Shown here one piece after another: positions 1 through 64,000 of a DNA stretch of 64,000 nucleotides. The DNA lies in assembly GCA_965116875.1 (NCBI GenBank), contig OZ220733.1:2560001-2624000 (forward strand), written 5' to 3'. Each line of letters begins with the position of its first letter. Positions within the stretch are counted from its first letter, which is position 1. Under the pieces are notes generated by a model. It had not been told where the DNA came from. It did no database searches and saw only the letters and a list, made by a program, of their open reading frames with translations. This DNA comes from Candidatus Latescibacterota bacterium (lineage in GTDB: Bacteria; Latescibacterota; UBA2968; GCA-2709665). Made by a program: the position numbers and the translations under genes.

Positions 1-3
1 CCC

Positions 4-864
4 ATGGACTTCACGCTCGGCCTGCCCAACGGCAGCATGCAGGCCCCGCTGTGCGACCTGCTTTCACGAATCGGCCTCGACGTTCGTCCACGGGGACGCA
101 ACGGCCAGGTCCGTGTGGACGGGCTCGATCTGTTCAGTCAGGCCGTCTATATGCGGCCCCAGGACATTCCCGCCGCCCTGTTGAAGAGACAGATCGACTG
201 CGGCATCTGCGGGCTGGACTGCGTGGTCGAAACCGAACTGTCCCGGACGGGCGCCTTCAACACCCGGATCGAACGCCTCCAGGAGTTGCGCATCAGCCGC
301 GATACCCGCGACCCGGCGCGGGTCGTCCTGTTCGGCCGACCGGACAGTCCGCCACTGTCGCAAAATGCGACAGTTACGATCAGTTCGGAGTATCCGGCGA
401 TCACCCGCGACCGGTACCCCAAAGCGGATGTCGATTTTTCACACGGCAGCACGGAAATCAAGGTGGCGATGAAGCTCTTCGACTACGGCGTGGGCGTTAC
501 GATAACAGGCATCAGTCTGCGGGAAAACGGACTCGAGATCGCCGATGAGTTCATGGTATCGCCCATTGTCGTCATCGCGCGAAGCCGGATTCCCGAGTTC
601 GTTGCCCTGGGAGACCTGATGGCCGGTGCGCTCGAGGCCGAAGACCAGCAACTCGTCAAGTTGAACGTGGATAACCATCAGAAAAACGCAGTCCTGGATG
701 CGCTGCCTGCCCGGCGTGCGCCCACGCTCAGTCGACTGTCGGATTCCGCCAGCGCGATCGAGACCGTGGTGCCCAGATCGCAGACCGCAGGACTCCTGAT
801 CCGCCTCCGGATCCTGGGCGCAACGGATATTGTCGTTCAGGACATCAATGCGATTGTGGGATAG
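4..864 (+). CDS. hisG: ATP phosphoribosyltransferase, long form
   Basis: LGLPNGS N-terminus, MRPQDIP, CGICGLD, SEYP, SHGSTE, TGISLRENGL, and C-terminal regulatory domain (LPARRAPTLSRL...LGATDIVV). Confidence 0.9.
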   Translation: MDFTLGLPNGSMQAPLCDLLSRIGLDVRPRGRNGQVRVDGLDLFSQAVYMRPQDIPAALLKRQIDCGICGLDCVVETELSRTGAFNTRIERLQELRISRDTRDPARVVLFGRPDSPPLSQNATVTISSEYPAITRDRYPKADVDFSHGSTEIKVAMKLFDYGVGVTITGISLRENGLEIADEFMVSPIVVIARSRIPEFVALGDLMAGALEAEDQQLVKLNVDNHQKNAVLDALPARRAPTLSRLSDSASAIETVVPRSQTAGLLIRLRILGATDIVVQDINAIVG

Positions 865-887
865 CGCAGGACACCAAAGGCGGGCGA

Positions 888-2048
888 CTACGTCGGCGGG
901 ACGACCGCGCCGCTCCAGAGCCGGTCGAGGAAATCCCGCCACGGCAGGATCAGAATACCGTCCGCGGTCCGGCGCGGCGCTGGCTCCCGCGAAACGACGA
1001 TGTGCCGGGCCAAATTGAACTCTTCCTTGTACGCTCGAATGCCCTTCAGGTGCCGGTCCTGGATCCGGGGCGTCGATTTGACCTCGAGAGCGACGTCTTC
1101 AAAGATGAAGTCGACCTCGTGGCCGGACGAGGTACGCCAGTACGAGACTGGGAAAAATGTCCCGGAATAGCTGGAATACGCTGACACTTCCATGAATATG
1201 AAGTGTTCGAAAGCGCGTCCGAACAGCTCCGAACCCGGTTGGACATGCCCGCGTCCCGTCAGATGGGCCACCACGCCGATATCGAAGAAATAGAACCGGG
1301 GCGCGACGACGACGCGGCGCTTCACACGTCTGCGAAACGCCGGTACGAAGCTCCCGATCAGAGTATCTTCCAGGATCTGGAGATACCCCTTCGCGGTGGG
1401 CGCGCTCACGCCGCATTCCGAGGCAATTGTGTTGTAATTGATTAACTCTCCGTTCGACAGGGCCGCGACTTCGAGAAATCGGCTGAAGGCAGGAATGTTC
1501 CGTGTCAACGCCTCGGCCGCGACTTCCTCTCGCAGGTAATCGCCGACGTAGGCCTGAATCAACCGGCGAGGCCGGGCGCTTGGATAATGCCTGGGCAGCA
1601 GACCGGCGTTCAGTGCCTTTTCAAGTGAGAAATCGGGAATTTCATGATAAACCAGCGGATGTAACTGATATCGGACGGCCCTCCCGCCAAGCAGATTGCC
1701 CCCACCGCGTTTCAATTTCCTCGCGCTCGATCCACACAGAAGAAAACGCAATCCCCTGTTTTCCACGAGCCAGTGCACTTCATTCAAAAGTTCCGGAATT
1801 CGCTGGACTTCGTCGATCACGATGGGATCGGCCTGAGAATCGCCATCCAATCCGGCGGCCAGACATTCCTCGCGAATCAACTCGGGCCGATCGATCAGCC
1901 GGCGATACACGTCGGCCAGCAGGAGGTCGTAACGCCTGGCCCGGGGATATAGCGTGCGGATGAGCGTGCTCTTGCCGGTCTGACGCGGACCCCACAAAAA
2001 ACACGTCTGTTGTTCCGTAAAATCTAAATTTAGTATTCGATTATACAT
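888..2048 (-). CDS. AAA+ ATPase with C-terminal DUF4143/nuclease-like domain (COG1373 type)
   Basis: Walker A GPRQTGKST, Walker B IVIDEVQ, CGSS, RFYFFDIG, YWRTSSGHEVDF...LEVK. Confidence 0.9.
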   Translation of the reverse strand: MYNRILNLDFTEQQTCFLWGPRQTGKSTLIRTLYPRARRYDLLLADVYRRLIDRPELIREECLAAGLDGDSQADPIVIDEVQRIPELLNEVHWLVENRGLRFLLCGSSARKLKRGGGNLLGGRAVRYQLHPLVYHEIPDFSLEKALNAGLLPRHYPSARPRRLIQAYVGDYLREEVAAEALTRNIPAFSRFLEVAALSNGELINYNTIASECGVSAPTAKGYLQILEDTLIGSFVPAFRRRVKRRVVVAPRFYFFDIGVVAHLTGRGHVQPGSELFGRAFEHFIFMEVSAYSSYSGTFFPVSYWRTSSGHEVDFIFEDVALEVKSTPRIQDRHLKGIRAYKEEFNLARHIVVSREPAPRRTADGILILPWRDFLDRLWSGAVVPPT

Positions 2049-2078
2049 GAATATCTAAAATAGAGATTTATATATTCA
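2048..2078. promoter_or_regulatory. AT-rich inverted repeat at the AAA gene start (possible operator)
   Basis: TGAATATCTAAA-N7-TTTATATATTCA; the copy at about 13559-13589 has perfect 11-bp arms (TGAATATCTAA/TTAGATATTCA). Confidence 0.45.
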
Positions 2079-2139
2079 AAGTCAATCCGAATCTTTGAGA
2101 CCGTGTCTGACGGAATGATGGGGATGTCACGGCCTCCGT

Positions 2140-2700
2140 TGCGATCCCATCAGACCGAGCCAATGGTTCTCACGCAGGTCACGAAATCATCGGAAACCGC
2201 GGAGGTGGGGTTTCTTGGAAGCTCCTGTTCCGATAAGCGCCACCGCCGCTGGAAAAGCGCCGTTCAGGAATGTCACGGGTGATGATCTCCTACCGGCGCG
2301 CGGCGGTGTCTACAGCGCAGGATCGGTAAGTGGAGGAGATGCTGACGACGAAGACGAGGTTGATACCGAAGGATGCGGTACAGGACGTGGTCACCTCGGT
2401 GATCGCGGAGCGATATCCACTCAGACTGCCATCGCGATAATCGCCGAGGTATCCGTATTCGGCCCTCACAGTCGGGTGGGGATCGAAGAAATCGGAGGGT
2501 GCGTCCTGCAGTGTTGCGGAAATGGATCTTGGCGATTCTTGGTCGTTGCTTTTGGTATGGCATTCAGTCGCCCAAGTACCATGGTTCGCCTTTTGGCGGA
2601 TCCTTACCCTGTACGTCCGTGTTTCGTCTGTGGCGCAGTCAACCGTGAATTCCAACGTAACCACAGTGAAGCCGAAAGGAACGGTGTCTGTTGAAGGCAA
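2140..2700 (-). pseudogene. Decayed fragment of the leishmanolysin-tipped surface protein family (paralog of about 22320-22840)
   Basis: DETRTYRVRIRQKANHGTWATECHT...YGYLG...FGINLVFV aligns with DETRAYTVRIRHKSNHGPWATGCHT...YGYLG...FDIELVFV; TAG at the position of conserved RW, followed by EIIT. Confidence 0.85.
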
Positions 2701-2929
2701 TACATTAAGGCAGGCTGCGTAGACGCGGAACCCGGCACGGTGGGCTATACGGACGTCTCCAGTGCTTACAAGAGGCTGTCAATCGTTCACTATAAGATAA
2801 GCAGGTCCCGCAGCGCGCTGGAGAGGAGGTGGATTGCCATGTCCAAACGAACGGCGTCGATTCGCTGTGGGTTGTGCGGGACCTGGAAACGGCCTGCGGG
2901 CATATCAGGTTTTACTCTATGGTTCCCGT

Positions 2930-5344
2930 TTACTCGTCAGCCCCCAGGCGATAGCCTTTGCCGGGTTCGTTGAATATGTACGTCGGGTTGTCCGCATCGT
3001 CGCCAAGCTTTCGTCGTATGTTCTTCACGGCGGTGCGCAACCGTGCCCTGTCGTGAATACCCGGAGTCTTCCAAACCCACCGCAGAAGATCGTCGTGTGC
3101 AACATGTTTTCCCGCATTTACCGAAAGCTCCGCCAGCAATCGGTACTCGACGTTCGTTAACCGTACCCGCCTCCCGCTAACGGCCACGTCCCGCCTGGTG
3201 TAGTCAATCTTCAGATCACCCATTACGAATGGTTCTTCCGGCATGGGATTCCGACGTGTCTCCCTTTTACGCAGCGCGGCCCTTATCCTGGCCGCCAGTT
3301 CCGTCGGTGAAAAGGGCTTAATGACGTAATCGTCGGCGCCGGCGTCGAAGGCGCGTGCGATTGCTTCGTCATGTCCGTAGGCAGAAATAAAAATGACCGG
3401 TATATCCGGGTCCGAGATGACGTCCGTCATCACCTGGACTCCGTCGGTCCCGGGTAGCACAAGGTCCAACAACACCAGGTCGGGACGGTGCTGTTCCATA
3501 AGTCCTGGTACTTCGTCGGGGTCACCGGTCACGAGCGGGGCATATCCCTGATCCGCAAGGGCGTCTCTAACGCTCCGCAATGTGCGCGGATCGTCGTCGA
3601 CTACCAGGATTGACCGTCGTCCCTCTCCCTTGGTTGACTGTGACGTTGCAGCAGCAGCGGCTCGGTGGTGCGAAATCACTTTGTCATCGGCGATTGGAAG
3701 GGTGAAAGTGACCTGCATTCCCATACCCTCACCCTCACTCTTCGCCCAGATCCGCCCGCCGTGTGCCTCCACGATGCCCCGGCAGATAGCCAGGCCCCAT
3801 CCCGATTCCGCATCTTTGTCCGTCTCGTCCTCGCCCCTCTGTCTTGTGAACGTGCGAAAGAGGCGCGGAAGGCGCTCGGGCGATATACCACGGCCTCTGT
3901 CAGCCACGCAAATGGCCAGATAGACGCCTTCCTCCGTGGCCGTCACACGAATGGGAGCAGTCTCGGAAGAGTACCGGGAGGCGTTGGAAAAGAGGTTGCC
4001 CAGAACCTGGACGACGCGCTTGCTGTCCGCCAGGACATAAGGAAGATGCGGCGGCAGATCGATGTGGATATGGTTTCTGCCGACTCCGCTCAGGAACGCG
4101 CTACGAGCCCGTTCCACGAGTTCGGTCACAACCATGGGTTCCGGGCTGACATGCAATGTGCCTGTCTCGATGCGGGCGACGTCCAGAAGGTCTCTGATCA
4201 GGCTCCGCATCAGGTCCGCCTGTTCATCTATGATCCGGAAAAACTGACTCGTCTCGGCGGCGTCATGGTTTGGCGTGTCTGCCAGCGCCGTGGTGGCGAC
4301 GCCTTTGACGGCGGCCAACGGTGTCCACAGTTCGTGACTGACCATCGCCAGAAAGTCGATTCGAAGCCGATCAAGATCGTCCAACGGCGTCATGTCCTGA
4401 AGGGTCACCACAAAATACGCCATTTCTCCGTCATCCGCGCAGACCGGCGTTGCGTTCAGCAATGCACGTACACTGCGGCCATCGGGGACGTGAAAGACAA
4501 TCTCCTCAGCGCGGACAGTCTCGCCAACGCTAAGGGCCTGGGTTAACGTGAGTTCTTGAAGGGAGAACTCACGCCCGTCGGCTCGCTGGATGTTCGTCAA
4601 CTGAAGGAGTTGCTCCGCCTTCTGGCCTGGCTTGAGGAGATCTTTTACAATCCTTCGTGCCTCCCGATTGATAGACACCGGTTTCCCATGCTTTACGTCG
4701 AATACCACCACGCCCACCGGAGATGTATCTACCAGAGTCTCAAGGTCGAGCCTCGTCCGTTTTTCCTCCTGATATCGTTGGGCATTGGCCAGCACGAGCG
4801 CCGCCTGCGAGGCGAACATCACCAGGGTCTCTTCGTCTTCGCGGCTGAACTCACGGCCAGGGTCACTTTTTGCGACAAAAATGTAGCCTACCTCTTCGCC
4901 CCCATATAGGATAGGGGCCCATAGCGCCGCAGTCACGGATACGGGCAGACTGAATTCGGGAAGATCCAACGAGCGGGCGTAACCGACAATGTCGGGGTGC
5001 CTCAACTGTCCCGGGTTGTCTCTCAGGGACTCGAAGAGCTCCGGGCCTTCAGGCATCGTCCACAGACAGTTACTCTCGTCCGGCGTCAGGCCGGAAGAAA
5101 GCAAATCGCCGATCCCCAGTGTATCGTCAATGAGGACCATCACCCCATAACGGGCGTACGTCAGCGCGCGGGCACTGTCCAGAACCCCCTGCAGCACCGT
5201 TTCGTAGTCCAGGCTCGCATTGATGCGAAGGCTGGCCTCGCTGAGCTTTGACAGGCGGTCGCGGAGGGCCTTTATCTCCCTGTCGCGCTCGTTTTCGTCT
5301 GTCACACGTATACCTTTATCGGTTAACAGTAGCCCGCCGGTCAC
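2930..5344 (-). CDS. Cytoplasmic hybrid sensor kinase/response regulator (GAF-PAS-HisKA-HATPase-REC-OmpR wHTH), copy 1; start may be GTG at 5305
   Basis: SHELWTPL H-box, NLFSNA, DRGRG, SGWGL, VVDDD, LLDLVLPG, KPFS, wHTH ending IFNEPGKGYRL; no transmembrane helix visible. Confidence 0.92.
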   Translation of the reverse strand: MTGGLLLTDKGIRVTDENERDREIKALRDRLSKLSEASLRINASLDYETVLQGVLDSARALTYARYGVMVLIDDTLGIGDLLSSGLTPDESNCLWTMPEGPELFESLRDNPGQLRHPDIVGYARSLDLPEFSLPVSVTAALWAPILYGGEEVGYIFVAKSDPGREFSREDEETLVMFASQAALVLANAQRYQEEKRTRLDLETLVDTSPVGVVVFDVKHGKPVSINREARRIVKDLLKPGQKAEQLLQLTNIQRADGREFSLQELTLTQALSVGETVRAEEIVFHVPDGRSVRALLNATPVCADDGEMAYFVVTLQDMTPLDDLDRLRIDFLAMVSHELWTPLAAVKGVATTALADTPNHDAAETSQFFRIIDEQADLMRSLIRDLLDVARIETGTLHVSPEPMVVTELVERARSAFLSGVGRNHIHIDLPPHLPYVLADSKRVVQVLGNLFSNASRYSSETAPIRVTATEEGVYLAICVADRGRGISPERLPRLFRTFTRQRGEDETDKDAESGWGLAICRGIVEAHGGRIWAKSEGEGMGMQVTFTLPIADDKVISHHRAAAAATSQSTKGEGRRSILVVDDDPRTLRSVRDALADQGYAPLVTGDPDEVPGLMEQHRPDLVLLDLVLPGTDGVQVMTDVISDPDIPVIFISAYGHDEAIARAFDAGADDYVIKPFSPTELAARIRAALRKRETRRNPMPEEPFVMGDLKIDYTRRDVAVSGRRVRLTNVEYRLLAELSVNAGKHVAHDDLLRWVWKTPGIHDRARLRTAVKNIRRKLGDDADNPTYIFNEPGKGYRLGADE

Positions 5345-5393
5345 AGGCCGTCAATAGCCGGCAGGCGCGAAACGTTTGGCAAAGGCCGATGAA

Positions 5394-5461
5394 TCACGCC
5401 ATTTCGAATAAAATTCACGATAAACTCATCATATATGCACAAAAGATCACAGACTCATCAT
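5394..5461. promoter_or_regulatory. Helically phased TCAC/TCAT-type repeats in divergent promoter 1
   Basis: tcac 5394, tcga 5404, tcac 5415, tcat 5426, gcac 5437, tcac 5447, tcat 5458 (10-11 bp spacing) in an AT-rich patch. Confidence 0.5.
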
Positions 5462-5800
5462 GGATTTCTTTCTATCTTGGAAGGAATATAGGACCGTATT
5501 TGCCAGTGATCCAAGACTTTTCTATACATCCACGCCGGGATGACATAAACAACCGCCAGTACCCTGACCCACAGGAGTCAAAAGCCCACGGTTTTCAGAA
5601 GACGCCCAATGGACCGTGATCCCCGGTAAAGAGTCGCAGGCTTTGGTATCGGACGGAAGAATACATCGCGAGAGATGAAGCCCCAAGCGCCGGTGTCGTG
5701 TCGCGTGCACGAAACAGACCGACCACCTTCCTGTTTAACACGCATCCTGGAACCGGGACCCGCGCAAGGCGCGTCAAGAAAATAAGAAAGGGAAGACACC

Positions 5801-7801
5801 ATGGCGACGTCCAGATGTCTATTGAGCCCTCCCGTACACCGCTGTAAAGGCTTGGCGCACTCCTACTCTATTGGGATCGTATGCATTGCGCTGATATTCT
5901 CTCCGAGGGCAGTGGGGTCCCAGGACGGTTTTTCACTGTCCGCGGACGTTGATGCGACTGCGCGGGACCAGGGTGTGACGACCGCCGAGGTTTCCCCGGA
6001 AACAACTGTTTCAATCCAGGTTTTCGGGAGTAACCTCGGCCCTACCCAGGGCTTGTCCGTTCGATTCGTGTACGATAGCGGTCAGGTCGTGTATGAAGGT
6101 GCGGACGCGGGCGATGTGTATTCCAGCGCCCAGGTTCTTGTAGAAACCGGTACGCACCCGACGTCGGTCACTGTGGGTGTCGCGTCGCCGGGCGGTCGCG
6201 CCTCCGCATCGGCCGGGCTCGTCTGTACAGTCGGCTTTCGCTCGTCGGCTTCGTTTACCGGCACGACGATCCGCATCGTGGAGGCCGTACATGGAGGAGA
6301 CGGCCAACAGGACACCTTGAAGTTGAGCCTCGCCATCAAGTTGGTTCCGGCAACGGAAGGACCGTCTCCGGACTTCGATACAGACGGGACGGTCGGTTTT
6401 CCCGATTTTCTGCTGTTCGCGTCGCATTTTGGATCAACGGCGGGCGAGGGTGACTATGACGCGAGGTTCGACCTGAATGCAGATGGGTCTGTCGGGTTTG
6501 CAGACTTTCTCATGTTTGCGGGACGATTCGGCCAAAGCGTGGCGGTACCGGCGCCGGACCGCGGTCCGCTGGTAGCCCTGTATGACGCGACCCTTGGGTA
6601 CAATTGGACGACACAGACAAACTGGCTGACGGACAATCCCATTTCCACGTGGCACGGCGTCACGGTGCAGGATGGTCGCGTAACCGAGATAACCCTGGTC
6701 CAAAACAACCTTACAGGCTCGATTCCGTCCGAAGTGGGCAATCTTTCCAATCTCAGAGATCTGAAACTTTACCAGAACCAGCTGAGCGGATCGATACCTG
6801 CAGCACTGGGTAATCTCCCCAATCTCGAAGTGCTGCTTCTAGACCAGAACGCGCTCGGTGGGGCGATCCCGCCGGAATTGGGCAACCTGACCGGCCTGAC
6901 AGATCTGGATCTTCAGCAGAACCAGTTGACGGGGCCGATTCCGTCCGAACTGGGCAATCTTCCCAACCTGATCGGTCTGAGACTCTTCCAGAACCAACTG
7001 AGCGGATCGATTCCTGCAGCACTGGGTAATCTACCCAATCTCGAAGTGCTGCTTCTGGACCAGAACGCGCTCGGTGGGACGATCCCGCCGGAATTGGACA
7101 ACCTGTCCGGCCTGACAGTTCTGAATCTTCAGCAGAACCAGTTGACGGGTCCGATCCCGCCGGAATTGGGCAACCTGACCGGCCTGACAGATCTGAATCT
7201 TCAGCAGAACCAGTTGACGGGGCCGATTCCGTCCGAACTGGGCAATCTTTCCAACCTGATCGGTCTGAGACTTTTCCAGAACCAACTGAGCGGATCGATA
7301 CCTGCAGCACTGGGTAATCTACCCAATCTCGAAGAGCTGCTTCTAGACCAGAACACGCTCGGTGGGACGATTCCGCCGGAATTGGGCAACCTGACCGGCC
7401 TGACAGTTCTGAATCTTCAGGAGAACCAGTTGACGGGGCCGATTCCGTCCGAATTGGGCAATCTTTCCAACCTGGCAAGTCTGAATCTTCAGGAGAACCA
7501 GTTGACGGGGCCGATTCCGTCCGAATTGGGCAATCTCTCCAACCTCGAAGTGCTGCAACTTCACCAGAATGGACTCAGTGGATCTGTCCCGACCGAGATT
7601 GGCAACCTGACCCGTATGCAGTTTCTGACGTTCCACGCAACGGATCTGAACGGCGCGCTTCCCCTGAGCCTGACAGCATTGACCGAACTGGGGGGATTCT
7701 TCTTCAGGGGGGACGGAAGTCTTTGCGCGCCGCTGGATACGTCTTTTCAGGCGTGGTTGCAGCTTGTCGAAGCATTCGATGGCCCAAACTGCTCGCAATA
7801 G
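5801..7801 (+). CDS. Secreted protein: cohesin-like domain + dockerin-like double EF-hand + plant-type LRR array
   Basis: Hydrophobic signal region; PDFDTDGTVGFPDF...FDLNADGSVGFADF; LRR N-cap (LVALYDAT...WHGVT); about 13 repeats of 24 aa, LxxLxLxxNQLSGxIPxxLGN. Confidence 0.88.
   Translation: MATSRCLLSPPVHRCKGLAHSYSIGIVCIALIFSPRAVGSQDGFSLSADVDATARDQGVTTAEVSPETTVSIQVFGSNLGPTQGLSVRFVYDSGQVVYEGADAGDVYSSAQVLVETGTHPTSVTVGVASPGGRASASAGLVCTVGFRSSASFTGTTIRIVEAVHGGDGQQDTLKLSLAIKLVPATEGPSPDFDTDGTVGFPDFLLFASHFGSTAGEGDYDARFDLNADGSVGFADFLMFAGRFGQSVAVPAPDRGPLVALYDATLGYNWTTQTNWLTDNPISTWHGVTVQDGRVTEITLVQNNLTGSIPSEVGNLSNLRDLKLYQNQLSGSIPAALGNLPNLEVLLLDQNALGGAIPPELGNLTGLTDLDLQQNQLTGPIPSELGNLPNLIGLRLFQNQLSGSIPAALGNLPNLEVLLLDQNALGGTIPPELDNLSGLTVLNLQQNQLTGPIPPELGNLTGLTDLNLQQNQLTGPIPSELGNLSNLIGLRLFQNQLSGSIPAALGNLPNLEELLLDQNTLGGTIPPELGNLTGLTVLNLQENQLTGPIPSELGNLSNLASLNLQENQLTGPIPSELGNLSNLEVLQLHQNGLSGSVPTEIGNLTRMQFLTFHATDLNGALPLSLTALTELGGFFFRGDGSLCAPLDTSFQAWLQLVEAFDGPNCSQ
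6740..7675 (+). repeat. 72-bp LRR tandem array with higher-order structure ABC-ABCC-ABCC-D-E
   Basis: Near-identical DNA units such as cagaaccagttgacggggccgattccgtccgaa recur; unit classes read from the translation. Confidence 0.9.
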
Positions 7802-7896
7802 ATTCCGCGTGATCCATTGCGTACAAACCACTCGCCCGAGCCGTCGAACACATGAACCACCCGGGCGCATCGAGAAGGTTCGCCGACTGGCTCCGC

Positions 7897-8082
7897 CCAG
7901 CAACGTGGGGTGGGAACTCCGGGTGCGCCCGGACGGCTTCGTCCTCGACCTCGGCGGTGGTCTCACGCTCTCCGGCCCGTCGCGCGGGCTGCAGGCCGAA
8001 ATCAGGGGGCGCGGCCCGCTCTCCCACGAATCAGAGGGCTTCCGTGAACGTGGCTTCTCGGGCTCGCTCGCCTGGTCCCAAG
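7897..8082 (+). pseudogene. Remnant resembling an autotransporter-like beta-barrel segment
   Basis: FVLDLGGGLTLSGPSRGLQAEIRGRGPLSHESEGFRERGFSGSLAW has the amphipathic-strand pattern of that family; no plausible start or full domain. Confidence 0.55.
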
Positions 8083-8456
8083 CTGCCCCTGCATTGGCTC
8101 GCCAATCGGCTTTTTGCGCATGCACCGTCCGGCGACTCCGATGCAGAGCCCGGACAGACCCGGCTAATGTCCGGCCATCCGAATGGCCCTGAACGTCCGG
8201 AATACGCACAGGAAAGCCTTTGGGCGATCCGAGGTGTTGCGCGTCCTGTGTTGCGCGGTATGAGGATATAACTGCCCACGGGTCTTTCTGGGCGTACAGG
8301 GATGTTCTAGAAGAGTACCCCGTATTCCTGGGTCGCGGGAATCGCCTGTGGCCTCTCAGGTCGTACGCCGGCATCTCCTGCCAGGGCCACGTGCCTTCGG
8401 TCCATGTCATTGCGAGAGATCGCACCCGCCAGGGCGGGGTAGCGCAGATCTTCAAC

Positions 8457-11400
8457 ATGATGCGCCATCTCAATTCATCCACGTCTGCGCCCGGCACTGC
8501 GAGTATGCTGTGTTTGCTGTTTTTCGCGGTTCCTTGGTCGCTGTCCTCGCAGACTGTCGGGTTTTCGCTCTCGTTGGACATGAACGAAGCTGCGGGCGAC
8601 CAATCCGTGTCCTCGCTCGACCTCCTTCCCGATCACCCCTTCTCGATACAAATCTTCGGTGCGGAAATTCAGGACGCCACTGGAATTTCCGCGCGCTTGC
8701 GTTTCGACGCATCCCAGGTCACGTACGAGGGCTTCGACCCGGGTGACGTGCTGCCCGGCGGCCAGGTCGTCGTACAGCAGGATACAACGTCGGTCCAGGT
8801 CGGCGTGTCGACGTTGAGCGGATCGGCATCTGTAAACACCGGCTATGTGGGCACGCTGCGTTTCCGAACGACGGCTGCATTCTCTGATACAGAGATCTGG
8901 CTTGTAGACGCGGCACTTACCCGCGGCGGGCAGACCGAGACGATCTCGCCCGCCATCGGCGTGACGCTGCAGATTGCCGCGGCTCCTTCACCGGACTTCG
9001 ACGGCAACGGCCTGGTGGGTTTTTCCGACTTCGTGGCGTTCGCGGGCAGCTTCGGTTCACAGCGGGGCGATAGTAAGTTTGATGCGAGATACGATCTTAA
9101 CGGCGACGGTGGCATCGGTTTCGACGACTATCTGGTCTTCGCCAGCAGATTCGGCGAAGAGGCCAACCGGGCGCCGGTGTTTGGCGCCGTGCCTCCGGTT
9201 CGGCGTACCGTGGCCGAAAACACGGCGGCCGGTGAACCCATCGGCGACCCTGTGACGGCCACGGACGCCGACGGCGATTCCCTGACGTACCGTCTGCGCG
9301 GCGTACACGCGGACAGCTTTGCCATCGAGGCGGGCACGGGCCAGCTGCTGACAAGAGAGGGGGTTGTCTACGACCACGAGGCCAGGGACGCCTACTCCGT
9401 CACGGTGTGGGCAAGCGACGGTCAGGGGGGCCGCGCCACGATTGTGGTGGGCATCATGGTTACCGACGTGGACGAACCGCCCACCACGGCCCCGGACAGT
9501 GTGGCGGTGGCCTCACTCGACAGCGCCTTATCTGTAACGTGGCTTGCGGCGATGGACGAAGCGGGCAAGCCTCCCGTTAGCGGGTATGAGGTGGGGCACA
9601 AGCAGGCGGAGGCCGAGGCGTGGCCGGAGGAACTGCTGCTGGTGGAAAGGCGCGCGGATACGGGCGTGACGATACCGGGTCTGACCAACGAGCAGGCGTA
9701 TCACGTGCGTGTGCGCACAATGAACGAGGAGGGTGGCAGCCCCTGGTCGGAGACCGTTGCCGGGGCCCCCACGGCGGGTCCGCGGCCCAGGGGCGTGGTC
9801 CGCGACCTGAGGGTGGACGTCGACAGCGTCGCGCAGGTGTACCTGGCCCGCCTGTTCACACGGCCCGCCCTCGGGACGCTGACGTATGACGCGTCGTCGT
9901 CCAACGAGGGGGTGGCCACGGTGACGGTCTCGGATACGCTGGCGGCGGTACGCGGCGTGCGGGCCGGGCGCGCGACCCTCACGGCCACGGCCCGGGACGT
10001 GCACGGCAACAGCGCCCAGACGACCTTCTTCGTCATCGTAACGGGAACGGGGCCGCCACCGGGATCCGGCGGCGGTGGGGGCGCCGGCCCCGTCGGACCG
10101 TTCGTGCCGCCAACGCCGCCTCAGCCACCTCAGCGGCCAACGCCGCCTCAGCCGCCTCAAACGCCAGCGAACAATCGCGCGCCGACGTTCGTCGACGGTT
10201 CGACCACGTCGCGAAGTGTGCCTGAGAACACCCCCGCGCGTCAGCCGATACAGCACCCTGTTCGCGCTACTGATCTCGATCAACACCAGCTAACGTATAC
10301 ACTCTCGGGCCCGGATTCTGAGCGATTTGCCCTGGACACGGATACCGGTCAACTGCGCACGCGGCCGGGCGTGATCTACAACCACGAGGCAGCAGACCAC
10401 CATTCGGTTACGCTTAAGGCCGACGATAGCAACGGCGGCACGGCAACAATTGACGTTACGATCCATGTGACCGACGTAGACGAACCGCCGGCGCGGCCCC
10501 CGGCGCCTCGATTGACGGTCCCGGACACCGGTTCACCAGCAATCATCGTGTCGCCCGACCCAGAACCGCCGGCGAATACAGGACCGAGAATCACGCTCTG
10601 GGAAATACAGCATCGCAGCGGGAATACCGGAGAATTCAACATCTACAACCCGGATCCCGAGCCCGACTGGTCCAAATCCGATTGGGAGGCCACAATCACA
10701 GGCTTGAACAGAGACGCAACCTACGAGGTACAGGTACGCGCGAGAAATGACGAAGGGGAGAGTGGGTGGTCTCCTTCGGCCGAGGCAACGATCTCCAATC
10801 AGTCCCCGATTGCCGAGGGTTCCATCCAGGACATATCGCTTCCGGTGGGTGGTCTCACGGAGATTGTATCCGTGGACGGCACGTTTCGCGATCCCGATGA
10901 CGACGGAATGACCTATACGGCAACGTCGAGCAACGCGGCTGCCGCGTCGGTCAAAGTCATGAATACCAACGTTTTGGTCCAACCCCTGTCCGCGGACACC
11001 GTGGATATTACGGTGACGGCGACCGATCCGTGGGGGGCGTCCGGCTCGACGACGTTTACCGCCAGCGTTCAGGCGCCCGCGCTGTCGGCTCTCACGGTAA
11101 GCATCAGCGGAGACCGCGTCACATTCGAATTCACCGACGATTTCAACGCCAACGAGACCCGGGCATACCGGTTCAGAATCAGGCAGAAGGAGCCGACCGG
11201 TAGTTGGGCGACCGGCTGCTTCACGGAAACCAACGATGAGAATTCCGCGAAGACTGTCATGGTCGCCGTTGAGGATGAGGTCTCCGATTTCTTTATGTCC
11301 GGAACCACATACGAAGCAGACTTTGGATATCTGGGGACGAATTGTAACGCCGACTTGACGGGCGTACGCTCTGCGGCAGCCGAGGCGAGAGCCGCCGGAA

Positions 11401-12275
11401 CATCTTCCTTCGATATCGAGCTTGTCTTTGTCAGCAGTGTCCCCGCAGAATACCGGTCGGCGTTTGAAACTGCCGCGCGGCGCTGGGAGCAGATCATCAT
11501 CGGGGAGGTCCCGAACCATGATCTGTCATCCGCCGCCCGCGCCGTGTTGGAATACCTCTATCCGGGGACCACCTCTCCCACGGTTGTCGACGATCTTTTG
11601 ATCTACGTTGAGACTCCCGCGATTGACGGTGTCGGCGGTGCGCTTGCCGCGGCGAGACGCCTCGTATGGCGGGTCCCGTCGTCCCTTCCCGTCGCAAGCG
11701 GCATCAGACTCGACAGGAACGACCTTGACGCCATGACGGATCAGAAGCGCTCTGCCGTCATTCTTCACGAGATCGGCCATGCGTTGGGATTCGGACTTGA
11801 GTCATGGACGGACCTCAACCTCCTGAAAAATGCGTCTCTCGATAGCGACAACACCCCGATAACGCCCGCCCTCGATACGTATTTCGCGGGTAAAAAGGCG
11901 ATTTCCGCGTTCAATGCGGCGGGAGGATCCACGTACAGCGGCAAAAAAGTCCCGGTAGAGAATTCGGGTGGCGCCGGCAGCCGGGACAGTCACTGGCGGG
12001 AATCCGTATTCGCGAATGAACTCATGACGTCCACCGTGAACAGTAACGTCACGCAGCCACTAAGCGCAATCACGATCCAGTCGTTGGCAGACATAGGCTA
12101 CGGCGTCGACTCATTACAAGCGGATTCGTACACCTTGCCTTCCTCCTCTTCCAAGATTGCAATTGAGTCCGACGGGCTGAACCTGCTCAACTGCGTGGAA
12201 ACGCACCCACTTGCCGGACCCGATGAACCTGATCCCAAAATCCTCAATCTGCGGAAGGCGGGCGGCCACGAATGA
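8457..12275 (+). CDS. Secreted modular protein: cohesin-like, dockerin-like, cadherin, FN3, Ig-like, Pro-rich linker, cadherin, FN3, Ig-like, unknown beta domain, leishmanolysin (M8)-like zinc peptidase
   Basis: Start placed at ATGATG 8457 by similarity to paralog 12802/12805; NRAPVF...ATDADGD cadherin motifs; HEIGHALGF...DSHWRE...NELMT. Confidence 0.88.
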   Translation: MMRHLNSSTSAPGTASMLCLLFFAVPWSLSSQTVGFSLSLDMNEAAGDQSVSSLDLLPDHPFSIQIFGAEIQDATGISARLRFDASQVTYEGFDPGDVLPGGQVVVQQDTTSVQVGVSTLSGSASVNTGYVGTLRFRTTAAFSDTEIWLVDAALTRGGQTETISPAIGVTLQIAAAPSPDFDGNGLVGFSDFVAFAGSFGSQRGDSKFDARYDLNGDGGIGFDDYLVFASRFGEEANRAPVFGAVPPVRRTVAENTAAGEPIGDPVTATDADGDSLTYRLRGVHADSFAIEAGTGQLLTREGVVYDHEARDAYSVTVWASDGQGGRATIVVGIMVTDVDEPPTTAPDSVAVASLDSALSVTWLAAMDEAGKPPVSGYEVGHKQAEAEAWPEELLLVERRADTGVTIPGLTNEQAYHVRVRTMNEEGGSPWSETVAGAPTAGPRPRGVVRDLRVDVDSVAQVYLARLFTRPALGTLTYDASSSNEGVATVTVSDTLAAVRGVRAGRATLTATARDVHGNSAQTTFFVIVTGTGPPPGSGGGGGAGPVGPFVPPTPPQPPQRPTPPQPPQTPANNRAPTFVDGSTTSRSVPENTPARQPIQHPVRATDLDQHQLTYTLSGPDSERFALDTDTGQLRTRPGVIYNHEAADHHSVTLKADDSNGGTATIDVTIHVTDVDEPPARPPAPRLTVPDTGSPAIIVSPDPEPPANTGPRITLWEIQHRSGNTGEFNIYNPDPEPDWSKSDWEATITGLNRDATYEVQVRARNDEGESGWSPSAEATISNQSPIAEGSIQDISLPVGGLTEIVSVDGTFRDPDDDGMTYTATSSNAAAASVKVMNTNVLVQPLSADTVDITVTATDPWGASGSTTFTASVQAPALSALTVSISGDRVTFEFTDDFNANETRAYRFRIRQKEPTGSWATGCFTETNDENSAKTVMVAVEDEVSDFFMSGTTYEADFGYLGTNCNADLTGVRSAAAEARAAGTSSFDIELVFVSSVPAEYRSAFETAARRWEQIIIGEVPNHDLSSAARAVLEYLYPGTTSPTVVDDLLIYVETPAIDGVGGALAAARRLVWRVPSSLPVASGIRLDRNDLDAMTDQKRSAVILHEIGHALGFGLESWTDLNLLKNASLDSDNTPITPALDTYFAGKKAISAFNAAGGSTYSGKKVPVENSGGAGSRDSHWRESVFANELMTSTVNSNVTQPLSAITIQSLADIGYGVDSLQADSYTLPSSSSKIAIESDGLNLLNCVETHPLAGPDEPDPKILNLRKAGGHE

Positions 12276-12804
12276 ATGATGTGGATACCTGCTCTTCGGG
12301 CGCGACCACGGCAGCACCGAATGCGGTCAATCGAATGCGGCGCCCGAAAACGACCGGACACAGTATGCAATGACCATCCGACCAAAACGTCTGTCGCTCA
12401 TTCGCCGATACTGTCTTCCTGAGGAGGCCTCCAGGCCGACGAAGGAACTTCTGCGGCATGGGTTCATCCCAGAGCGTCTGGAATTCGCTCCAACTTAAAA
12501 TGCGGCACGTCCCGTAACTGGGCTGCGCTAAAGAATCATGAGAAAATTTATCGTAGGCATCTTGACCTGTATGGGTTACGCGATTGTTATCGCAATTGTC
12601 TATTTTCTGGCTTGGTGGTTTGTTGGTGGATTTCTCGATAATTGAGCAAAGCACATCCAAAGTTGGAGTTGCCGCGGTCTTATCGGGGGTGTAACGCTTG
12701 CAGGACAAGACCATGTCTTTATATCCCTGACGATAACCGTCGCTCGATTGACCATTCGGTTCACTATTGCCTCTGATTCCACTTATAGCCAGATCGCTTT
12801 CGTG

Positions 12805-13395
12805 ATGCGTCATCACAAATCAACCACGTTGGAGCTTGGTGTTGCGGGTCTTCTATGCCTGTTCGTGCTTCCCTGGCCGCCGTCGACGCAGCCCAGTGGT
12901 TTTTCCCTCACGCTGGACCTGGACGCCGCTGAAGGTGACCAGTCTGTCTCTTCGCTTGACCTCCTTCCCGATCAGCCGTTCTCAATACAAATCTTCGGTG
13001 CGGACATCCAGGGCGCCACCGGATTGTTCGCGCGCATCCGTTTCGACACATCCCAGGTCGCGTACGAGGGCTTCGATGCCGGCGATGCACTGCCCGGCGT
13101 CGATGCCGTCGTACAGCAGGATTCCACGTCCCTCACCGTCGGCGTCTCTTCCCTGAGTGATTCCGCATCGGTGAACGCGGGTCGGATCGGTACGGTGCGC
13201 TTCCGTACCACGGCTTCGTTCTCCGATACAGAGATCTGGCTCATTGACGCGGAGCTTACTCGCGGCGAACAGACTGGGACGATCGCGCCGCTCCAGAGCC
13301 GGTCGAGGAAATCCCGCCACGGCAGGATCAGAATCTGGAAATACCCCTTCGCGGTGGGCGCGCTCACGCAGCATTCCGAGGCAATTGTGTTGTAA
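12805..13395 (+). pseudogene. Truncated paralog (signal peptide + cohesin-like domain), cut just before the dockerin and joined to AAA-gene sequence
   Basis: GFSLTLDLDAAEGDQSVSSLDLLPDQPFSIQIFG...TEIWLIDAELTRG matches genes 8457 and 14278; similarity stops at about 13290. Confidence 0.85.
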
Positions 13396-13615
13396 TTGAT
13401 TACCTCCAGCCGGCGATACACGTCGGCCAGCAGGAGGTCGTAACGCCTGGCCCGGGGATATAGCGTGCGGATGAGCGTACTCTTGCCGGTCTGACGCGGA
13501 CCCCACAAAAAACACGTCTGTTGTTCCGTAAAATCTAAATTTAATATTCGATTATAAATGAATATCTAATATAGAGATTTAGATATTCAAATCAATCCGA
13601 ATCTTTGAGACCGTG
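13276..13615 (-). pseudogene. Internally deleted, near-identical copy of the AAA+/DUF4143 gene and its upstream region
   Basis: 13276-13334 = 898-956; 13335-13402 = 1377-1444; 13407-13615 = 1896-2105; start ATG changed to ATT. Confidence 0.93.
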
Positions 13616-13868
13616 CCTGGAGCGGCTTTGAATGTCTTGCAGATGCACCGGTTTCCTCATGTTTCCGAAATATTCAACTGGCCGATCCATCTCCGGCAGG
13701 CGGCATAACCGGTTGATTTGATCTGTCGTCTAAGCCGCGCGACCGATTCCGTTCTTTCCTCCCGATTGAACTCCCGACTATCCAGGCTCTTGGCCACACT
13801 GACGTTTCCGGAACCAGCCAGGAAACTCCTCGTAAGACCAATCACTTCAACTTCCGCCACGCCAGGAT

Positions 13869-13930
13869 ATCACGAAAAATACACAAATAGTACGAAAAAT
13901 ACTTCCTTATATCACAAATTATCGTATATT
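13869..13930. promoter_or_regulatory. AT-rich phased repeats upstream of the giant gene
   Basis: ATCACGAAAAA (identical to 26162-26172); ACGAAAAATAC twice, 20 bp apart; further tcac at 13912. Confidence 0.5.
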
Positions 13931-14277
13931 CGCTCCAAATTGACATGTTTATTTCGCAATAATTCGTAACGGGAACGGCCATACCGGTACTCTGGACCCC
14001 TCCTGACGCCCGCGGACCGCCTGCGACGTCCCGGTGTGGACTGCTATCGATATCACAGTGTCTCCGGCACATCCAATCACGCTGCGGGAGATGAGAATGC
14101 AGATGAGTCCGGCGGCGTGTTAAACGGGACGTTGGAAACCGGATCTAATCGTTTCGTGGGGAGCACATCATCGGCTAGCCGTGAACGAAAGCGATTACAG
14201 GCAGTTGGAGATACAGGAAGATGTTATGCCTTTGGCCGTAGTCGACATGCGAAACGACATGCGCAGACCTCAGATGG

Positions 14278-17200
14278 ATGGATAACCGAACCGTGCTACC
14301 GGAGAATGACGTCGGAATACAACGTCTCGCCCCCGGCGTCCTCATTCTGCTTTGCCTGTTGTTGTTCGTGCTTCCCTGGTCACCGTCAACGCAGCCCAGC
14401 GGTTTTTCCCTCACGCTGGACCTGGACGCCGCGGCGGGCGACCAGAGCGTCCCCTCGCTCGACCTCCTTCCCGATCAGTCTTTCTCTATCCAGATCTTCG
14501 GCACGGATATCCAGGGCGCCACAGGTGTCTCTATCCGCTTGCGTTTCGACGCATCTCAGGTCACCTACGAGGGCATCGATGCCGGCGACGCGCTGCCGTA
14601 CGCCCAGGAGGTCGCAGAGGAGGACTCCTCGTCGGTCCGAATAGGTGTCTCTTCGCTGACCGGTTCCGCAACTAAAAGCTCCGGTTGGATCGGCACGCTG
14701 CGATTCCGAACGACGGACGCATTCTCTGATACAGAGATTTGGCTGGTGGATGCCGAGCTTACCCGTGCCGGGCAGACCGAGACGATCTCGCCCGCCGTGG
14801 GTGTGGCACTGCAGGTGGCCGCACCGCCGTCGCCTGACTTCGACGGCAACGGGGTGGTGGGCTTCTCGGACTTCGTGGCGTTCGCGGGCCTCTTCGGTGC
14901 GCGGCGCGGCGACGGCAAGTACGTGGCGGCGTACGATCTGGACGGCGACGGCGGCATCGGCTTCGACGACTTTGTGGTCTTCGCCAGCAGCTTCGGCGCA
15001 GAGGCCAACCGCGCACCGGTGTTTAGCGTATCGACGCCGGTAGCGCGCACCATGGAAGAGAACACGGCGGCGGGAGAGCCCATCGGGGATCCCGTGTCGG
15101 CCACGGACGCTGACGGCGACTCCCTGACGTACCGCCTGCGCGGCGTACACGCGGACAGCTTTTCCATCGAGGCGGGCACGGGTCAACTGCTGACAAGAGA
15201 GGGGGTTGCCTACGACCACGAGGCCAGGAACACCTACTCCGTGACGGTGCGGGCCAGCGACGGTCAGGGCGGCCGCGCCACGATTGTGGCGGGCATCACG
15301 GTCACGGACGTGGACGAACCGCCCACCGCGGCGCCGGACAGCGTGGCGGTGGCCTCACTCGACAGCGCCCTTTCCGTAACGTGGCTTGCGGCGATGGACG
15401 AAGCGGGCAGGCCTCCCGTGAGCGGATACGAGGTGGGGCACAAGCAGGCGGATGCCGAGGCGTGGCCGGAGGGAATGCTGCTGGTGGAAGGGCGCACTGA
15501 TACGGGCGTGACGATACCGGGTCTGACCAACGAGCAGGCGTATCACGTGCGTGTGCGCACAATGAACGAGGAGGGAGGGAGCCCCTGGTCGGAGACCGTT
15601 GCCGGCGCGCCCACGGCGGGTCCGCGGCCCAGGGGTGTGGTCCGCGACCTGAAGGTGGACGTCGACAGCGTCGCGCAGGTGAACCTGGCCGGCCTGTTCA
15701 CACGTCCCGCTCTCGGGACGCTGACGTATGACGCGACGTCGTCCAACGAGGGGGTGGCCACGGTGACCGTATCGGATACGCTGGCGGCGGTACGCGGCGT
15801 GCGGGCCGGGCGCGCGACCCTCACGGCCACGGCCGGTGACGTGCACGGCAACAGCGCACAGACGACCTTCGGCGTCATCGTAACGGGAACGGGGCCGCCA
15901 CCGGGAACCGGCGGCGGTGGGGGTGGCGGCCCCGTCGGACCGATAGGACCATTCGTGCCGCCAACTCCGCCTCAGCCACCTCAGCCGCCTGCCAACAATC
16001 GCGCGCCAACCTTCGACGACGGGGGCAGCACGGCGCGCACCGTGGCGGAGAACACACCCGCGCGCCGTCCCATACAGCATCCAGTGCGCGCCACCGACCC
16101 GGACGGACACCGGGTGACGTACAGGTTATCGGGGCCGGACTCCGCCAGCTTCTCAGTAGACACGGGCAGCGGGCAGTTGCGCACGTTGTCGGGCGTCACG
16201 TACGACTTCGAGGATAACGACCGCTATTCCGTTGACCTGGAAGGCAGCGACCCCTATGGCGAATCGGCAACGATCGGCGTGACCATCCACGTGGCGGACG
16301 TGAATGAACCGCCGGAGATTCCCGCCGCGCCTTTGGTACAACCGGCCTCCACGACGAGCCTGACGGTGACGTGGGACGCTCCCGACAACACGGGTCCCGA
16401 CATCACGGACTACGACGTTCAATACCGGAAGAGCGGCAGCTTCCTCCCCCATACGCACGACGGGCCGGGTACGAGTGCGACGATCAGCGACCTCGACGTG
16501 AATACCCGGTACGAGGTGCAGGTGCGTGCAACCAACGACGAAGGCACCTCCCAGTATTCCCGCTCCGGCTTCGGCACCACGAGTGCCAACCTGCCTCCGG
16601 TGTTCGCCGAGGGTCGGAGCACGACGCGCGAAGTCGCTGAGAATACCACCGGTGTACTGGACCTGGGCTCCCCGGTCAGCGCAACCGATCCGGAGAACAC
16701 CGCGGTGACGTACCGCCTCACCCGCGGCGACGTGGAGAGTTTTGACATCGACGCGAATACCGGTCAGCTTCAGACCGCCGATGACGTCGACTACGACTTC
16801 GAGACGAAGAATCGTTACTCGGTCACGGTGGAAGCGCAGGACGAGCAGGGCGGGCTGGCGACCATTACGGTGACCATCAACGTGACCGACGACGACAGCG
16901 AAGACCCGGAAGCGCCGGACAGGCCCACGGTCACCGCACAGACGCTGAGCAGCCTGTCCATTCGCTGGACGGCGCCTGCCAACACGGGTCCGGCCATCAA
17001 CGACTACGACGTGCAATACAGACAGGGAAGCAGCGGCTCTTTCTCCCCGTGGACGCACGACGGGCCAAGCACGACCACGACCGTCACCGGCCTGAACCCG
17101 AACACCGCGTACCAGGTGCAGGTGCTGGCGCGTTCTCCCGAAGGGGAAAGCTCCTGGTCTGCGTCGGCAGATGCCAGGACCGTGGCCAACCGCGCGCCCA

Positions 17201-20200
17201 CGTTCAACGAGGGCACGAGCACCACGCGCTCGCTGGTGGAGAACACCACGGGGACGAACGATATCGGCAATCCCCTAAACGCCAGGGATCACGACGGCGG
17301 CACGCTAACCTACGCCCTGGAAGGCACGGACCGGGCCGCCTTCGCCCTTGACGGCAACCAGCTGCAGACGTTTACCGGACAGACCTACGACTTCGAGGCG
17401 AAACCCCGATATGACGTCATCGTCCGCGTTGAAGACGGGCAGGGCGGCAGCAACACCATTGCGGTCAGGATCAATCTGACGGACCAGCAGGAGAAACCGG
17501 GCACGCCTGACGCGCCGGACGTCGCCGCGGCCTCGTCCACCAGCCTGGAGGTGACGTGGGACGAACCCGCAAACACCGGCCCCGACGTCAACGACTACGA
17601 CGTGCAGTACCGGCAAGGGGAAAGCGGCGGCTTCCGTTCCTGGGCGCACAACAGCACCGAGCGCACCGCCACCATCACGGCCCTGGTCCCGGACTCCTCC
17701 TACCAGGTGCAGGTGCTGGCGCGGTCTCCCGAAGGCACGAGCGACTGGTCAGAGTCGGGCACGGGAAGCACCGACCCCAATCAACCGCCTGAATTTACCG
17801 ACGGAAACAGCGCCACGCGCACCCTGGCGGAGAACACGACGGGCGTGAAGGACATCGGCGATCCGGTGTCCGCCACCGACGCCGAGATGACAACACCGAC
17901 CTACGCCCTGGAAGGCACGCATGCGGATTCTTTTTCGATCGACACCCGCAGCGGACAGCTCAAGACCCGATCGGGCAGGACCTACGATTTCGAGGCACTG
18001 TCCCGCTATTCGGTCAGTGTCAAAGCCACGGACGGCCACGGCGGCGAGGGCAGCATCCCCGTGTCCATCGACCTGACGGATCTGAACGAGGTTCCCGTGT
18101 TCACCGGGGAGGCGACGCTGGAGGCGGCGGAGAATCAGTCCTTCGCCGGGACGGTCGCCGCCGCCGACCCGGACATGGGCGATGCCATCACGGACTACAC
18201 GATTACGGCAGGCAGCGACCGCGCCAGACTCGACATCAGCAGCACGGGCGCGCTGACCTTCAGGGATGACCCGGACTTCGAGCGTCCCGTGGACGCGGGA
18301 AGCAACAACAGATACGTCGTACAGATCACCGTCACAGGCGGGTCGGGCGGTCGCGCGCTGACGGCCGCGCAGACGGTTACGGTCAACGTCACCGACGAGA
18401 ACGAGCCGCCCCACTTCACCAGCGCGGATACATTCGCAATCAAGGAAAACGTACAACTGGCAGGGCGGCTGGCCGCGCAGGACGTGGACAGGGACGATGG
18501 TATCACTGGATACACCGTCTCCGGCGGTGCGGACAGAGATGACTTCGAAATCAAAAACACGAGGGAGCTGCACTTCAAAGAGGATCCCGACTTCGAGCGG
18601 CCGGCGGACGCGGAGGGCGACAACGAGTACACCGTCCAGGTGGAGGTGACGGGCGGTGCGGACACACGGGCGCTGACGGCGACGCAGACCATCACCGTGA
18701 CTGTGGAGGACGACGTGGAGCCACCGGGCAAGCCCGCCCCGCCCGTGGTGAGCGACACCACGGAGAGCAGCCTCACGGTGCGCTGGGACGAGCCCGACAA
18801 CACCGGTCCGGAACTCACGAACTATTTCCTGCAGTACCGTGACACCGGTTCGTTCACCGCTTCTCCTGACAGCAGCACGACGCGTAACCGAACGCTCTCC
18901 AATCTCCGCGCGGGCAGGACCTATCAGTTCCAGGTGCAGGCAAAAAACGACGAAGGCACGGGGCCCTGGTCCAATATTGGCAGCGGGACCACGCTCACGG
19001 CCCCGACAGTATCGAATATCGCTTTCTCCTCCACGCCGCCGTCGGGACAGAACAGCACATACAAGAAGGACGACGTGATCGACGTCACTGTCACCTTTAC
19101 CGAGGCGGTGACCGTCACTGGCACGCCGCAGATCGACCTCACCATCGGATCCATCGTGCGCGGGGCGGACTACAAGAGCGGATCGACGACGACCCAACTT
19201 CTGTTCCGGTACACGGTCACAGACATCGACGAGGACACCAACGGCGCGACCATCAACGCCAACGGCCTTAAACTCAACGGCGGCAGCATCGTCCGGAGCA
19301 ATTCCACCATCAATGCCGACCTGGCGCACGCCGCCCGCGCCAATCAGTCCAGCCACAATGTCGACGGCAAAGCGCCGACCCCCACCAAAGCCGAAGTGGA
19401 TGGCGACGAACTGACCCTCACGTACGGAGAAAGGCTCGACGTCGCTTCGAGGCCGGCGGCCGGGGATTTCGCTGTGACCGTAGACAGCGAGGCGCGAAGC
19501 GTTACCGCGGTGGTCATGAGCAATACCGCATTGACACTCACCCTCGCCTCGGCCGTGAGTACGGGCGAGACGGTGGCGCTGGCCTACACCCCGGGGGCCA
19601 ACCCGATCCGTGACCGGGCGCGGAACCCCGCCGGCACGCTGAGCAACCTGGCGGTGACCAACCTCCAGGACGTCTGCAACCGCACCGCGCAGGTGCGGGA
19701 CGAGATTGTGGATGAAGCAGGGGTCAGCGCCTGCGGCGACGTAACTGCGGACCATCTGGCCGCGATCACCCGCCTCTCCCTGAGCGACGAGAGCATCTCC
19801 ACGCTGAAAGCCGGCGACTTTGCCGGGCTGACGAGCCTGGAGACACTCTACCTGTCAGACAACAGCATCAGCACCCTGCCGGCGAACATCTTCTCCGACC
19901 TGTCGGCCCTGGAAGAGCTCTACCTCAAGCAGAACAACCTCTCCAACCTCGGAGCGAACACGTTCTCGGGACTGACCTCCCTGTCATCTCTCGACATGTC
20001 CTTCAGCCAGCTCGGCGACTTCGACGCCGGCCTGTTCTCCGGGCTGACGTCCCTGACCCATCTCGATCTGCTGAGCGCAGGTATCTTCAACCTGCCGGCC
20101 AACGGCTTCTCCGCGTTGACGGCGCTGGAGACACTCATCCTTCGAAGCAACCCCCTGGGCGACCTCGCCGCCGACGAATTCTCCGGATTGTCGGGGCTGG

Positions 20201-23200
20201 AACACCTCGACCTGAGCAGTACCCGAATCACCAGCCTTCCCACGGACGTCTTCTCCAACCTGTCCGGGCTAAAGCGCCTCGACCTGGAGTATGCCCGGCT
20301 CACCAGCTTTCCGCCGACCGTGTTCTCCAGCTTGTCGTCGCTCGAACACCTCGGCCTGAACCTCAATAGGATGAGCAGTGGCAGCCTAGACGCCGGCCTG
20401 TTCTCCGGGCTGACGTCCCTGACTCATCTTGACCTGCGCAGCATGGATCTCACCTCCGTGCCCGCCAACCTCTTCTCCGGGCTGACTGACCTCGAGTTCC
20501 TCGATCTGGGCTACAACAACGACCTCGCCACACTGCCGGCGACCGTCTTTTCAGACCTGACGGAACTGAGAACGCTGAACATGAGAACCAACGACATCTC
20601 CACCCTGCCGGTGGACCTTCTCTCCGGACTGACGGAGCTGAGATCGCTGGACCTCAGACAATGGGACCTGTCGAAACTGCCGGACGGCGCCTTTTCCGGA
20701 CTGACGAAGCTGACCAAGCTCCAACTCCAGTGGAACACGGTCGACCCCCTGCCGATCACCGTGTCGTTGGAATCGGCAGGGACGGATCAGTTCGTTGCCA
20801 CAGCACACACCGGCGCACCCTTTGATATGGTTCTTCCGCTGCGGCTTTCCAACGGCGAGATCGACGGTGGAGAGACGAATATTACGATCTCCCAGGGCAG
20901 CGTCAGGAGCGAGCCACTCACGGTTTCCCGCACCGCCGGGACCAGTGCGGCGGTCACCGTCGATCTCGGGGCGCTGCCGGAACTGCCCGGGAACGACAAC
21001 GGCTACGAGTTGGTGCGGTCCGCCGACCTGCCTCTGGTCGTCATCGCCGCCGAGAAAGGCGTGGAGATCTATCCCACGGAACTGACCCTGGCGGAGGACG
21101 ACAGCGACACCTACACGGTGTTGCTGACCATGGAGCCCACCGCCGACGTGACGGTGACGGTGACCGTGCCCTCTGGGGCCGATGTCACCGTGAACCCGTC
21201 GCCACTGACCTTCACCACCGGCAACTGGGATGCGCCGCAGACCGTGACGGTGAGTACCAGCGCCGACACCGACACCGACGACGACGAGGTCACCCTGACC
21301 CACACGGTGAGCGGCGGCGGCTACCAGAGCGTGACCGCCGCCGACGTGGAAGTGACGGTCACGGAGACCGCGGTCACTGCCAACAGCCCGCCGTCCATCT
21401 TCCACAATTCCTGGACCGTGGATGAAAACTTCACCGGTACCATTTCCATAGTAGGAACGGATCCGGATGACAGGGACTATATCACCGGATATGAACTTAC
21501 CGGAGGACGCGACCGGGCGCTGTTCGGGATCGTCACCCGCGGTGGACAGGGCGAGCTTTCCTTCGTCTCCATACCGGACTACGAGCGTCCGGCCGGCACG
21601 AGCAACCGGAATGAGATCGTCGTCACGGTCACCAGCGGCATGGGTACCCGGCAACGGACGGGGCAGCAGCAGATCGCCATCAATGTTTCCGACGTGGACG
21701 AACCCCCGGGCCGGCCGCCGGCGCCAAGGCTGAGTTTCCGAGACGGGATTACTCCCACCATCGCGGTGAGCATGGGGGGCCGGATCCCGCCGGTGAATAC
21801 GGGGCCGGAAATCACTGGCTGGGGAGTGCAATACCGGGAGAAGGACAGCGGCGACGATTTCACCAGTGCCACGTACACGTCCGGGACCCTGGACGGGCGG
21901 ATCGAGAATCTGACGAAAGGCCTTACTTACGAGGTGCAGGTGCAGGCGAAGAACGACGAAGGGGACAGTGAGTGGTCCCCCTCGGAGGAGATAGAGATTC
22001 CCAACCAGCCGCCGGTCGCCGTCGGCTCCTTCGACGATCTCACGCTGGCGGTGGGAGGCGCCGTCGAGATCGTATCCGTAGACGGCGTGTTCAGCAGCCC
22101 GGACCGGGACCTGCTCACCTATACCGCGTCGTCCGGCAACACGGCTGCCGCTACCGTCCGGATGATCGCCACGGAGATCCTCGTAGATCCGCAGGCCGCC
22201 GGTAGCGCGACAATCACGGTGACGGCCAGCGATCCTTACGGGGCATCCGACTCGGAGACGTTCGACGTCACGGTCCAGACACCGACCCTTTCGGCGCCCA
22301 ACCTGACCATTGCCGGCAACCTCTTCACGCTGTCATTCACCGATGATTTCGCGGCCGACGAAACGCGGGCGTACACGGTCAGGATCCGGCACAAGTCGAA
22401 TCATGGACCCTGGGCGACGGGGTGTCATACCGAGACCAACGATGAAGCTTCGCAACAATCCATTTCGGTGACGCTGGAGGACGCGGTGTCGGATTTCTTC
22501 GAGCCGGGCTCCACGTATGAGGCGGACTACGGCTACCTGGGGTCATCCTGCGACGGCAGCCTGACGGGTTCCAGGTCCGCGACCGACGAGGAGACCACTT
22601 CCGGGTCCGCTTCCTTCGATATCGAGCTTGTCTTCGTCGGCAGCGTCTCCTCGACATACCGGACCTATGTTGAAGACGCGGCCGAGCGCTGGGAGGAGAT
22701 CATCACCGGCGATCTTCCCAACCATCGTTTACCCAGCAGCAATCGCAGTTTCCTGAATGGGGAATTTCCGGGGACTGCCGCCCCCGAGGTTGTGGATGAT
22801 CTCCTGCTCTACGTGCGCGTCGTTGACCTGGTCGGTGTGATCGGACAGGGGGCGTCGGTGGTGCACCGGATCCCCTCCTTCCTGCCTGCCGTATCCCGAA
22901 TAAAGCTCGATACGGACATACTGAGCACGTATTCGGAAGAAATACAGAGAGCCGTCGTTCTGCACGAGATAGGCCACGCGCTGGGATTCTCAGCCAAAGC
23001 CTGGACATTTCTCGACCTGCTGAAGGACCCCTCCCTCACTCCATTCCAAACTCCCATCGATCCCGCTCCGGACACCTATTTCCCGGGCGCCAAGGCGATT
23101 GCCGCCTTCGACGCGGCGGGCGGAACGAGCTACACCGGCGCCAGGGTGCCGGTGGAGAACTCCGGCGGAGCGGGCAGCCGGGACAGCCACTGGCGGGAAT

Positions 23201-23478
23201 CCGTAATGGACGGCGAACTGATGACGTCAAGGCTGGAAGCCTATTCCAATCCGCTCAGCGCAATCACCATCCAGGCGATGGCCGACCTGGGCTACACCGT
23301 GGACGTCACGCAGGCCGACGCCTACACCCTGCCTGCCTCTTCAAAGATCGCGATAGGAACTGCCGCAGAGCAGGTTCCGCTCAACTGTGTGATTGAACAC
23401 ACGGAGATCGTGGCCGATCAGCCCGAACCCGTCATTCTGAATCTTCGCAGGGTCAGTGACAGTCAAACCCAGGAGTAA
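14278..23478 (+). CDS. Giant (3066 aa) secreted adhesin-peptidase: cohesin-like, dockerin-like, alternating cadherin/FN3, SwmB-like Ig, typical-class LRR array, further Ig/cadherin/FN3, leishmanolysin (M8)-like peptidase
   Basis: PDFDGNGVVGFSDF...YDLDGDGGIGFDDF; repeated WDAPxNTGPxIxDYDVQYR FN3; LxxLPxxxFSGLxxL LRRs; HEIGHALGF...DSHWRE...GELMT. Confidence 0.92.
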   Translation: MDNRTVLPENDVGIQRLAPGVLILLCLLLFVLPWSPSTQPSGFSLTLDLDAAAGDQSVPSLDLLPDQSFSIQIFGTDIQGATGVSIRLRFDASQVTYEGIDAGDALPYAQEVAEEDSSSVRIGVSSLTGSATKSSGWIGTLRFRTTDAFSDTEIWLVDAELTRAGQTETISPAVGVALQVAAPPSPDFDGNGVVGFSDFVAFAGLFGARRGDGKYVAAYDLDGDGGIGFDDFVVFASSFGAEANRAPVFSVSTPVARTMEENTAAGEPIGDPVSATDADGDSLTYRLRGVHADSFSIEAGTGQLLTREGVAYDHEARNTYSVTVRASDGQGGRATIVAGITVTDVDEPPTAAPDSVAVASLDSALSVTWLAAMDEAGRPPVSGYEVGHKQADAEAWPEGMLLVEGRTDTGVTIPGLTNEQAYHVRVRTMNEEGGSPWSETVAGAPTAGPRPRGVVRDLKVDVDSVAQVNLAGLFTRPALGTLTYDATSSNEGVATVTVSDTLAAVRGVRAGRATLTATAGDVHGNSAQTTFGVIVTGTGPPPGTGGGGGGGPVGPIGPFVPPTPPQPPQPPANNRAPTFDDGGSTARTVAENTPARRPIQHPVRATDPDGHRVTYRLSGPDSASFSVDTGSGQLRTLSGVTYDFEDNDRYSVDLEGSDPYGESATIGVTIHVADVNEPPEIPAAPLVQPASTTSLTVTWDAPDNTGPDITDYDVQYRKSGSFLPHTHDGPGTSATISDLDVNTRYEVQVRATNDEGTSQYSRSGFGTTSANLPPVFAEGRSTTREVAENTTGVLDLGSPVSATDPENTAVTYRLTRGDVESFDIDANTGQLQTADDVDYDFETKNRYSVTVEAQDEQGGLATITVTINVTDDDSEDPEAPDRPTVTAQTLSSLSIRWTAPANTGPAINDYDVQYRQGSSGSFSPWTHDGPSTTTTVTGLNPNTAYQVQVLARSPEGESSWSASADARTVANRAPTFNEGTSTTRSLVENTTGTNDIGNPLNARDHDGGTLTYALEGTDRAAFALDGNQLQTFTGQTYDFEAKPRYDVIVRVEDGQGGSNTIAVRINLTDQQEKPGTPDAPDVAAASSTSLEVTWDEPANTGPDVNDYDVQYRQGESGGFRSWAHNSTERTATITALVPDSSYQVQVLARSPEGTSDWSESGTGSTDPNQPPEFTDGNSATRTLAENTTGVKDIGDPVSATDAEMTTPTYALEGTHADSFSIDTRSGQLKTRSGRTYDFEALSRYSVSVKATDGHGGEGSIPVSIDLTDLNEVPVFTGEATLEAAENQSFAGTVAAADPDMGDAITDYTITAGSDRARLDISSTGALTFRDDPDFERPVDAGSNNRYVVQITVTGGSGGRALTAAQTVTVNVTDENEPPHFTSADTFAIKENVQLAGRLAAQDVDRDDGITGYTVSGGADRDDFEIKNTRELHFKEDPDFERPADAEGDNEYTVQVEVTGGADTRALTATQTITVTVEDDVEPPGKPAPPVVSDTTESSLTVRWDEPDNTGPELTNYFLQYRDTGSFTASPDSSTTRNRTLSNLRAGRTYQFQVQAKNDEGTGPWSNIGSGTTLTAPTVSNIAFSSTPPSGQNSTYKKDDVIDVTVTFTEAVTVTGTPQIDLTIGSIVRGADYKSGSTTTQLLFRYTVTDIDEDTNGATINANGLKLNGGSIVRSNSTINADLAHAARANQSSHNVDGKAPTPTKAEVDGDELTLTYGERLDVASRPAAGDFAVTVDSEARSVTAVVMSNTALTLTLASAVSTGETVALAYTPGANPIRDRARNPAGTLSNLAVTNLQDVCNRTAQVRDEIVDEAGVSACGDVTADHLAAITRLSLSDESISTLKAGDFAGLTSLETLYLSDNSISTLPANIFSDLSALEELYLKQNNLSNLGANTFSGLTSLSSLDMSFSQLGDFDAGLFSGLTSLTHLDLLSAGIFNLPANGFSALTALETLILRSNPLGDLAADEFSGLSGLEHLDLSSTRITSLPTDVFSNLSGLKRLDLEYARLTSFPPTVFSSLSSLEHLGLNLNRMSSGSLDAGLFSGLTSLTHLDLRSMDLTSVPANLFSGLTDLEFLDLGYNNDLATLPATVFSDLTELRTLNMRTNDISTLPVDLLSGLTELRSLDLRQWDLSKLPDGAFSGLTKLTKLQLQWNTVDPLPITVSLESAGTDQFVATAHTGAPFDMVLPLRLSNGEIDGGETNITISQGSVRSEPLTVSRTAGTSAAVTVDLGALPELPGNDNGYELVRSADLPLVVIAAEKGVEIYPTELTLAEDDSDTYTVLLTMEPTADVTVTVTVPSGADVTVNPSPLTFTTGNWDAPQTVTVSTSADTDTDDDEVTLTHTVSGGGYQSVTAADVEVTVTETAVTANSPPSIFHNSWTVDENFTGTISIVGTDPDDRDYITGYELTGGRDRALFGIVTRGGQGELSFVSIPDYERPAGTSNRNEIVVTVTSGMGTRQRTGQQQIAINVSDVDEPPGRPPAPRLSFRDGITPTIAVSMGGRIPPVNTGPEITGWGVQYREKDSGDDFTSATYTSGTLDGRIENLTKGLTYEVQVQAKNDEGDSEWSPSEEIEIPNQPPVAVGSFDDLTLAVGGAVEIVSVDGVFSSPDRDLLTYTASSGNTAAATVRMIATEILVDPQAAGSATITVTASDPYGASDSETFDVTVQTPTLSAPNLTIAGNLFTLSFTDDFAADETRAYTVRIRHKSNHGPWATGCHTETNDEASQQSISVTLEDAVSDFFEPGSTYEADYGYLGSSCDGSLTGSRSATDEETTSGSASFDIELVFVGSVSSTYRTYVEDAAERWEEIITGDLPNHRLPSSNRSFLNGEFPGTAAPEVVDDLLLYVRVVDLVGVIGQGASVVHRIPSFLPAVSRIKLDTDILSTYSEEIQRAVVLHEIGHALGFSAKAWTFLDLLKDPSLTPFQTPIDPAPDTYFPGAKAIAAFDAAGGTSYTGARVPVENSGGAGSRDSHWRESVMDGELMTSRLEAYSNPLSAITIQAMADLGYTVDVTQADAYTLPASSKIAIGTAAEQVPLNCVIEHTEIVADQPEPVILNLRRVSDSQTQE
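15099..15917 (+). repeat. Near-identical direct repeat of about 9257-10075 (cadherin-FN3-Ig block shared by the two M8 proteins)
   Basis: Constant offset of 5842 bp with long identical runs. Confidence 0.88.
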
Positions 23479-23644
23479 AGCATATAAAGCAAGAGTACGT
23501 ACGACGTTCCCGCCTCGTCAGTCGATTCCACTTCCCCCTCCCACGACACGCCCGCGGTCGTGCGCTCAGTCGTCCCTCCGGCCCCCGTGCAGTCTATCCT
23601 GTCTTTTCTTCCTTATTACCAGTCGTCGCGCACCTGTGAACGGC

Positions 23645-26128
23645 CTATTCGGCTGCGCCAAGACGATAGCCCACGTTGTGTTCGCTGAAGATGTACGTGG
23701 GGTCCTTCGCGGAGTCGCCCAGTTTGCGACGGATTTTCTTTACGGCGGCGTGCACCGGACGCCTGTCACGGATTTCCGTCCTGCCCCAGACACGTCCCAA
23801 CAGATCCTCATGGAGCACGGTCCGGCCGGCGGAGATCGAGAGATCCTGCAGCAACAGGAACTCGATTCTGGTTAGATCCAACGGCTTTCCCGCGATCGTC
23901 ACACGGCGGCGAGCGTAGTCAATCTTCAGATCTCCCATCACGAACGGTTCAGATGGTACGACCTGACCGGGAGGCGTCCGGCTCCGAAGGATCGCCCGGA
24001 TTCTGGCCGTCAACTCCGACGGCGAAAAGGGCTTAACCAGGTAATCCGCTGCTCCGTTGTCGAAGGCCCGGACGACGGCGTCTTCGTGACCGTAGGCCGA
24101 AAGGAACATGACCGGCACGTCGGCTTTTTCATTGATCTTCCGCATCAGATCGATCCCGTCGCCGCCGGGAAGCACAAGGTCCAGCAACACCAGTCTGGGC
24201 TCGTGCTCTTCCACGAGTTGCAGCGCTTCGCCCGGTTCGCCGGTAACGACGGATTCGAACCCGGCCCGCGACAGGGCTTTCCGAATGCTGCGCAGCGTCT
24301 GCGGGTCATCGTCTACCGCCAGGATTTTCATTCGTCCATTTGAATCCCTTCGCGGTCCTTCCCGGGGAACACCGGACGGTCCGGTGTCGACGTCTGCTAC
24401 GCCGTCGGCGACCGGAATGGTGAATTTGAGCCGGGTTTCCGCGCCTTCCCCGTCGCTTTCGGCCCAGATCCGGCCTCCGTGCGCCTCCACAATTCCCCTG
24501 CATATGGAAAGTCCCCATCCGGATTGGGCATCGCAGTCCGATCCCGTGTCGCTGTCGTGCCGGGAAAACTTGCGAAACAGATGCGTTATGCGTTCCGGGG
24601 GCAGTCCGCGCCCTTTGTCGGTTACGCAGATCGTCAGATTTCCGTCCTCCTGCTGAGCGGTCAGCAGGATCGGTGAAGCCTCCGGTGAATTCTGAGCCGC
24701 GTTGGTCAGCAGATTAACCAGAACCTGCGCAATCCTCCCGGGGTCCGCCATGACGGGCGGCAGGCCCGGTTCGATGTCAATGTGAATGTTGTCCCTGCTG
24801 GCGCCGCTCAGAAAGGTGTTTCGAGCTTTATCCACCAGGCCCGTCAATCTCACCGGAACGGGATCGACAACGAGGGTTCCCGTCTCAATGCGCGCCACGT
24901 CCAGCAGATCGTTGATCAATAGGCCCATATGCTCGGCATGCTCACGGATAATGCGCATGAACTGGACCATTTCGGCCTGACGATACGGAAACGTGTCGCG
25001 CATGGCCGCAGACGCCGAACCCGTGATGGCGGCCAGCGGCGCGCGTAGCTCGTGGCTTACGATGGCCAGGAACTCGGCCCGCAGGCGTTCCAGTTCCTCC
25101 AGCGGCGCCATGTCCTGAAGCGTCACGACAACGGACTCCAACCGGCCGCTATCGGAGCGATTCGGAGTCGCGTTTACGATCGCGGTAACGCTGCGGCCGT
25201 CGGGGACCTTCAAGGTGACCTCTTCCGCGCGCACGGTCTCTCCTGTTCCCAGCACTTCTACAACGGGAAACTCCTTGAGAGAAAACTCGCTCCCGTCGGC
25301 CCGCCGCACGGTCAACGTCTGAAGAAGGTGTTCGGGGTCGCGATTGTCCGTCAGCAGGGCGCCGGCGATTCTCAGCGCCTCCCTGTTAAACGATATCGGC
25401 CTTCCCTGGTTGGCGTCCATGACGACCACGCCAACGGGTGTGGTGTCGATCAGCGTCTCCAGGTTGGCCACGGCCCGGCGTTCGTCCCGGTAGCGGCGGG
25501 CGTTCGTGATCACCAGGCCAGCCTGGGCGGCAAACGTCACCAGGGTCTCTTCGTCTCCCTCCGTGAAGGCCCTGCCTGCCTCCTTCTCGACCAGGAAAAT
25601 CGTCCCCACTCTCTCTTCTCGATGGCGGATCGGCGCCACCAGGCACGTCAGCTTCGGACTCACCGGCATTGCCGGTTGAAAATCGGGCAGCCCCAGGCGC
25701 CGTACGTGGCTGTGCATATCCCCAAGCCTCAGCGGTCGGTCCACGAAGGCGAAGGTATCGAACAGGGCCTCGTTTTCCGGTACCTGCCGAAGCCGCCGGA
25801 CCTGCTTGCGCGTGAGTCCGGAGGAAATGCAGTCCTGTATCCGCCGCCCATCCTCCGTCACAGACAACAGTCCGTACTTCGCGTCGGTCAATGAACGGGC
25901 GCTGTCCAGAACACGCTGCAAAACCGACTCTAAGTCAAGACTCTCGTTGATGCGCTGAAACGCCGTGCCCATGCGTGAGAGGCGTCCTCGCAATACTTCG
26001 TTCTCATGCTGGAGCTTTTCGACCGGATGCATCATCTCCTCCACCTGCGCGGGCAATTGCATTCTCCCTGACTGCCCGAACGATGTGTCGGAACACAAGT
26101 ACCGGTTTCCCTGCCGCAATTCCGACAC
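23645..26128 (-). CDS. Cytoplasmic hybrid sensor kinase/response regulator (GAF-PAS-HisKA-HATPase-REC-OmpR wHTH), copy 2; true start probably 26062 or 26035
   Basis: SHELRAPL, NLLTNA, DKGRG, SGWGL, AVDDD, LLDLVLPG, KPFS, IFSEHNVGYRL; colinear with 2930-5344. Confidence 0.92.
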   Translation of the reverse strand: MSELRQGNRYLCSDTSFGQSGRMQLPAQVEEMMHPVEKLQHENEVLRGRLSRMGTAFQRINESLDLESVLQRVLDSARSLTDAKYGLLSVTEDGRRIQDCISSGLTRKQVRRLRQVPENEALFDTFAFVDRPLRLGDMHSHVRRLGLPDFQPAMPVSPKLTCLVAPIRHREERVGTIFLVEKEAGRAFTEGDEETLVTFAAQAGLVITNARRYRDERRAVANLETLIDTTPVGVVVMDANQGRPISFNREALRIAGALLTDNRDPEHLLQTLTVRRADGSEFSLKEFPVVEVLGTGETVRAEEVTLKVPDGRSVTAIVNATPNRSDSGRLESVVVTLQDMAPLEELERLRAEFLAIVSHELRAPLAAITGSASAAMRDTFPYRQAEMVQFMRIIREHAEHMGLLINDLLDVARIETGTLVVDPVPVRLTGLVDKARNTFLSGASRDNIHIDIEPGLPPVMADPGRIAQVLVNLLTNAAQNSPEASPILLTAQQEDGNLTICVTDKGRGLPPERITHLFRKFSRHDSDTGSDCDAQSGWGLSICRGIVEAHGGRIWAESDGEGAETRLKFTIPVADGVADVDTGPSGVPREGPRRDSNGRMKILAVDDDPQTLRSIRKALSRAGFESVVTGEPGEALQLVEEHEPRLVLLDLVLPGGDGIDLMRKINEKADVPVMFLSAYGHEDAVVRAFDNGAADYLVKPFSPSELTARIRAILRSRTPPGQVVPSEPFVMGDLKIDYARRRVTIAGKPLDLTRIEFLLLQDLSISAGRTVLHEDLLGRVWGRTEIRDRRPVHAAVKKIRRKLGDSAKDPTYIFSEHNVGYRLGAAE

Positions 26129-26161
26129 TCGCGAATCTCAGTTGTACCGGGCGATACAATG

Positions 26162-26231
26162 ATCACGAAAAAATCATATATAATATCCCATAAATCAGCA
26201 ACAAATCATAATTAAATCGCGAAATGATCCG
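26162..26231. promoter_or_regulatory. Helically phased AATC(A) repeats in divergent promoter 2
   Basis: tcac 26163, tcat 26174, tccc 26186, tcag 26195, tcat 26206, tcgc 26217, tccg 26228. Confidence 0.5.
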
Positions 26232-26747
26232 TATCATGGTATACCATGAAATGTAAAGTCATACAAATGTAAAATACATCGGTCAGGCTTCGTCCGCCCA
26301 GCCCTGAAACCTGCCGTTCAAGCCGTTATTCGCATTTCATATTGAAAAAAGTGTAGCCCGTGACAAATCCAGGACGTTTCGGCAATCATTCGGCATTGAC
26401 CTGATCGGCGCAAACAGAGTAGACTTTATCTACGCGTCAGTCTCTTTGTCCGTAGATGGGTCAATGGTGAAAACCGCGCGCCGGATTGGCTCCATTCATG
26501 CATACTCGCATCCGGCATCAGGACAACTCACGAAGGGAGAGGAAACACCCCTTCGTTGTACACGATGGGAGCGGTCCGAAGGCGGCTTGGACGGTGGGCG
26601 TCCACCGCCTGAAGGGCAACTACGTGCCGGCAGAGGTGGCAACCGGGCTGCCGGCCTTGCCCGGCCGCTCCCAGACGCACCAGTGAAAACACCCTCATTG
26701 TATCGTAGCGCCTCCTTCTGAACTCGATCTGAAGGGAGCACATTCCA

Positions 26748-29700
26748 ATGAGCGCGCGACTCTCCAGTTTTTTTTTCTCATCAGTTCTGCTGACCCTCCT
26801 GTTCACGCCGGAGGGCTTCGAAGCTGTTGAAACAGTACCCACGACCGCGTCTCTGCGCGCGCAAGTCGACCCCAGCGAGAGCCGTTGGCCCTCGGCCGAG
26901 CGCCCGATGGGGAGATCTGAAGCGGCGGCCCGCAGGGCGGTGATGCAGTTCGTACAAGATCATCTCCGCACGCTGCCCGAGTCCGTGCGCGCGCATCCGG
27001 CGGCCGCGGACTTCCCCGGATCAGTGCCTGCCAATGCCCCGCGCATCACGCGCACCCTCAACATAGACACGACCGAACCTGTCGGGCACCTCACGAGTCC
27101 TTATTCGGAGCCGCACGAGTCTCGCTGGCATTCCACCGGCCTCTACGCCGCGCCGGGCGAACTGGTCAAGGTGACGGTGCCATCCGCGGTCGCAAGTGCC
27201 GGGCGTTTCCACGTGCGCGTGGGCGTCCACAAGGGGGATATCTCGGTCCGCGAAGAATGGACGCGCATGCCCATCATCAGCCGCCGCTTTCGGGTCGTCT
27301 CGGTCACAACCCTGGTCGCCAATGCGTTCGGCGGCCTGATCTACATCGAAGTTCCGCACAAGGCCAACCTCGGAAAGATCGCCGTCAGGATCGAAGACGC
27401 GGTGGCCGCGCCCCTGTTCGTTCTGGGGGAGACTGACCCGGGCGCATGGCGCAACGAGATCCGCCATGCGCCCGGCCCGTGGGCGGAGATCGCCGGGAGA
27501 AACATGATCGTCACCACGCCCTCTTCCGAAGTACGCGGCCTGGACGACCCGGCGGCCGTGGCGGAGACCTGGGACCGTGTGCTGGATCTGAACACGGAAC
27601 TGGCCGCCTGGCCCTCGCCCGCACGCTTGAGACGGGAGCGGTTCGTCGTGGATCGCCAGGTCAGCCATGGGTACATGCTTGCCGGCTACCCCATCTTGGC
27701 GCACCTGGACCAGCAGGCAAAGTTAGTGGACGTGGAGCACCTGCGAACGGAGGGGAACTGGGGCATGTTCCACGAGGTGGGTCACAACCACCAGAGCTTG
27801 GACTGGACGTTCGACGGCACCCTCGAAGTCGTCGTCAACCTGTTCACGCTGTACGCCTACGAGTTTCTGTGCGGGGTCCCGGTCACCGAGAGCTACTACG
27901 GCTGGATCGATCCGCGATCGCGGGCAATGATCGCGCGTTACGACTACGAAAATCCGAACTTCGAATTGTGGAAGCGCCAGCCGGCTATGGCCCTGCTCAT
28001 GTACGTGCAGATGCAGGAGGCGTTTGGCTGGGACGCCTTCCGGCAGGTGTTCACCACGTACCGCGCCCTGCCGGACGCCGAACGACCGAAGAGCGACGAC
28101 GAGAAGCGCGACCAGTGGCTGGTGCGCTTCTCCCGGCAGGTGGGCCGCAACCTCGGGCCGTTCTTTGAGGCGTGGGGCGTGCCGACGTCACCGACGGCGT
28201 GGGCCTCGATCGCCGACTTGCCTGTATGGCTGCCGTCCGACTTTCCGGAAGTGACGATGGTCTCGGACGTGGCGATCATCTCTGGCGACGACCAGCAGGG
28301 CGTGCCTGGAAAGGCCCTGGCTCAGCCCTTCGTCGTTGAAGTTCGAGACCAGAATGGCAATCCACTTTCGAATACGGTCGTCACCTTTACTGTCACTGCC
28401 GGAGAGGGCAAACTCAGTGGCAGGTTCACCTCGCAGCGTGCCAGGACCGACGTCGAAGGGCGAACCGAGTTGTTCCTTACTCTGGGACCCTTTCCAGGTC
28501 GGAACACTGTGGTGGTTTCCGTTGGCGGTCGAGTCGGGATGATTACGGCCGAGGGCGTGGGCGGCGGCGTCGTGGAACTGGAGGGAGACTACCGTACCTG
28601 GCATCTGCCGGCGTCGGCGACGGCGCGTCTGGGCAAGGGCGCCATGGGCGAGGGCGACCGTGCGGTGGCCCTTTCGCCGGACGGACGCACGCTGGCCGTT
28701 GCAAGCCACGTTGGCGTGTGGGTGTACGATGTGGCCACTACCCGGCCTCGTGCGGTGCTGCCCACGGTGCGTCCGGCAATCTCGGTGGCCATTTCGTCCA
28801 ACGGCGTCCTTGCGGCCGGCACGCACCATGCCGGGGTTGTGCTGTGGGCGGTGGCAACGGGTACGAAAATTGGGACAATGACGCATACCGGATACGTTAC
28901 CTCTGTGGTCTTTTCGCGGGACGGCACTCGCCTGGCGTCCGGTTCGTGGGAACAAGCCATCAAGGTATGGGACGTCGAGTCGAGGCGCGAGGTGGGTACA
29001 TGGGAAGTGCAGCGGACGAACGATATTCTCTACTTCATCTCCGTAGACTTCTCGCCGGACGGGAGGCGGCTGGCATCGGGCTTTCAGGACGGCACCGTCA
29101 GACTCTGGGATCTGGCCGCGCAGACGGAAGTGGCCAATCTGGAGGGGCACACGGACCGTATCACTTCGGTGTCGTTTTCTCCCGACGGCGCGCTCGTGGC
29201 ATCGGGTTCGGGGGACCGTACCGTCAGGTTATGGGACGTTTCAGCGCAAACCGAGGTCGCCGTGCTTCGGGAGCACGCAGGCCCGGTACACTCCGTATCG
29301 TTTTCTCCCGACGGCGCCGCTCTGGCATCGGGTTCGTGGGACCGCACGGTCCGGCTGTGGGACGTGGCGACTGAAGACTTGATCTCCATCTTCGAAGAGC
29401 ACAAGGATCCGATCTATTCGGTGACGTTTTCTCCCGATGGCGCCGCCCTTGTCTCCGGCGCCGCCGATGGCACAGTGCTGCTGCGAAACCTGGAGACGGG
29501 CAATGCAGCCGGGTTCTCCGGTCACGAATCCTTGATCTCGATGACGCAATCCGGCGACGGCGTTACTCTGGCTATGGGCTATAGGGACGGCACGATCAGG
29601 CTGTTGGATGCGGCCACAATGGCGAGGATTGCCGCGCTGGAAGGGCATAGGTCCGGGGTCGCTTCCGTATCGTTTTCTCCCGACGGCGCCCTCCTGGCAT

Positions 29701-30578
29701 CAGGATCCTGGGACCGCACCGTCAAGCTGTGGGACATACGGACCCGGGAACTGATGGGTACCCTGGAAGGGAATCTGGATCTAGTCACGGCAGTCGCTTT
29801 TTCGACGGACGGGAGCGAGCTGGCGTCAGGGGAGCGAGATGGGACGGTGACATTGTGGGACACGGCGAAGAGGAGCCGGATCTCCGTCTTAGAAGGGCAT
29901 GCGGATCGTGTCGCATCGGTTTCGTTCTCTCCGGACGGCGCCGCCCTTGCATCAGGTTCTTGGGATCGCACCGTCAAGCTGTGGGACCTGAGAACGCGAG
30001 AACTGGTGGAAACTCTGGAAGGTCACACGGGTTCAGTGCATTCGGTGGCGTTTTCGTCCGATGGGAAGACGCTGGCGTCGGGGGCGGGCGATGGAGACGG
30101 TACCGTGCGAATGTGGGACGCACGCACGAAAACCCATATCGCCACGCTGAAAAACCCGTTCGCGGTCCATTCGGTGGCATTTTCTGCCGACGGAGGAGTT
30201 CTTGCTTCGGGCACCTGGTTTTCCGTGATGCTGTGGGACGTGGAGACACGGGGACAGATCACCAAACTGAGCGGGCACACGGGCCTTGTCCATTCCCTGG
30301 CGTTTTCAGATGACGGCGACGTCCTGGCATCGGGCGCATCGGATGGTACAGTGCTGCTATGGGATATCTTCCGCTACATCGCACCATCTGTCGCCAATCC
30401 GGACTTCGACGGTGACGGGACCGTAGGCTTTGGTGATTTCGTGCAGTTTGCCGGGAAGTTCGGTCTGAGTCAGGGAGACGCGGGGTATGAAAAACGCTTC
30501 GATCTGGACGGAAACGGTACCATCGGGTTCAGCGACTTTGTCGCTTTCGCCGCCGACTTCGGCCAGAGCTCGAACTGA
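26748..30578 (+). CDS. Secreted M60-family zinc peptidase + Ig-like (Big_1) + WD40 repeats + C-terminal dockerin-like domain
   Basis: WHSTGLYAAPGE, FGGLIY, PWAE, WGMFHEVGHNHQ...LEVVVN; many GH...SVSFSPDG...LASGSWDRTVKLWD repeats; PDFDGDGTVGFGDF...FDLDGNGTIGFSDF. Confidence 0.92.
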   Translation: MSARLSSFFFSSVLLTLLFTPEGFEAVETVPTTASLRAQVDPSESRWPSAERPMGRSEAAARRAVMQFVQDHLRTLPESVRAHPAAADFPGSVPANAPRITRTLNIDTTEPVGHLTSPYSEPHESRWHSTGLYAAPGELVKVTVPSAVASAGRFHVRVGVHKGDISVREEWTRMPIISRRFRVVSVTTLVANAFGGLIYIEVPHKANLGKIAVRIEDAVAAPLFVLGETDPGAWRNEIRHAPGPWAEIAGRNMIVTTPSSEVRGLDDPAAVAETWDRVLDLNTELAAWPSPARLRRERFVVDRQVSHGYMLAGYPILAHLDQQAKLVDVEHLRTEGNWGMFHEVGHNHQSLDWTFDGTLEVVVNLFTLYAYEFLCGVPVTESYYGWIDPRSRAMIARYDYENPNFELWKRQPAMALLMYVQMQEAFGWDAFRQVFTTYRALPDAERPKSDDEKRDQWLVRFSRQVGRNLGPFFEAWGVPTSPTAWASIADLPVWLPSDFPEVTMVSDVAIISGDDQQGVPGKALAQPFVVEVRDQNGNPLSNTVVTFTVTAGEGKLSGRFTSQRARTDVEGRTELFLTLGPFPGRNTVVVSVGGRVGMITAEGVGGGVVELEGDYRTWHLPASATARLGKGAMGEGDRAVALSPDGRTLAVASHVGVWVYDVATTRPRAVLPTVRPAISVAISSNGVLAAGTHHAGVVLWAVATGTKIGTMTHTGYVTSVVFSRDGTRLASGSWEQAIKVWDVESRREVGTWEVQRTNDILYFISVDFSPDGRRLASGFQDGTVRLWDLAAQTEVANLEGHTDRITSVSFSPDGALVASGSGDRTVRLWDVSAQTEVAVLREHAGPVHSVSFSPDGAALASGSWDRTVRLWDVATEDLISIFEEHKDPIYSVTFSPDGAALVSGAADGTVLLRNLETGNAAGFSGHESLISMTQSGDGVTLAMGYRDGTIRLLDAATMARIAALEGHRSGVASVSFSPDGALLASGSWDRTVKLWDIRTRELMGTLEGNLDLVTAVAFSTDGSELASGERDGTVTLWDTAKRSRISVLEGHADRVASVSFSPDGAALASGSWDRTVKLWDLRTRELVETLEGHTGSVHSVAFSSDGKTLASGAGDGDGTVRMWDARTKTHIATLKNPFAVHSVAFSADGGVLASGTWFSVMLWDVETRGQITKLSGHTGLVHSLAFSDDGDVLASGASDGTVLLWDIFRYIAPSVANPDFDGDGTVGFGDFVQFAGKFGLSQGDAGYEKRFDLDGNGTIGFSDFVAFAADFGQSSN

Positions 30579-30604
30579 TCATTGAACGTGACAACCGATG
30601 GCCT

Positions 30605-30715
30605 GTGGTCGGTGGGGGATTTGCCGAGCAGATCCTCAATGGAGAGTGGTTCGGCGGCGAGGGCGGACGTGTCGGAAAGCTCCAGCGATCCTGACGGTGA
30701 CAGGATTCAATTAAG
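30605..30715 (+). pseudogene. Short remnant of an Ig/cadherin-like domain start
   Basis: SVGDLPSRSSMESGSAARADVSESSSDPDGDRIQL resembles AEGSIQDISLPVGGLTEIVSVDGTFRDPDDDGMTY in gene 8457. Confidence 0.35.
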
Positions 30716-30814
30716 GCGGCGGGGCGGGGCACAACCATTGCCATTTAGGTCTTCGCGACGGGAGTGAGAACGTCCCTACGATGCGAACCTTAAAGATAAA
30801 GAAGGAATAAGCGG

Positions 30815-32578
30815 ATGATGATTCCGCTTAGAAGCATGAATTGTGTTGCCGTCCTCGCGCTTCTGGCACTCGTGCGCCCCGCCTCTGTTGACGCGAACTC
30901 AGATGACGAACGTGCGACGTCTCGTCTGATGTCCGTGGACGCGAACGGAGAGGATACCGCGTCAATTCCGGACTTCGACGGCGACGGGATGATCGGTTTC
31001 AGCGACTTCGTGAAATTCGCCGCTAAATACGGCCTGGGACAGGACGACGACGGCTATGACGCCCGGTACGATCTTGATGGTGACGGCGCGGTCGCCTTCT
31101 CCGACCTCCTGATTTTTGCTGAAAACTTCGGCAACGAGGTGCCCTTGCCGGCCGTCATGATCCCCGACGCCAAACTGCGGGTGGTCATCGAGGCTAGCTT
31201 GGGCAAGAGCAGCGGCGCGCCGGTCACACAGGCAGAGATGGCGACCTTGGACAGTCTCGATGGCGACGATGCTGGCATCAGCGCTGTGGCCGGCTTGGAG
31301 ACCGCTGTCAACTTGACCTACCTCAGCCTTAACGGCAACGACATTGCGGACATCTCGGCACTATCAGGCTTGACAAGTCTAAGGGTGCTAATCCTTCGAG
31401 CTAACCGTATATCTGATATTTCGCCATTGGTTGCAAACACGGGATTGCGCAGTGGAGATACGGTCGATTTGCGAGGCAATCAGTTGAGCAGTATGTCTTG
31501 CAATACACTCATTCCAACCCTTCGAAGTAGAGACGTTCGAATAGAATACGACAGTTGCCCACAGAATGTGGTGCGCATCCTCTATGTATCCCCAAGGGAT
31601 CGTCCGTTTCGGACCGTGTACAGTGAGGGAATATCCAAGGCGATCATCCACGTGCAGTCCTGGTTCCGCAATCAGCTTGAGGGACTCACGTTTCAGCTCT
31701 ATAGCGCCACTCCCGAGTGGTGCCAGATGCCCCTCGATTCCCACTACTACAGTCGTGGCCACGCCTGGAAAAAGGTGATGGACGGTGTGCAGCACTGCTT
31801 CCCGGTGGCTTGGAACTCAGATTCTGTGTGGGTTCTGTACGTAGACGTAGACGAAGCATGCGAAGAGTCTCACGAACTTGGAGCAGGCGGCTCCGGAATC
31901 GTAATGGTGCCGGCCTGGGATCTGAGAGGTCTGGCGAACCCGGGGCCATATTACACTTGTGACAAGGGACCCTACAATGGTCCAATTGGCCGGTGGTTCG
32001 GCGGACTTGCACATGAGATTGCCCACGCGGTCGGTGTTCCACATCCGCCGGGTTGCGATGCGGGGCTTGCGACCTGCGATTCTAAGGCACTGATGTGGTC
32101 GGGTTATGCCAACTACCCGGTCACCTACTTGCGTTTCGACGAGAAGGAAATCCTGATGCGCTCGCCATTTTTCACGGGAGATGCGATGCCGATGGACCCG
32201 GCCGGCACGAACGAGGGCTTATCGATAGTGCATGGTGTGGTCCTGAGTCCGACCGGCGCTCCCGTTAAAGGGATCCGCATCTCGTTGGTGGCCGATTCCT
32301 TCTGGAACTGGGGGGAGGCAGGGCAAAACGGGACTTTTCGGATTGGCGTTCCCAATGAAGCGTCTGGTCCGTTCGTGGTGTCTGTCCACGGTGGGCAAGC
32401 CGCCAGTTGCCACTGGCTTGGGTACCACGGCCCTGGCGGGCTGACCTCACAGCGCGAAGACGCGACACAATTCGCGATTCGTGCGACGACGGGGATCGAG
32501 GTCAGGCTGCCGTTGATGCCCGATGTGTTGTGCGGTCGGGACAGGACGATAAGCGGAACCGTACGCGGACCGGACTGA
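30815..32578 (+). CDS. Secreted protein: N-terminal dockerin-like, short internalin-type LRR, metzincin peptidase, carboxypeptidase-regulatory-like domain
   Basis: IPDFDGDGMIGFSDF; IPDAKLR cap; HEIAHAVGVPH...ALM; VHGVVLSPTGAPVKGI. Confidence 0.85.
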   Translation: MMIPLRSMNCVAVLALLALVRPASVDANSDDERATSRLMSVDANGEDTASIPDFDGDGMIGFSDFVKFAAKYGLGQDDDGYDARYDLDGDGAVAFSDLLIFAENFGNEVPLPAVMIPDAKLRVVIEASLGKSSGAPVTQAEMATLDSLDGDDAGISAVAGLETAVNLTYLSLNGNDIADISALSGLTSLRVLILRANRISDISPLVANTGLRSGDTVDLRGNQLSSMSCNTLIPTLRSRDVRIEYDSCPQNVVRILYVSPRDRPFRTVYSEGISKAIIHVQSWFRNQLEGLTFQLYSATPEWCQMPLDSHYYSRGHAWKKVMDGVQHCFPVAWNSDSVWVLYVDVDEACEESHELGAGGSGIVMVPAWDLRGLANPGPYYTCDKGPYNGPIGRWFGGLAHEIAHAVGVPHPPGCDAGLATCDSKALMWSGYANYPVTYLRFDEKEILMRSPFFTGDAMPMDPAGTNEGLSIVHGVVLSPTGAPVKGIRISLVADSFWNWGEAGQNGTFRIGVPNEASGPFVVSVHGGQAASCHWLGYHGPGGLTSQREDATQFAIRATTGIEVRLPLMPDVLCGRDRTISGTVRGPD

Positions 32579-32843
32579 CGACTCGTCTGAGCAGTCGCGG
32601 CTCAAATGTTCAGCGAGGTGCGGCTCACCTCACAGGACGGGACCTTTGAGCTTGCCCTGCCTGAGCGAGCTAGCCGGACTTCGGTGCGTAAAACGATTCT
32701 CCGCCGCTGCTTGCTCGAGAACTACCTCACGGGGGGCGCCGCTGGCGGAGAGTGGTGCCGTCTATTGAGATTGGCCAGGTGGATCTGACAGGAAACGAAT
32801 TCAGGCTTGCGGTTAGCCCGGATGACTGTCAGTCCGAATTGAC
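32579..32843 (+). pseudogene. Disrupted second copy of the C-terminal repeat of gene 30815
   Basis: Gene stops at ISGTVRGPD, the start of a new repeat; downstream frames give TSQDGTFELALP and VDLTGNEFRLAVSPDDC, matching AGQNGTFRIGVP and ATTGIEVRLPLMPDVLC. Confidence 0.6.
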
Positions 32844-33195
32844 TGTGGCGCCAGTAAAGAAGGGAATGAACGCTTTAGGGTCTTCCCGTTTCCACCCGCA
32901 ATGACAAGGGCCGATTGCGATGGCATTCTGGCGACACGTCAACTTCGGTTTCGATAATCGCCTGTATGTACGGCCTGGCGTCTTTATCGACCTTCAGCAA
33001 GTCATTCACGGCGAGAGTTGGTAGAAATTCGACCACGTATCGCAGAAACCGGATACCGGGACAAATCCAGGACATCCGGACAAACCTTAGGACCTGATTT
33101 CGGTGTTCCGTCGAGGGTTTTCTTGTGGACCGGCTGCAGGATTGCAGATTTCGGAATGCCGGTGCGCCGCTCAGGTAACAAAAAAGGAGGCAGCT

Positions 33196-34005
33196 ATGTG
33201 GACTCGCGTTTTTACATCCATTTGTACCGCGTTTGTGTTGTGCGGGCCGGCACTTTCCGGAGAGATGACCCGTGGATTGACCATTACCGGAGGCCGGAAC
33301 GCCGGGGCTTCGCTGAAACTGGAACGCGCGAACGAACCGGGCGACGAAAGCGGCATTCTGAAAATGCTCGTGTCGGTGGAGCAGACCAATGATCTGAAGG
33401 GATACGGGTTTTCGCTGCAATTCGATCCCGTGAAGTACGAGTTCGTTCGTGCCACGGAACTCGACGGCAGCGTGCTGAAATCCGGTTCCGGACAGGAGAC
33501 GCTGTTCCTTTCGTCGAACCGAACGCCGGGGCAGGTGGATATCGGCGCGGTGAAGATCGACGGCCGGGCCGCCGGCGGCGACGGGAAACTCGTCGAACTC
33601 GTATTCAGGACGGGCGGGACGCCGTTGTCTTCCGACTTTCAGGTATCCGAATCCGTCCTTTTGGGCATGGATGGCGCCGTCGACGTGCTGCATCACGCCG
33701 AAATCGGCGATCTGAAGCCGCTGCCGGATCGCTTCAATCTGGAGCAGAATACGCCCAACCCGTTCAACCCCTCCACCGTAATCGGATACCAGTTGCCGGA
33801 GTCGGGTATGGTCCGGCTGGCGGTTTATAATCTGATCGGCCAGGAGGTGCGCGTACTGGTGAACGAACGCAGAAACGCGGGGTCGTTTACGGCGACGTGG
33901 GACGGGGCGGACGCGTTGGGCCGGCGCGTCGCCAGCGGCGTCTATCTGTATCGGATACAGGCGGGCAGTTTCTCGGCCACCAAAAGGATGCTGTTGTTGA
34001 AGTAG
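33196..34005 (+). CDS. Secreted cohesin-like domain + FlgD-Ig/T9SS type A-like C-terminal sorting domain (candidate adaptor/anchor)
   Basis: SD AAGGAGG before ATG 33196; signal peptide; LKGYGFSLQFDPVKYEFV...GDGKLVELVFR; LEQNTPNPFNPSTVIGYQLP...VYNLIGQEVR...WDGAD...VASGVYLYRI...KRMLLLK. Confidence 0.88.
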   Translation: MWTRVFTSICTAFVLCGPALSGEMTRGLTITGGRNAGASLKLERANEPGDESGILKMLVSVEQTNDLKGYGFSLQFDPVKYEFVRATELDGSVLKSGSGQETLFLSSNRTPGQVDIGAVKIDGRAAGGDGKLVELVFRTGGTPLSSDFQVSESVLLGMDGAVDVLHHAEIGDLKPLPDRFNLEQNTPNPFNPSTVIGYQLPESGMVRLAVYNLIGQEVRVLVNERRNAGSFTATWDGADALGRRVASGVYLYRIQAGSFSATKRMLLLK

Positions 34006-34158
34006 ATCCGGAGAGGAATGCCGCCATCTGGCGGTCGCGCAGGAACGTCTCGACTGCGACAGGCATCGGCAGAGTTTATGTCGCGCAAGAGGGGCCTGTT
34101 TTGAAGGCTGACCGCGCCGCAGGCTTATGATCCAAACGGATACAAGGGAGGACTTGCC

Positions 34159-35586
34159 ATGAATCCTGTATCTCGCGTGTTGTTGATTGCGGTTGTCGGC
34201 CTCTCCGTGTTAACAGGCGCAGTCTTCGTCGTGTCCAGCGAAGACGGGGTCTCGTCTCTTGCCCCTATTGCCGGTGGCGAGTTGGCTACCGGCGTGGATA
34301 GTGACTCCGTCGAGGGTATGTTGACGGAATACGCCGCGAAAACCGCCCTGGGCAACAACGCAAACGCGATTTTGTCGGTGGACCTGATCGCCGATGGCGG
34401 GGCAGGCAACCGGAGGGACGATGGGGTGACCACGGGCGCCGTGTCGGGACGCGGCACGAAAATCGCCCTGGAAGTCTTCGCCACGGGGGTTGCGACCACT
34501 CTGCGCGGCGTCATCCTCAAATTCGACTTCGACGCCTCTCTCGTGTCTTTCGTCAAAGCCGAAAACACCGCGTTTGCCCTTTCGCTGCCCGAGGGATCCA
34601 TCGGCGCAGCCCTCGCCGCCACTTCGCCCGCGACACTGGCGTCTTCGGGATTCCTGGCGCGCGCGGAGTTCGAGACGGTGGCAGACGTAACGGGCAGGGC
34701 GTTTTCCATCGGCATCGAGTCTGTCACACTCGCCGAAAACTCGACGTCCAGCGACGTACTCAGGACAAGCAGTGAGATCTCGTTCAACACCGCGCCGTCC
34801 CCTGACTTCGACGGCGACGGGACCGTTGGTTTTTCAGACTTTCTGACTTTCGCGGGCGCGTTCGGGTCGAGTCAGGGCGATGGGAAGTACAATACCGCGC
34901 AGGACCTGAATTCCGATGGTTCGATTGATTTTACGGATTTTCTCATCTTTGCCGGCGATTTCGGCAGTCAGGTCCCGCCCTACGGCGGCGGGGGAACAAC
35001 GACGCCACCGTCCGGCAACCCCGATCTGATCGTTGAATCCCCTTCGGTAGACGACGATACATTGACAACCGGGCAGTCGTTTACGCTGAACGCCACGGTG
35101 CGCAATCAGGGCAACACTTCGGCAGCGGCCACGACCCTGCGGTATTATCGCTCGTCCAACGCGACGATTTCAACGGATGACACGGAAGTGGGCACGGACG
35201 CCGTGAGCAGGTTGTCGGCGGCGGCTACCAGAGCCGAGTCGATCAGCCTGAATGCGCCGTCGGATGCCGGGATCTACTACTACGGAGCATGCGTTGACGG
35301 CGTCAGCGACGAGAGCAATACGGGCAACAACTGCTCGTCCGGCGTAAGCGTCACCGTCAGCGGAGGTGGCGGCGGTACCGCCAACCTGGGCGCCTGCCGC
35401 GTCGGGTTGGTCGTGCGGCCCAATCAGAGCTGTACCGTCAGCGGTGGGTCGTTCAGAAATATCGGCGGCGGATGTTACAACTATACGCCGTTCGGTTCCG
35501 GCAGGATTTGCAGCGCGAGTTTCAACCTGAACGGATTACAGGGCTCCCGTGCCGGCGATGATTTTCGAATCACTGCGGTGCCTTGA
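34159..35586 (+). CDS. Secreted protein: cohesin-like, dockerin-like, CARDB, Cys-rich tip type A
   Basis: SD GGAGG; PDFDGDGTVGFSDF; PDLIVE...ATVRNQG...YYYGACVD...ESNTGNNC; LGACRVGLVVRPNQSCT...FRITAVP. Confidence 0.88.
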   Translation: MNPVSRVLLIAVVGLSVLTGAVFVVSSEDGVSSLAPIAGGELATGVDSDSVEGMLTEYAAKTALGNNANAILSVDLIADGGAGNRRDDGVTTGAVSGRGTKIALEVFATGVATTLRGVILKFDFDASLVSFVKAENTAFALSLPEGSIGAALAATSPATLASSGFLARAEFETVADVTGRAFSIGIESVTLAENSTSSDVLRTSSEISFNTAPSPDFDGDGTVGFSDFLTFAGAFGSSQGDGKYNTAQDLNSDGSIDFTDFLIFAGDFGSQVPPYGGGGTTTPPSGNPDLIVESPSVDDDTLTTGQSFTLNATVRNQGNTSAAATTLRYYRSSNATISTDDTEVGTDAVSRLSAAATRAESISLNAPSDAGIYYYGACVDGVSDESNTGNNCSSGVSVTVSGGGGGTANLGACRVGLVVRPNQSCTVSGGSFRNIGGGCYNYTPFGSGRICSASFNLNGLQGSRAGDDFRITAVP

Positions 35587-35640
35587 TCACCGAGGAACAG
35601 CGGGCAAAACGCCTACGAACAATGGTACCCCGCGGGCTCC

Positions 35641-35686
35641 GGCGGGCAGTTTCTCAGCGACCAGGAGGATGCTGCTGTTTAAGTAG
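35641..35686 (+). pseudogene. 3' remnant of the sorting-domain gene (copy of 33960-34005)
   Basis: Encodes AGSFSATRRMLLFK* versus AGSFSATKRMLLLK*; the following spacer also resembles 34006-34158. Confidence 0.85.
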
Positions 35687-35839
35687 ACTCCGCGGCGAAT
35701 GCCGGCCGCTGGCAGTTGCGCGAGAACGTCTCGACTGCGCCAGGTATCAGTAATGCTTTTTCCGTGCAAGTGGGGGCAGATTTGGTGGCTGTCCTCGCCA
35801 TGGGCCTCTTATCTAAACGGATACAAGGGAGGATTTGCT

Positions 35840-37954
35840 ATGAATCCTGTATTTCGCCTGTTTTTGATTGCGATTGTTGGCCTCTCCGTGTTAACAGGTG
35901 CGGTTCTCGTCGTGTCCAGCGAAGACGGGGTCTCGTCTCTTTCCCTGATCGCCGGCGGTGAGCTGGCCACCGGCGGGGGTGGTGACTCCGCCAAGAATTC
36001 GTTGTCGGAACACGGCGCAAAGATCGCCCTGGGCAACAATGCGAATGCGGTTTTGTCTCTCGACCTGATAGCTGACGGCGGGGCGGGCAACCGGCGGGAC
36101 GACGGCGTGACCACGGGCGCCGTGTCGGGACGCGGCACGACCATCGCTGTTGAGGTATTTGCGACCGGCGTGAGGACGACTCTCGCCGGCGTGAGGATCA
36201 GGTTCGATTTCGACGCTTCCCTGCTGTCGTACGTCAAGGCCGAGAACAGCGCGTTTCCACTTTCGCTTCCGGAGGGGTCCACGGGCGCGAGTCTCGCTTC
36301 CGCGTCGCCCGTGACACTGGCGTCTTCGGGGTTCCTGGTGCGCGCCGAGTTTGAGACGGTCGCGGATGTCTCGGGCCGGGAGTTTTCCATCGGCATCGAG
36401 TCGGTCACCCTCGCCGAGAGTCCGACGTCCAGCGACGTCCTCAATACGAGCAGCGAGATCTCGTTTAACTCCGCGCCGTCACCCGACTTCGACGGCGACG
36501 GGACCGTGGGGTTTCCGGATTTCCTGGCATTCGCCGGCAATTTCGGGTCCAGCCGGGGCGATGCGCGTTATGAAGCGCGGTTCGACCTGGACGGCGACGG
36601 GTCCGTTGCCTTCGCGGATTTTCTCATCTTCGCCGGCGCCTTCGGAAGTCGGGTTCCGCCATCCGGCGGCGGTGGAGGCGGAGGTACGCCGCCGGCAGGT
36701 AACCCCGACTTGATCGTTGAATCTCCCTCGGTCGACGACAATACGCTTACCACCGGGCAGTCGTTTACGCTCAGCGCCACGGTTCGCAATCAGGGCAATG
36801 CTCCGGCAGCGTCCACGACCTTACGGTATCTTCGCTCGTCCAACGTGACGGTCTCGACGGATGACACGGAAGTGGGTACAGACGCTGTGAGTACGCTGTC
36901 GGCGGGGGCTAACAGCCCGGAGTCGATCGTCCTGAATGCGCCATCCTCGGCGGGGACCTACTACTACGGCGCCTGCGTTGACGACGTCAGCGACGAAAGT
37001 GATACGGGGAACAATTGCTCCGGTGGCGTGACGGTAACCGTCGCTCGGGCATCCTCCGGCCTTGCCCCCGCAGACCAGAATGCGTTCAATCGTCTGGCCG
37101 TCGGTAAGCGAATCCTGGCCGAAACGTATTTTGCGGATATCGTGGCCGCCGGGAAATTCACGGAAGGATTCTCAAGAGACGCGGGAAGCTATACATATAC
37201 AAGAAGGGGTGGGGATACCGGCGAGCTCACGCAAATCTACGACGATTCGGAGCTGTTCGGGGGCAGGTGTACAATCGAACTGACGTTTACGTCAACGACC
37301 GCGGGCACTTTGGGTTACACGTGTGCCGACGGCGCCAGCGGCGAAGCGGAGAATTGGAAGCTTTCAGATCTCTCGACTCCGGTTTTTGCACGTGCTTCCG
37401 CGGATACACTGCATTTCGCGATTCTGGATACGTGGCGGGCGGGACAGACCAGAGCTTATGACCTCCAATTGAGGACAAAGACACCTCAAGGGCGTTGGAA
37501 CGACGTATGTGTGACATTCACAAACCGGTCGGACGAATCCATTACCACCTACGTGGGTCCATGGATCTACTCGCCGGACCTGGAGCCGAATACGACCTAC
37601 GAATTCCGTTACCGTTACAGAAACTCGGCTTCCTGCGATACCGGCTCACCCGGTTCCTGGTCGCCAATTGTCGAGGGCACAACCGCGGCCGCTGGGACGG
37701 GTGGCGGCGGGAGCGGAGGTGGCGGAGGAAGTCTTGGCGCTTGCAGGGCCGGGTTGGTCGTGGATCCCGGCGAAACCTGTACTTACAAGGGCAATACCTT
37801 CTCTGTTTCCAGTTCCGGAAGGGGATCCATCGCGTTCTTCAACGCCGGTACCGGTATAGACGCCAGAGGTGCCACCATAAACGGTGTACGGTGGAACTTT
37901 CATGCCACGAAAAACAGTGGCAGCAACAGTTGGACGATTCACGTAGCCGATTAA
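35840..37954 (+). CDS. Secreted protein: cohesin-like, dockerin-like, CARDB, two unknown beta domains, Cys-rich tip type B
   Basis: SD GGAGG before ATG 35840; N-terminus paralogous to 34159; ends LGACRAGLVVDPGETCTYKG...WNFHATKNSGSNSWTIHVAD. Confidence 0.88.
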   Translation: MNPVFRLFLIAIVGLSVLTGAVLVVSSEDGVSSLSLIAGGELATGGGGDSAKNSLSEHGAKIALGNNANAVLSLDLIADGGAGNRRDDGVTTGAVSGRGTTIAVEVFATGVRTTLAGVRIRFDFDASLLSYVKAENSAFPLSLPEGSTGASLASASPVTLASSGFLVRAEFETVADVSGREFSIGIESVTLAESPTSSDVLNTSSEISFNSAPSPDFDGDGTVGFPDFLAFAGNFGSSRGDARYEARFDLDGDGSVAFADFLIFAGAFGSRVPPSGGGGGGGTPPAGNPDLIVESPSVDDNTLTTGQSFTLSATVRNQGNAPAASTTLRYLRSSNVTVSTDDTEVGTDAVSTLSAGANSPESIVLNAPSSAGTYYYGACVDDVSDESDTGNNCSGGVTVTVARASSGLAPADQNAFNRLAVGKRILAETYFADIVAAGKFTEGFSRDAGSYTYTRRGGDTGELTQIYDDSELFGGRCTIELTFTSTTAGTLGYTCADGASGEAENWKLSDLSTPVFARASADTLHFAILDTWRAGQTRAYDLQLRTKTPQGRWNDVCVTFTNRSDESITTYVGPWIYSPDLEPNTTYEFRYRYRNSASCDTGSPGSWSPIVEGTTAAAGTGGGGSGGGGGSLGACRAGLVVDPGETCTYKGNTFSVSSSGRGSIAFFNAGTGIDARGATINGVRWNFHATKNSGSNSWTIHVAD

Positions 37955-38160
37955 TGACTGCTGCCGTCGGACGGTGTACACCGGCTTCACGTCCCAATCG
38001 GAGCTGTACAGTCAGCGGAGGGTCGTTCAGGATCATCGGCGGCGGTTGTTTCAACTCTAAACTGTTCGGGTCGGGAAGGATTTGCAGCTCGAATTTCAAC
38101 CTGAACAGATCGCAGGGCGCACGTGTGGGCAATGATTCTCGAATCACTGCCGTGCCTCGA
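37954..38160 (+). pseudogene. Orphan Cys-rich tip type A cassette 1 (stop TGA changed to CGA, reads on to 38271)
   Basis: RPNRSCTVSGGSFRIIGGGCFN...GRICSSNFNLN...RITAVP matches the end of gene 34159; ATG overlaps the upstream TAA (TAATG). Confidence 0.8.
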
Positions 38161-38370
38161 TTGCCGTGGAATAGCGGCCAAGACGAACAGAAACACTGGT
38201 ACCCCGTGCGTGCCGGCGTGAAGTCCCCGGCTGGCCGCCGCCGTTCCGGCTTCTGTACGGGAACCCATTGACGACGAGAGGCAATGTCGCTTATGAAGCA
38301 ACGACGGGCGGATCCGGATGGCCGACCGGGCCGCAGGTCTGGTATCGAAGTTGATACAGGGGGTTCTGCA

Positions 38371-41300
38371 ATGATTCCATATTATCGCAACTTGCTGTTT
38401 GTTGTCGTTGGTTTCCTGGTGTTTGGTGGCGCGGCGTTGCTCAGGGCCGATTCAGCAGCGGATTTGCGTCCGGACCCGATTTCCGGCGGCAAGCTGGAGA
38501 CCGGTGGGTATGACAACGCTCCGGACACGATGCCGGAATACGCCGCGAAGGTCGCTCTGGGCAACAACGCAAATGCGATTTTGTCGCTTGACCTGATCGC
38601 CGACGGCGGGGCGGGCAACCGGAGGGACGACGGGGTGACCACGGGCGCCGTATCGGGACGAGGCACGACAATCGCCCTGGAAGTCTTCGCCACGGGAGTT
38701 ACGACCACTCTGCGCGGCCTCATCCTCAGATTCGACTTCGATGCCTCTCTCGTGTCGTTTGTCAAAGCCGAAAACAGTGCGTTCCCTCTTTCGCTTCCGG
38801 AGGGTTCCGTCGGCGCAGGTCTTGCCGCTACGTCGCCCGTGACGTTGGCCCCCACCGGGTTTCTGGCGCGCGTGGAGTTCGAGACGGTTGCAGACGTAAC
38901 GGGCAGAGAGTTTTCCATTGGCATCGAAAAGGTCACGATATCCGAAAGCGTCACGTCGTCCGATGAGCTGACGACGACCGGCGAAATTACGTTCAACGCC
39001 ACCGGCTCTCCTGACTTCGACGGCGATGACTTCGTGGGATTCACGGACTTTTTGATTTTCGCGGGCGCATACGGGTCCAGGCAGGGCGACGGGAGGTATA
39101 ATGCAGCGCAGGACCTGGACTCCGATGGTTCGATTGACTTTGCGGACTTTCTGATCTTCGCGGAGAGCTACGGTGGTCCGCCGCCATCAACGGGCGGCGG
39201 AGGCAGCGGCAATCCGGACCTCGTCGTCCAGTCCCCTTCCGTAAGCAACGGTCGCGTTTCGCCCGGGGCGGCATTTACGATTGGCGCGACGGTCCGGAAC
39301 CAGGGTAACGGGCCGTCTGCCGCGACGACGTTGCACTACTACCGCTCGACCGACGCGACAATCAACGCCAGCGACACGCAGGTAGGCACAGACGCGGTGA
39401 ACGGACTTGCGGCAGGTAACGTCAGCGCGGAGTCGATCAATCTGACGGCGCCATCGTCCTCAGGCACCTACTACTACGGCGCCTGTGTCGACGCGGTTTC
39501 CGGCGAGTCCATTACCGGGAACAACTGCTCCCCCGCCGTCTCGCTGACGGTTGCCACTGCGCCCCCGCCGCCCACGGGAACATCGAAGCTCTATTGGACG
39601 GACTGGGGCACGGACAAGATCCAACGGGGCAACCTCGACGGTTCGGGAGTGGAAGACCTGGTCTCCGGCGCCGGGTTGAAAGGGCCGGACGGATTGGCGC
39701 TGGACACGGCGGGCGGCAAGATGTACTGGACGGACGCGGGAACGAACAAGGTGCAGCGCGCCAACCTGGACGGCTCCAACGTGGAAGACCTGGTCACCGG
39801 ATTGGGAATACCGTACGGTCTGGCGCTGGACGTGTCCGGCGGCAAGATGTACTGGACGAACAGGCAGACGAACAAGATCCAACGTGCGGATCTCAGCGGG
39901 TCTAATGTGGAAGATCTGATCACCAGCGGTCTGACGTTTCCCGGCGGCCTGGCGCTGGACGTGTCCGGCAAAAAGATGTACTGGACCAATCCAGGCGCGA
40001 ACAAGATTCAAAGATCCAACCTGGACGGCTCGGGGGTCGAAGATCTCGTCACCAGCGGGATAATCAGTCCCACCGGGATCGCGCTCGACGTATCAGGCGG
40101 CAAGATGTACTGGACGGACCGGCGCTCGGACAGGATCCAGCGGTCCAACCTGGACGGGTCCGGAGTTCAAAACCTGGTCACAAGCGGCCTGCGCAGCCCG
40201 AACGGTCTGGCCCTGGACGTATCGGGCGGAAAAATGTACTGGGCGGATGAGGAAACGAACAAGGTGCAGCGCGCCAACCTGGATGGGTCCAACGTGGAAG
40301 ACCTTGTAACCGGATCAGACGGGCTGGTCGACCCGTCGAGTGTAGCCCTGGAGACCACGTCCGGCAGCGGAGGACGCGGTCCCGGTCCGGGCGGTGGTGG
40401 CGGAGGAAGACCCTCGGCCGACCTGGTGGTTGAAACGCCTTCGGTCAGCAACAGCAGCCCGACGGCCGGATCTTCCTTGACCCTGAGCGCGACGGTCCGC
40501 AATCGGGGCAACGGCCCGTCCGCGGCTACGACGTTGCGTTACTTCAGCTCTTCGGACGCGACCATTTCCGCGAGTGACACGGAAGTGGGAACGGATGCGG
40601 TGGGCGGGCTCTCCGCTTCCGGGTCCAGCGCGGAGTCGATCGCCCTGACGGCGCCGTCGTCCGCGGGTACCTACTACTATGGCGCCTGTGTGGATGCGGT
40701 ATCGGGTGAATCCGACACTGGGAACAACTGTTCATCGGCCATGACCGTAAATGTTGTCGCCGCGCCCGTTCCGGACCTGGTCGTCGATGCCCCAACGGTC
40801 AGCAACAGCAGCCCGACGGCCGGATCTTCCTTGACCCTGAGCGCGACGGTCCGCAACCGGGGCAACGGCCCGTCCGCGGCAACGACGTTGCGTTACTTCA
40901 GTTCTTCGGACGCGACCATTTCGGCGAGTGACACGGAAGTGGGAACGGATGCGGTGGGCGGGCTCTCCGCTTCCGGGTCCAGCGCGGAGTCGATCGCCCT
41001 GACGGCGCCATCGTCCGCGGGTACCTACTACTACGGCGCCTGTGTGGATGCGGTATCCGGTGAATCCGCCACGGGTAACAACTGCTCTCCGGCCGTAACC
41101 GTAACTGTAGGCGCCGCAGCCGCTCCGGACCTCGTCGTCGATGCCCCAACGGTCAGCAACAGTAGCCCGACCGCCAACCAATCCTTCGTCCTGAACGCCA
41201 CCGTCCGCAATCAGGGCAACGGCCCGTCCGTGGCCACCAACCTGCACTACTATCGCTCGACCGACGCGACGATCACGACGCAGGATACGGCCGTGGCCAC

Positions 41301-41943
41301 CGACGCTGTTGACAACCTGTCGGCGGGGGCCGCCAGCGCCGATACGATCCGTCTGTTTGCGCCGTCGGATGCCGGGATCTACTACTACGGCGCGTGCGTT
41401 GACGACGTCAGTGGGGAGAGCAATACCAACAACAACTGCTCATCCGGCGTCACCGTCACCGTCAGCGCCAGTGGCGGCGATAGTCTGGTCATAGCCGCGG
41501 GAGCAGAGAAAGAATACACAACGTCCTTTCGTGGTGGTTTCAGTTATGACTCTTTCATAGAGAGCCTTAGATATCGGGCCGTGTCATCGGACATTGACGA
41601 TGGTCTGTTGGGTTTGTCAGACGTTGAGGTGGGAATAAGGTACCAGCAATCCAACTTCGATCCGCAGAGATTTGTAACCGAAGTGACATTTGGATACAAA
41701 CTCGGAGTAAGCTCAACAATACCCCTGGATTCCACACTACGGGCTACAATTGTCTATGCCATCACAAAGCAACCATTCGCACCTGTTCCTGGTACTCGCG
41801 TGGCAACGTATACCGTTTCCATAGTCGTGCTTGTTAGTAACGATGGAAGCATTAGAGGAAATGCAATCCCGGGAGACGTGGAGTCGTTGGAGCACGTCCG
41901 CATGCAGGGTCGTCAGTCTCGAGTTATCCTGGAAGAACGCTGA
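38371..41943 (+). CDS. Secreted protein: cohesin-like, dockerin-like, CARDB, YWTD (LDL-receptor class B) propeller, 3 CARDB, unique C-terminal domain
   Basis: Start placed at MIPYYRNLL by similarity to 45125; six KMYWTD-type repeats; four CARDB units. Confidence 0.9.
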   Translation: MIPYYRNLLFVVVGFLVFGGAALLRADSAADLRPDPISGGKLETGGYDNAPDTMPEYAAKVALGNNANAILSLDLIADGGAGNRRDDGVTTGAVSGRGTTIALEVFATGVTTTLRGLILRFDFDASLVSFVKAENSAFPLSLPEGSVGAGLAATSPVTLAPTGFLARVEFETVADVTGREFSIGIEKVTISESVTSSDELTTTGEITFNATGSPDFDGDDFVGFTDFLIFAGAYGSRQGDGRYNAAQDLDSDGSIDFADFLIFAESYGGPPPSTGGGGSGNPDLVVQSPSVSNGRVSPGAAFTIGATVRNQGNGPSAATTLHYYRSTDATINASDTQVGTDAVNGLAAGNVSAESINLTAPSSSGTYYYGACVDAVSGESITGNNCSPAVSLTVATAPPPPTGTSKLYWTDWGTDKIQRGNLDGSGVEDLVSGAGLKGPDGLALDTAGGKMYWTDAGTNKVQRANLDGSNVEDLVTGLGIPYGLALDVSGGKMYWTNRQTNKIQRADLSGSNVEDLITSGLTFPGGLALDVSGKKMYWTNPGANKIQRSNLDGSGVEDLVTSGIISPTGIALDVSGGKMYWTDRRSDRIQRSNLDGSGVQNLVTSGLRSPNGLALDVSGGKMYWADEETNKVQRANLDGSNVEDLVTGSDGLVDPSSVALETTSGSGGRGPGPGGGGGGRPSADLVVETPSVSNSSPTAGSSLTLSATVRNRGNGPSAATTLRYFSSSDATISASDTEVGTDAVGGLSASGSSAESIALTAPSSAGTYYYGACVDAVSGESDTGNNCSSAMTVNVVAAPVPDLVVDAPTVSNSSPTAGSSLTLSATVRNRGNGPSAATTLRYFSSSDATISASDTEVGTDAVGGLSASGSSAESIALTAPSSAGTYYYGACVDAVSGESATGNNCSPAVTVTVGAAAAPDLVVDAPTVSNSSPTANQSFVLNATVRNQGNGPSVATNLHYYRSTDATITTQDTAVATDAVDNLSAGAASADTIRLFAPSDAGIYYYGACVDDVSGESNTNNNCSSGVTVTVSASGGDSLVIAAGAEKEYTTSFRGGFSYDSFIESLRYRAVSSDIDDGLLGLSDVEVGIRYQQSNFDPQRFVTEVTFGYKLGVSSTIPLDSTLRATIVYAITKQPFAPVPGTRVATYTVSIVVLVSNDGSIRGNAIPGDVESLEHVRMQGRQSRVILEER
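40420..41127 (+). repeat. Tandem 354-bp near-identical CARDB duplication
   Basis: 40420-40773 and 40774-41127 share long identical runs at offset 354. Confidence 0.88.
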
Positions 41944-42194
41944 CGCTTCTCATCGCGAACAGTTTACGTGACACCTCCCGCCGTGGTTTTCCGGAACCGG
42001 CGCCAAAAGCACGAGCGAATGTAAACTCCGATGCAGAACGTCCTGGAGCGTCAGGGGCCGTAATATTGGACGCCTACGTGACTCCATCGAGAAGTAACGC
42101 CCATTTGGTTTGACGATCCCTCCGGCTCCTATGCACAGGCCGGGTCAGGTGGTGCTATACGCCCTGCTTCGCGCGAGGAAAAGGGAGCAGTTTC

Positions 42195-44834
42195 ATGAAA
42201 ACGTTGAACAGGAATCATAGGTGCCATGTCCCTTTCCTGGTTTTGGTCTTGCTCGCCTTCGGGTCACGAGGGGTCGCCTACGGGCAGGGTTCCACGGATG
42301 CAACGCTGAAAGAACTTACAATCGGCCCGGTGGACATTGTGGGCTTTGACAGTGCGGTTACCGGATACCATATCGGCGTCACGTATTCAGTAACGCAGGT
42401 CATTATTACGGCCACCGCGACGGATGCTGGCGCGACCATACAGATAGGTAAGAGTAGAACCGACGTTAGCACGATCGCAAGTGGTTCCGGGCATGTCGTC
42501 CCGTTGGCTGTGGGTCGAAACTCCGTGGGGATACGGGTCACGTCCTCTGACGGAAATACAAGCGAAAACTACACGATCGTAGTGGGCAGAGGCGTTGAGT
42601 CTGCTTTCGGCTGGAATGCTGCAGATGACTTCAACACACTCTACGCCGCAGGAAACCAAAATCCAGGAGACATCTGGTCGGACGGTGAGACGATGTGGGT
42701 GACAGACCAAGTGGACAAGAAAATATACGCCTACAGTATGGAAACTAAGAAACGCGACCTCCCTAAGGACTTGGAAACCTTGGATGCCGCAGGGAATGAT
42801 AGTCCCATTGGAATCTGGTCAGATGGCGAAACCGTGTGGGTAGCGGACAGGCAGGACGGGAAGCTATACGCCTACGATCTTGCCACCAAAGCGAGAAGAT
42901 CTGACAGGGATTTTGACTTTAGCCACCTGTGGGCGATCATACCGACCGGTCTCTGGTCAGATGGGAAGTTTATTTACGTACCGACCTCCGTTTCCGCTTC
43001 TGTCCCACGATTCGACCTGAAAAACGAGGTTTGGGACTACAGCCTGCCAAGTGTAGTTTCCCCGACCGGCCTCTGGTCAGATGGCGAGACTCTGTGGGTC
43101 GCCAACAATTCCCACTATAGACTGCATGCCATTAATCTGGCGACGAATAAGCCGAACCCGGAAAAAGACTTCAACACACTGGATGATGCCCAGGCTTTGG
43201 AACCAGGAGGCATCTGGTCGAATGGTTCCACCATGTGGGTGGTTGCAGGCGCCAAAATATACTCGTTCAATATGCCATCCGGTATAGTTTCCTACGACAG
43301 CGACGGCGACGGGCTGATTGAAATCGGCAGCCTGGCGCAGCTGAACGCCGTCCGATGGGACCTGGACGGCGACGGGGCCGTGGACAACAGTGCGAATGCG
43401 GGTGCTTACGCCCATGCCTTCCCGAATGCCGTCGCCGGTATGGGTTGCCCAAACACGGTAGACGATGCAGATGATAACGACTGCACCGGGTATGAGTTGA
43501 CGGCCGATCTGGACTTCGACACAAACAGCGATGGTACCGTAGACGCGTCCGACACCTACTGGAATGGCGGCGCGAGATGGCTTCCCATCGGGAGTTCCGG
43601 TTCCGGCAACGAATTCGTCTCCACGTTCGAGGGGAATCGGCATACCATTGACAACCTTTATATATACCGCTCGACTTCCACGGTCGGTCTGTTCGGTGTC
43701 GTCGGCGCCCGGGGACAGGTGCGGAACTTAGGGATTCGAAAGGTCGTTTCGGTGGGCGATGACGGGAGCGTCGTTGGTGGGCTTGTGGGGATCAACCGCG
43801 GCGGCATTTCCGGCAGCTATGCGGCGGGGGTGGCATCCGCGGGCGAATCCAGCAGCGTTGGTGTGCTGGTGGGGGCAAACACTGGCACAATTGCCACCAG
43901 CTATGCGACGGGCAAGTCGTATTGCGGAAACGACGGCAACGCGGGTGGGCTGGTGGGGTTGCACGGTAGCAGCGCCGGCAGAAGCATTATCACCGCCAGC
44001 TACGCGACCAGTTTAGTGTCCGGCGCGGACGGAAGCGACCTCGGGGGGCTGGCGGGACAGGTCGCCGTCGTCGGCGGTAGCACCAGATGCATCATCACCG
44101 CCAGCTACGCGACTGGTGTGGTATATGGAGAGAGCGACGGCAACGTCGGTGGACTGGTGGGGCAGACAGCCGCCCTGGGCAACGACTGCAAAGCCATCAT
44201 CACCGCCAGTTACGCGACCGGCGAGGTCTCGGGGGTCGGCAGCAACGTCGGTGGTCTGGTGGGGTACAACCTCAGTGGAGGCCCTGACAGCGGTGGTATC
44301 ATCACCGCCAGCTATGCGACCGGTGCGGTGACCGGCTTGGACCACCGCAATGTCGGCGGGTTCGTGGGAAAAGACTCCACGAATCTGAACAGCATAAACG
44401 CCGTAAGCTACAGCTACTGGAATAACGAGACCTCCGGGCAAATTGCGAGTGACGGCGGCGTTAGCAAGACGACCATCGAGTTGGTGTCGCCGACCGGGTA
44501 CGCTGGCATCTATGCCACCTGGAACCTGGATCTGGACGGTGACAACACGAAGGACGACCCCTGGGAATTCGGCAATTCCAACGAGTATCCGATGCTGCGG
44601 GCCGACTTCGACGGCGACGGCGACATTGACGCGGACGACGTAGACCCGCAGCGGCGGGTCGTCGCGTCCCCTGCAGCATCAACCGATTTCAACGGCGACG
44701 GTACGACCGATTTCGTGGATTTCTTCCTCTTTGCAGACGCGTTTGGCAGTTCCGATGCGCGTTACGATCTCAATGGCGACGGAACGGTGGATTTCATCGA
44801 TTTCTTCAGGTTTGTGGATGCGTTCCGTTCGTAA
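42195..44834 (+). CDS. Secreted protein: cadherin-like beta-sandwich, WSDGET-repeat propeller, GLUG-motif domain, C-terminal dockerin-like domain
   Basis: STDATLKEL; five I/LWSD/NG repeats; repeated VGGLVG...ITASYATG; TDFNGDGTTDFVDF...YDLNGDGTVDFIDF. Confidence 0.88.
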   Translation: MKTLNRNHRCHVPFLVLVLLAFGSRGVAYGQGSTDATLKELTIGPVDIVGFDSAVTGYHIGVTYSVTQVIITATATDAGATIQIGKSRTDVSTIASGSGHVVPLAVGRNSVGIRVTSSDGNTSENYTIVVGRGVESAFGWNAADDFNTLYAAGNQNPGDIWSDGETMWVTDQVDKKIYAYSMETKKRDLPKDLETLDAAGNDSPIGIWSDGETVWVADRQDGKLYAYDLATKARRSDRDFDFSHLWAIIPTGLWSDGKFIYVPTSVSASVPRFDLKNEVWDYSLPSVVSPTGLWSDGETLWVANNSHYRLHAINLATNKPNPEKDFNTLDDAQALEPGGIWSNGSTMWVVAGAKIYSFNMPSGIVSYDSDGDGLIEIGSLAQLNAVRWDLDGDGAVDNSANAGAYAHAFPNAVAGMGCPNTVDDADDNDCTGYELTADLDFDTNSDGTVDASDTYWNGGARWLPIGSSGSGNEFVSTFEGNRHTIDNLYIYRSTSTVGLFGVVGARGQVRNLGIRKVVSVGDDGSVVGGLVGINRGGISGSYAAGVASAGESSSVGVLVGANTGTIATSYATGKSYCGNDGNAGGLVGLHGSSAGRSIITASYATSLVSGADGSDLGGLAGQVAVVGGSTRCIITASYATGVVYGESDGNVGGLVGQTAALGNDCKAIITASYATGEVSGVGSNVGGLVGYNLSGGPDSGGIITASYATGAVTGLDHRNVGGFVGKDSTNLNSINAVSYSYWNNETSGQIASDGGVSKTTIELVSPTGYAGIYATWNLDLDGDNTKDDPWEFGNSNEYPMLRADFDGDGDIDADDVDPQRRVVASPAASTDFNGDGTTDFVDFFLFADAFGSSDARYDLNGDGTVDFIDFFRFVDAFRS

Positions 44835-44875
44835 ATCCGATATAGCTCGATGAAATTCGGGTGCGGCTGCAGAAT

Positions 44876-44972
44876 GGACGCGTTGGGCGGCGCGTTGTCA
44901 GCGGTGTCTATCTGTATCGCATACAGGCGGGCGGTTTCTCACCCATCAGGCGGATGCTGTTGTTGAAAATAG
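44876..44972 (+). pseudogene. Second remnant of the sorting-domain 3' end (copy of 33909-34005)
   Basis: RRVVSGVYLYRIQAGGFSPIRRMLLLK, with 1-bp indels near each end relative to gene 33196. Confidence 0.85.
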
Positions 44973-45124
44973 GCCTATTGGCAAACATCGCCATTCGGCC
45001 GCTGCGCGGTAACGCATTCACGACGATCGTGAACTCAGCGCTTCCGGCGACGGCGAGGTTCTTGTTCGGACCGCCGCCCGCGCGGCGGGTCTGCTAACGA
45101 AACTGATACAGCGGAGGTTCCGCA

Positions 45125-46996
45125 ATGACTCCATTTTATCGCAACTTGCTGTTTGTTGCCATTGGTTTCTTCGTGCTTGCGGGCGTGGCGTTCCTCAGGG
45201 CCGATTCAGACGCGGATATGCCTCCGGGCGCGAAACACGGCGGAGAGTTGGATCCTGGCGCTGAGTACGACGGATTCCGCGTCGCGTTGCCTGAATTCGC
45301 CGCGAAATTCGCCCTGGGCAACAATGCAAACGCGGCATTGTCGCTGGACCTGATCGCTAACGGCGGGGCGGGCAACCAGAGGGATGACGGCGTGACCACA
45401 GGCGCCGTGTCGGGACGCGGTACGAAGATCGCCATCGAGGTTTTCGCGACCGGCGTGAGGACGTCCCTGTTAGGATTCGAAATCGAATTCGACCTTGATT
45501 CTTCTCTTGTGGCCCTTGTGAGGGCAGAAGACAGTATACATCCACAGCTGGGGCGAATCCGAAACAAAAGTGTAGTCGCTTTTGGCTCCCTTCCGCCACG
45601 TTTGTTGTGGTTGTCGCCTTCCGGGTTTCTTGTGCGCGCCGAGTTCGAGACGGTTGCAAACGTTACTGGTCGGGAGTTCTCCATCGGGATCGAGTCTGTT
45701 ACACTCGCGGGAACTTCGTCGTCCATCGACACACTCACGACAAGCAGTGAGATCTCGTTCAACGCCGCGCCGTCCCCCGACTTCGACGGCGACGGGACCG
45801 TGGGGTTTTCCGACTTCCTGATTTTCGCCGGCGCGTTCGGGTCGAGTCAGGGCGATGGGAAGTACAATGCCGCGCAGGACCTGAATTCCGATGGTTCTGT
45901 CGACTTCACGGATTTTCTGATCTTTGCCGGCGATTTTGGCAGTCAGGTCCCGCCCTCCGGCGGCGGTGGGACACCTTCCGGCGGTGGCGAGACTGTGACC
46001 ATTGCGGATGCCAATCTCCGTGCGGTAATAGCAGATAGCCTGGGTAAGGCGCGCAATGCGCCGATAACCCGGGAGGAGATGACGACCTTGACACGTATTG
46101 ACGCGCTCAATAAGGGCATTCGCAATCTGACAGGCCTCGAGCATGCAACCAATCTGCGATGGCTTAACCTTGGTTCCGAGCGCGTGAATGATGCGTGGGT
46201 CAACAGCAACGATATATCTGATCTCTCGCCCCTCGCCAACTTGACTAACCTGAGACTACTGGGACTCGGGAGAAACAGCATCAGCGATATATCAGCACTT
46301 TCCCGTTTGACCAACCTGACATGGATGACTCTATACAAAAACAACATTAGGGATATATCAGCGCTGTCCAACTTGACTAACCTGGAAATACTGTACCTTT
46401 GGGGCAACAGCATCTCGTCTATATCCGCCCTTTCCCGTCTGACGAACCTGATAGAGTTATATATCGGCTCTGTCGACATCTCAGACATTTCGAGTCTATC
46501 CAACTTGACAAATCTGACAGACCTGTTTCTTGACAGAAACAGTATCTCGTCTTTAACTGCGCTCTCTCGTCTGACGAACCTGACAAGGCTGAATCTTTAC
46601 AACAACAGTATCTCGGACATTTCGCCATTGGTGGCAAATACGGGCCTGGGCGATGGAGACAGGGTTGATTTGAGAGACAATCCCTTGAGCAGTACTTCGC
46701 GCAACACGCACATTCCAACTCTTCAGCGACGAGGCGTTAAAGTAGAATTCGACGGTAGCGGCGGTGTGAGAGCGTGTACTGCCGGGTTAGTCGTAAATCC
46801 TGGCGAAAGTTGTACTTATAAAGGAGCGACCTTCTCTGTCAGTTCTTCTGGAACGGGAACCATTATTGCCGGGGGATTGGTAATGAGGTCAGGGCGTGGA
46901 ATTCAGGAGTCGGGCACCATAAATGGCGTACGGTGGAACTTTCATGCCACGAAAAACAGTGGCAGCAACAGTTGGACAATTCACGTAGCGAATTAA
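45125..46996 (+). CDS. Secreted protein: cohesin-like, dockerin-like, internalin/SDS22-type LRR, Cys-rich tip type B
   Basis: SD GGAGG; IADANLR cap; 22-aa ISDISALSxLTNL repeats; ACTAGLVVNPGESCTYKG...SWTIHVAN. Confidence 0.9.
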   Translation: MTPFYRNLLFVAIGFFVLAGVAFLRADSDADMPPGAKHGGELDPGAEYDGFRVALPEFAAKFALGNNANAALSLDLIANGGAGNQRDDGVTTGAVSGRGTKIAIEVFATGVRTSLLGFEIEFDLDSSLVALVRAEDSIHPQLGRIRNKSVVAFGSLPPRLLWLSPSGFLVRAEFETVANVTGREFSIGIESVTLAGTSSSIDTLTTSSEISFNAAPSPDFDGDGTVGFSDFLIFAGAFGSSQGDGKYNAAQDLNSDGSVDFTDFLIFAGDFGSQVPPSGGGGTPSGGGETVTIADANLRAVIADSLGKARNAPITREEMTTLTRIDALNKGIRNLTGLEHATNLRWLNLGSERVNDAWVNSNDISDLSPLANLTNLRLLGLGRNSISDISALSRLTNLTWMTLYKNNIRDISALSNLTNLEILYLWGNSISSISALSRLTNLIELYIGSVDISDISSLSNLTNLTDLFLDRNSISSLTALSRLTNLTRLNLYNNSISDISPLVANTGLGDGDRVDLRDNPLSSTSRNTHIPTLQRRGVKVEFDGSGGVRACTAGLVVNPGESCTYKGATFSVSSSGTGTIIAGGLVMRSGRGIQESGTINGVRWNFHATKNSGSNSWTIHVAN

Positions 46997-47202
46997 TGAC
47001 TGAGGCCGTCAGACGGCGTCCACCGGCTTCACGTCCCAACCAGAGCTGTATCGTCAGCGGCGGGTCGCTTACAAATGGGGGCAGCGGCTGTGTCAACTAT
47101 TCACCGTTCGGGACCGGCAGGATTTGCAGCGCGAGTTTCAACTTGAACGGATTGCAGGGCACACGTGTGGGTGATGATTTTCGAATCACTGCCGTGCCTT
47201 GA
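46996..47202 (+). CDS. Orphan Cys-rich tip type A cassette 2 (68 aa, intact stop; expression unknown)
   Basis: RPNQSCIVSGGS...CVNYSPFGTGRICSASFNLNGLQGTRVGDDFRITAVP*; TAATG overlap with upstream stop. Confidence 0.6.
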   Translation: MTEAVRRRPPASRPNQSCIVSGGSLTNGGSGCVNYSPFGTGRICSASFNLNGLQGTRVGDDFRITAVP

Positions 47203-47378
47203 TCCGGCATGACCGTTGTCGCGGGCCAATCAGTGCCGGCGCCAATTCTCCTGTCGAATGCAGGCATTGGTCGGCCCCACAGACCGATACAATTCAGGCC
47301 GACCCGTATCGGGCAATTGCGGCGGCCTCCGTCGGCACCGGTGTCGTCGTATGGATGTTCACGTGGCGAAAATTTACA

Positions 47379-47433
47379 GTGATGTCGCGATCTGGGACAT
47401 CACAATGCGTTTCGCTGTCGCAAATTGCGACAG
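47379..47433. promoter_or_regulatory. Two adjacent inverted repeats upstream of gene 47691
   Basis: GTGATGTC-N9-GACATCAC (47379-47403) and CTGTCGCAA-A-TTGCGACAG (47415-47433). Confidence 0.45.
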
Positions 47434-47690
47434 TTCTATCCATTCGTTTTACGGATTCGCGCCGTTTTTCGCCAAACCGTCGACAGGTGATTAAATATCC
47501 GGATCGTTGAGATTGATCTTGTCTGAGACAGACTACGCTGACAAAGAGGGAACACGGGAATGACGGCTTCCTGGAAGTGCATAACGTGTCTTGTTGGCGT
47601 CGCAAACCGCCGCTGCCCGCCGCCTGATAACTAGATCGAGAACATCGTGACGGCGATGGCATGACAGCCGCTTATTGCAACGAGGATGTA

Positions 47691-49850
47691 ATGAAACGTC
47701 CTGTACTTCATCTGTTCCTGTTCGTTTTGCTCGGGTTTTTCTTTGCTCCTTTGTCGTCTGTCCCTGCGTCTTCCCCTCCCGGTGACAGCCTGCATATCTG
47801 CGCCGTCGAGGACTATGAGCTGTTGCGACGTGATCACGAACGCCCCGCGGCGAAGCGGATTGCGAATCTGAACACAGGCGAGCCGCGCACGGTGCGAATG
47901 ATCTACTTCCTGCCAAACGACTGGCCGTACCGCGCCGAAGTGGTGGATTCGATGAAGTCGGTGATCGTGCGGAGTCAGACCTTCTTTCGCGAGCAAATGC
48001 AGGCACACGGCTACGGCGAATCGACCTTCGCCATCGAGACCGATGTCGGGGGCAGACCGTTGGTGCATCGTGTCGACGGCAAGCATCCCTTCAGCCACTA
48101 CGACAACACGCTCGGCATTGCGGTTATCGCCGAGCTTGAACAGATTTTCGATCTGGATGCGAACATCTATTTCATCGTCCTCGGTACCGATGCGCTTCGT
48201 CAGGGAAATGGAGAGCCGGCGGGAGGCGTCGGTCGATGGCGGACGAAAAATGGCGGCAATTTGGTGGTGTCGGATAGGTTTGGTATGTACCTGATAAGTC
48301 ATGAACTTGGTCACGCCTTTGGACTATCCCACGATTTCAGGGATAGTCGTTACCTCATGTCATACGGACCCAGCCGGAACAGGATCCTGTCGTCGTGTGC
48401 CGCGGAGTACCTGGCCGTACATACCTACTTCAATGCAGACAGCCCAACGTTCGAGGGGGTGCCGCCGACGGTAGAACTCTCCTCGCCTGACAGATATAAA
48501 CCCGGGACAACCAGCGTACCCGTTCAACTTCAGGTCGCCGATCCGGACGGTGTACATCAGGTCGTCCTGTTTGGCCGCGGCTTTGGCGGTTTTGAAGTGG
48601 TGGCGTGTCGTGTATTTGACGGGCAGCGCGAAACACTCGTCGATTTCGAGTATACCGGCGCGATACCATCAGTTGACGCATCCAGACTCGCGGACTCTCC
48701 TGCACATACATTGTACATCGAGGCTCTAGACATTCATGGCGACGTGCGAATTGAGGAATACACCCTTGCCGAGATTTCTCCGTCCAACATCGCTACCTGG
48801 AAGGGTCATTCGGATTGGGTTAATTCGGTGTCTTTTTCACCTGATGGAAAAATACTTGCTTCCGGATCTGAAGATCGCACGGTCAAGCTGTGGGACGCTT
48901 CGACCCAGGCGCACGTCGCTACCCTTGAAGCACAATCTGGAGTCGATGCTGTGGCGTTTTCACCCGATGGCGCCACGCTGGCTGTCGATTCGTGGGAAGC
49001 TGTCAAGCTGTGGGACGTGGGGACCCGCGATCTGATCGACACTGTGAAAGGACATAGCAGTTTCATCCTGTCGGTGACGTTTTCACCTGATGGCAAGCTG
49101 CTCGCTTCCGGGTCGGGGGATTTCACGGTCAAGCTGTGGGACGTAAGTACCCGCGATCTGATCGACACCCTGGAAGGACATAGCGTGATGGTAACGACGG
49201 TGTCGTTTTCACCAGATGGAACACTGCTCGCTTCCGGATCTCACGATAACACGGTCAGACTGTGGGACGTGTCAACAAGGCGCAATATTGCCACCCTTGC
49301 GGTTCAGAAATTTGGAGTCTGGTCTGTCGCGTTTTCACCCGACGGGGCAACACTCGCGGTCGCAACCGTCAGTGCGGTCGAATTGTGGGACGTGGCCAGG
49401 AGCGTACGTATCGCTTCGATCGAGGAATCGGGTGGGGTTAATTCGGTCGCTTACTCGCAAGACGGAAGTGTAATCGCTTCCGCAGCTTACGACAGAACGG
49501 TCAAGCTGTGGGACGCCGCGACAAGACGAAATCTCACCACCTTTCCACATACTGCTGTGGTCAATTCAGTTTCGTTTTCATCGGATCGGAGTACCCTCGC
49601 CGCCGGGTTACAAGATGGAACGATCGCTCTGTGGGATGTTGCGCAGTACATCGCCCCGCCAGCACCGGATCCCGACTTCGACGGTGATGGAACGGTGGGA
49701 TTTCCGGATTTCCTGCTGTTTGCGGTTGTTTACGGTCTGAGCCAGGGAGACGCAGGATATGATGAGCGCTTCGATCTGGACGACAACGGATCCATCGGTT
49801 TCAGCGACTTTCTGATCTTTGGGGAAAGCTACGGCAAGAGCACCTCGTAA
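47691..49850 (+). CDS. Secreted metzincin peptidase + WD40 propeller + C-terminal dockerin-like domain
   Basis: Signal peptide MKRPVLHLFLF; HELGHAFGLSH...YLMSY; seven WD40 repeats; PDFDGDGTVGFPDF...FDLDDNGSIGFSDF. Confidence 0.9.
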   Translation: MKRPVLHLFLFVLLGFFFAPLSSVPASSPPGDSLHICAVEDYELLRRDHERPAAKRIANLNTGEPRTVRMIYFLPNDWPYRAEVVDSMKSVIVRSQTFFREQMQAHGYGESTFAIETDVGGRPLVHRVDGKHPFSHYDNTLGIAVIAELEQIFDLDANIYFIVLGTDALRQGNGEPAGGVGRWRTKNGGNLVVSDRFGMYLISHELGHAFGLSHDFRDSRYLMSYGPSRNRILSSCAAEYLAVHTYFNADSPTFEGVPPTVELSSPDRYKPGTTSVPVQLQVADPDGVHQVVLFGRGFGGFEVVACRVFDGQRETLVDFEYTGAIPSVDASRLADSPAHTLYIEALDIHGDVRIEEYTLAEISPSNIATWKGHSDWVNSVSFSPDGKILASGSEDRTVKLWDASTQAHVATLEAQSGVDAVAFSPDGATLAVDSWEAVKLWDVGTRDLIDTVKGHSSFILSVTFSPDGKLLASGSGDFTVKLWDVSTRDLIDTLEGHSVMVTTVSFSPDGTLLASGSHDNTVRLWDVSTRRNIATLAVQKFGVWSVAFSPDGATLAVATVSAVELWDVARSVRIASIEESGGVNSVAYSQDGSVIASAAYDRTVKLWDAATRRNLTTFPHTAVVNSVSFSSDRSTLAAGLQDGTIALWDVAQYIAPPAPDPDFDGDGTVGFPDFLLFAVVYGLSQGDAGYDERFDLDDNGSIGFSDFLIFGESYGKSTS

Positions 49851-49980
49851 AACGAATGGTCCGCATTATCGTGGTTCGCAAGGGCTTGAACGTGCTTCCT
49901 GGACGCGCATATCTGTTTCAACCCGATTCTCCCGGCTGAAGCCGGGCCTCGACCTGCAATTGAACACGGCGGTTTGACCT

Positions 49981-51369
49981 GTGACTCCCTGGAAGCGCAA
50001 AATGTGTTTTGCCGCGCTCGCACTGCTGGCATTCTTGTGCCACGCCGCGACTGGCGTCAGTTCAGACGATGATCGCTGGACGCCTCATGTCATCTCCGTC
50101 GACGCCATGGGCGAGGATACCGCGTCCATTCCCGACTTCGACGGCGACGGCATGATCGCCTTTGGCGACTTTCTGATCTTCGCGGATGTGTACGGTACAC
50201 GTGACGGCGACGACAAATACGACGCCACGTATGATCTGAACGGCGACGGGGCGATCGGATTTTTCGATTTTGTGATCTTCGCGGAGAACTACGGGAAAGA
50301 GGTGGTGGTCGCGCAGGCAATTGTGTCGCTGAAGGTGGAGCCTGCGCGACTGACTCCTGCTCATGCGGGCAAACAAGGCGCCGATACGATCGTAGTCACG
50401 GCCCTGGACGGAGAAGAATCACCGGTCGCGGGCGCCATTTACGGATGGTCAACCGACCGGTACTCCGGCTGGGTGTACCCTGCGCACGGCGTCACGGACC
50501 GCCTGGGTCGTTTACAGACGACCTGGGTGGCGGGCTGGCCGGGAGAGGGCACATTGTCGCTCACCGTGGAGAACGAAAGCTTTCGCGTCACGAAAGAACT
50601 GGCGACGCTTTCCACGACACCGGCCAATCCTCCCGCGGGCGATGCGACCATCTGGATCCACAACCGGAATCACCCCAGCGCGGGTTACTCGATCGACATG
50701 ACCCCGCTGACCGAACCGACGGGTACCTTTTACGCAGCGATCCAGTGGGACGGAGGATACACGGGACTGCAGCGGGGAGGAGACCTTTACGATCGACAGC
50801 TTCAATTCTCGGTGTGGGACGCTCCGGGATTTGGCGATGCGGAACTCATCGAAAGGGCGGGCGACGTCGTGTGCGGGACTTTCGGAGGTGAAGGAACGGG
50901 GGTGAAGTGCAGGTTGGACTATCGATGGACGGTCGAGTCGACATATCGCTTCGAAATTACTGAGGAGGAGATGAACGGGGGCAGTGCGATCACCCTGCAC
51001 GTAACCGATCTCGCGACGGAAAGCAGGCGCTTCGTGGGCACCATACGCTTCGCGAGGCGCGCACGGATGAGGAGCTTCGGGATGTTCGTGGAGGACTTCG
51101 CAACAAGAGCACCGCACTGTCTTGCCCGCGAGGTTCGAAGCGTTGCATTCCGCCGTCCAAGGGCGTGGCTCGACGGCGCCTGGGTCGCGCTCTACGTAAT
51201 GACGCGCGGGACACTTTCCGGGTGGACCAATGACGCTTGGAATCCCGGGACACCGAGATGCGCGAACGTCGCCGCGCGCGAACATACTGCAGGACTTGAA
51301 CTGGTCATTGGAGGAAATACGGCCAGTGACCCCAATGCATCGCCCTACTACATTATACCGGCGAACTGA
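49981..51369 (+). CDS. Secreted protein: N-terminal dockerin-like, Ig-like, DUF3472-like domain
   Basis: Leader and dockerin paralogous to 30815; GGYTGLQ...QFSVWD...FGGEGTG...FVEDF. Confidence 0.82.
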   Translation: MTPWKRKMCFAALALLAFLCHAATGVSSDDDRWTPHVISVDAMGEDTASIPDFDGDGMIAFGDFLIFADVYGTRDGDDKYDATYDLNGDGAIGFFDFVIFAENYGKEVVVAQAIVSLKVEPARLTPAHAGKQGADTIVVTALDGEESPVAGAIYGWSTDRYSGWVYPAHGVTDRLGRLQTTWVAGWPGEGTLSLTVENESFRVTKELATLSTTPANPPAGDATIWIHNRNHPSAGYSIDMTPLTEPTGTFYAAIQWDGGYTGLQRGGDLYDRQLQFSVWDAPGFGDAELIERAGDVVCGTFGGEGTGVKCRLDYRWTVESTYRFEITEEEMNGGSAITLHVTDLATESRRFVGTIRFARRARMRSFGMFVEDFATRAPHCLAREVRSVAFRRPRAWLDGAWVALYVMTRGTLSGWTNDAWNPGTPRCANVAAREHTAGLELVIGGNTASDPNASPYYIIPAN

Positions 51370-51468
51370 GGGGCGATTCGGCCGGGCGACGTGCGCAGAA
51401 AGTCGGGACTACACCCTGGACAGTTCTCATCCTCCTGGAGCCCATTCATACCGGGCTTATTTGGCCCG

Positions 51469-52011
51469 CTATGTGGCCCTGTAGAACAGCCTGAGCGTGT
51501 TTTCGTTTCCAAACAGAATATCCAGAAGCGCCTGTATCTCCGGGTCGATCTCGTCCTGACCTCCAAACTGGCTGATCAGGTTCAGGTATCGCTCCTTGTT
51601 CAGGATGAGCGTCAGGTCGCCGCCGTCCACATCGTACTGGCATTGAATGGTAAACCCGTCCTCGGCCACGATCGTGAGCACGTCGTCCTGAACGGACCAG
51701 ACGCCGGAACTGCCGGAATTGTCTTCGAAGGTCCCGTCCGCGTTGAACCGCAGGACGGAAAACCCGGTATCTCGGAAACCCGCTTCCATCTCGTTCCGGA
51801 ATCCGTCCACCATCCGCTGTGCGGACGCCAGGTTCCAGCCCTGGCCCATCAGATAATCGCGGAGGTTGGCCGCTGCCGTGGAGCCGAAATCGGTGCCCCG
51901 GTATGCCCACGAACCGACAAGACCGCGGACAGGCTCCGTGGGTTTGTCTTCCCCGCAGGATATCACAAAGCCGATCAACACCGCCAGGCCGGAAGCCAAT
52001 GACACCCTCAT
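51469..52011 (-). CDS. Lipoprotein, lipocalin-like fold
   Basis: Lipobox VISC; LVGSW; FNADGTF...GVWSV; SD GGAGG before ATG 52011. Confidence 0.8.
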   Translation of the reverse strand: MRVSLASGLAVLIGFVISCGEDKPTEPVRGLVGSWAYRGTDFGSTAAANLRDYLMGQGWNLASAQRMVDGFRNEMEAGFRDTGFSVLRFNADGTFEDNSGSSGVWSVQDDVLTIVAEDGFTIQCQYDVDGGDLTLILNKERYLNLISQFGGQDEIDPEIQALLDILFGNENTLRLFYRAT

Positions 52012-52054
52012 CCGGACGCCCTCCGTCTGTGTTGCAGGCCCGGCTTCGATCCCG

Positions 52055-52597
52055 CTATCTGGCCCGATAGAAGAGTCGCAAAGAGTCGCCGTCGCCAAAG
52101 AGGATATCGAGAAGGGCCAGTGTATCCGTGTCCAGCTCAGTCGCGCCCTCCGTCTGCCTGATGACGTTCAGATAGCGCTCCTTGGTCAGGACAAGCGTCA
52201 GGTCTTCGCCGTCGATAAAGTACTGGCATTGAATGGTAAACCCGTCTTCCTCCACCATCGTGAGCACGTCGCCCAGGACCGACCACACGCCCGAGTTGCC
52301 GGAATTGTCTTCGTAGGTCCTGTCCTCATTGAATCGCACGATTTCCAGGCCGGTTTCACGGAAGCCTCTATCCATCTCGTTCCGGAATTCCGAGACGAAC
52401 TGTTGCGCGGCCGCTGCGTCCACCCCCTGACTCAGCAGGTAATTCTGCAGGTTCGTCGCCGCCGTCGAACTGAAATCGGTTCCCTGATACGTCCATGATC
52501 CTACAAGATCCTGACCCGGCGCCGTTGGTTTATCGTCGCCACACGACAGCACGAAACCAATCAGGACCGCCAAGCCGAAAGTCTGTGTCCGTCCCAA
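52055..52597 (-). CDS. Lipoprotein, lipocalin-like fold (tandem paralog of 51469-52011)
   Basis: TTG start after AAGGAGG; lipobox VLSC; colinear with neighbour. Confidence 0.8.
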   Translation of the reverse strand: MGRTQTFGLAVLIGFVLSCGDDKPTAPGQDLVGSWTYQGTDFSSTAATNLQNYLLSQGVDAAAAQQFVSEFRNEMDRGFRETGLEIVRFNEDRTYEDNSGNSGVWSVLGDVLTMVEEDGFTIQCQYFIDGEDLTLVLTKERYLNVIRQTEGATELDTDTLALLDILFGDGDSLRLFYRAR

Positions 52598-52690
52598 GAA
52601 AATCCTCCTTTGTGATTGTGTGACCGACGTTGCACGACACGATGGATTTGCGCTTCGCCGGAGAATGAGAGGCGTGTTCGATTGACGTGA

Positions 52691-54325
52691 TCAGAAAAGC
52701 GAGAACTCAATCTCCTTCGCTGTAATGAACTCCAGCAGCGCCGGAACGCCTTCTTCCGTCTTCCTGATTCCCCGCTCGATTGCCGGCACGATATCGTCCG
52801 GCGATTCCACGCGTTCTCCGTAGCCTCCGAATGCCTTCGCCATGTCCGCGTAATGCCCGGAAATATCCGTGCTGCGGTATTTTTCCGTGGACACCGGCAT
52901 GATCGGAAGCTCGATTGCCATGCTGAAGTTGTTGAACAGCACCGACAGAATCGGGATCCGCTCCCGAACGGCCGTCTCGAAGTCCATACCCGTAAAACCG
53001 ATGGCGGCATCGCCCCATACGTTGATGCACAGCTTGTCCGGCCGGGCCAGTTTGGCGCCCATGGCCAGGCCGAGTCCGTAACCGAGCTGGGTGGTCTTTC
53101 CCCATCCGATGTAGGAAAGTGGCGTATGGGACTCCCAGAAGGGCGAAAGCTGGTCCCTCGGGCTGCCCGCGTCGTGGGTAATGATCGTATTGGGCACGTC
53201 CACCGTCTGCATCAGGTCCCGGATTACCCGATACGGCGAGAGAGGCGCCTCGTTCAGCGTCAGCTTCGGCATCCACTGAGAGAGCCATTCGCGCTTCACG
53301 GATGCAATCTCCCTTGCCACCTGTTCCGCCCGGCCGCGCGCCCGTCCGTTCAGCCGCGCCCGAACTTCCTCTCCAAGCGCCTCGAGGGTGAGTTTCGCGT
53401 CGCCCGCCAGGGCGTGTTCGACTTCCACGTCCTTGTTGATATCCTCCGTGTCCAGCGTGGCGTGAACCACGCGTTTCCCCTCCGGAATGGGCACCCCGAA
53501 ATTGGTACGCGTAAAACTGCATCCGATTCCAAAGACCAGGTCTGCCTCTTGAAGGAAGTGGTGCACGGTTCCGGGGATGGACCTGCCGCCGGAGCCCAGG
53601 GACAGCCCGTGGTTCTCCGGAAAGGCGCTTTTCCCGCCCAGGCTCGTGGTGACGGGCGCTTCGAGGAGTTCCGCGAGGTCCCGCAGGGCATCCCACGCCT
53701 CGGCATAGTGCACGCCCTGTCCTGCGTAGATGACGGGCCGCCGGGCTTCCAGCAGCATTGTCGCCGCCTTCTCGACCTCGCGCGGGTCCGGACCGGATTT
53801 CAACGAAGGCACGGGCCGGTAGTTGAAGGGCTCTGCAATCTCCTCGTCGAAGACGTCGCCCGGAAATTCCACCAGCACCGGACGCGGGCGACCGTTGCGC
53901 ACCTGCGTAAATGCGCGGCGCATCACCTCGGGCACGGTTTCCGAAAGGATGACCTGCTCGGAGTGCTTGGTCACGTGCCGGTAGTTCAGCGCCGAGTTGA
54001 AATTCGGCTGCACGTTCGTCAGCATTCGGGAATAACCCAGAGGCAGCACAAGGATCGGCGCCGAGTCTCCGAATGCCTGGGCGACGCCGCCGAAGGCGTT
54101 CTCCGATCCGGGGCCGCTCTGCATGCAGAAGACACCAATCTGCCTGCCTGACGTCATTCGGCTCAGCGCGTCGGCCATATGCAGGCCAATGCGCTCCTGG
54201 CGGACGAGAATGGGCCGGATATCCACCTTGGCCGCGGCCTCAATGAGAGGATTCACAGGATAGGCGAACAGGTACTCCACGCCCTCGGCCTTTAATACAT
54301 GGGCTACCGCATCTGCTACGTTCAT
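52691..54325 (-). CDS. Thiamine pyrophosphate-requiring enzyme (acetolactate synthase-like family)
   Basis: VRQE catalytic Glu, QSGPG, GDAAIG...FNN TPP-binding motif. Confidence 0.9.
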   Translation of the reverse strand: MNVADAVAHVLKAEGVEYLFAYPVNPLIEAAAKVDIRPILVRQERIGLHMADALSRMTSGRQIGVFCMQSGPGSENAFGGVAQAFGDSAPILVLPLGYSRMLTNVQPNFNSALNYRHVTKHSEQVILSETVPEVMRRAFTQVRNGRPRPVLVEFPGDVFDEEIAEPFNYRPVPSLKSGPDPREVEKAATMLLEARRPVIYAGQGVHYAEAWDALRDLAELLEAPVTTSLGGKSAFPENHGLSLGSGGRSIPGTVHHFLQEADLVFGIGCSFTRTNFGVPIPEGKRVVHATLDTEDINKDVEVEHALAGDAKLTLEALGEEVRARLNGRARGRAEQVAREIASVKREWLSQWMPKLTLNEAPLSPYRVIRDLMQTVDVPNTIITHDAGSPRDQLSPFWESHTPLSYIGWGKTTQLGYGLGLAMGAKLARPDKLCINVWGDAAIGFTGMDFETAVRERIPILSVLFNNFSMAIELPIMPVSTEKYRSTDISGHYADMAKAFGGYGERVESPDDIVPAIERGIRKTEEGVPALLEFITAKEIEFSLF

Positions 54326-54403
54326 ATGAATCTCCTCATTGTTGCATTTATTGACGATAGAACCGGTACTATTTTCTTTATCTTTTTCTCTTAAGAATAG
54401 GGT

Positions 54404-54441
54404 AGAAGGAAGAAGGAAGAAGGAAGAAGGAAGAAGGAAGA
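54404..54441. repeat. (AGAAGGA)5 heptamer microsatellite
   Basis: Five perfect copies plus AGA. Confidence 0.9.
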
Positions 54442-54521
54442 GATCGCCTGCCTTTAATGTTCCAACTCAGGCCCCTGGTGTCCTGTCCCAAAAATTCCTC
54501 ACCATTCGGCCGCCGATTCAT

Positions 54522-54594
54522 CCCGTCTCGCTACGTTCCCCTCGCTCGCCGACCATACCCAGGTCGCCTGCGCTCCGGCGCCTTGCGAGACGGG
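54522..54594. repeat. Intergenic stem-loop, REP-like
   Basis: CCCGTCTCGC (54522-54531) pairs with GCGAGACGGG (54585-54594). Confidence 0.45.
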
Positions 54595-54723
54595 CGACTC
54601 AGCGACCGAATTCAGGCAACTGATTTCCGGGACAGAACACTGGCAAACCGGAGGAACCTACAGGGCGAGGATTTCTTCTACCGTCTACCGTCTCACGTCT
54701 TCCCGCTGTTCCGGAAACGAGTA

Positions 54724-56121
54724 TTATGGGATCTCTCCTCGAAACGCGTGAGTGCCGTCCTCCCACGCCCCGCCGACCGGCCGCAGCTGGCCGCCGCCCG
54801 TGACGCTCCGCTTGCGGCCGTCTTTCTCCGGGTCCGCATAGGTCGCGAACCAGTCTTCCATCATCGCCCGCATCGACGTCATCCGTGAGGTCTGTGCGGC
54901 GTCGTTCGCCAGATTCTCGCGTTCTTCCGGATCGTTCATCAGGTCGTAGAGTTCGTTGGGACCTTCCGGATAGCGGTGAATATACTTCCAGTCCGCCGTC
55001 CGGACCATCCTGGTTGGTCCGTATTCGTCGTAGACCACCACGGATTCCCGCCTGGAGTCTCCGCGGCCGAGCAGTGCCGGCAGGAAACTTTCGCCCGGCC
55101 GATTCCCTCCCTCGGGAACCGGCAGGTCCAGGTAGTCCAGTAGCGTGGGCATGAAGTCATACGCGCTCACCATCGCGGGCTGCACGAGTCCAGCCGGGAT
55201 TCGTCCCGGATGGCTCATCACGGCCGGCACCTTGACGGAATTCTCGTACATGTTCAGGGGGCGCGTACCGTTCCCCTTGCCCCAGAACCCGTGGTGACCG
55301 CAGCTGAACCCGTTATCGGATACGAAGACAACCAGCGTCTCGTTCCGTATCCCATGCGACTCCAGCCTGTCCAGGATCCGTCCCACGTCGGCATCCATTG
55401 CCGTCACCGCGGCGAAATACCCCTTCAACATTTCCCGGTTGCCCAGGCATTGGTCCGTCAGGCCGATGGCCCAGGGATGCCGGGGTTCCTGCGGGCAGGA
55501 ATCGAACGCGCAATCGTTGTAGGAATCCACGACGTCCTGCGGATGCCCGGTCCACGGACTGTGCGGCGCCGTGTAATGAACGCTCAGGTAGAACGGATCG
55601 TCATCGTTTGCGTGCCGGTCGATAAAGGCGAGCGCGTCGTCCGTAATCACGTGGGTCACGTAACCCGGCGCATCGATCCGTTCGCCGTTTTTCACCATCG
55701 GCGCATCGTTGTACCTGCCGCCGCCTCTTTGATGTACGAACCAGTGTCCGAATCCATGCTGAGATACCTGGCTGTTGCCCAGATGCCACTTGCCGCTGAT
55801 CCCGCAGTTCCAACCGTGTTCCGCCAGCACGTCCGTGTACGTTACCTCTCCCGCAAGGTACGAGGCCGCATCCGATCCCACGTTTCCGTCTCTGATCCAA
55901 TCGTGCACGCCGTGCTGGGAGGCGATGCGGCCCGTCAGAAACGTCGCGCGGCTTGGGGAACAGACCGGCGTCGCCACGAAGAAATTCTCGAACCGAACGC
56001 CCGTGTTCGCGATCCGGTCGATATTGGGGGTACGGATCTCGGGATTGCCGTAGCACCCCGCCGCCCAGACGCCCTGGTCGTCGGTGAGAATAAACACTAC
56101 GTTCGTTCTGCGGGAAACCAC
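54724..56121 (-). CDS. Formylglycine-dependent sulfatase
   Basis: ILTDDQG, CSPSRATFLTG, GKWHLG, SDNG, LYDLMNDPEE. Confidence 0.93.
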   Translation of the reverse strand: MVSRRTNVVFILTDDQGVWAAGCYGNPEIRTPNIDRIANTGVRFENFFVATPVCSPSRATFLTGRIASQHGVHDWIRDGNVGSDAASYLAGEVTYTDVLAEHGWNCGISGKWHLGNSQVSQHGFGHWFVHQRGGGRYNDAPMVKNGERIDAPGYVTHVITDDALAFIDRHANDDDPFYLSVHYTAPHSPWTGHPQDVVDSYNDCAFDSCPQEPRHPWAIGLTDQCLGNREMLKGYFAAVTAMDADVGRILDRLESHGIRNETLVVFVSDNGFSCGHHGFWGKGNGTRPLNMYENSVKVPAVMSHPGRIPAGLVQPAMVSAYDFMPTLLDYLDLPVPEGGNRPGESFLPALLGRGDSRRESVVVYDEYGPTRMVRTADWKYIHRYPEGPNELYDLMNDPEERENLANDAAQTSRMTSMRAMMEDWFATYADPEKDGRKRSVTGGGQLRPVGGAWEDGTHAFRGEIP

Positions 56122-56361
56122 GATCCGTTCCCTTTCTCAAATCCTGCAGACCGCCCTGGCAACGCCGAAAAAAAGCGCGGATTCAGACCGAAATCGAGAT
56201 TCCGCAATCTAATGCGACCGTCTTCAAAAATCAACGTCTATGGCCTGCGACCCCCGCGTCATTTGTCCTTGCCTTCCGCCGGTGAAGGGCGGTATTCTAC
56301 AAAGACTGGGAGACGGGAGAGGGGAGACGTGAACGGAGCGGGCGCAAGTCGGAGGAAGACA

Positions 56362-57273
56362 ATGGAGTTCTCATGTCTTGACCACTGCATGACGGACGAA
56401 CAGCGGGACCACTTCGACCAGCAGGGTTTTCTGATCGTCGAGAACGCGCTGGATCCGGAAATGCTGGAACGTCTGCTGGACGCCGCTGACCGCGTGGATG
56501 CGCGCGAACGGGAAAAACAGGGGCTCGGTCCTGGGAAGCTCATGTCGAAATTCAGAACCATCGTTGAAGACAACGCGTTCCTGGACCTGCTGGACGTGCC
56601 GAAGACATTCCCGCTCATCTGGGACATTCTGGGCTGGAACGTCCAGCACTATATTTCCCACCTGATCTATTACCCGCCCGAGCCCGGGGATACGGTCCAG
56701 GCGAAGACGGGCGGCTGGCATCAGGACGGCGGCCGACCCGTACCGGAGATGGAGCGTCCGCATCCACGGCTGTCGCTGAAGGTCGCATTCTGGCTCTCCG
56801 ACACGAGCGCGCCGAACCGGGGCGGGATTCGCATCGTTCCGAGCAGCCACAAGCGCGACATTCCGCCGGAACGCTGGCCGGAAAGCGGAAACGGGTCCCC
56901 CGAAGCGTCAGGGTTCGAAGACATGATGCAGGTCCGGGTCAAGGCCGGAACCGCGGTCCTCTTCGACCGGCGTCTATGGCATGCACGGGGGCTGAATACC
57001 TCCGAAGTCACTCGAAAAGTGTTGTTTCTGGGCTACAGCTATCGCTGGCTCAGAGGATTGGACTATAACCTGATCCCGGACGAAATCCTCGAAAGATGCG
57101 ATCCGGTTCGACGCCAGCTTCTGGGTGACGGCGTGGACGTCAAGGGATGGTGGCAGCCGACGGATGAGGACGTACCCCTGAAGGGGTGGCTTTTGAAGCA
57201 CAAGGGTGAGTCCTACGTGGAACGGATCGGACAAAAGCAATGGGAACGGGAAAAATGGGCGGCTGTGTCCTGA
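56362..57273 (+). CDS. Phytanoyl-CoA dioxygenase (PhyH) family Fe/2OG enzyme
   Basis: SD GGAGG before ATG 56362; FDQQGFL, WHQD, PSSHK, WHARG...RK. Confidence 0.9.
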   Translation: MEFSCLDHCMTDEQRDHFDQQGFLIVENALDPEMLERLLDAADRVDAREREKQGLGPGKLMSKFRTIVEDNAFLDLLDVPKTFPLIWDILGWNVQHYISHLIYYPPEPGDTVQAKTGGWHQDGGRPVPEMERPHPRLSLKVAFWLSDTSAPNRGGIRIVPSSHKRDIPPERWPESGNGSPEASGFEDMMQVRVKAGTAVLFDRRLWHARGLNTSEVTRKVLFLGYSYRWLRGLDYNLIPDEILERCDPVRRQLLGDGVDVKGWWQPTDEDVPLKGWLLKHKGESYVERIGQKQWEREKWAAVS

Positions 57274-57304
57274 TTCCCGTCCCGAGTTTCAAGGAGGAAG
57301 CGTG

Positions 57305-59083
57305 ATGGACCGCGAATCCATGAGCCACGAAGAGAATTACTGCTTCGACGTCGGAGGATACCTCATTGTCAGAGGCGTCCTTGGCAGGGGCGAGGTGGCC
57401 GCCCTGAATTCGGCGATCGATACGCACGGTAGGACAGAGGGCATGCTGGGATGGCCGCAACCCCTGCGCGAACCCTTCCGCGACCTGCTGGTCCATCCGC
57501 AACTCGTCTGGTACCTGAACCAGATTGTCGGCCAGGGCTTCCGCCTGGAAACAGAACCGGAGTTGCTTCACGAGGAGACATGCGAGACGGACGCGCCCCT
57601 TGAAGGCGGGAACGAACCGCGCGACCCCACCCGCGCCTATTCCTATCAGAACGGTCGCCGTTTCAGCGAAACGGTCCGCGCGGTATGGGCCCTGGCGGAC
57701 GCGAAGGCCGGTGCGGGCGGTTTTGTTATCGTGCCTTGCTCTCACAAATCCAACGTGGAGACCCCGGACGACGTACTCACCGGCCAGGACGATATGGGGC
57801 TCACGGTGCAGCCGGCGCTCAGGGCGGGCGACCTGCTTCTCGTCGCCGGCGCCCTGCTGCAGGGCATGCGGCCGTGGAAGGGAAGCGGCCCCCAGCGCCT
57901 GCTCTCGTACGAGTACGCGGGCCGGGGGGTCATCCGGTCCAGGGGAAGCGGGCACAGGACAGAGGAAGAACCCAGGCCCGAGTGGATGTCAGCCATTTCG
58001 GCCGAACAGAGGGCCGCCCTCTGGCGACCCGGCTACGAGAGCACGTCGCCGCCGCCCACCATCCGCACGGACGGTGAGACGACGCGCCTGGACGAGTCCC
58101 GGGAAGTTTACCATCCGTCCATCTTAATCAAAAATCCCGACTCCGGCATCGACGAAAAGGAATTCTATTTCTGGGACCTCTGCGGCCACCTCGTCTTGCG
58201 GAACGTGATGGATGACGCATGGCTGGAAGCCGCCAACGCCGCCATCGACCGCTTTGAGGACCGGATCGAAGTGGGCGATGAACTCGCCCGTGGATCGAAA
58301 GCGCTCGCCGGGACCGGCCGTCCGCTGCTGCCCGGCCTGTTTCGGCTTCCGGAGCCCTACTGCAACCCCTTCCGGCGCATGATCGCCCACTCGGTTGTGG
58401 AGCACCGCCTCAACTGGATGGGGGCCAGCGGCGTCCGGCTGGGCGATGCCACGGCCTTCTGTTCCGTCAAGGGCGGTTCCGGCCACTCGCTGCACGATGC
58501 GAACGAACCGCTAAATCCCGGCCGCGGCTACGTCTACCAGAACGGCCGCAGCTATTGCGAGGCCGTGACGGTGAGCTGGCAGTTGCGGGACGTGCCCGCG
58601 GGCATGGGCGGGTTCGCCTGTGTGCCGGGCAGCCATAAGGCCCAGTACCGCGTTCCCCCGGGCGTGCGTTCCTGCGATGACCACATGGGCCTGGTCGTTC
58701 AGCCGGAAATGAAGGCCGGCGACGTGCTCTTCTTTATGGACGGCGGTCAGACCCACGGCGCGCTGGCGTGGAAGAACGAGATCGCCCGCCGTGCGGTCCT
58801 GATCAAATACTCCTCCCGCAACTTCAACCGCAGTGGGGGCGAGATGGTGCATCCGGAGAACCGATGGGGTGGGCTTGTCGACGATATGACCGACGCCCAA
58901 CTGGCCGTGATGCGCGGGCCGGACCGGGACGTCTTCAATCAGAACGTCCCGAGGCTGGAAGTCAGCGACGGGCAGGTTTCGGTGTCGTACGAGCGGGGCG
59001 GCGCCCTATACAGCAAGGAAGCCCCAGCCGGGCCGCTCACCTCGAAGGACAGCAGCACAACCGAACATCGTAAAGGGAACTGA
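57305..59083 (+). CDS. Tandem two-domain PhyH-family protein
   Basis: SD AAGGAGG; two repeats (YCFDVGGYL...PCSHK and YFWDLCGHL...PGSHK). Confidence 0.88.
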   Translation: MDRESMSHEENYCFDVGGYLIVRGVLGRGEVAALNSAIDTHGRTEGMLGWPQPLREPFRDLLVHPQLVWYLNQIVGQGFRLETEPELLHEETCETDAPLEGGNEPRDPTRAYSYQNGRRFSETVRAVWALADAKAGAGGFVIVPCSHKSNVETPDDVLTGQDDMGLTVQPALRAGDLLLVAGALLQGMRPWKGSGPQRLLSYEYAGRGVIRSRGSGHRTEEEPRPEWMSAISAEQRAALWRPGYESTSPPPTIRTDGETTRLDESREVYHPSILIKNPDSGIDEKEFYFWDLCGHLVLRNVMDDAWLEAANAAIDRFEDRIEVGDELARGSKALAGTGRPLLPGLFRLPEPYCNPFRRMIAHSVVEHRLNWMGASGVRLGDATAFCSVKGGSGHSLHDANEPLNPGRGYVYQNGRSYCEAVTVSWQLRDVPAGMGGFACVPGSHKAQYRVPPGVRSCDDHMGLVVQPEMKAGDVLFFMDGGQTHGALAWKNEIARRAVLIKYSSRNFNRSGGEMVHPENRWGGLVDDMTDAQLAVMRGPDRDVFNQNVPRLEVSDGQVSVSYERGGALYSKEAPAGPLTSKDSSTTEHRKGN

Positions 59084-59760
59084 TGTCAACCGGTCTCACC
59101 ACCATATTCTTCGATGGGTACGAGACGCTGTTCGCTGGCGCCATGGATAAACTGCACGCCATGTGCGGCCGCATCGTCCGTGAGCAGGAACTGGACATGT
59201 CAGGGATGGATTTCTTCAACACGTGGGACCTGGCGTTTTTTCCGCTCCTCCGGGGCGAGACGTTTTACACCATGCGCCAGGCGCATCTCATCAGCCTCGA
59301 ACGGACGCTTGAGAAACTGGACAGACGCGTTTCCTTCGAACATTACGTCGACGGCCTGTTCGATGTTTTCGCCGACGCGCCTGTCTATGAAGACGTCAAA
59401 CCCGCGCTGGCCGGGATCGAGTCCTGTCGGACAGGCGTGATATCCAATGCGGACGAGGACCATCTGAACATCGCCCTCAGGAAAAACAAGCTGTCCTTTC
59501 CGGTGGTCGTCAGTTCGGAATCCGCCCGCGCCTACAAACCGGCGCCGGAGATCTTCCGTGAAGCCCTGCGCCTGATCGGCAGCCGTCCGGATGAGACCCT
59601 CTACGTTGGAGATTCCCAGGACGACGACATCGTCGGCTCGCGGCGGGCCGGCATCAGGATCGCCTGGCTGAACCGCACGGGCGAGACGCTCAAGCCGAAC
59701 GTCCCGAAACCGGACTTCGAAATATCCAGCCTCCAGGAGGTTGTCAAACTCGCGTCGTAG
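59083..59760 (+). CDS. HAD-superfamily hydrolase
   Basis: FDGYETL, ISNAD, YKP, YVGDSQDDD; TGATG overlap with upstream gene. Confidence 0.88.
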   Translation: MSTGLTTIFFDGYETLFAGAMDKLHAMCGRIVREQELDMSGMDFFNTWDLAFFPLLRGETFYTMRQAHLISLERTLEKLDRRVSFEHYVDGLFDVFADAPVYEDVKPALAGIESCRTGVISNADEDHLNIALRKNKLSFPVVVSSESARAYKPAPEIFREALRLIGSRPDETLYVGDSQDDDIVGSRRAGIRIAWLNRTGETLKPNVPKPDFEISSLQEVVKLAS

Positions 59761-59821
59761 GTCAGGTCATCCCCAATTGGGTTCCGGATGGTTCGCGTAC
59801 CGGACCGGCCGTCGACCAGAC

Positions 59822-59868
59822 AAAAAACAGCCTGCAATACGCTTCCTCGGAAGACGCATTGCAGGCTG
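59822..59868 (-). terminator. Intrinsic terminator for the peroxiredoxin gene
   Basis: CAGCCTGCAAT...ATTGCAGGCTG stem followed by T6 on the minus strand. Confidence 0.75.
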
Positions 59869-59893
59869 ACAGGCTTCAAAGCCCGGAGACGGG

Positions 59894-60529
59894 CTATTTG
59901 TTTGGCTGCGGTGTGTACCTCAGGTAGGGCTTGATGGTTGTAAACCCCCTGGGAAATTTCTCGGTTGCCTCTTCGTCGGTCACCGCGGGAACGATGATGC
60001 AGTCCTCGCCGTCCTCCCAGTTGACAGGCGTTGCCACCTGGTGGTAGGCCGTGAGCTGAAGTGAGTCGATCACCCGCAGGATCTCGGCGAAATTTCGCCC
60101 GGTGGAAGCCGGATAGGTCAATGTCAGCTTGACCTTCTTGTCCGGCCCGATCACGAAAACGGACCTGACCGTGGCCTTGTCGTCCTCGTTCGGATGGATC
60201 ATGTCGTACATGCTGGCCACCGATTTGTCCGGGTCTGCAATCAGCGGAAAGTTCATCGTGGTGTTCTGGGTCTCGTTGATGTCGCTGACCCAGCCGTGAT
60301 GTGAGTCCAGTGGGTCCACGCTCACCCCGATTACCTTTACGTTCCGCTTTTCAAACTCCCCCTTCAGCTTGGCGACCAGGCCCAGTTCGGTGGTACAGAC
60401 CGGCGTAAAATCGGCGGGATGCGAGAACAGGATGCCCCAGCCGTCTCCCAGCCATTCGTGGAATCGGACCGTGCCTTCGGTTGTCTCGGCCGTAAAATCA
60501 GGCGCGTCGTCCCCCAGCCGCAGTGGCAT
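59894..60529 (-). CDS. 1-Cys peroxiredoxin (Prx6 type)
   Basis: FSHPADFTPVCTTE; GRNFAEILR; ATPVNW. Confidence 0.95.
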   Translation of the reverse strand: MPLRLGDDAPDFTAETTEGTVRFHEWLGDGWGILFSHPADFTPVCTTELGLVAKLKGEFEKRNVKVIGVSVDPLDSHHGWVSDINETQNTTMNFPLIADPDKSVASMYDMIHPNEDDKATVRSVFVIGPDKKVKLTLTYPASTGRNFAEILRVIDSLQLTAYHQVATPVNWEDGEDCIIVPAVTDEEATEKFPRGFTTIKPYLRYTPQPNK

Positions 60530-60703
60530 GGCAAACCTCCTTATTCTTGTGATACGTCGGGATGTTTCGGTTCGCCTGGAGTATTCCGGTTACCGAAACC
60601 CTTCCAACGCGTTTTCAGATGCCGCAACCTGCATCGAATAGGACCATAAGGAAAGGAACTGGAATATCGATGTCAAGGGATTTATTCGAAATGAGGCGCA
60701 TCA

Positions 60704-63208
60704 GTGACTTCCGATAAACGGACGACTTCCATGCCGGAAACAGCAGGTGAGGCGACCCTGCAGGACCGCGCCCGACTGGTTGTCATCGGCGCCGGCATCG
60801 TTGGCTGCAGCACGGTGTACCATCTCACCCGGATGGGCTGGAAGGACATTACGGTCCTGGACCAGGGGCCGCTGTTCGATACCGGCGGTTCCACGTCCCA
60901 CGCGCCGGGGCTGGTTTTTCAGACCAACTTTTCAAAGATGATGACCGGCCTGTCGGAAAAAACGGTTTCGCTGTACAACTCGCTGGACCTGGACGGCGAT
61001 CCCTGTTTTTATCCTGTCGGAAGCTTCGAAGTCGCGTACACGCCCGAGCGTCTGGAAGACCTGAAGCGCAAACGGGGCGCGGCCAGGGCCTGGAAGCTGG
61101 AAGCCCACCTCATTTCGCCCGAAGAGGCCAAAGCCAGGCTCCCCCTCCTGGATGCCGGTCGAATTCATGGCGCATACTACGTCCCATCGGACGGTATCGC
61201 CAAAGCCGTACGCGCCTGCGAAGCGATGGCGCGCGCCTCGGCGCCCGGCGCGGCGTTTCACGGCAGAACCACGGTTACCGGAATCGAGGTGGCCAACGGC
61301 AGGGTCAGGGGGGTCAATACCAGCCGGGGCCGAATCGCCGCGGACCAGGTGTTGATCTGCGCCGGGATATGGGGGCCGCGCATCGGCCGCATGGCGGGCG
61401 TCTCCATTCCGCTTACGCCCGTACAGCATCAGTACGCGCTCACCGCGCCGCTTCCCGAACTGGCGGGAGAGACCCGGGAGGTGGTCCATCCCATCCTGCG
61501 ACACCAGGACTTCGCCATGTATTTCCGGCAGCAGGGCGACCGGTATGGTATCGGCTCTTACAGACACGAGCCGCTTCTGGTGCGTCCGGACGACCTGGTC
61601 AGCCCGGATGAAGCACTGCGATCGCCCTCCATCATGGAATTCACGCCGGAACACTTCACGGCGGCGCGCGAAGCAGCGGACGAGCTTCTTCCCGCACTGA
61701 AACACACCGGCCTCGAGGACAGGATCAACGGTCTTTTCTCCTTCACGCCGGACGGGCTGCCCCTTCTCGGAGAATCCGTCGACGTTCGCGGGTTTTGGGT
61801 TGCGGAGGCCGTGTGGATCACGCACGGCGGCGGTGTCGGGCAGGCGGTGGCGGAATGGATGGACTCCGGCGCGCCCGAAATCGATCTGGGTGACGCCGAT
61901 CTCAACCGCTTCGGCCCGCACGTCCATACCCGGGAGTACATCGATACCCGGGGGGCGCAGCAGTACCGCGAAGTGTACGATATCATCCACCCGCTGGAAC
62001 AGATGGACCATCCGCGGGATCTGCGCGTCAGCCCGTTTCATCCGCGCCTGGCGGAACTCGACGCGGTGTTCTTCGAAGCCGCCGGATGGGAGCGCCCGCA
62101 ATGGTTTAAAGCCAACGGCGTCCTGCCGGACGAAGAAAGAGATTTGCCATCGCGCAACGGATGGGAGGGGCGGTTCTGGTCTCCCATCCAGGGCGTGGAA
62201 CACCGGGCCACCCGGCGCGGCGCGGGGTTGTGCGACATCACTCCGTTCACGAAGATCGAGATTGCCGGCGCCGGCGCGCTGGATTTCCTGCAACGCATCG
62301 CCGCAAACCGGATCGACCGCCCGGTCGGATCGGTGATCTATACGGCGCTGCTCAATTCACGTGGAGGCATCGCCGCGGACCTGACCGTCACCCGCGTGGC
62401 CGCCGACCGGTTCCTGGTGCTCACCGGCGCCGCTTCCGGGATGCGGGACCTGGCATGGATTTCCCGCCACGCCCGGGACGCAGTCGACGTACATATCGCA
62501 GACGTGACCTCCAGTCATTGCGGCCTGGGCCTTTGGGGGCCCGAAGCTCGAAGGATCTTGCGGCGGGTCTGCAGCGACGATCTGACCAACCGTGCATTTC
62601 CGTACTTTTCCGCGCGGGAGATCCGCATCGGCGCCGTCCCCGTCCTCGCGCTGCGGCTGTCCTACGTGGGAGAACTGGGGTGGGAACTCTATGCGCCGGC
62701 TGAATTTGGGCTTTGCCTGTGGGACGCGCTCTGGGAAGCCGGCGGCGATTGCGGACTCGTCGCGCTCGGCGGCGGGGCGTTCGACTCGCTACGGCTGGAA
62801 AAGGGATACCGCCTGTGGGGCGCGGATATCCACACGGAGTACAACCCCTACGAGGCCGGCCTCGGATGGGCCGTCAGGCTCGATAAGGGCGACTTCACGG
62901 GTCGGGACGCCCTGCTGAGAATCCGGAAAGAGGGAATCAGCCGGAAGCTCTGCTGCCTGACCCTGGATGATCCGGAAGCGGTTGTGATGGGCAAGGAACC
63001 CATTCTGGACGGCAGCCGCGTTCTCGGGTACGTCACCAGCGCCAATCACGGATACTCCATCGGTCAGTTCATCGCCTATGGCTACCTGCCGCTGGAATTC
63101 GCGAAGCCGGGCGCATCCGTCGAGATCGAATATTTCGGCCATCGCTATGCGGCCACAGTCTCGCGCGAACCGCTCTACGATCCCCGGGGGGAAAGAATGA
63201 AATCCTGA
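60704..63208 (+). CDS. GcvT-family FAD-dependent oxidoreductase (dimethylglycine oxidase/sarcosine dehydrogenase-like)
   Basis: IGAGIVG; GGSTSHAPG; FTPDG; WERP; SYVGELGWE; SLRLEKGYR. Confidence 0.92.
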   Translation: MTSDKRTTSMPETAGEATLQDRARLVVIGAGIVGCSTVYHLTRMGWKDITVLDQGPLFDTGGSTSHAPGLVFQTNFSKMMTGLSEKTVSLYNSLDLDGDPCFYPVGSFEVAYTPERLEDLKRKRGAARAWKLEAHLISPEEAKARLPLLDAGRIHGAYYVPSDGIAKAVRACEAMARASAPGAAFHGRTTVTGIEVANGRVRGVNTSRGRIAADQVLICAGIWGPRIGRMAGVSIPLTPVQHQYALTAPLPELAGETREVVHPILRHQDFAMYFRQQGDRYGIGSYRHEPLLVRPDDLVSPDEALRSPSIMEFTPEHFTAAREAADELLPALKHTGLEDRINGLFSFTPDGLPLLGESVDVRGFWVAEAVWITHGGGVGQAVAEWMDSGAPEIDLGDADLNRFGPHVHTREYIDTRGAQQYREVYDIIHPLEQMDHPRDLRVSPFHPRLAELDAVFFEAAGWERPQWFKANGVLPDEERDLPSRNGWEGRFWSPIQGVEHRATRRGAGLCDITPFTKIEIAGAGALDFLQRIAANRIDRPVGSVIYTALLNSRGGIAADLTVTRVAADRFLVLTGAASGMRDLAWISRHARDAVDVHIADVTSSHCGLGLWGPEARRILRRVCSDDLTNRAFPYFSAREIRIGAVPVLALRLSYVGELGWELYAPAEFGLCLWDALWEAGGDCGLVALGGGAFDSLRLEKGYRLWGADIHTEYNPYEAGLGWAVRLDKGDFTGRDALLRIRKEGISRKLCCLTLDDPEAVVMGKEPILDGSRVLGYVTSANHGYSIGQFIAYGYLPLEFAKPGASVEIEYFGHRYAATVSREPLYDPRGERMKS

Positions 63209-63235
63209 CGGGTAAAACGGGCGTCACATAAATCA

Positions 63236-63421
63236 GGGCACCCACAAGGGGCGCCCCTACAACGTCGTGGTCGTTCGTGGGCGATTGCATTTGAGAGGCA
63301 CAAAAGAAATCGGGGAACACGCCTAATGGAATTTTGTACGTTGAATTGAGGACATATGTTGCGATGTCTGACCACCTGGGTGAAATTGTTTCAGGTGTAG
63401 GGGCGTCCCTCGTGGGCGCCC
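63236..63421. repeat. Inverted pair of GTAG-type REP elements
   Basis: 63236-63260 reverse complement GTAGGGGCGCCCCTTGTGGGTGCCC; 63397-63421 GTAGGGGCGTCCCTCGTGGGCGCCC. Confidence 0.8.
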
Positions 63422-63448
63422 CGCCTGTCTTTTGCCTCGCTTGGGGGC

Positions 63449-63483
63449 TTGACATTGCATAAAAAAGTAATTACTATAATTAC
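63449..63483 (+). promoter_or_regulatory. Sigma70 promoter with overlapping palindromic operator of the toxin-antitoxin operon
   Basis: TTGACA-N17-TACTAT; GTAATTACTATAATTAC inverted repeat over the -10 box. Confidence 0.78.
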
Positions 63484-63525
63484 ATAACCTCCTTCACGAT
63501 TTTCATCCAACAAGAGGTCGGCAAT

Positions 63526-63768
63526 ATGGAAATCCGGGATGTCAAACTTATCGCTATTGGCAACTCCAGGGGTATTCGGCTACCGAAAGCTGTGCTGCAG
63601 AAATACGGATGGGGAGACTCGCTCGTAATGGAAGAGACCGAACGAGGAATTCTGCTTTATGGGAAAGAACGTAACAAGCTGTCCTGGAAGGAAACGTACC
63701 GCGAGATGGCCGCTGAGAATGAAGACTGGAGCGACCTCGATGCGACGATCGCCGATGGTCTGGACTGA
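63526..63768 (+). CDS. mazE: AbrB/MazE-family antitoxin
   Basis: IGNSRGIRLPK; TGATG overlap with toxin. Confidence 0.9.
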   Translation: MEIRDVKLIAIGNSRGIRLPKAVLQKYGWGDSLVMEETERGILLYGKERNKLSWKETYREMAAENEDWSDLDATIADGLD

Positions 63769-64000
63769 TGTCCACGTTTCCCCGCCGATACACGATATAT
63801 CTGGCCGACCTCAATCCCACCGTAGGTGGAGAGATCCGAAAGGTTCGCCCGGTTGTTGTCATCAGTCAGGATGAGATGAACAGGTTTCTGGATACGGTCG
63901 TCGTCTGTCCTCTTACCTCGTCGCTCCATCCTCATTGGCGGGCTCGAATGCAGGTCGAATGCGCAGGCCGAGAGGCTGAGATTGCTGTGGATCAGATTCG
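63768..64000 (+). CDS. mazF: PemK/MazF-family toxin (runs off the window end)
   Basis: Own translation: MSTFPRRYTIYLADLNPTVGGEIRKVRPVVVISQDEMN...VVVCPLTS...AVDQIR. Confidence 0.9.
   Translation, partial: MSTFPRRYTIYLADLNPTVGGEIRKVRPVVVISQDEMNRFLDTVVVCPLTSSLHPHWRARMQVECAGREAEIAVDQI

Follow-up and report, generated by a model that had tools for sequence, protein, structure and literature searches.

A cohesin-dockerin island with metallopeptidase and repeat-protein cargo, probably part of a T9SS-anchored surface display system in Latescibacterota

For Ca. Stygibacter (Cloacimonadota), a cellulosome-like complex has been proposed that, in the available text of the work, is deduced from genomes only (PMC8542988), and with this proposal T9SS-anchored cohesin-dockerin systems as such are already in print. 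A non-cellulolytic cohesin-dockerin model is the "planctosome" of freshwater Planctomycetes (Nemodlikiaceae), as given in the accessible part of its description (PMC6461901). The island described here lies in a 64-kb window, by which the whole stretch of DNA analysed is meant, and contains 12 co-oriented genes with one duplicated Ca-loop/helix module each. Proteases and adhesion-type repeat proteins, and not cellulases, are probably what the bacterium clips onto its own surface. New here are the low T9SS-tail numbers in dockerin-rich clades, a subtilase body that, by sequence alignment, appears with a dockerin end in this genome and with a T9SS-tail end in a relative, and a genome in which no secretin or T2SS pseudopilin was detected.

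Genes and modules of the island

In the following inventory, CohDoc stands for a cohesin that is joined without a linker to a dockerin, upstream of the cargo, and the evidence is given in brackets.

2930..5344, minus strand: hybrid GAF-PAS histidine kinase with receiver and OmpR-type DNA-binding protein, divergent from 5801 (Pfam)
5801..7801, plus strand: CohDoc-LRR protein with signal-like N-terminus, cohesin (5918-6370) fused directly to the dockerin (6362-6541), and LRR repeats (Pfam LRR families, Dockerin_1 18.1 bits, cohesin HMM, dockerin loops)
8457..12275, plus strand: CohDoc protein (cohesin 8535-8993, dockerin 8985-9164) with Big_9, fn3 and cadherin domains and a C-terminal M8 (leishmanolysin-type) metallopeptidase (Pfam Peptidase_M8, 48.3 bits for the whole protein, 51.2 bits for the C-terminal part alone)
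12748..13395, plus strand: truncated cohesin-only ORF that ends after the cohesin, without dockerin (alignment A1, direct repeat D9, no dockerin loop)
14278..23478, plus strand: giant CohDoc protein (3066 aa) whose repeats are of the fn3, cadherin, LRR and SWM types and whose C-terminal part is an M8 metallopeptidase (Pfam, AF2)
23645..26128, minus strand: second hybrid kinase-regulator copy, divergent from 26748 (Pfam)
26748..30578, plus strand: M60-like (enhancin-type) metallopeptidase with Big_1, WD40 propellers and a C-terminal dockerin (30393-30572) (Pfam Peptidase_M60 238.9 bits, M60-like_N 78.5 bits, WD40)
30815..32578, plus strand: N-terminal dockerin (30962-31141), LRR, and a C-terminal half without family (Pfam, dockerin loops)
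33196..34005, plus strand: putative anchor in which a signal peptide and one cohesin (33286-33732) are followed by a T9SS type A C-terminal sorting domain (TIGR04183, cohesin HMM)
34159..35586, plus strand: CohDoc-CARDB protein with a Cys-containing C-terminal tail (Pfam CARDB, Dockerin_1 24.6 bits, AF2)
35840..37954, plus strand: CohDoc-CARDB protein, C-terminal region without family (Pfam, dockerin loops, cohesin HMM)
38371..41943, plus strand: CohDoc protein that carries CARDB, an LDL-receptor class B (YWTD) propeller of six repeats and another three CARDB domains (Pfam CARDB 152.9 bits, Ldl_recept_b 150.9 bits)
42195..44834, plus strand: cadherin-like beta-sandwich, repeat region, GLUG motif and a C-terminal dockerin (44676-44831) of the short-linker class (loops 27 aa apart)
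45125..46996, plus strand: CohDoc-LRR protein (Pfam LRR_4, Dockerin_1 26.4 bits, dockerin loops, cohesin HMM)
47691..49850, plus strand: M12B/reprolysin-like metzincin with the motif HELGHAFGLSHD, WD40 propeller and C-terminal dockerin (49665-49844) (Reprolysin_5 28.7 bits at a cut-off of 27, WD40 by Pfam, motif read in the translation)
49981..51369, plus strand: N-terminal dockerin (50125-50304) and DUF3472 (DUF3472 114.1 bits, Dockerin_1 19.7 bits)

For 8457, 35840, 38371, 47691 and 33196, the earlier start codons that had been proposed agree with the translations, in which a Met precedes a hydrophobic signal-like segment. The ORF 12748..13395 duplicates the 5' part of 14278 and of 8457 with about 70% aa identity and is, by its sequence, likely a gene fragment; a 3029-aa paralogue of 14278 is encoded elsewhere in the genome. 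The two kinase-regulators, 2930..5344 and 23645..26128, are 53% identical to each other, and their position is their sole link to the island.

A dockerin is defined by two tandem 12-residue EF-hand-like Ca loops that are acidic at positions 1, 3, 5 and 12, with a helix after each. Both loops, each followed by a helix, are present in all 12 modules. The sequence-only reading, in which 12 co-oriented genes shared the duplicated module, was borne out by a six-frame scan of the window for the Ca loop and helix-start motif, as the 24 matches form 12 pairs, all on the plus strand and all inside the 12 named genes, with 0 matches outside them. Its placement of the module was likewise correct: the module is N-terminal in two genes (30815 and 49981), immediately behind a beta-sandwich in seven (5801, 8457, 14278, 34159, 35840, 38371 and 45125), and at the extreme C-terminus in three (26748, 42195 and 47691). 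The loop starts are spaced by 33 residues in 11 modules and by 27 in that of 42195; in the DNA, a single family of direct repeats (D3, at least 63% identity) takes in 10 of the 12 modules. Pfam Dockerin_1 (PF00404, curated cut-off 22.9 bits) recognises seven of the 12 copies at E<=0.01, four of them above the cut-off and three below it, and the remaining five are unlisted; in the whole-protein scan, two are above the cut-off. An HMM made from the 12 window modules was searched against the 48,962 stop-to-stop ORFs of the genome, giving i-E values of 8.5e-16 to 1.9e-29 for the window modules themselves, and the acidic loop positions D4, D15, D37 and D48 are invariant or nearly so in the 104 genome copies. 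In the AF2 model of the 34159 CohDoc unit, helices 163-172 and 196-205 follow the loops, with pLDDT 82-93 there. By its loops and helices, the duplicated module is a dockerin, as had been proposed.

The beta-sandwich is found ahead of the dockerin in seven genes and alone in two. A cohesin fold is a nine-stranded flattened beta-sandwich (jelly-roll), and the objection that the sandwich might not be one, raised already with the initial proposal, was checked by searching AF2 models of the 14278-type sandwich and the 34159-type CohDoc unit against the PDB with Foldseek, where cohesins or scaffoldin chains head the lists. The 14278 model (pLDDT 82.0) matches PDB cohesins with E 9e-8 to 1e-5, probability 1.0 and TMq up to 0.73, the CohDoc unit (pLDDT 82.2, pTM 0.70) with E 4.9e-7 to 4e-4, and among the matches listed, cohesins and cohesin-bearing scaffoldin chains fill ranks 1-31 for the former and ranks 1-22 for the latter, whose best two matches are the C. 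thermocellum Coh-X-Doc chains 3kcp and 4fl4. All three sequences returned by a PDB sequence-profile search are cohesins, but at non-significant E values (0.12-0.46). None of the window cohesins reaches the curated cut-off of Pfam Cohesin (PF00963, 24.1 bits), the best being 18.1 bits in 14278, and genome paralogues recovered by the same iterated cohesin HMM pass it with 42.2, 26.2 and 26.0 bits. By these models the beta-sandwich has a cohesin fold, and the objection does not hold.

The cargo in the window comprises four metallopeptidases (two M8, one M60, one M12-like) together with LRR, WD40, YWTD, CARDB, cadherin and fn3 repeats and domains. Pfam scans of the 14 island proteins and their unassigned parts found no glycoside hydrolase, which gives 0/12 among the dockerin proteins, and the cargo of peptidases and repeat proteins that had been read from the letters therefore holds for the island, but elsewhere in the genome four glycoside hydrolases and three heparinase-like proteins are among the 104 dockerin ORFs. 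The term "host-protein-like" for the binding modules is a guess from the repeat types alone. A cellulosome in the strict sense was considered and rejected, since there is no scaffoldin with multiple cohesins and CBMs and the cargo is not dominated by glycoside hydrolases: the cohesin proteins of the window carry a single cohesin each, the genome maximum is two, and no CBM is above threshold in the Pfam scan of the island proteins.

The anchor, the genome and the relatives

The protein encoded at 33196-34005 is likely a surface anchor, because it combines a predicted signal peptide, one cohesin and a T9SS sorting domain (TIGR04183, 32.0 bits at a cut-off of 23). It has four paralogues elsewhere in the genome that are 56-85% identical and all of identical architecture, TIGR04183 is above cut-off in 5/5 small cohesin-only proteins of the genome, and four of the five small cohesin-CTD genes have a dockerin gene no more than 1 kb away. 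T9SS machinery is indicated by a SprA_N match above cut-off (97.5 bits) and a PorU-like match of 220.7 bits, which is below the cut-off of 420. A secretin and a T2SS pseudopilin (T2SSG) were not found in the genome, which is a single contig of 97.7% completeness.

Genome-wide, dockerins are found in 104 ORFs and cohesins, 24 in number, in 23 ORFs, and the island is one of about ten clusters of this system. The plug-in surface complex suggested initially has gained, by the sorting domain on 33196, the putative surface anchor that it requires, but it is not self-contained in the island. Both modules occur together in 17 ORFs, and in 16 of these the cohesin runs straight into the dockerin through a "PSP" junction, with no linker between them. 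Six of the 19 T9SS tails of the genome are on cohesin proteins, and 103 of the 104 dockerin ORFs are without such a tail. The four 34159-type proteins have N-terminal hydrophobic segments of 17-19 residues; if these are membrane anchors and not cleaved signal peptides, as may be, the proteins would be located in the periplasm.

The system is present in 41/41 sampled genomes of the order, and 31/31 genomes of the order have 36-119 dockerin matches each. Cohesin counts rise and fall with dockerin counts across genomes, with 30, 8, 4, 1 and 0 cohesins in five other genomes, which is the co-occurrence that had been suggested as a check, and in a congener and the sister family small cohesin ORFs (280-281 aa) coincide with T9SS-tail matches. 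Dockerin-rich clades have 7-29 T9SS-tail matches versus mostly at least 50 elsewhere. When dockerins and T9SS tails were counted in a phylum sample of 101 genomes, the 41 genomes of the order had at least 33 dockerin matches and 7-24 tails and 34 genomes of a sister family within the class 1-32 dockerins and 21 to at least 51 tails, a contrast that is statistically weightless because only one or two clade-level transitions stand behind it; full tail/dockerin counts per genome are 22/111, 10/58, 87/18, at least 150/1, and 101/0. Three pairs of proteins, picked by matching architecture, were compared, and two are clear tag swaps. A subtilase plus FG-GAP protein is collinear with that of a relative over 1179 columns (37% identity), with a dockerin end here and a T9SS tail there, and an FG-GAP/ASPIC pair likewise differs in its end. 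The third pair (PD40) is repeat-driven. As the tag that exported proteins of this order usually carry, the dockerin appears to have superseded the cis T9SS tail.

Surface display and its alternatives

It is rather likely that this diderm with T9SS has a non-cellulolytic cohesin-dockerin display system, shared across its lineage, that builds a surface coat of metallopeptidases and repeats, and that the island is one of its clusters. Its parts in the island are one small cohesin plus T9SS-tail anchor (33196-34005), seven CohDoc proteins and five dockerin-only cargo proteins. The T9SS would export the anchor and fix it on the outer surface, and dockerins would bind cohesins Ca-dependently, so that a dockerin-only protein could dock either on an anchor or on the unoccupied cohesin of a CohDoc protein; CohDoc proteins would be monovalent adaptors that may be chained head to tail. 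The outcome would be a coat in which zinc metallopeptidases (M8, M60, M12-like) are combined with protein-binding repeats (LRR, WD40, YWTD, cadherin, fn3, CARDB), and which likely serves to adhere to proteinaceous or glycoprotein material and to break it down. As nearly all dockerin ORFs (103/104) are without T9SS tail and secretin and T2SS pseudopilin were not found in the genome, the display model leaves the path of these proteins to the outer-surface anchor unaccounted for. It has been considered that the dockerin itself may be a trans-acting T9SS export signal, bound in the periplasm by the cohesin-CTD protein, which would be a carrier first and an anchor second, with the folded complex passing the SprA translocon. 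This is unlikely, and so, to the same degree, is the general form of the idea, in which the dockerin is the export and display tag of the order and about 100 proteins per genome ride the T9SS as folded cohesin-CTD complexes to be surface-tethered by the same cohesin; if true, it would be the first adaptor-mediated (trans-signal) secretion via T9SS. The 104 dockerin ORFs versus 19 tails, six of them on cohesins, the genome without detected secretin or pseudopilin, the reciprocal counts in the phylum sample and the cargo body shared with a T9SS-tailed relative would fit with it, and T9SS transports folded and very large proteins according to the available text of a review (PMC9251779). However, carrier and cargo, the latter as large as 3066 aa, would have to cross jointly, the search for an outer-membrane route covered the secretin and T2SSG families only, the counts are equally compatible with plain surface capture after some other export step, and a literature search that included the available text of the same review found no such case for T9SS (PMC9251779).

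It is also quite improbable that the two modules do not pair at all, the dockerin-like unit being a stand-alone Ca-binding, stabilising or carbohydrate/LPS-binding module, the cohesin-fold domain a generic Ig-like spacer, and the sharing of modules a matter of common descent of secreted proteins and not of assembly. The window cohesins are below the Pfam threshold, dockerins exceed cohesins by 104 to 24, and non-cellulosomal dockerins without known role are reportedly widespread (as Peer et al. 2009 are said to have described), all of which would suit such a view. Against it, the cohesin family has members that pass Pfam Cohesin, cohesin and dockerin numbers covary across genomes, and cohesin-CTD genes adjoin dockerin genes in 4/5 cases. 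The dockerin excess is also usual for cellulosome producers, in which dockerins usually outnumber cohesins. Very doubtful is a self-association, in which the CohDoc dockerin folds onto its own cohesin, or two CohDocs swap modules to give cargo dimers or polymers instead of anchor attachment. The linker-free "PSP" abutment in 16/17 proteins would favour this, and the AF2 model, with a pTM of 0.70 and both modules confident, is compatible with a fixed mutual arrangement, but 88 dockerin ORFs (87 cohesin-free, one with the dockerin apart from the cohesin) and the five cohesin-CTD proteins without dockerin would be left unexplained.

Comparison with known systems

The proposed display system shares with ordinary cis type A CTD (TIGR04183) substrates of the T9SS the Sec signal peptides, the presumed surface destination and several cargo types (subtilase plus FG-GAP, FG-GAP/ASPIC, propellers, LRR), but here the tail is missing from all but one dockerin ORF and sits on separate small cohesin proteins. 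With clostridial cellulosomes, which comprise type I cohesin-dockerin pairs, it has in common the cohesin beta-sandwich fold, the duplicated dockerin with two EF-hand-like loops and the logic of anchor, adaptor and cargo, and the clostridial single-cohesin anchors OlpA and OlpC (PDB 3ul4, 4dh2) are among the Foldseek matches. Clostridial cellulosomes, however, belong to monoderm hosts with SLH-domain or sortase anchoring and have multivalent CBM scaffoldins with mainly glycoside-hydrolase cargo, whereas here a diderm has a T9SS-tail anchor, at most one cohesin per window protein and none of these hydrolases on the 12 dockerin proteins.

As far as the accessible part of its description goes, the planctosome likewise has Zn metallopeptidases as dockerin cargo, M12B reprolysin-like enzymes among them, and an adaptor protein with both dockerin and cohesin, but it belongs to another phylum, has a handful of components, a lamin-tail-domain anchor without T9SS instead of a T9SS tail, and no fused CohDoc unit (PMC6461901). 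Closest is Ca. Stygibacter, which in the available text also belongs to a T9SS-using bacterial group, was also deduced from genomes alone, and also has C-terminal dockerins on peptidases (S8 and C25 there) and a cohesin protein with a conserved C-terminal domain for cell-surface attachment (PMC8542988). According to the same text, Stygibacter has one scaffoldin of 3755 aa with tandem cohesins and CBMs, and its cargo includes GH18 and GH57, whereas the anchors here have one cohesin in about 270 aa, the cargo consists mostly of repeat proteins and metallopeptidases, and fused cohesin-dockerin adaptors, about 100 dockerins per genome and also N-terminal dockerins set the present system apart (PMC8542988).

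Dockerin modules and cohesin domains of the island

The window, bases 2,560,001-2,624,000 of its contig, belongs to a single-contig genome of 5.45 Mb with an estimated completeness of 97.7%. When all six frames of the window were scanned for an acidic 12-residue loop followed by a helix starting with F-x-x-F, 24 loop-helix matches were obtained, all on the + strand and forming 12 pairs in 12 genes, with none elsewhere in the whole window; these are exactly the 12 co-oriented genes for which the sequence-only reading had claimed one duplicated Ca-loop/helix module. Within the loop, positions 1, 3, 5 and 12 are D and position 6 is G. The spacing between loop starts is 27 residues in the module of 42195 and 33 in the other 11 (genes are named by their start coordinates). 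The 12 window copies show 52-95% identity to the copy of 34159, ten of the 12 modules are taken in by the DNA repeat family D3, and all 12 dockerin proteins have a basic stretch and a hydrophobic segment at the N-terminus. In a six-frame search of the genome, Dockerin_1 of Pfam matches seven of the 12 copies at E<=0.01, four of them above the curated cut-off, which agrees with the assignment of the module as a dockerin; a whole-protein scan listed five window proteins, two above the cut-off. AF2 modelling of the 34159 cohesin-dockerin unit (pLDDT 82.2, pTM 0.70) gives the dockerin two helices, each following a loop, with a pLDDT of 82-93.

Features of the island (5801-51369, + strand unless stated otherwise)
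5801, 8457, 14278, 34159, 35840, 38371, 45125: dockerin immediately after the beta-sandwich
30815, 49981: N-terminal dockerin
26748, 42195, 47691: dockerin at the extreme C-terminus
8457, 14278: M8 leishmanolysin-type peptidase domain at the C-terminal end (Pfam)
26748: M60-like_N, Peptidase_M60, Big_1 and WD40 (Pfam)
47691: reprolysin-type metzincin with the motif HELGHAFGLSHD, then WD40 (Reprolysin_5, 28.7 bits against a cut-off of 27)
Remaining dockerin proteins: LRR, CARDB, YWTD (LDL-receptor B) propeller, cadherin, fn3, GLUG, DUF3472 (Pfam)
12748-13395: cut-off copy of the 5' part (signal peptide and cohesin) of 8457/14278, about 70% amino acid identity, ending after the cohesin without a dockerin
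33196-34005: putative anchor; signal-like N-terminus, then a single cohesin, then at the C-terminus TIGR04183, the T9SS type A sorting domain (32.0 bits, cut-off 23)
Opposite strand: two genes for hybrid kinase-receiver-OmpR proteins (53% identity to each other), each transcribed away from a sub-cluster

The cohesin fold of the beta-sandwich is settled by modelled structure and not by sequence profile. None of the window domains reaches the Pfam Cohesin threshold of 24.1 bits, the top score being 18.1 bits (14278), and a PDB sequence-profile search with nine window cohesins returned three sequences, all of them cohesins, at non-significant E-values of 0.12-0.46. When the 14278 domain, modelled with AF2 (pLDDT 82.0), was compared with PDB structures, ranks 1-31 among the matches listed were cohesins or cohesin-bearing scaffoldin chains (E 9e-8 to 1e-5, probability 1.0, TMq up to 0.73), spanning type I, II and III cohesins as well as non-cellulosomal ones of Archaeoglobus and C. 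perfringens. The sequence type of 34159 gave the same outcome, its two top structural matches being Coh-X-Doc chains of C. thermocellum CipA. As these models match solved cohesins, the possibility of some other fold falls away, and the view of the sandwich as cohesin-like is upheld for two sequence types. A complex prediction for the 33196 cohesin (alignment A5) with the 26748 dockerin (A4), run without controls, scored 0.03 against a mark of 0.32, a value that weighs on neither side of the question of binding.

A Pfam scan of the window dockerin proteins found no glycoside hydrolase family, and the cargo consists of peptidases and repeat proteins, as had been read from the sequence; the unassigned parts (C-terminal half of 30815, tails of 34159, 35840 and 45125, middle of 42195) matched no Pfam family. 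The cut-off copy at 12748-13395 probably represents a pseudogene or a remnant of recombination, and the kinase-receiver-OmpR genes are tied to the island by position only. Promoter-like (8) and terminator-like (17) sites in 32400-52000 are at chance level, since shuffled sequence gives similar counts (6.0 ± 2.3 and 18.2 ± 4.9). Two sequencing runs of unstated kind contain 33000-37000 (0.98 and 0.97 of sampled words), with no RNA run among those listed.

The DNA for the C-terminal tail of 34159 (35416-35588) recurs with 83-85% identity at 37990-38162 and 47032-47204, out of frame and just past the stop codons of 35840 and 45125, which use another tail; this tail and that of 34159 both begin at a shared junction, 'LGACR.GLVV'. 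The out-of-frame copies appear to have been left behind when alternative C-terminal cassettes were exchanged. Window positions 54724-59083 hold a sulfatase gene (- strand) and then two adjoining PhyH (phytanoyl-CoA dioxygenase family) genes, whose long N-terminal extensions match no family.

The genome-wide system and its putative T9SS anchors

An HMM built from the 12 window modules finds a full dockerin in 104 of 48,962 ORFs of the genome, in about ten clusters, with D15, D37 and D48 invariant and D4 nearly so in all 104 copies. The dockerin is C-terminal in 57 of these ORFs, N-terminal in 28, behind a cohesin in 16 and internal in three. An iterated cohesin HMM converged on 24 domains in 23 ORFs, 17 of which also carry a dockerin, and in 16 of these 17 the two domains abut, their spacing being -3 to +5 residues; the other cohesin ORFs are five cohesin-CTD anchors (cohesin followed by a T9SS sorting domain) and the truncated window ORF. 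Pfam cargo was assigned for the 92 dockerin ORFs outside the window (64 at E<=1e-5, 28 at E<=1e-8) and pooled with the 12 window ORFs.

Cargo of the 104 dockerin ORFs
WD40 proteins: 27
Peptidases (M8 x3, M60, M12-like, M10, M4, S8 x2): 9
FGE-sulfatase-type proteins: 7
Glycoside hydrolases (GH5, GH12 x2, GH113-like): 4
Heparinase II/III-like: 3
Rest: LRR, YWTD, FG-GAP, NHL and Ig-type repeat proteins, or without family

With glycoside hydrolases in four of 104 ORFs, the absence of this class is true for the island and nearly true for the system. The reading of the island as a cohesin-dockerin assembly is upheld in part: the system is real, with a T9SS anchor, non-glycosidase cargo and predicted binding, but the island is only a fragment of a larger, genome-wide system.

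Two further groups of genes belong to this inventory. At 145283-171793 of the genome contig (L001, L002), 11 tandem same-strand genes encode WD40 propellers ending in a dockerin, one being a 176-aa fragment. Seven FGE-sulfatase (SUMF1-like) proteins have their dockerin at the N-terminus, four of them encoded in a row (2034602-2055298, L022 and L023; L004; L010:1-2448), and such secreted, dockerin-tagged sulfatase-maturase-like domains are unexpected.

The anchor 33196 has four paralogues in the genome with 56-85% identity, all five proteins pass the TIGR04183 cut-off, and four of the five genes lie less than 1 kb from a dockerin gene. Matches to SprA_N (97.5 bits) and, under the cut-off, to a PorU-like protein (220.7 bits) show that T9SS machinery is present. 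In a search of genome contigs for related loci with the anchor alignment A2, the patterns came from the T9SS tail, so that 70 of the 78 loci match little besides the tail (query residue 141 onward), and eight reach into the cohesin, starting at query residue 22 to 121 (L107, L111, L098, L059, L068, L067, L054, L084).

Dockerins and T9SS tails among relatives

Dockerin matches number 36-119 per genome in all 31 genomes of the order (E<=1e-6; two families, six genera). In a phylum sample of 101 genomes at least 85% complete, where dockerin counts above 63 read as at least 63, all 41 order genomes have at least 33; the counts are 45 and 62 in a second family of the class, 1-32 in a third (34 genomes) and 0-28 in the remaining phylum genomes, ten of which have none. 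Joint occurrence of cohesins and dockerins among related genomes had been named as a check, and in five genomes the cohesin matches (30, 8, 4, 1, 0) keep the rank order of the dockerins. Small cohesin ORFs, 280-281 aa long, coincide with T9SS-tail matches both in a congener and in the sister family.

The T9SS tail shows the opposite distribution. This genome has 19 TIGR04183 matches, six of them on cohesin proteins, and dockerin and tail occur together in only one of the 104 dockerin ORFs. Among the 101 genomes, where tail counts above 51 read as at least 51, tails number 7-24 in the 41 order genomes, 14 and 29 in the dockerin-rich pair from family f4, and 21 to at least 51 in the dockerin-poor family f3 (34 genomes, 21 of them with at least 51). 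The contrast is one between clades, with one or two transitions, so that no statistics are attached to it.

T9SS tails and dockerins in five relatives, uncapped
Same genus (G007): 22 tails, 111 dockerins
Same order (G019): 10 tails, 58 dockerins
Same class (G062): 87 tails, 18 dockerins
Same phylum (G036): at least 150 tails, 1 dockerin
Same phylum (G034): 101 tails, 0 dockerins

Exchange of the two tags on one cargo body was sought among 34 tail-bearing ORFs of the class-level relative G062, of which 28 with consistent frames were scanned; they include FG-GAP/ASPIC, PD40, LRR, Kelch, M6 and S8 proteins and two cohesin-dockerin-tail proteins. A protein with S8 and FG-GAP domains is collinear in both genomes, with 1360 aa and a terminal tail in G062 and 1314 aa and a terminal dockerin here, and the alignment (1179 columns, 37% identity) stops before the tags. 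An FG-GAP/ASPIC pair likewise differs in its tag, at 29% identity; as both pairs were picked by architecture, they are examples and not a rate. A PD40 pair (27% identical) was set aside as not decisive, its alignment being driven by repeats, and so was the M60 domain, which occurs in 17 of the 101 genomes, nearly all within the order, and offers no distant orthologue. The only M60 match outside the order (G097:C1:4528618-4529790, family f3) is 81% identical to that of 26748, compared with about 70% for matches of the order's sister family, which suggests horizontal transfer or bin contamination.

Two loci of G062 combine both tags, with LRR, dockerin and tail (L139) or cohesin-cohesin-dockerin-tail (L149), and such proteins may be intermediates between the two modes of tagging.

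Export of the dockerin proteins and known systems

The N-termini of the dockerin proteins are of Sec type and, with the single exception named above, these proteins lack a T9SS tail. Neither Secretin (E<=1e-5) nor the T2SS pseudopilin family (E<=1e-3) has a match in this genome, both being found in control genomes. About 100 such dockerin proteins, presumed to be extracellular, would nonetheless have to get to an outer-surface anchor. They could be exported piggyback on the cohesin-CTD proteins through the T9SS, a system that transports folded proteins (PMC9251779). A literature search gave no account of piggyback or hitch-hiking transport via T9SS, and this route is considered rather improbable. 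The long hydrophobic N-termini of the 34159-type proteins, four with the cohesin-dockerin unit ahead of their cargo, might instead be membrane anchors.

Cohesin and dockerin are the best-known natural plug-and-socket system, studied almost exclusively in Gram-positive bacteria that degrade cellulose. In the present case, about 100 genes per genome encode dockerin-tagged proteins throughout an order of uncultured diderm bacteria, and the products are mainly repeat proteins (WD40, LRR, YWTD), sulfatase-maturase-like proteins and zinc peptidases. The T9SS tail is confined to about 20 proteins per genome, a third of them cohesins. Provided that the parts bind as predicted, the outer membrane would be dressed in a modular, regulated way, and the usual T9SS tagging would have been displaced. 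The system also raises the concrete and testable question of how proteins without a tail get across the outer membrane. The short, conserved anchor and the dockerin could also serve as orthogonal display parts in T9SS hosts.

The general idea of such a system is not new. The planctosome of freshwater Planctomycetes, a non-cellulolytic cohesin-dockerin system with peptidase cargo (M12B and M14) and a lamin-tail anchor, has been proposed from genomes (PMC6461901), as has another such system in Ca. Stygibacter of the Cloacimonadota (PMC8542988); the available text of both papers contains no bench test. Literature searches found nothing linking dockerin with sponge, WD40 and LRR, and for 'dockerin' together with 'Latescibacteria' only fungal-microbiome papers. 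Compared with these two proposals, the system described here differs in its scale, with about 100 dockerins in each genome and conservation throughout an order, in its monovalent anchors, in the linker-less cohesin-dockerin unit that is used as an N-terminal adaptor, in a cargo mostly of eukaryote-type repeats and zinc peptidases, and in the reciprocal loss of T9SS tails in cis, with examples of tag exchange on one and the same cargo body.
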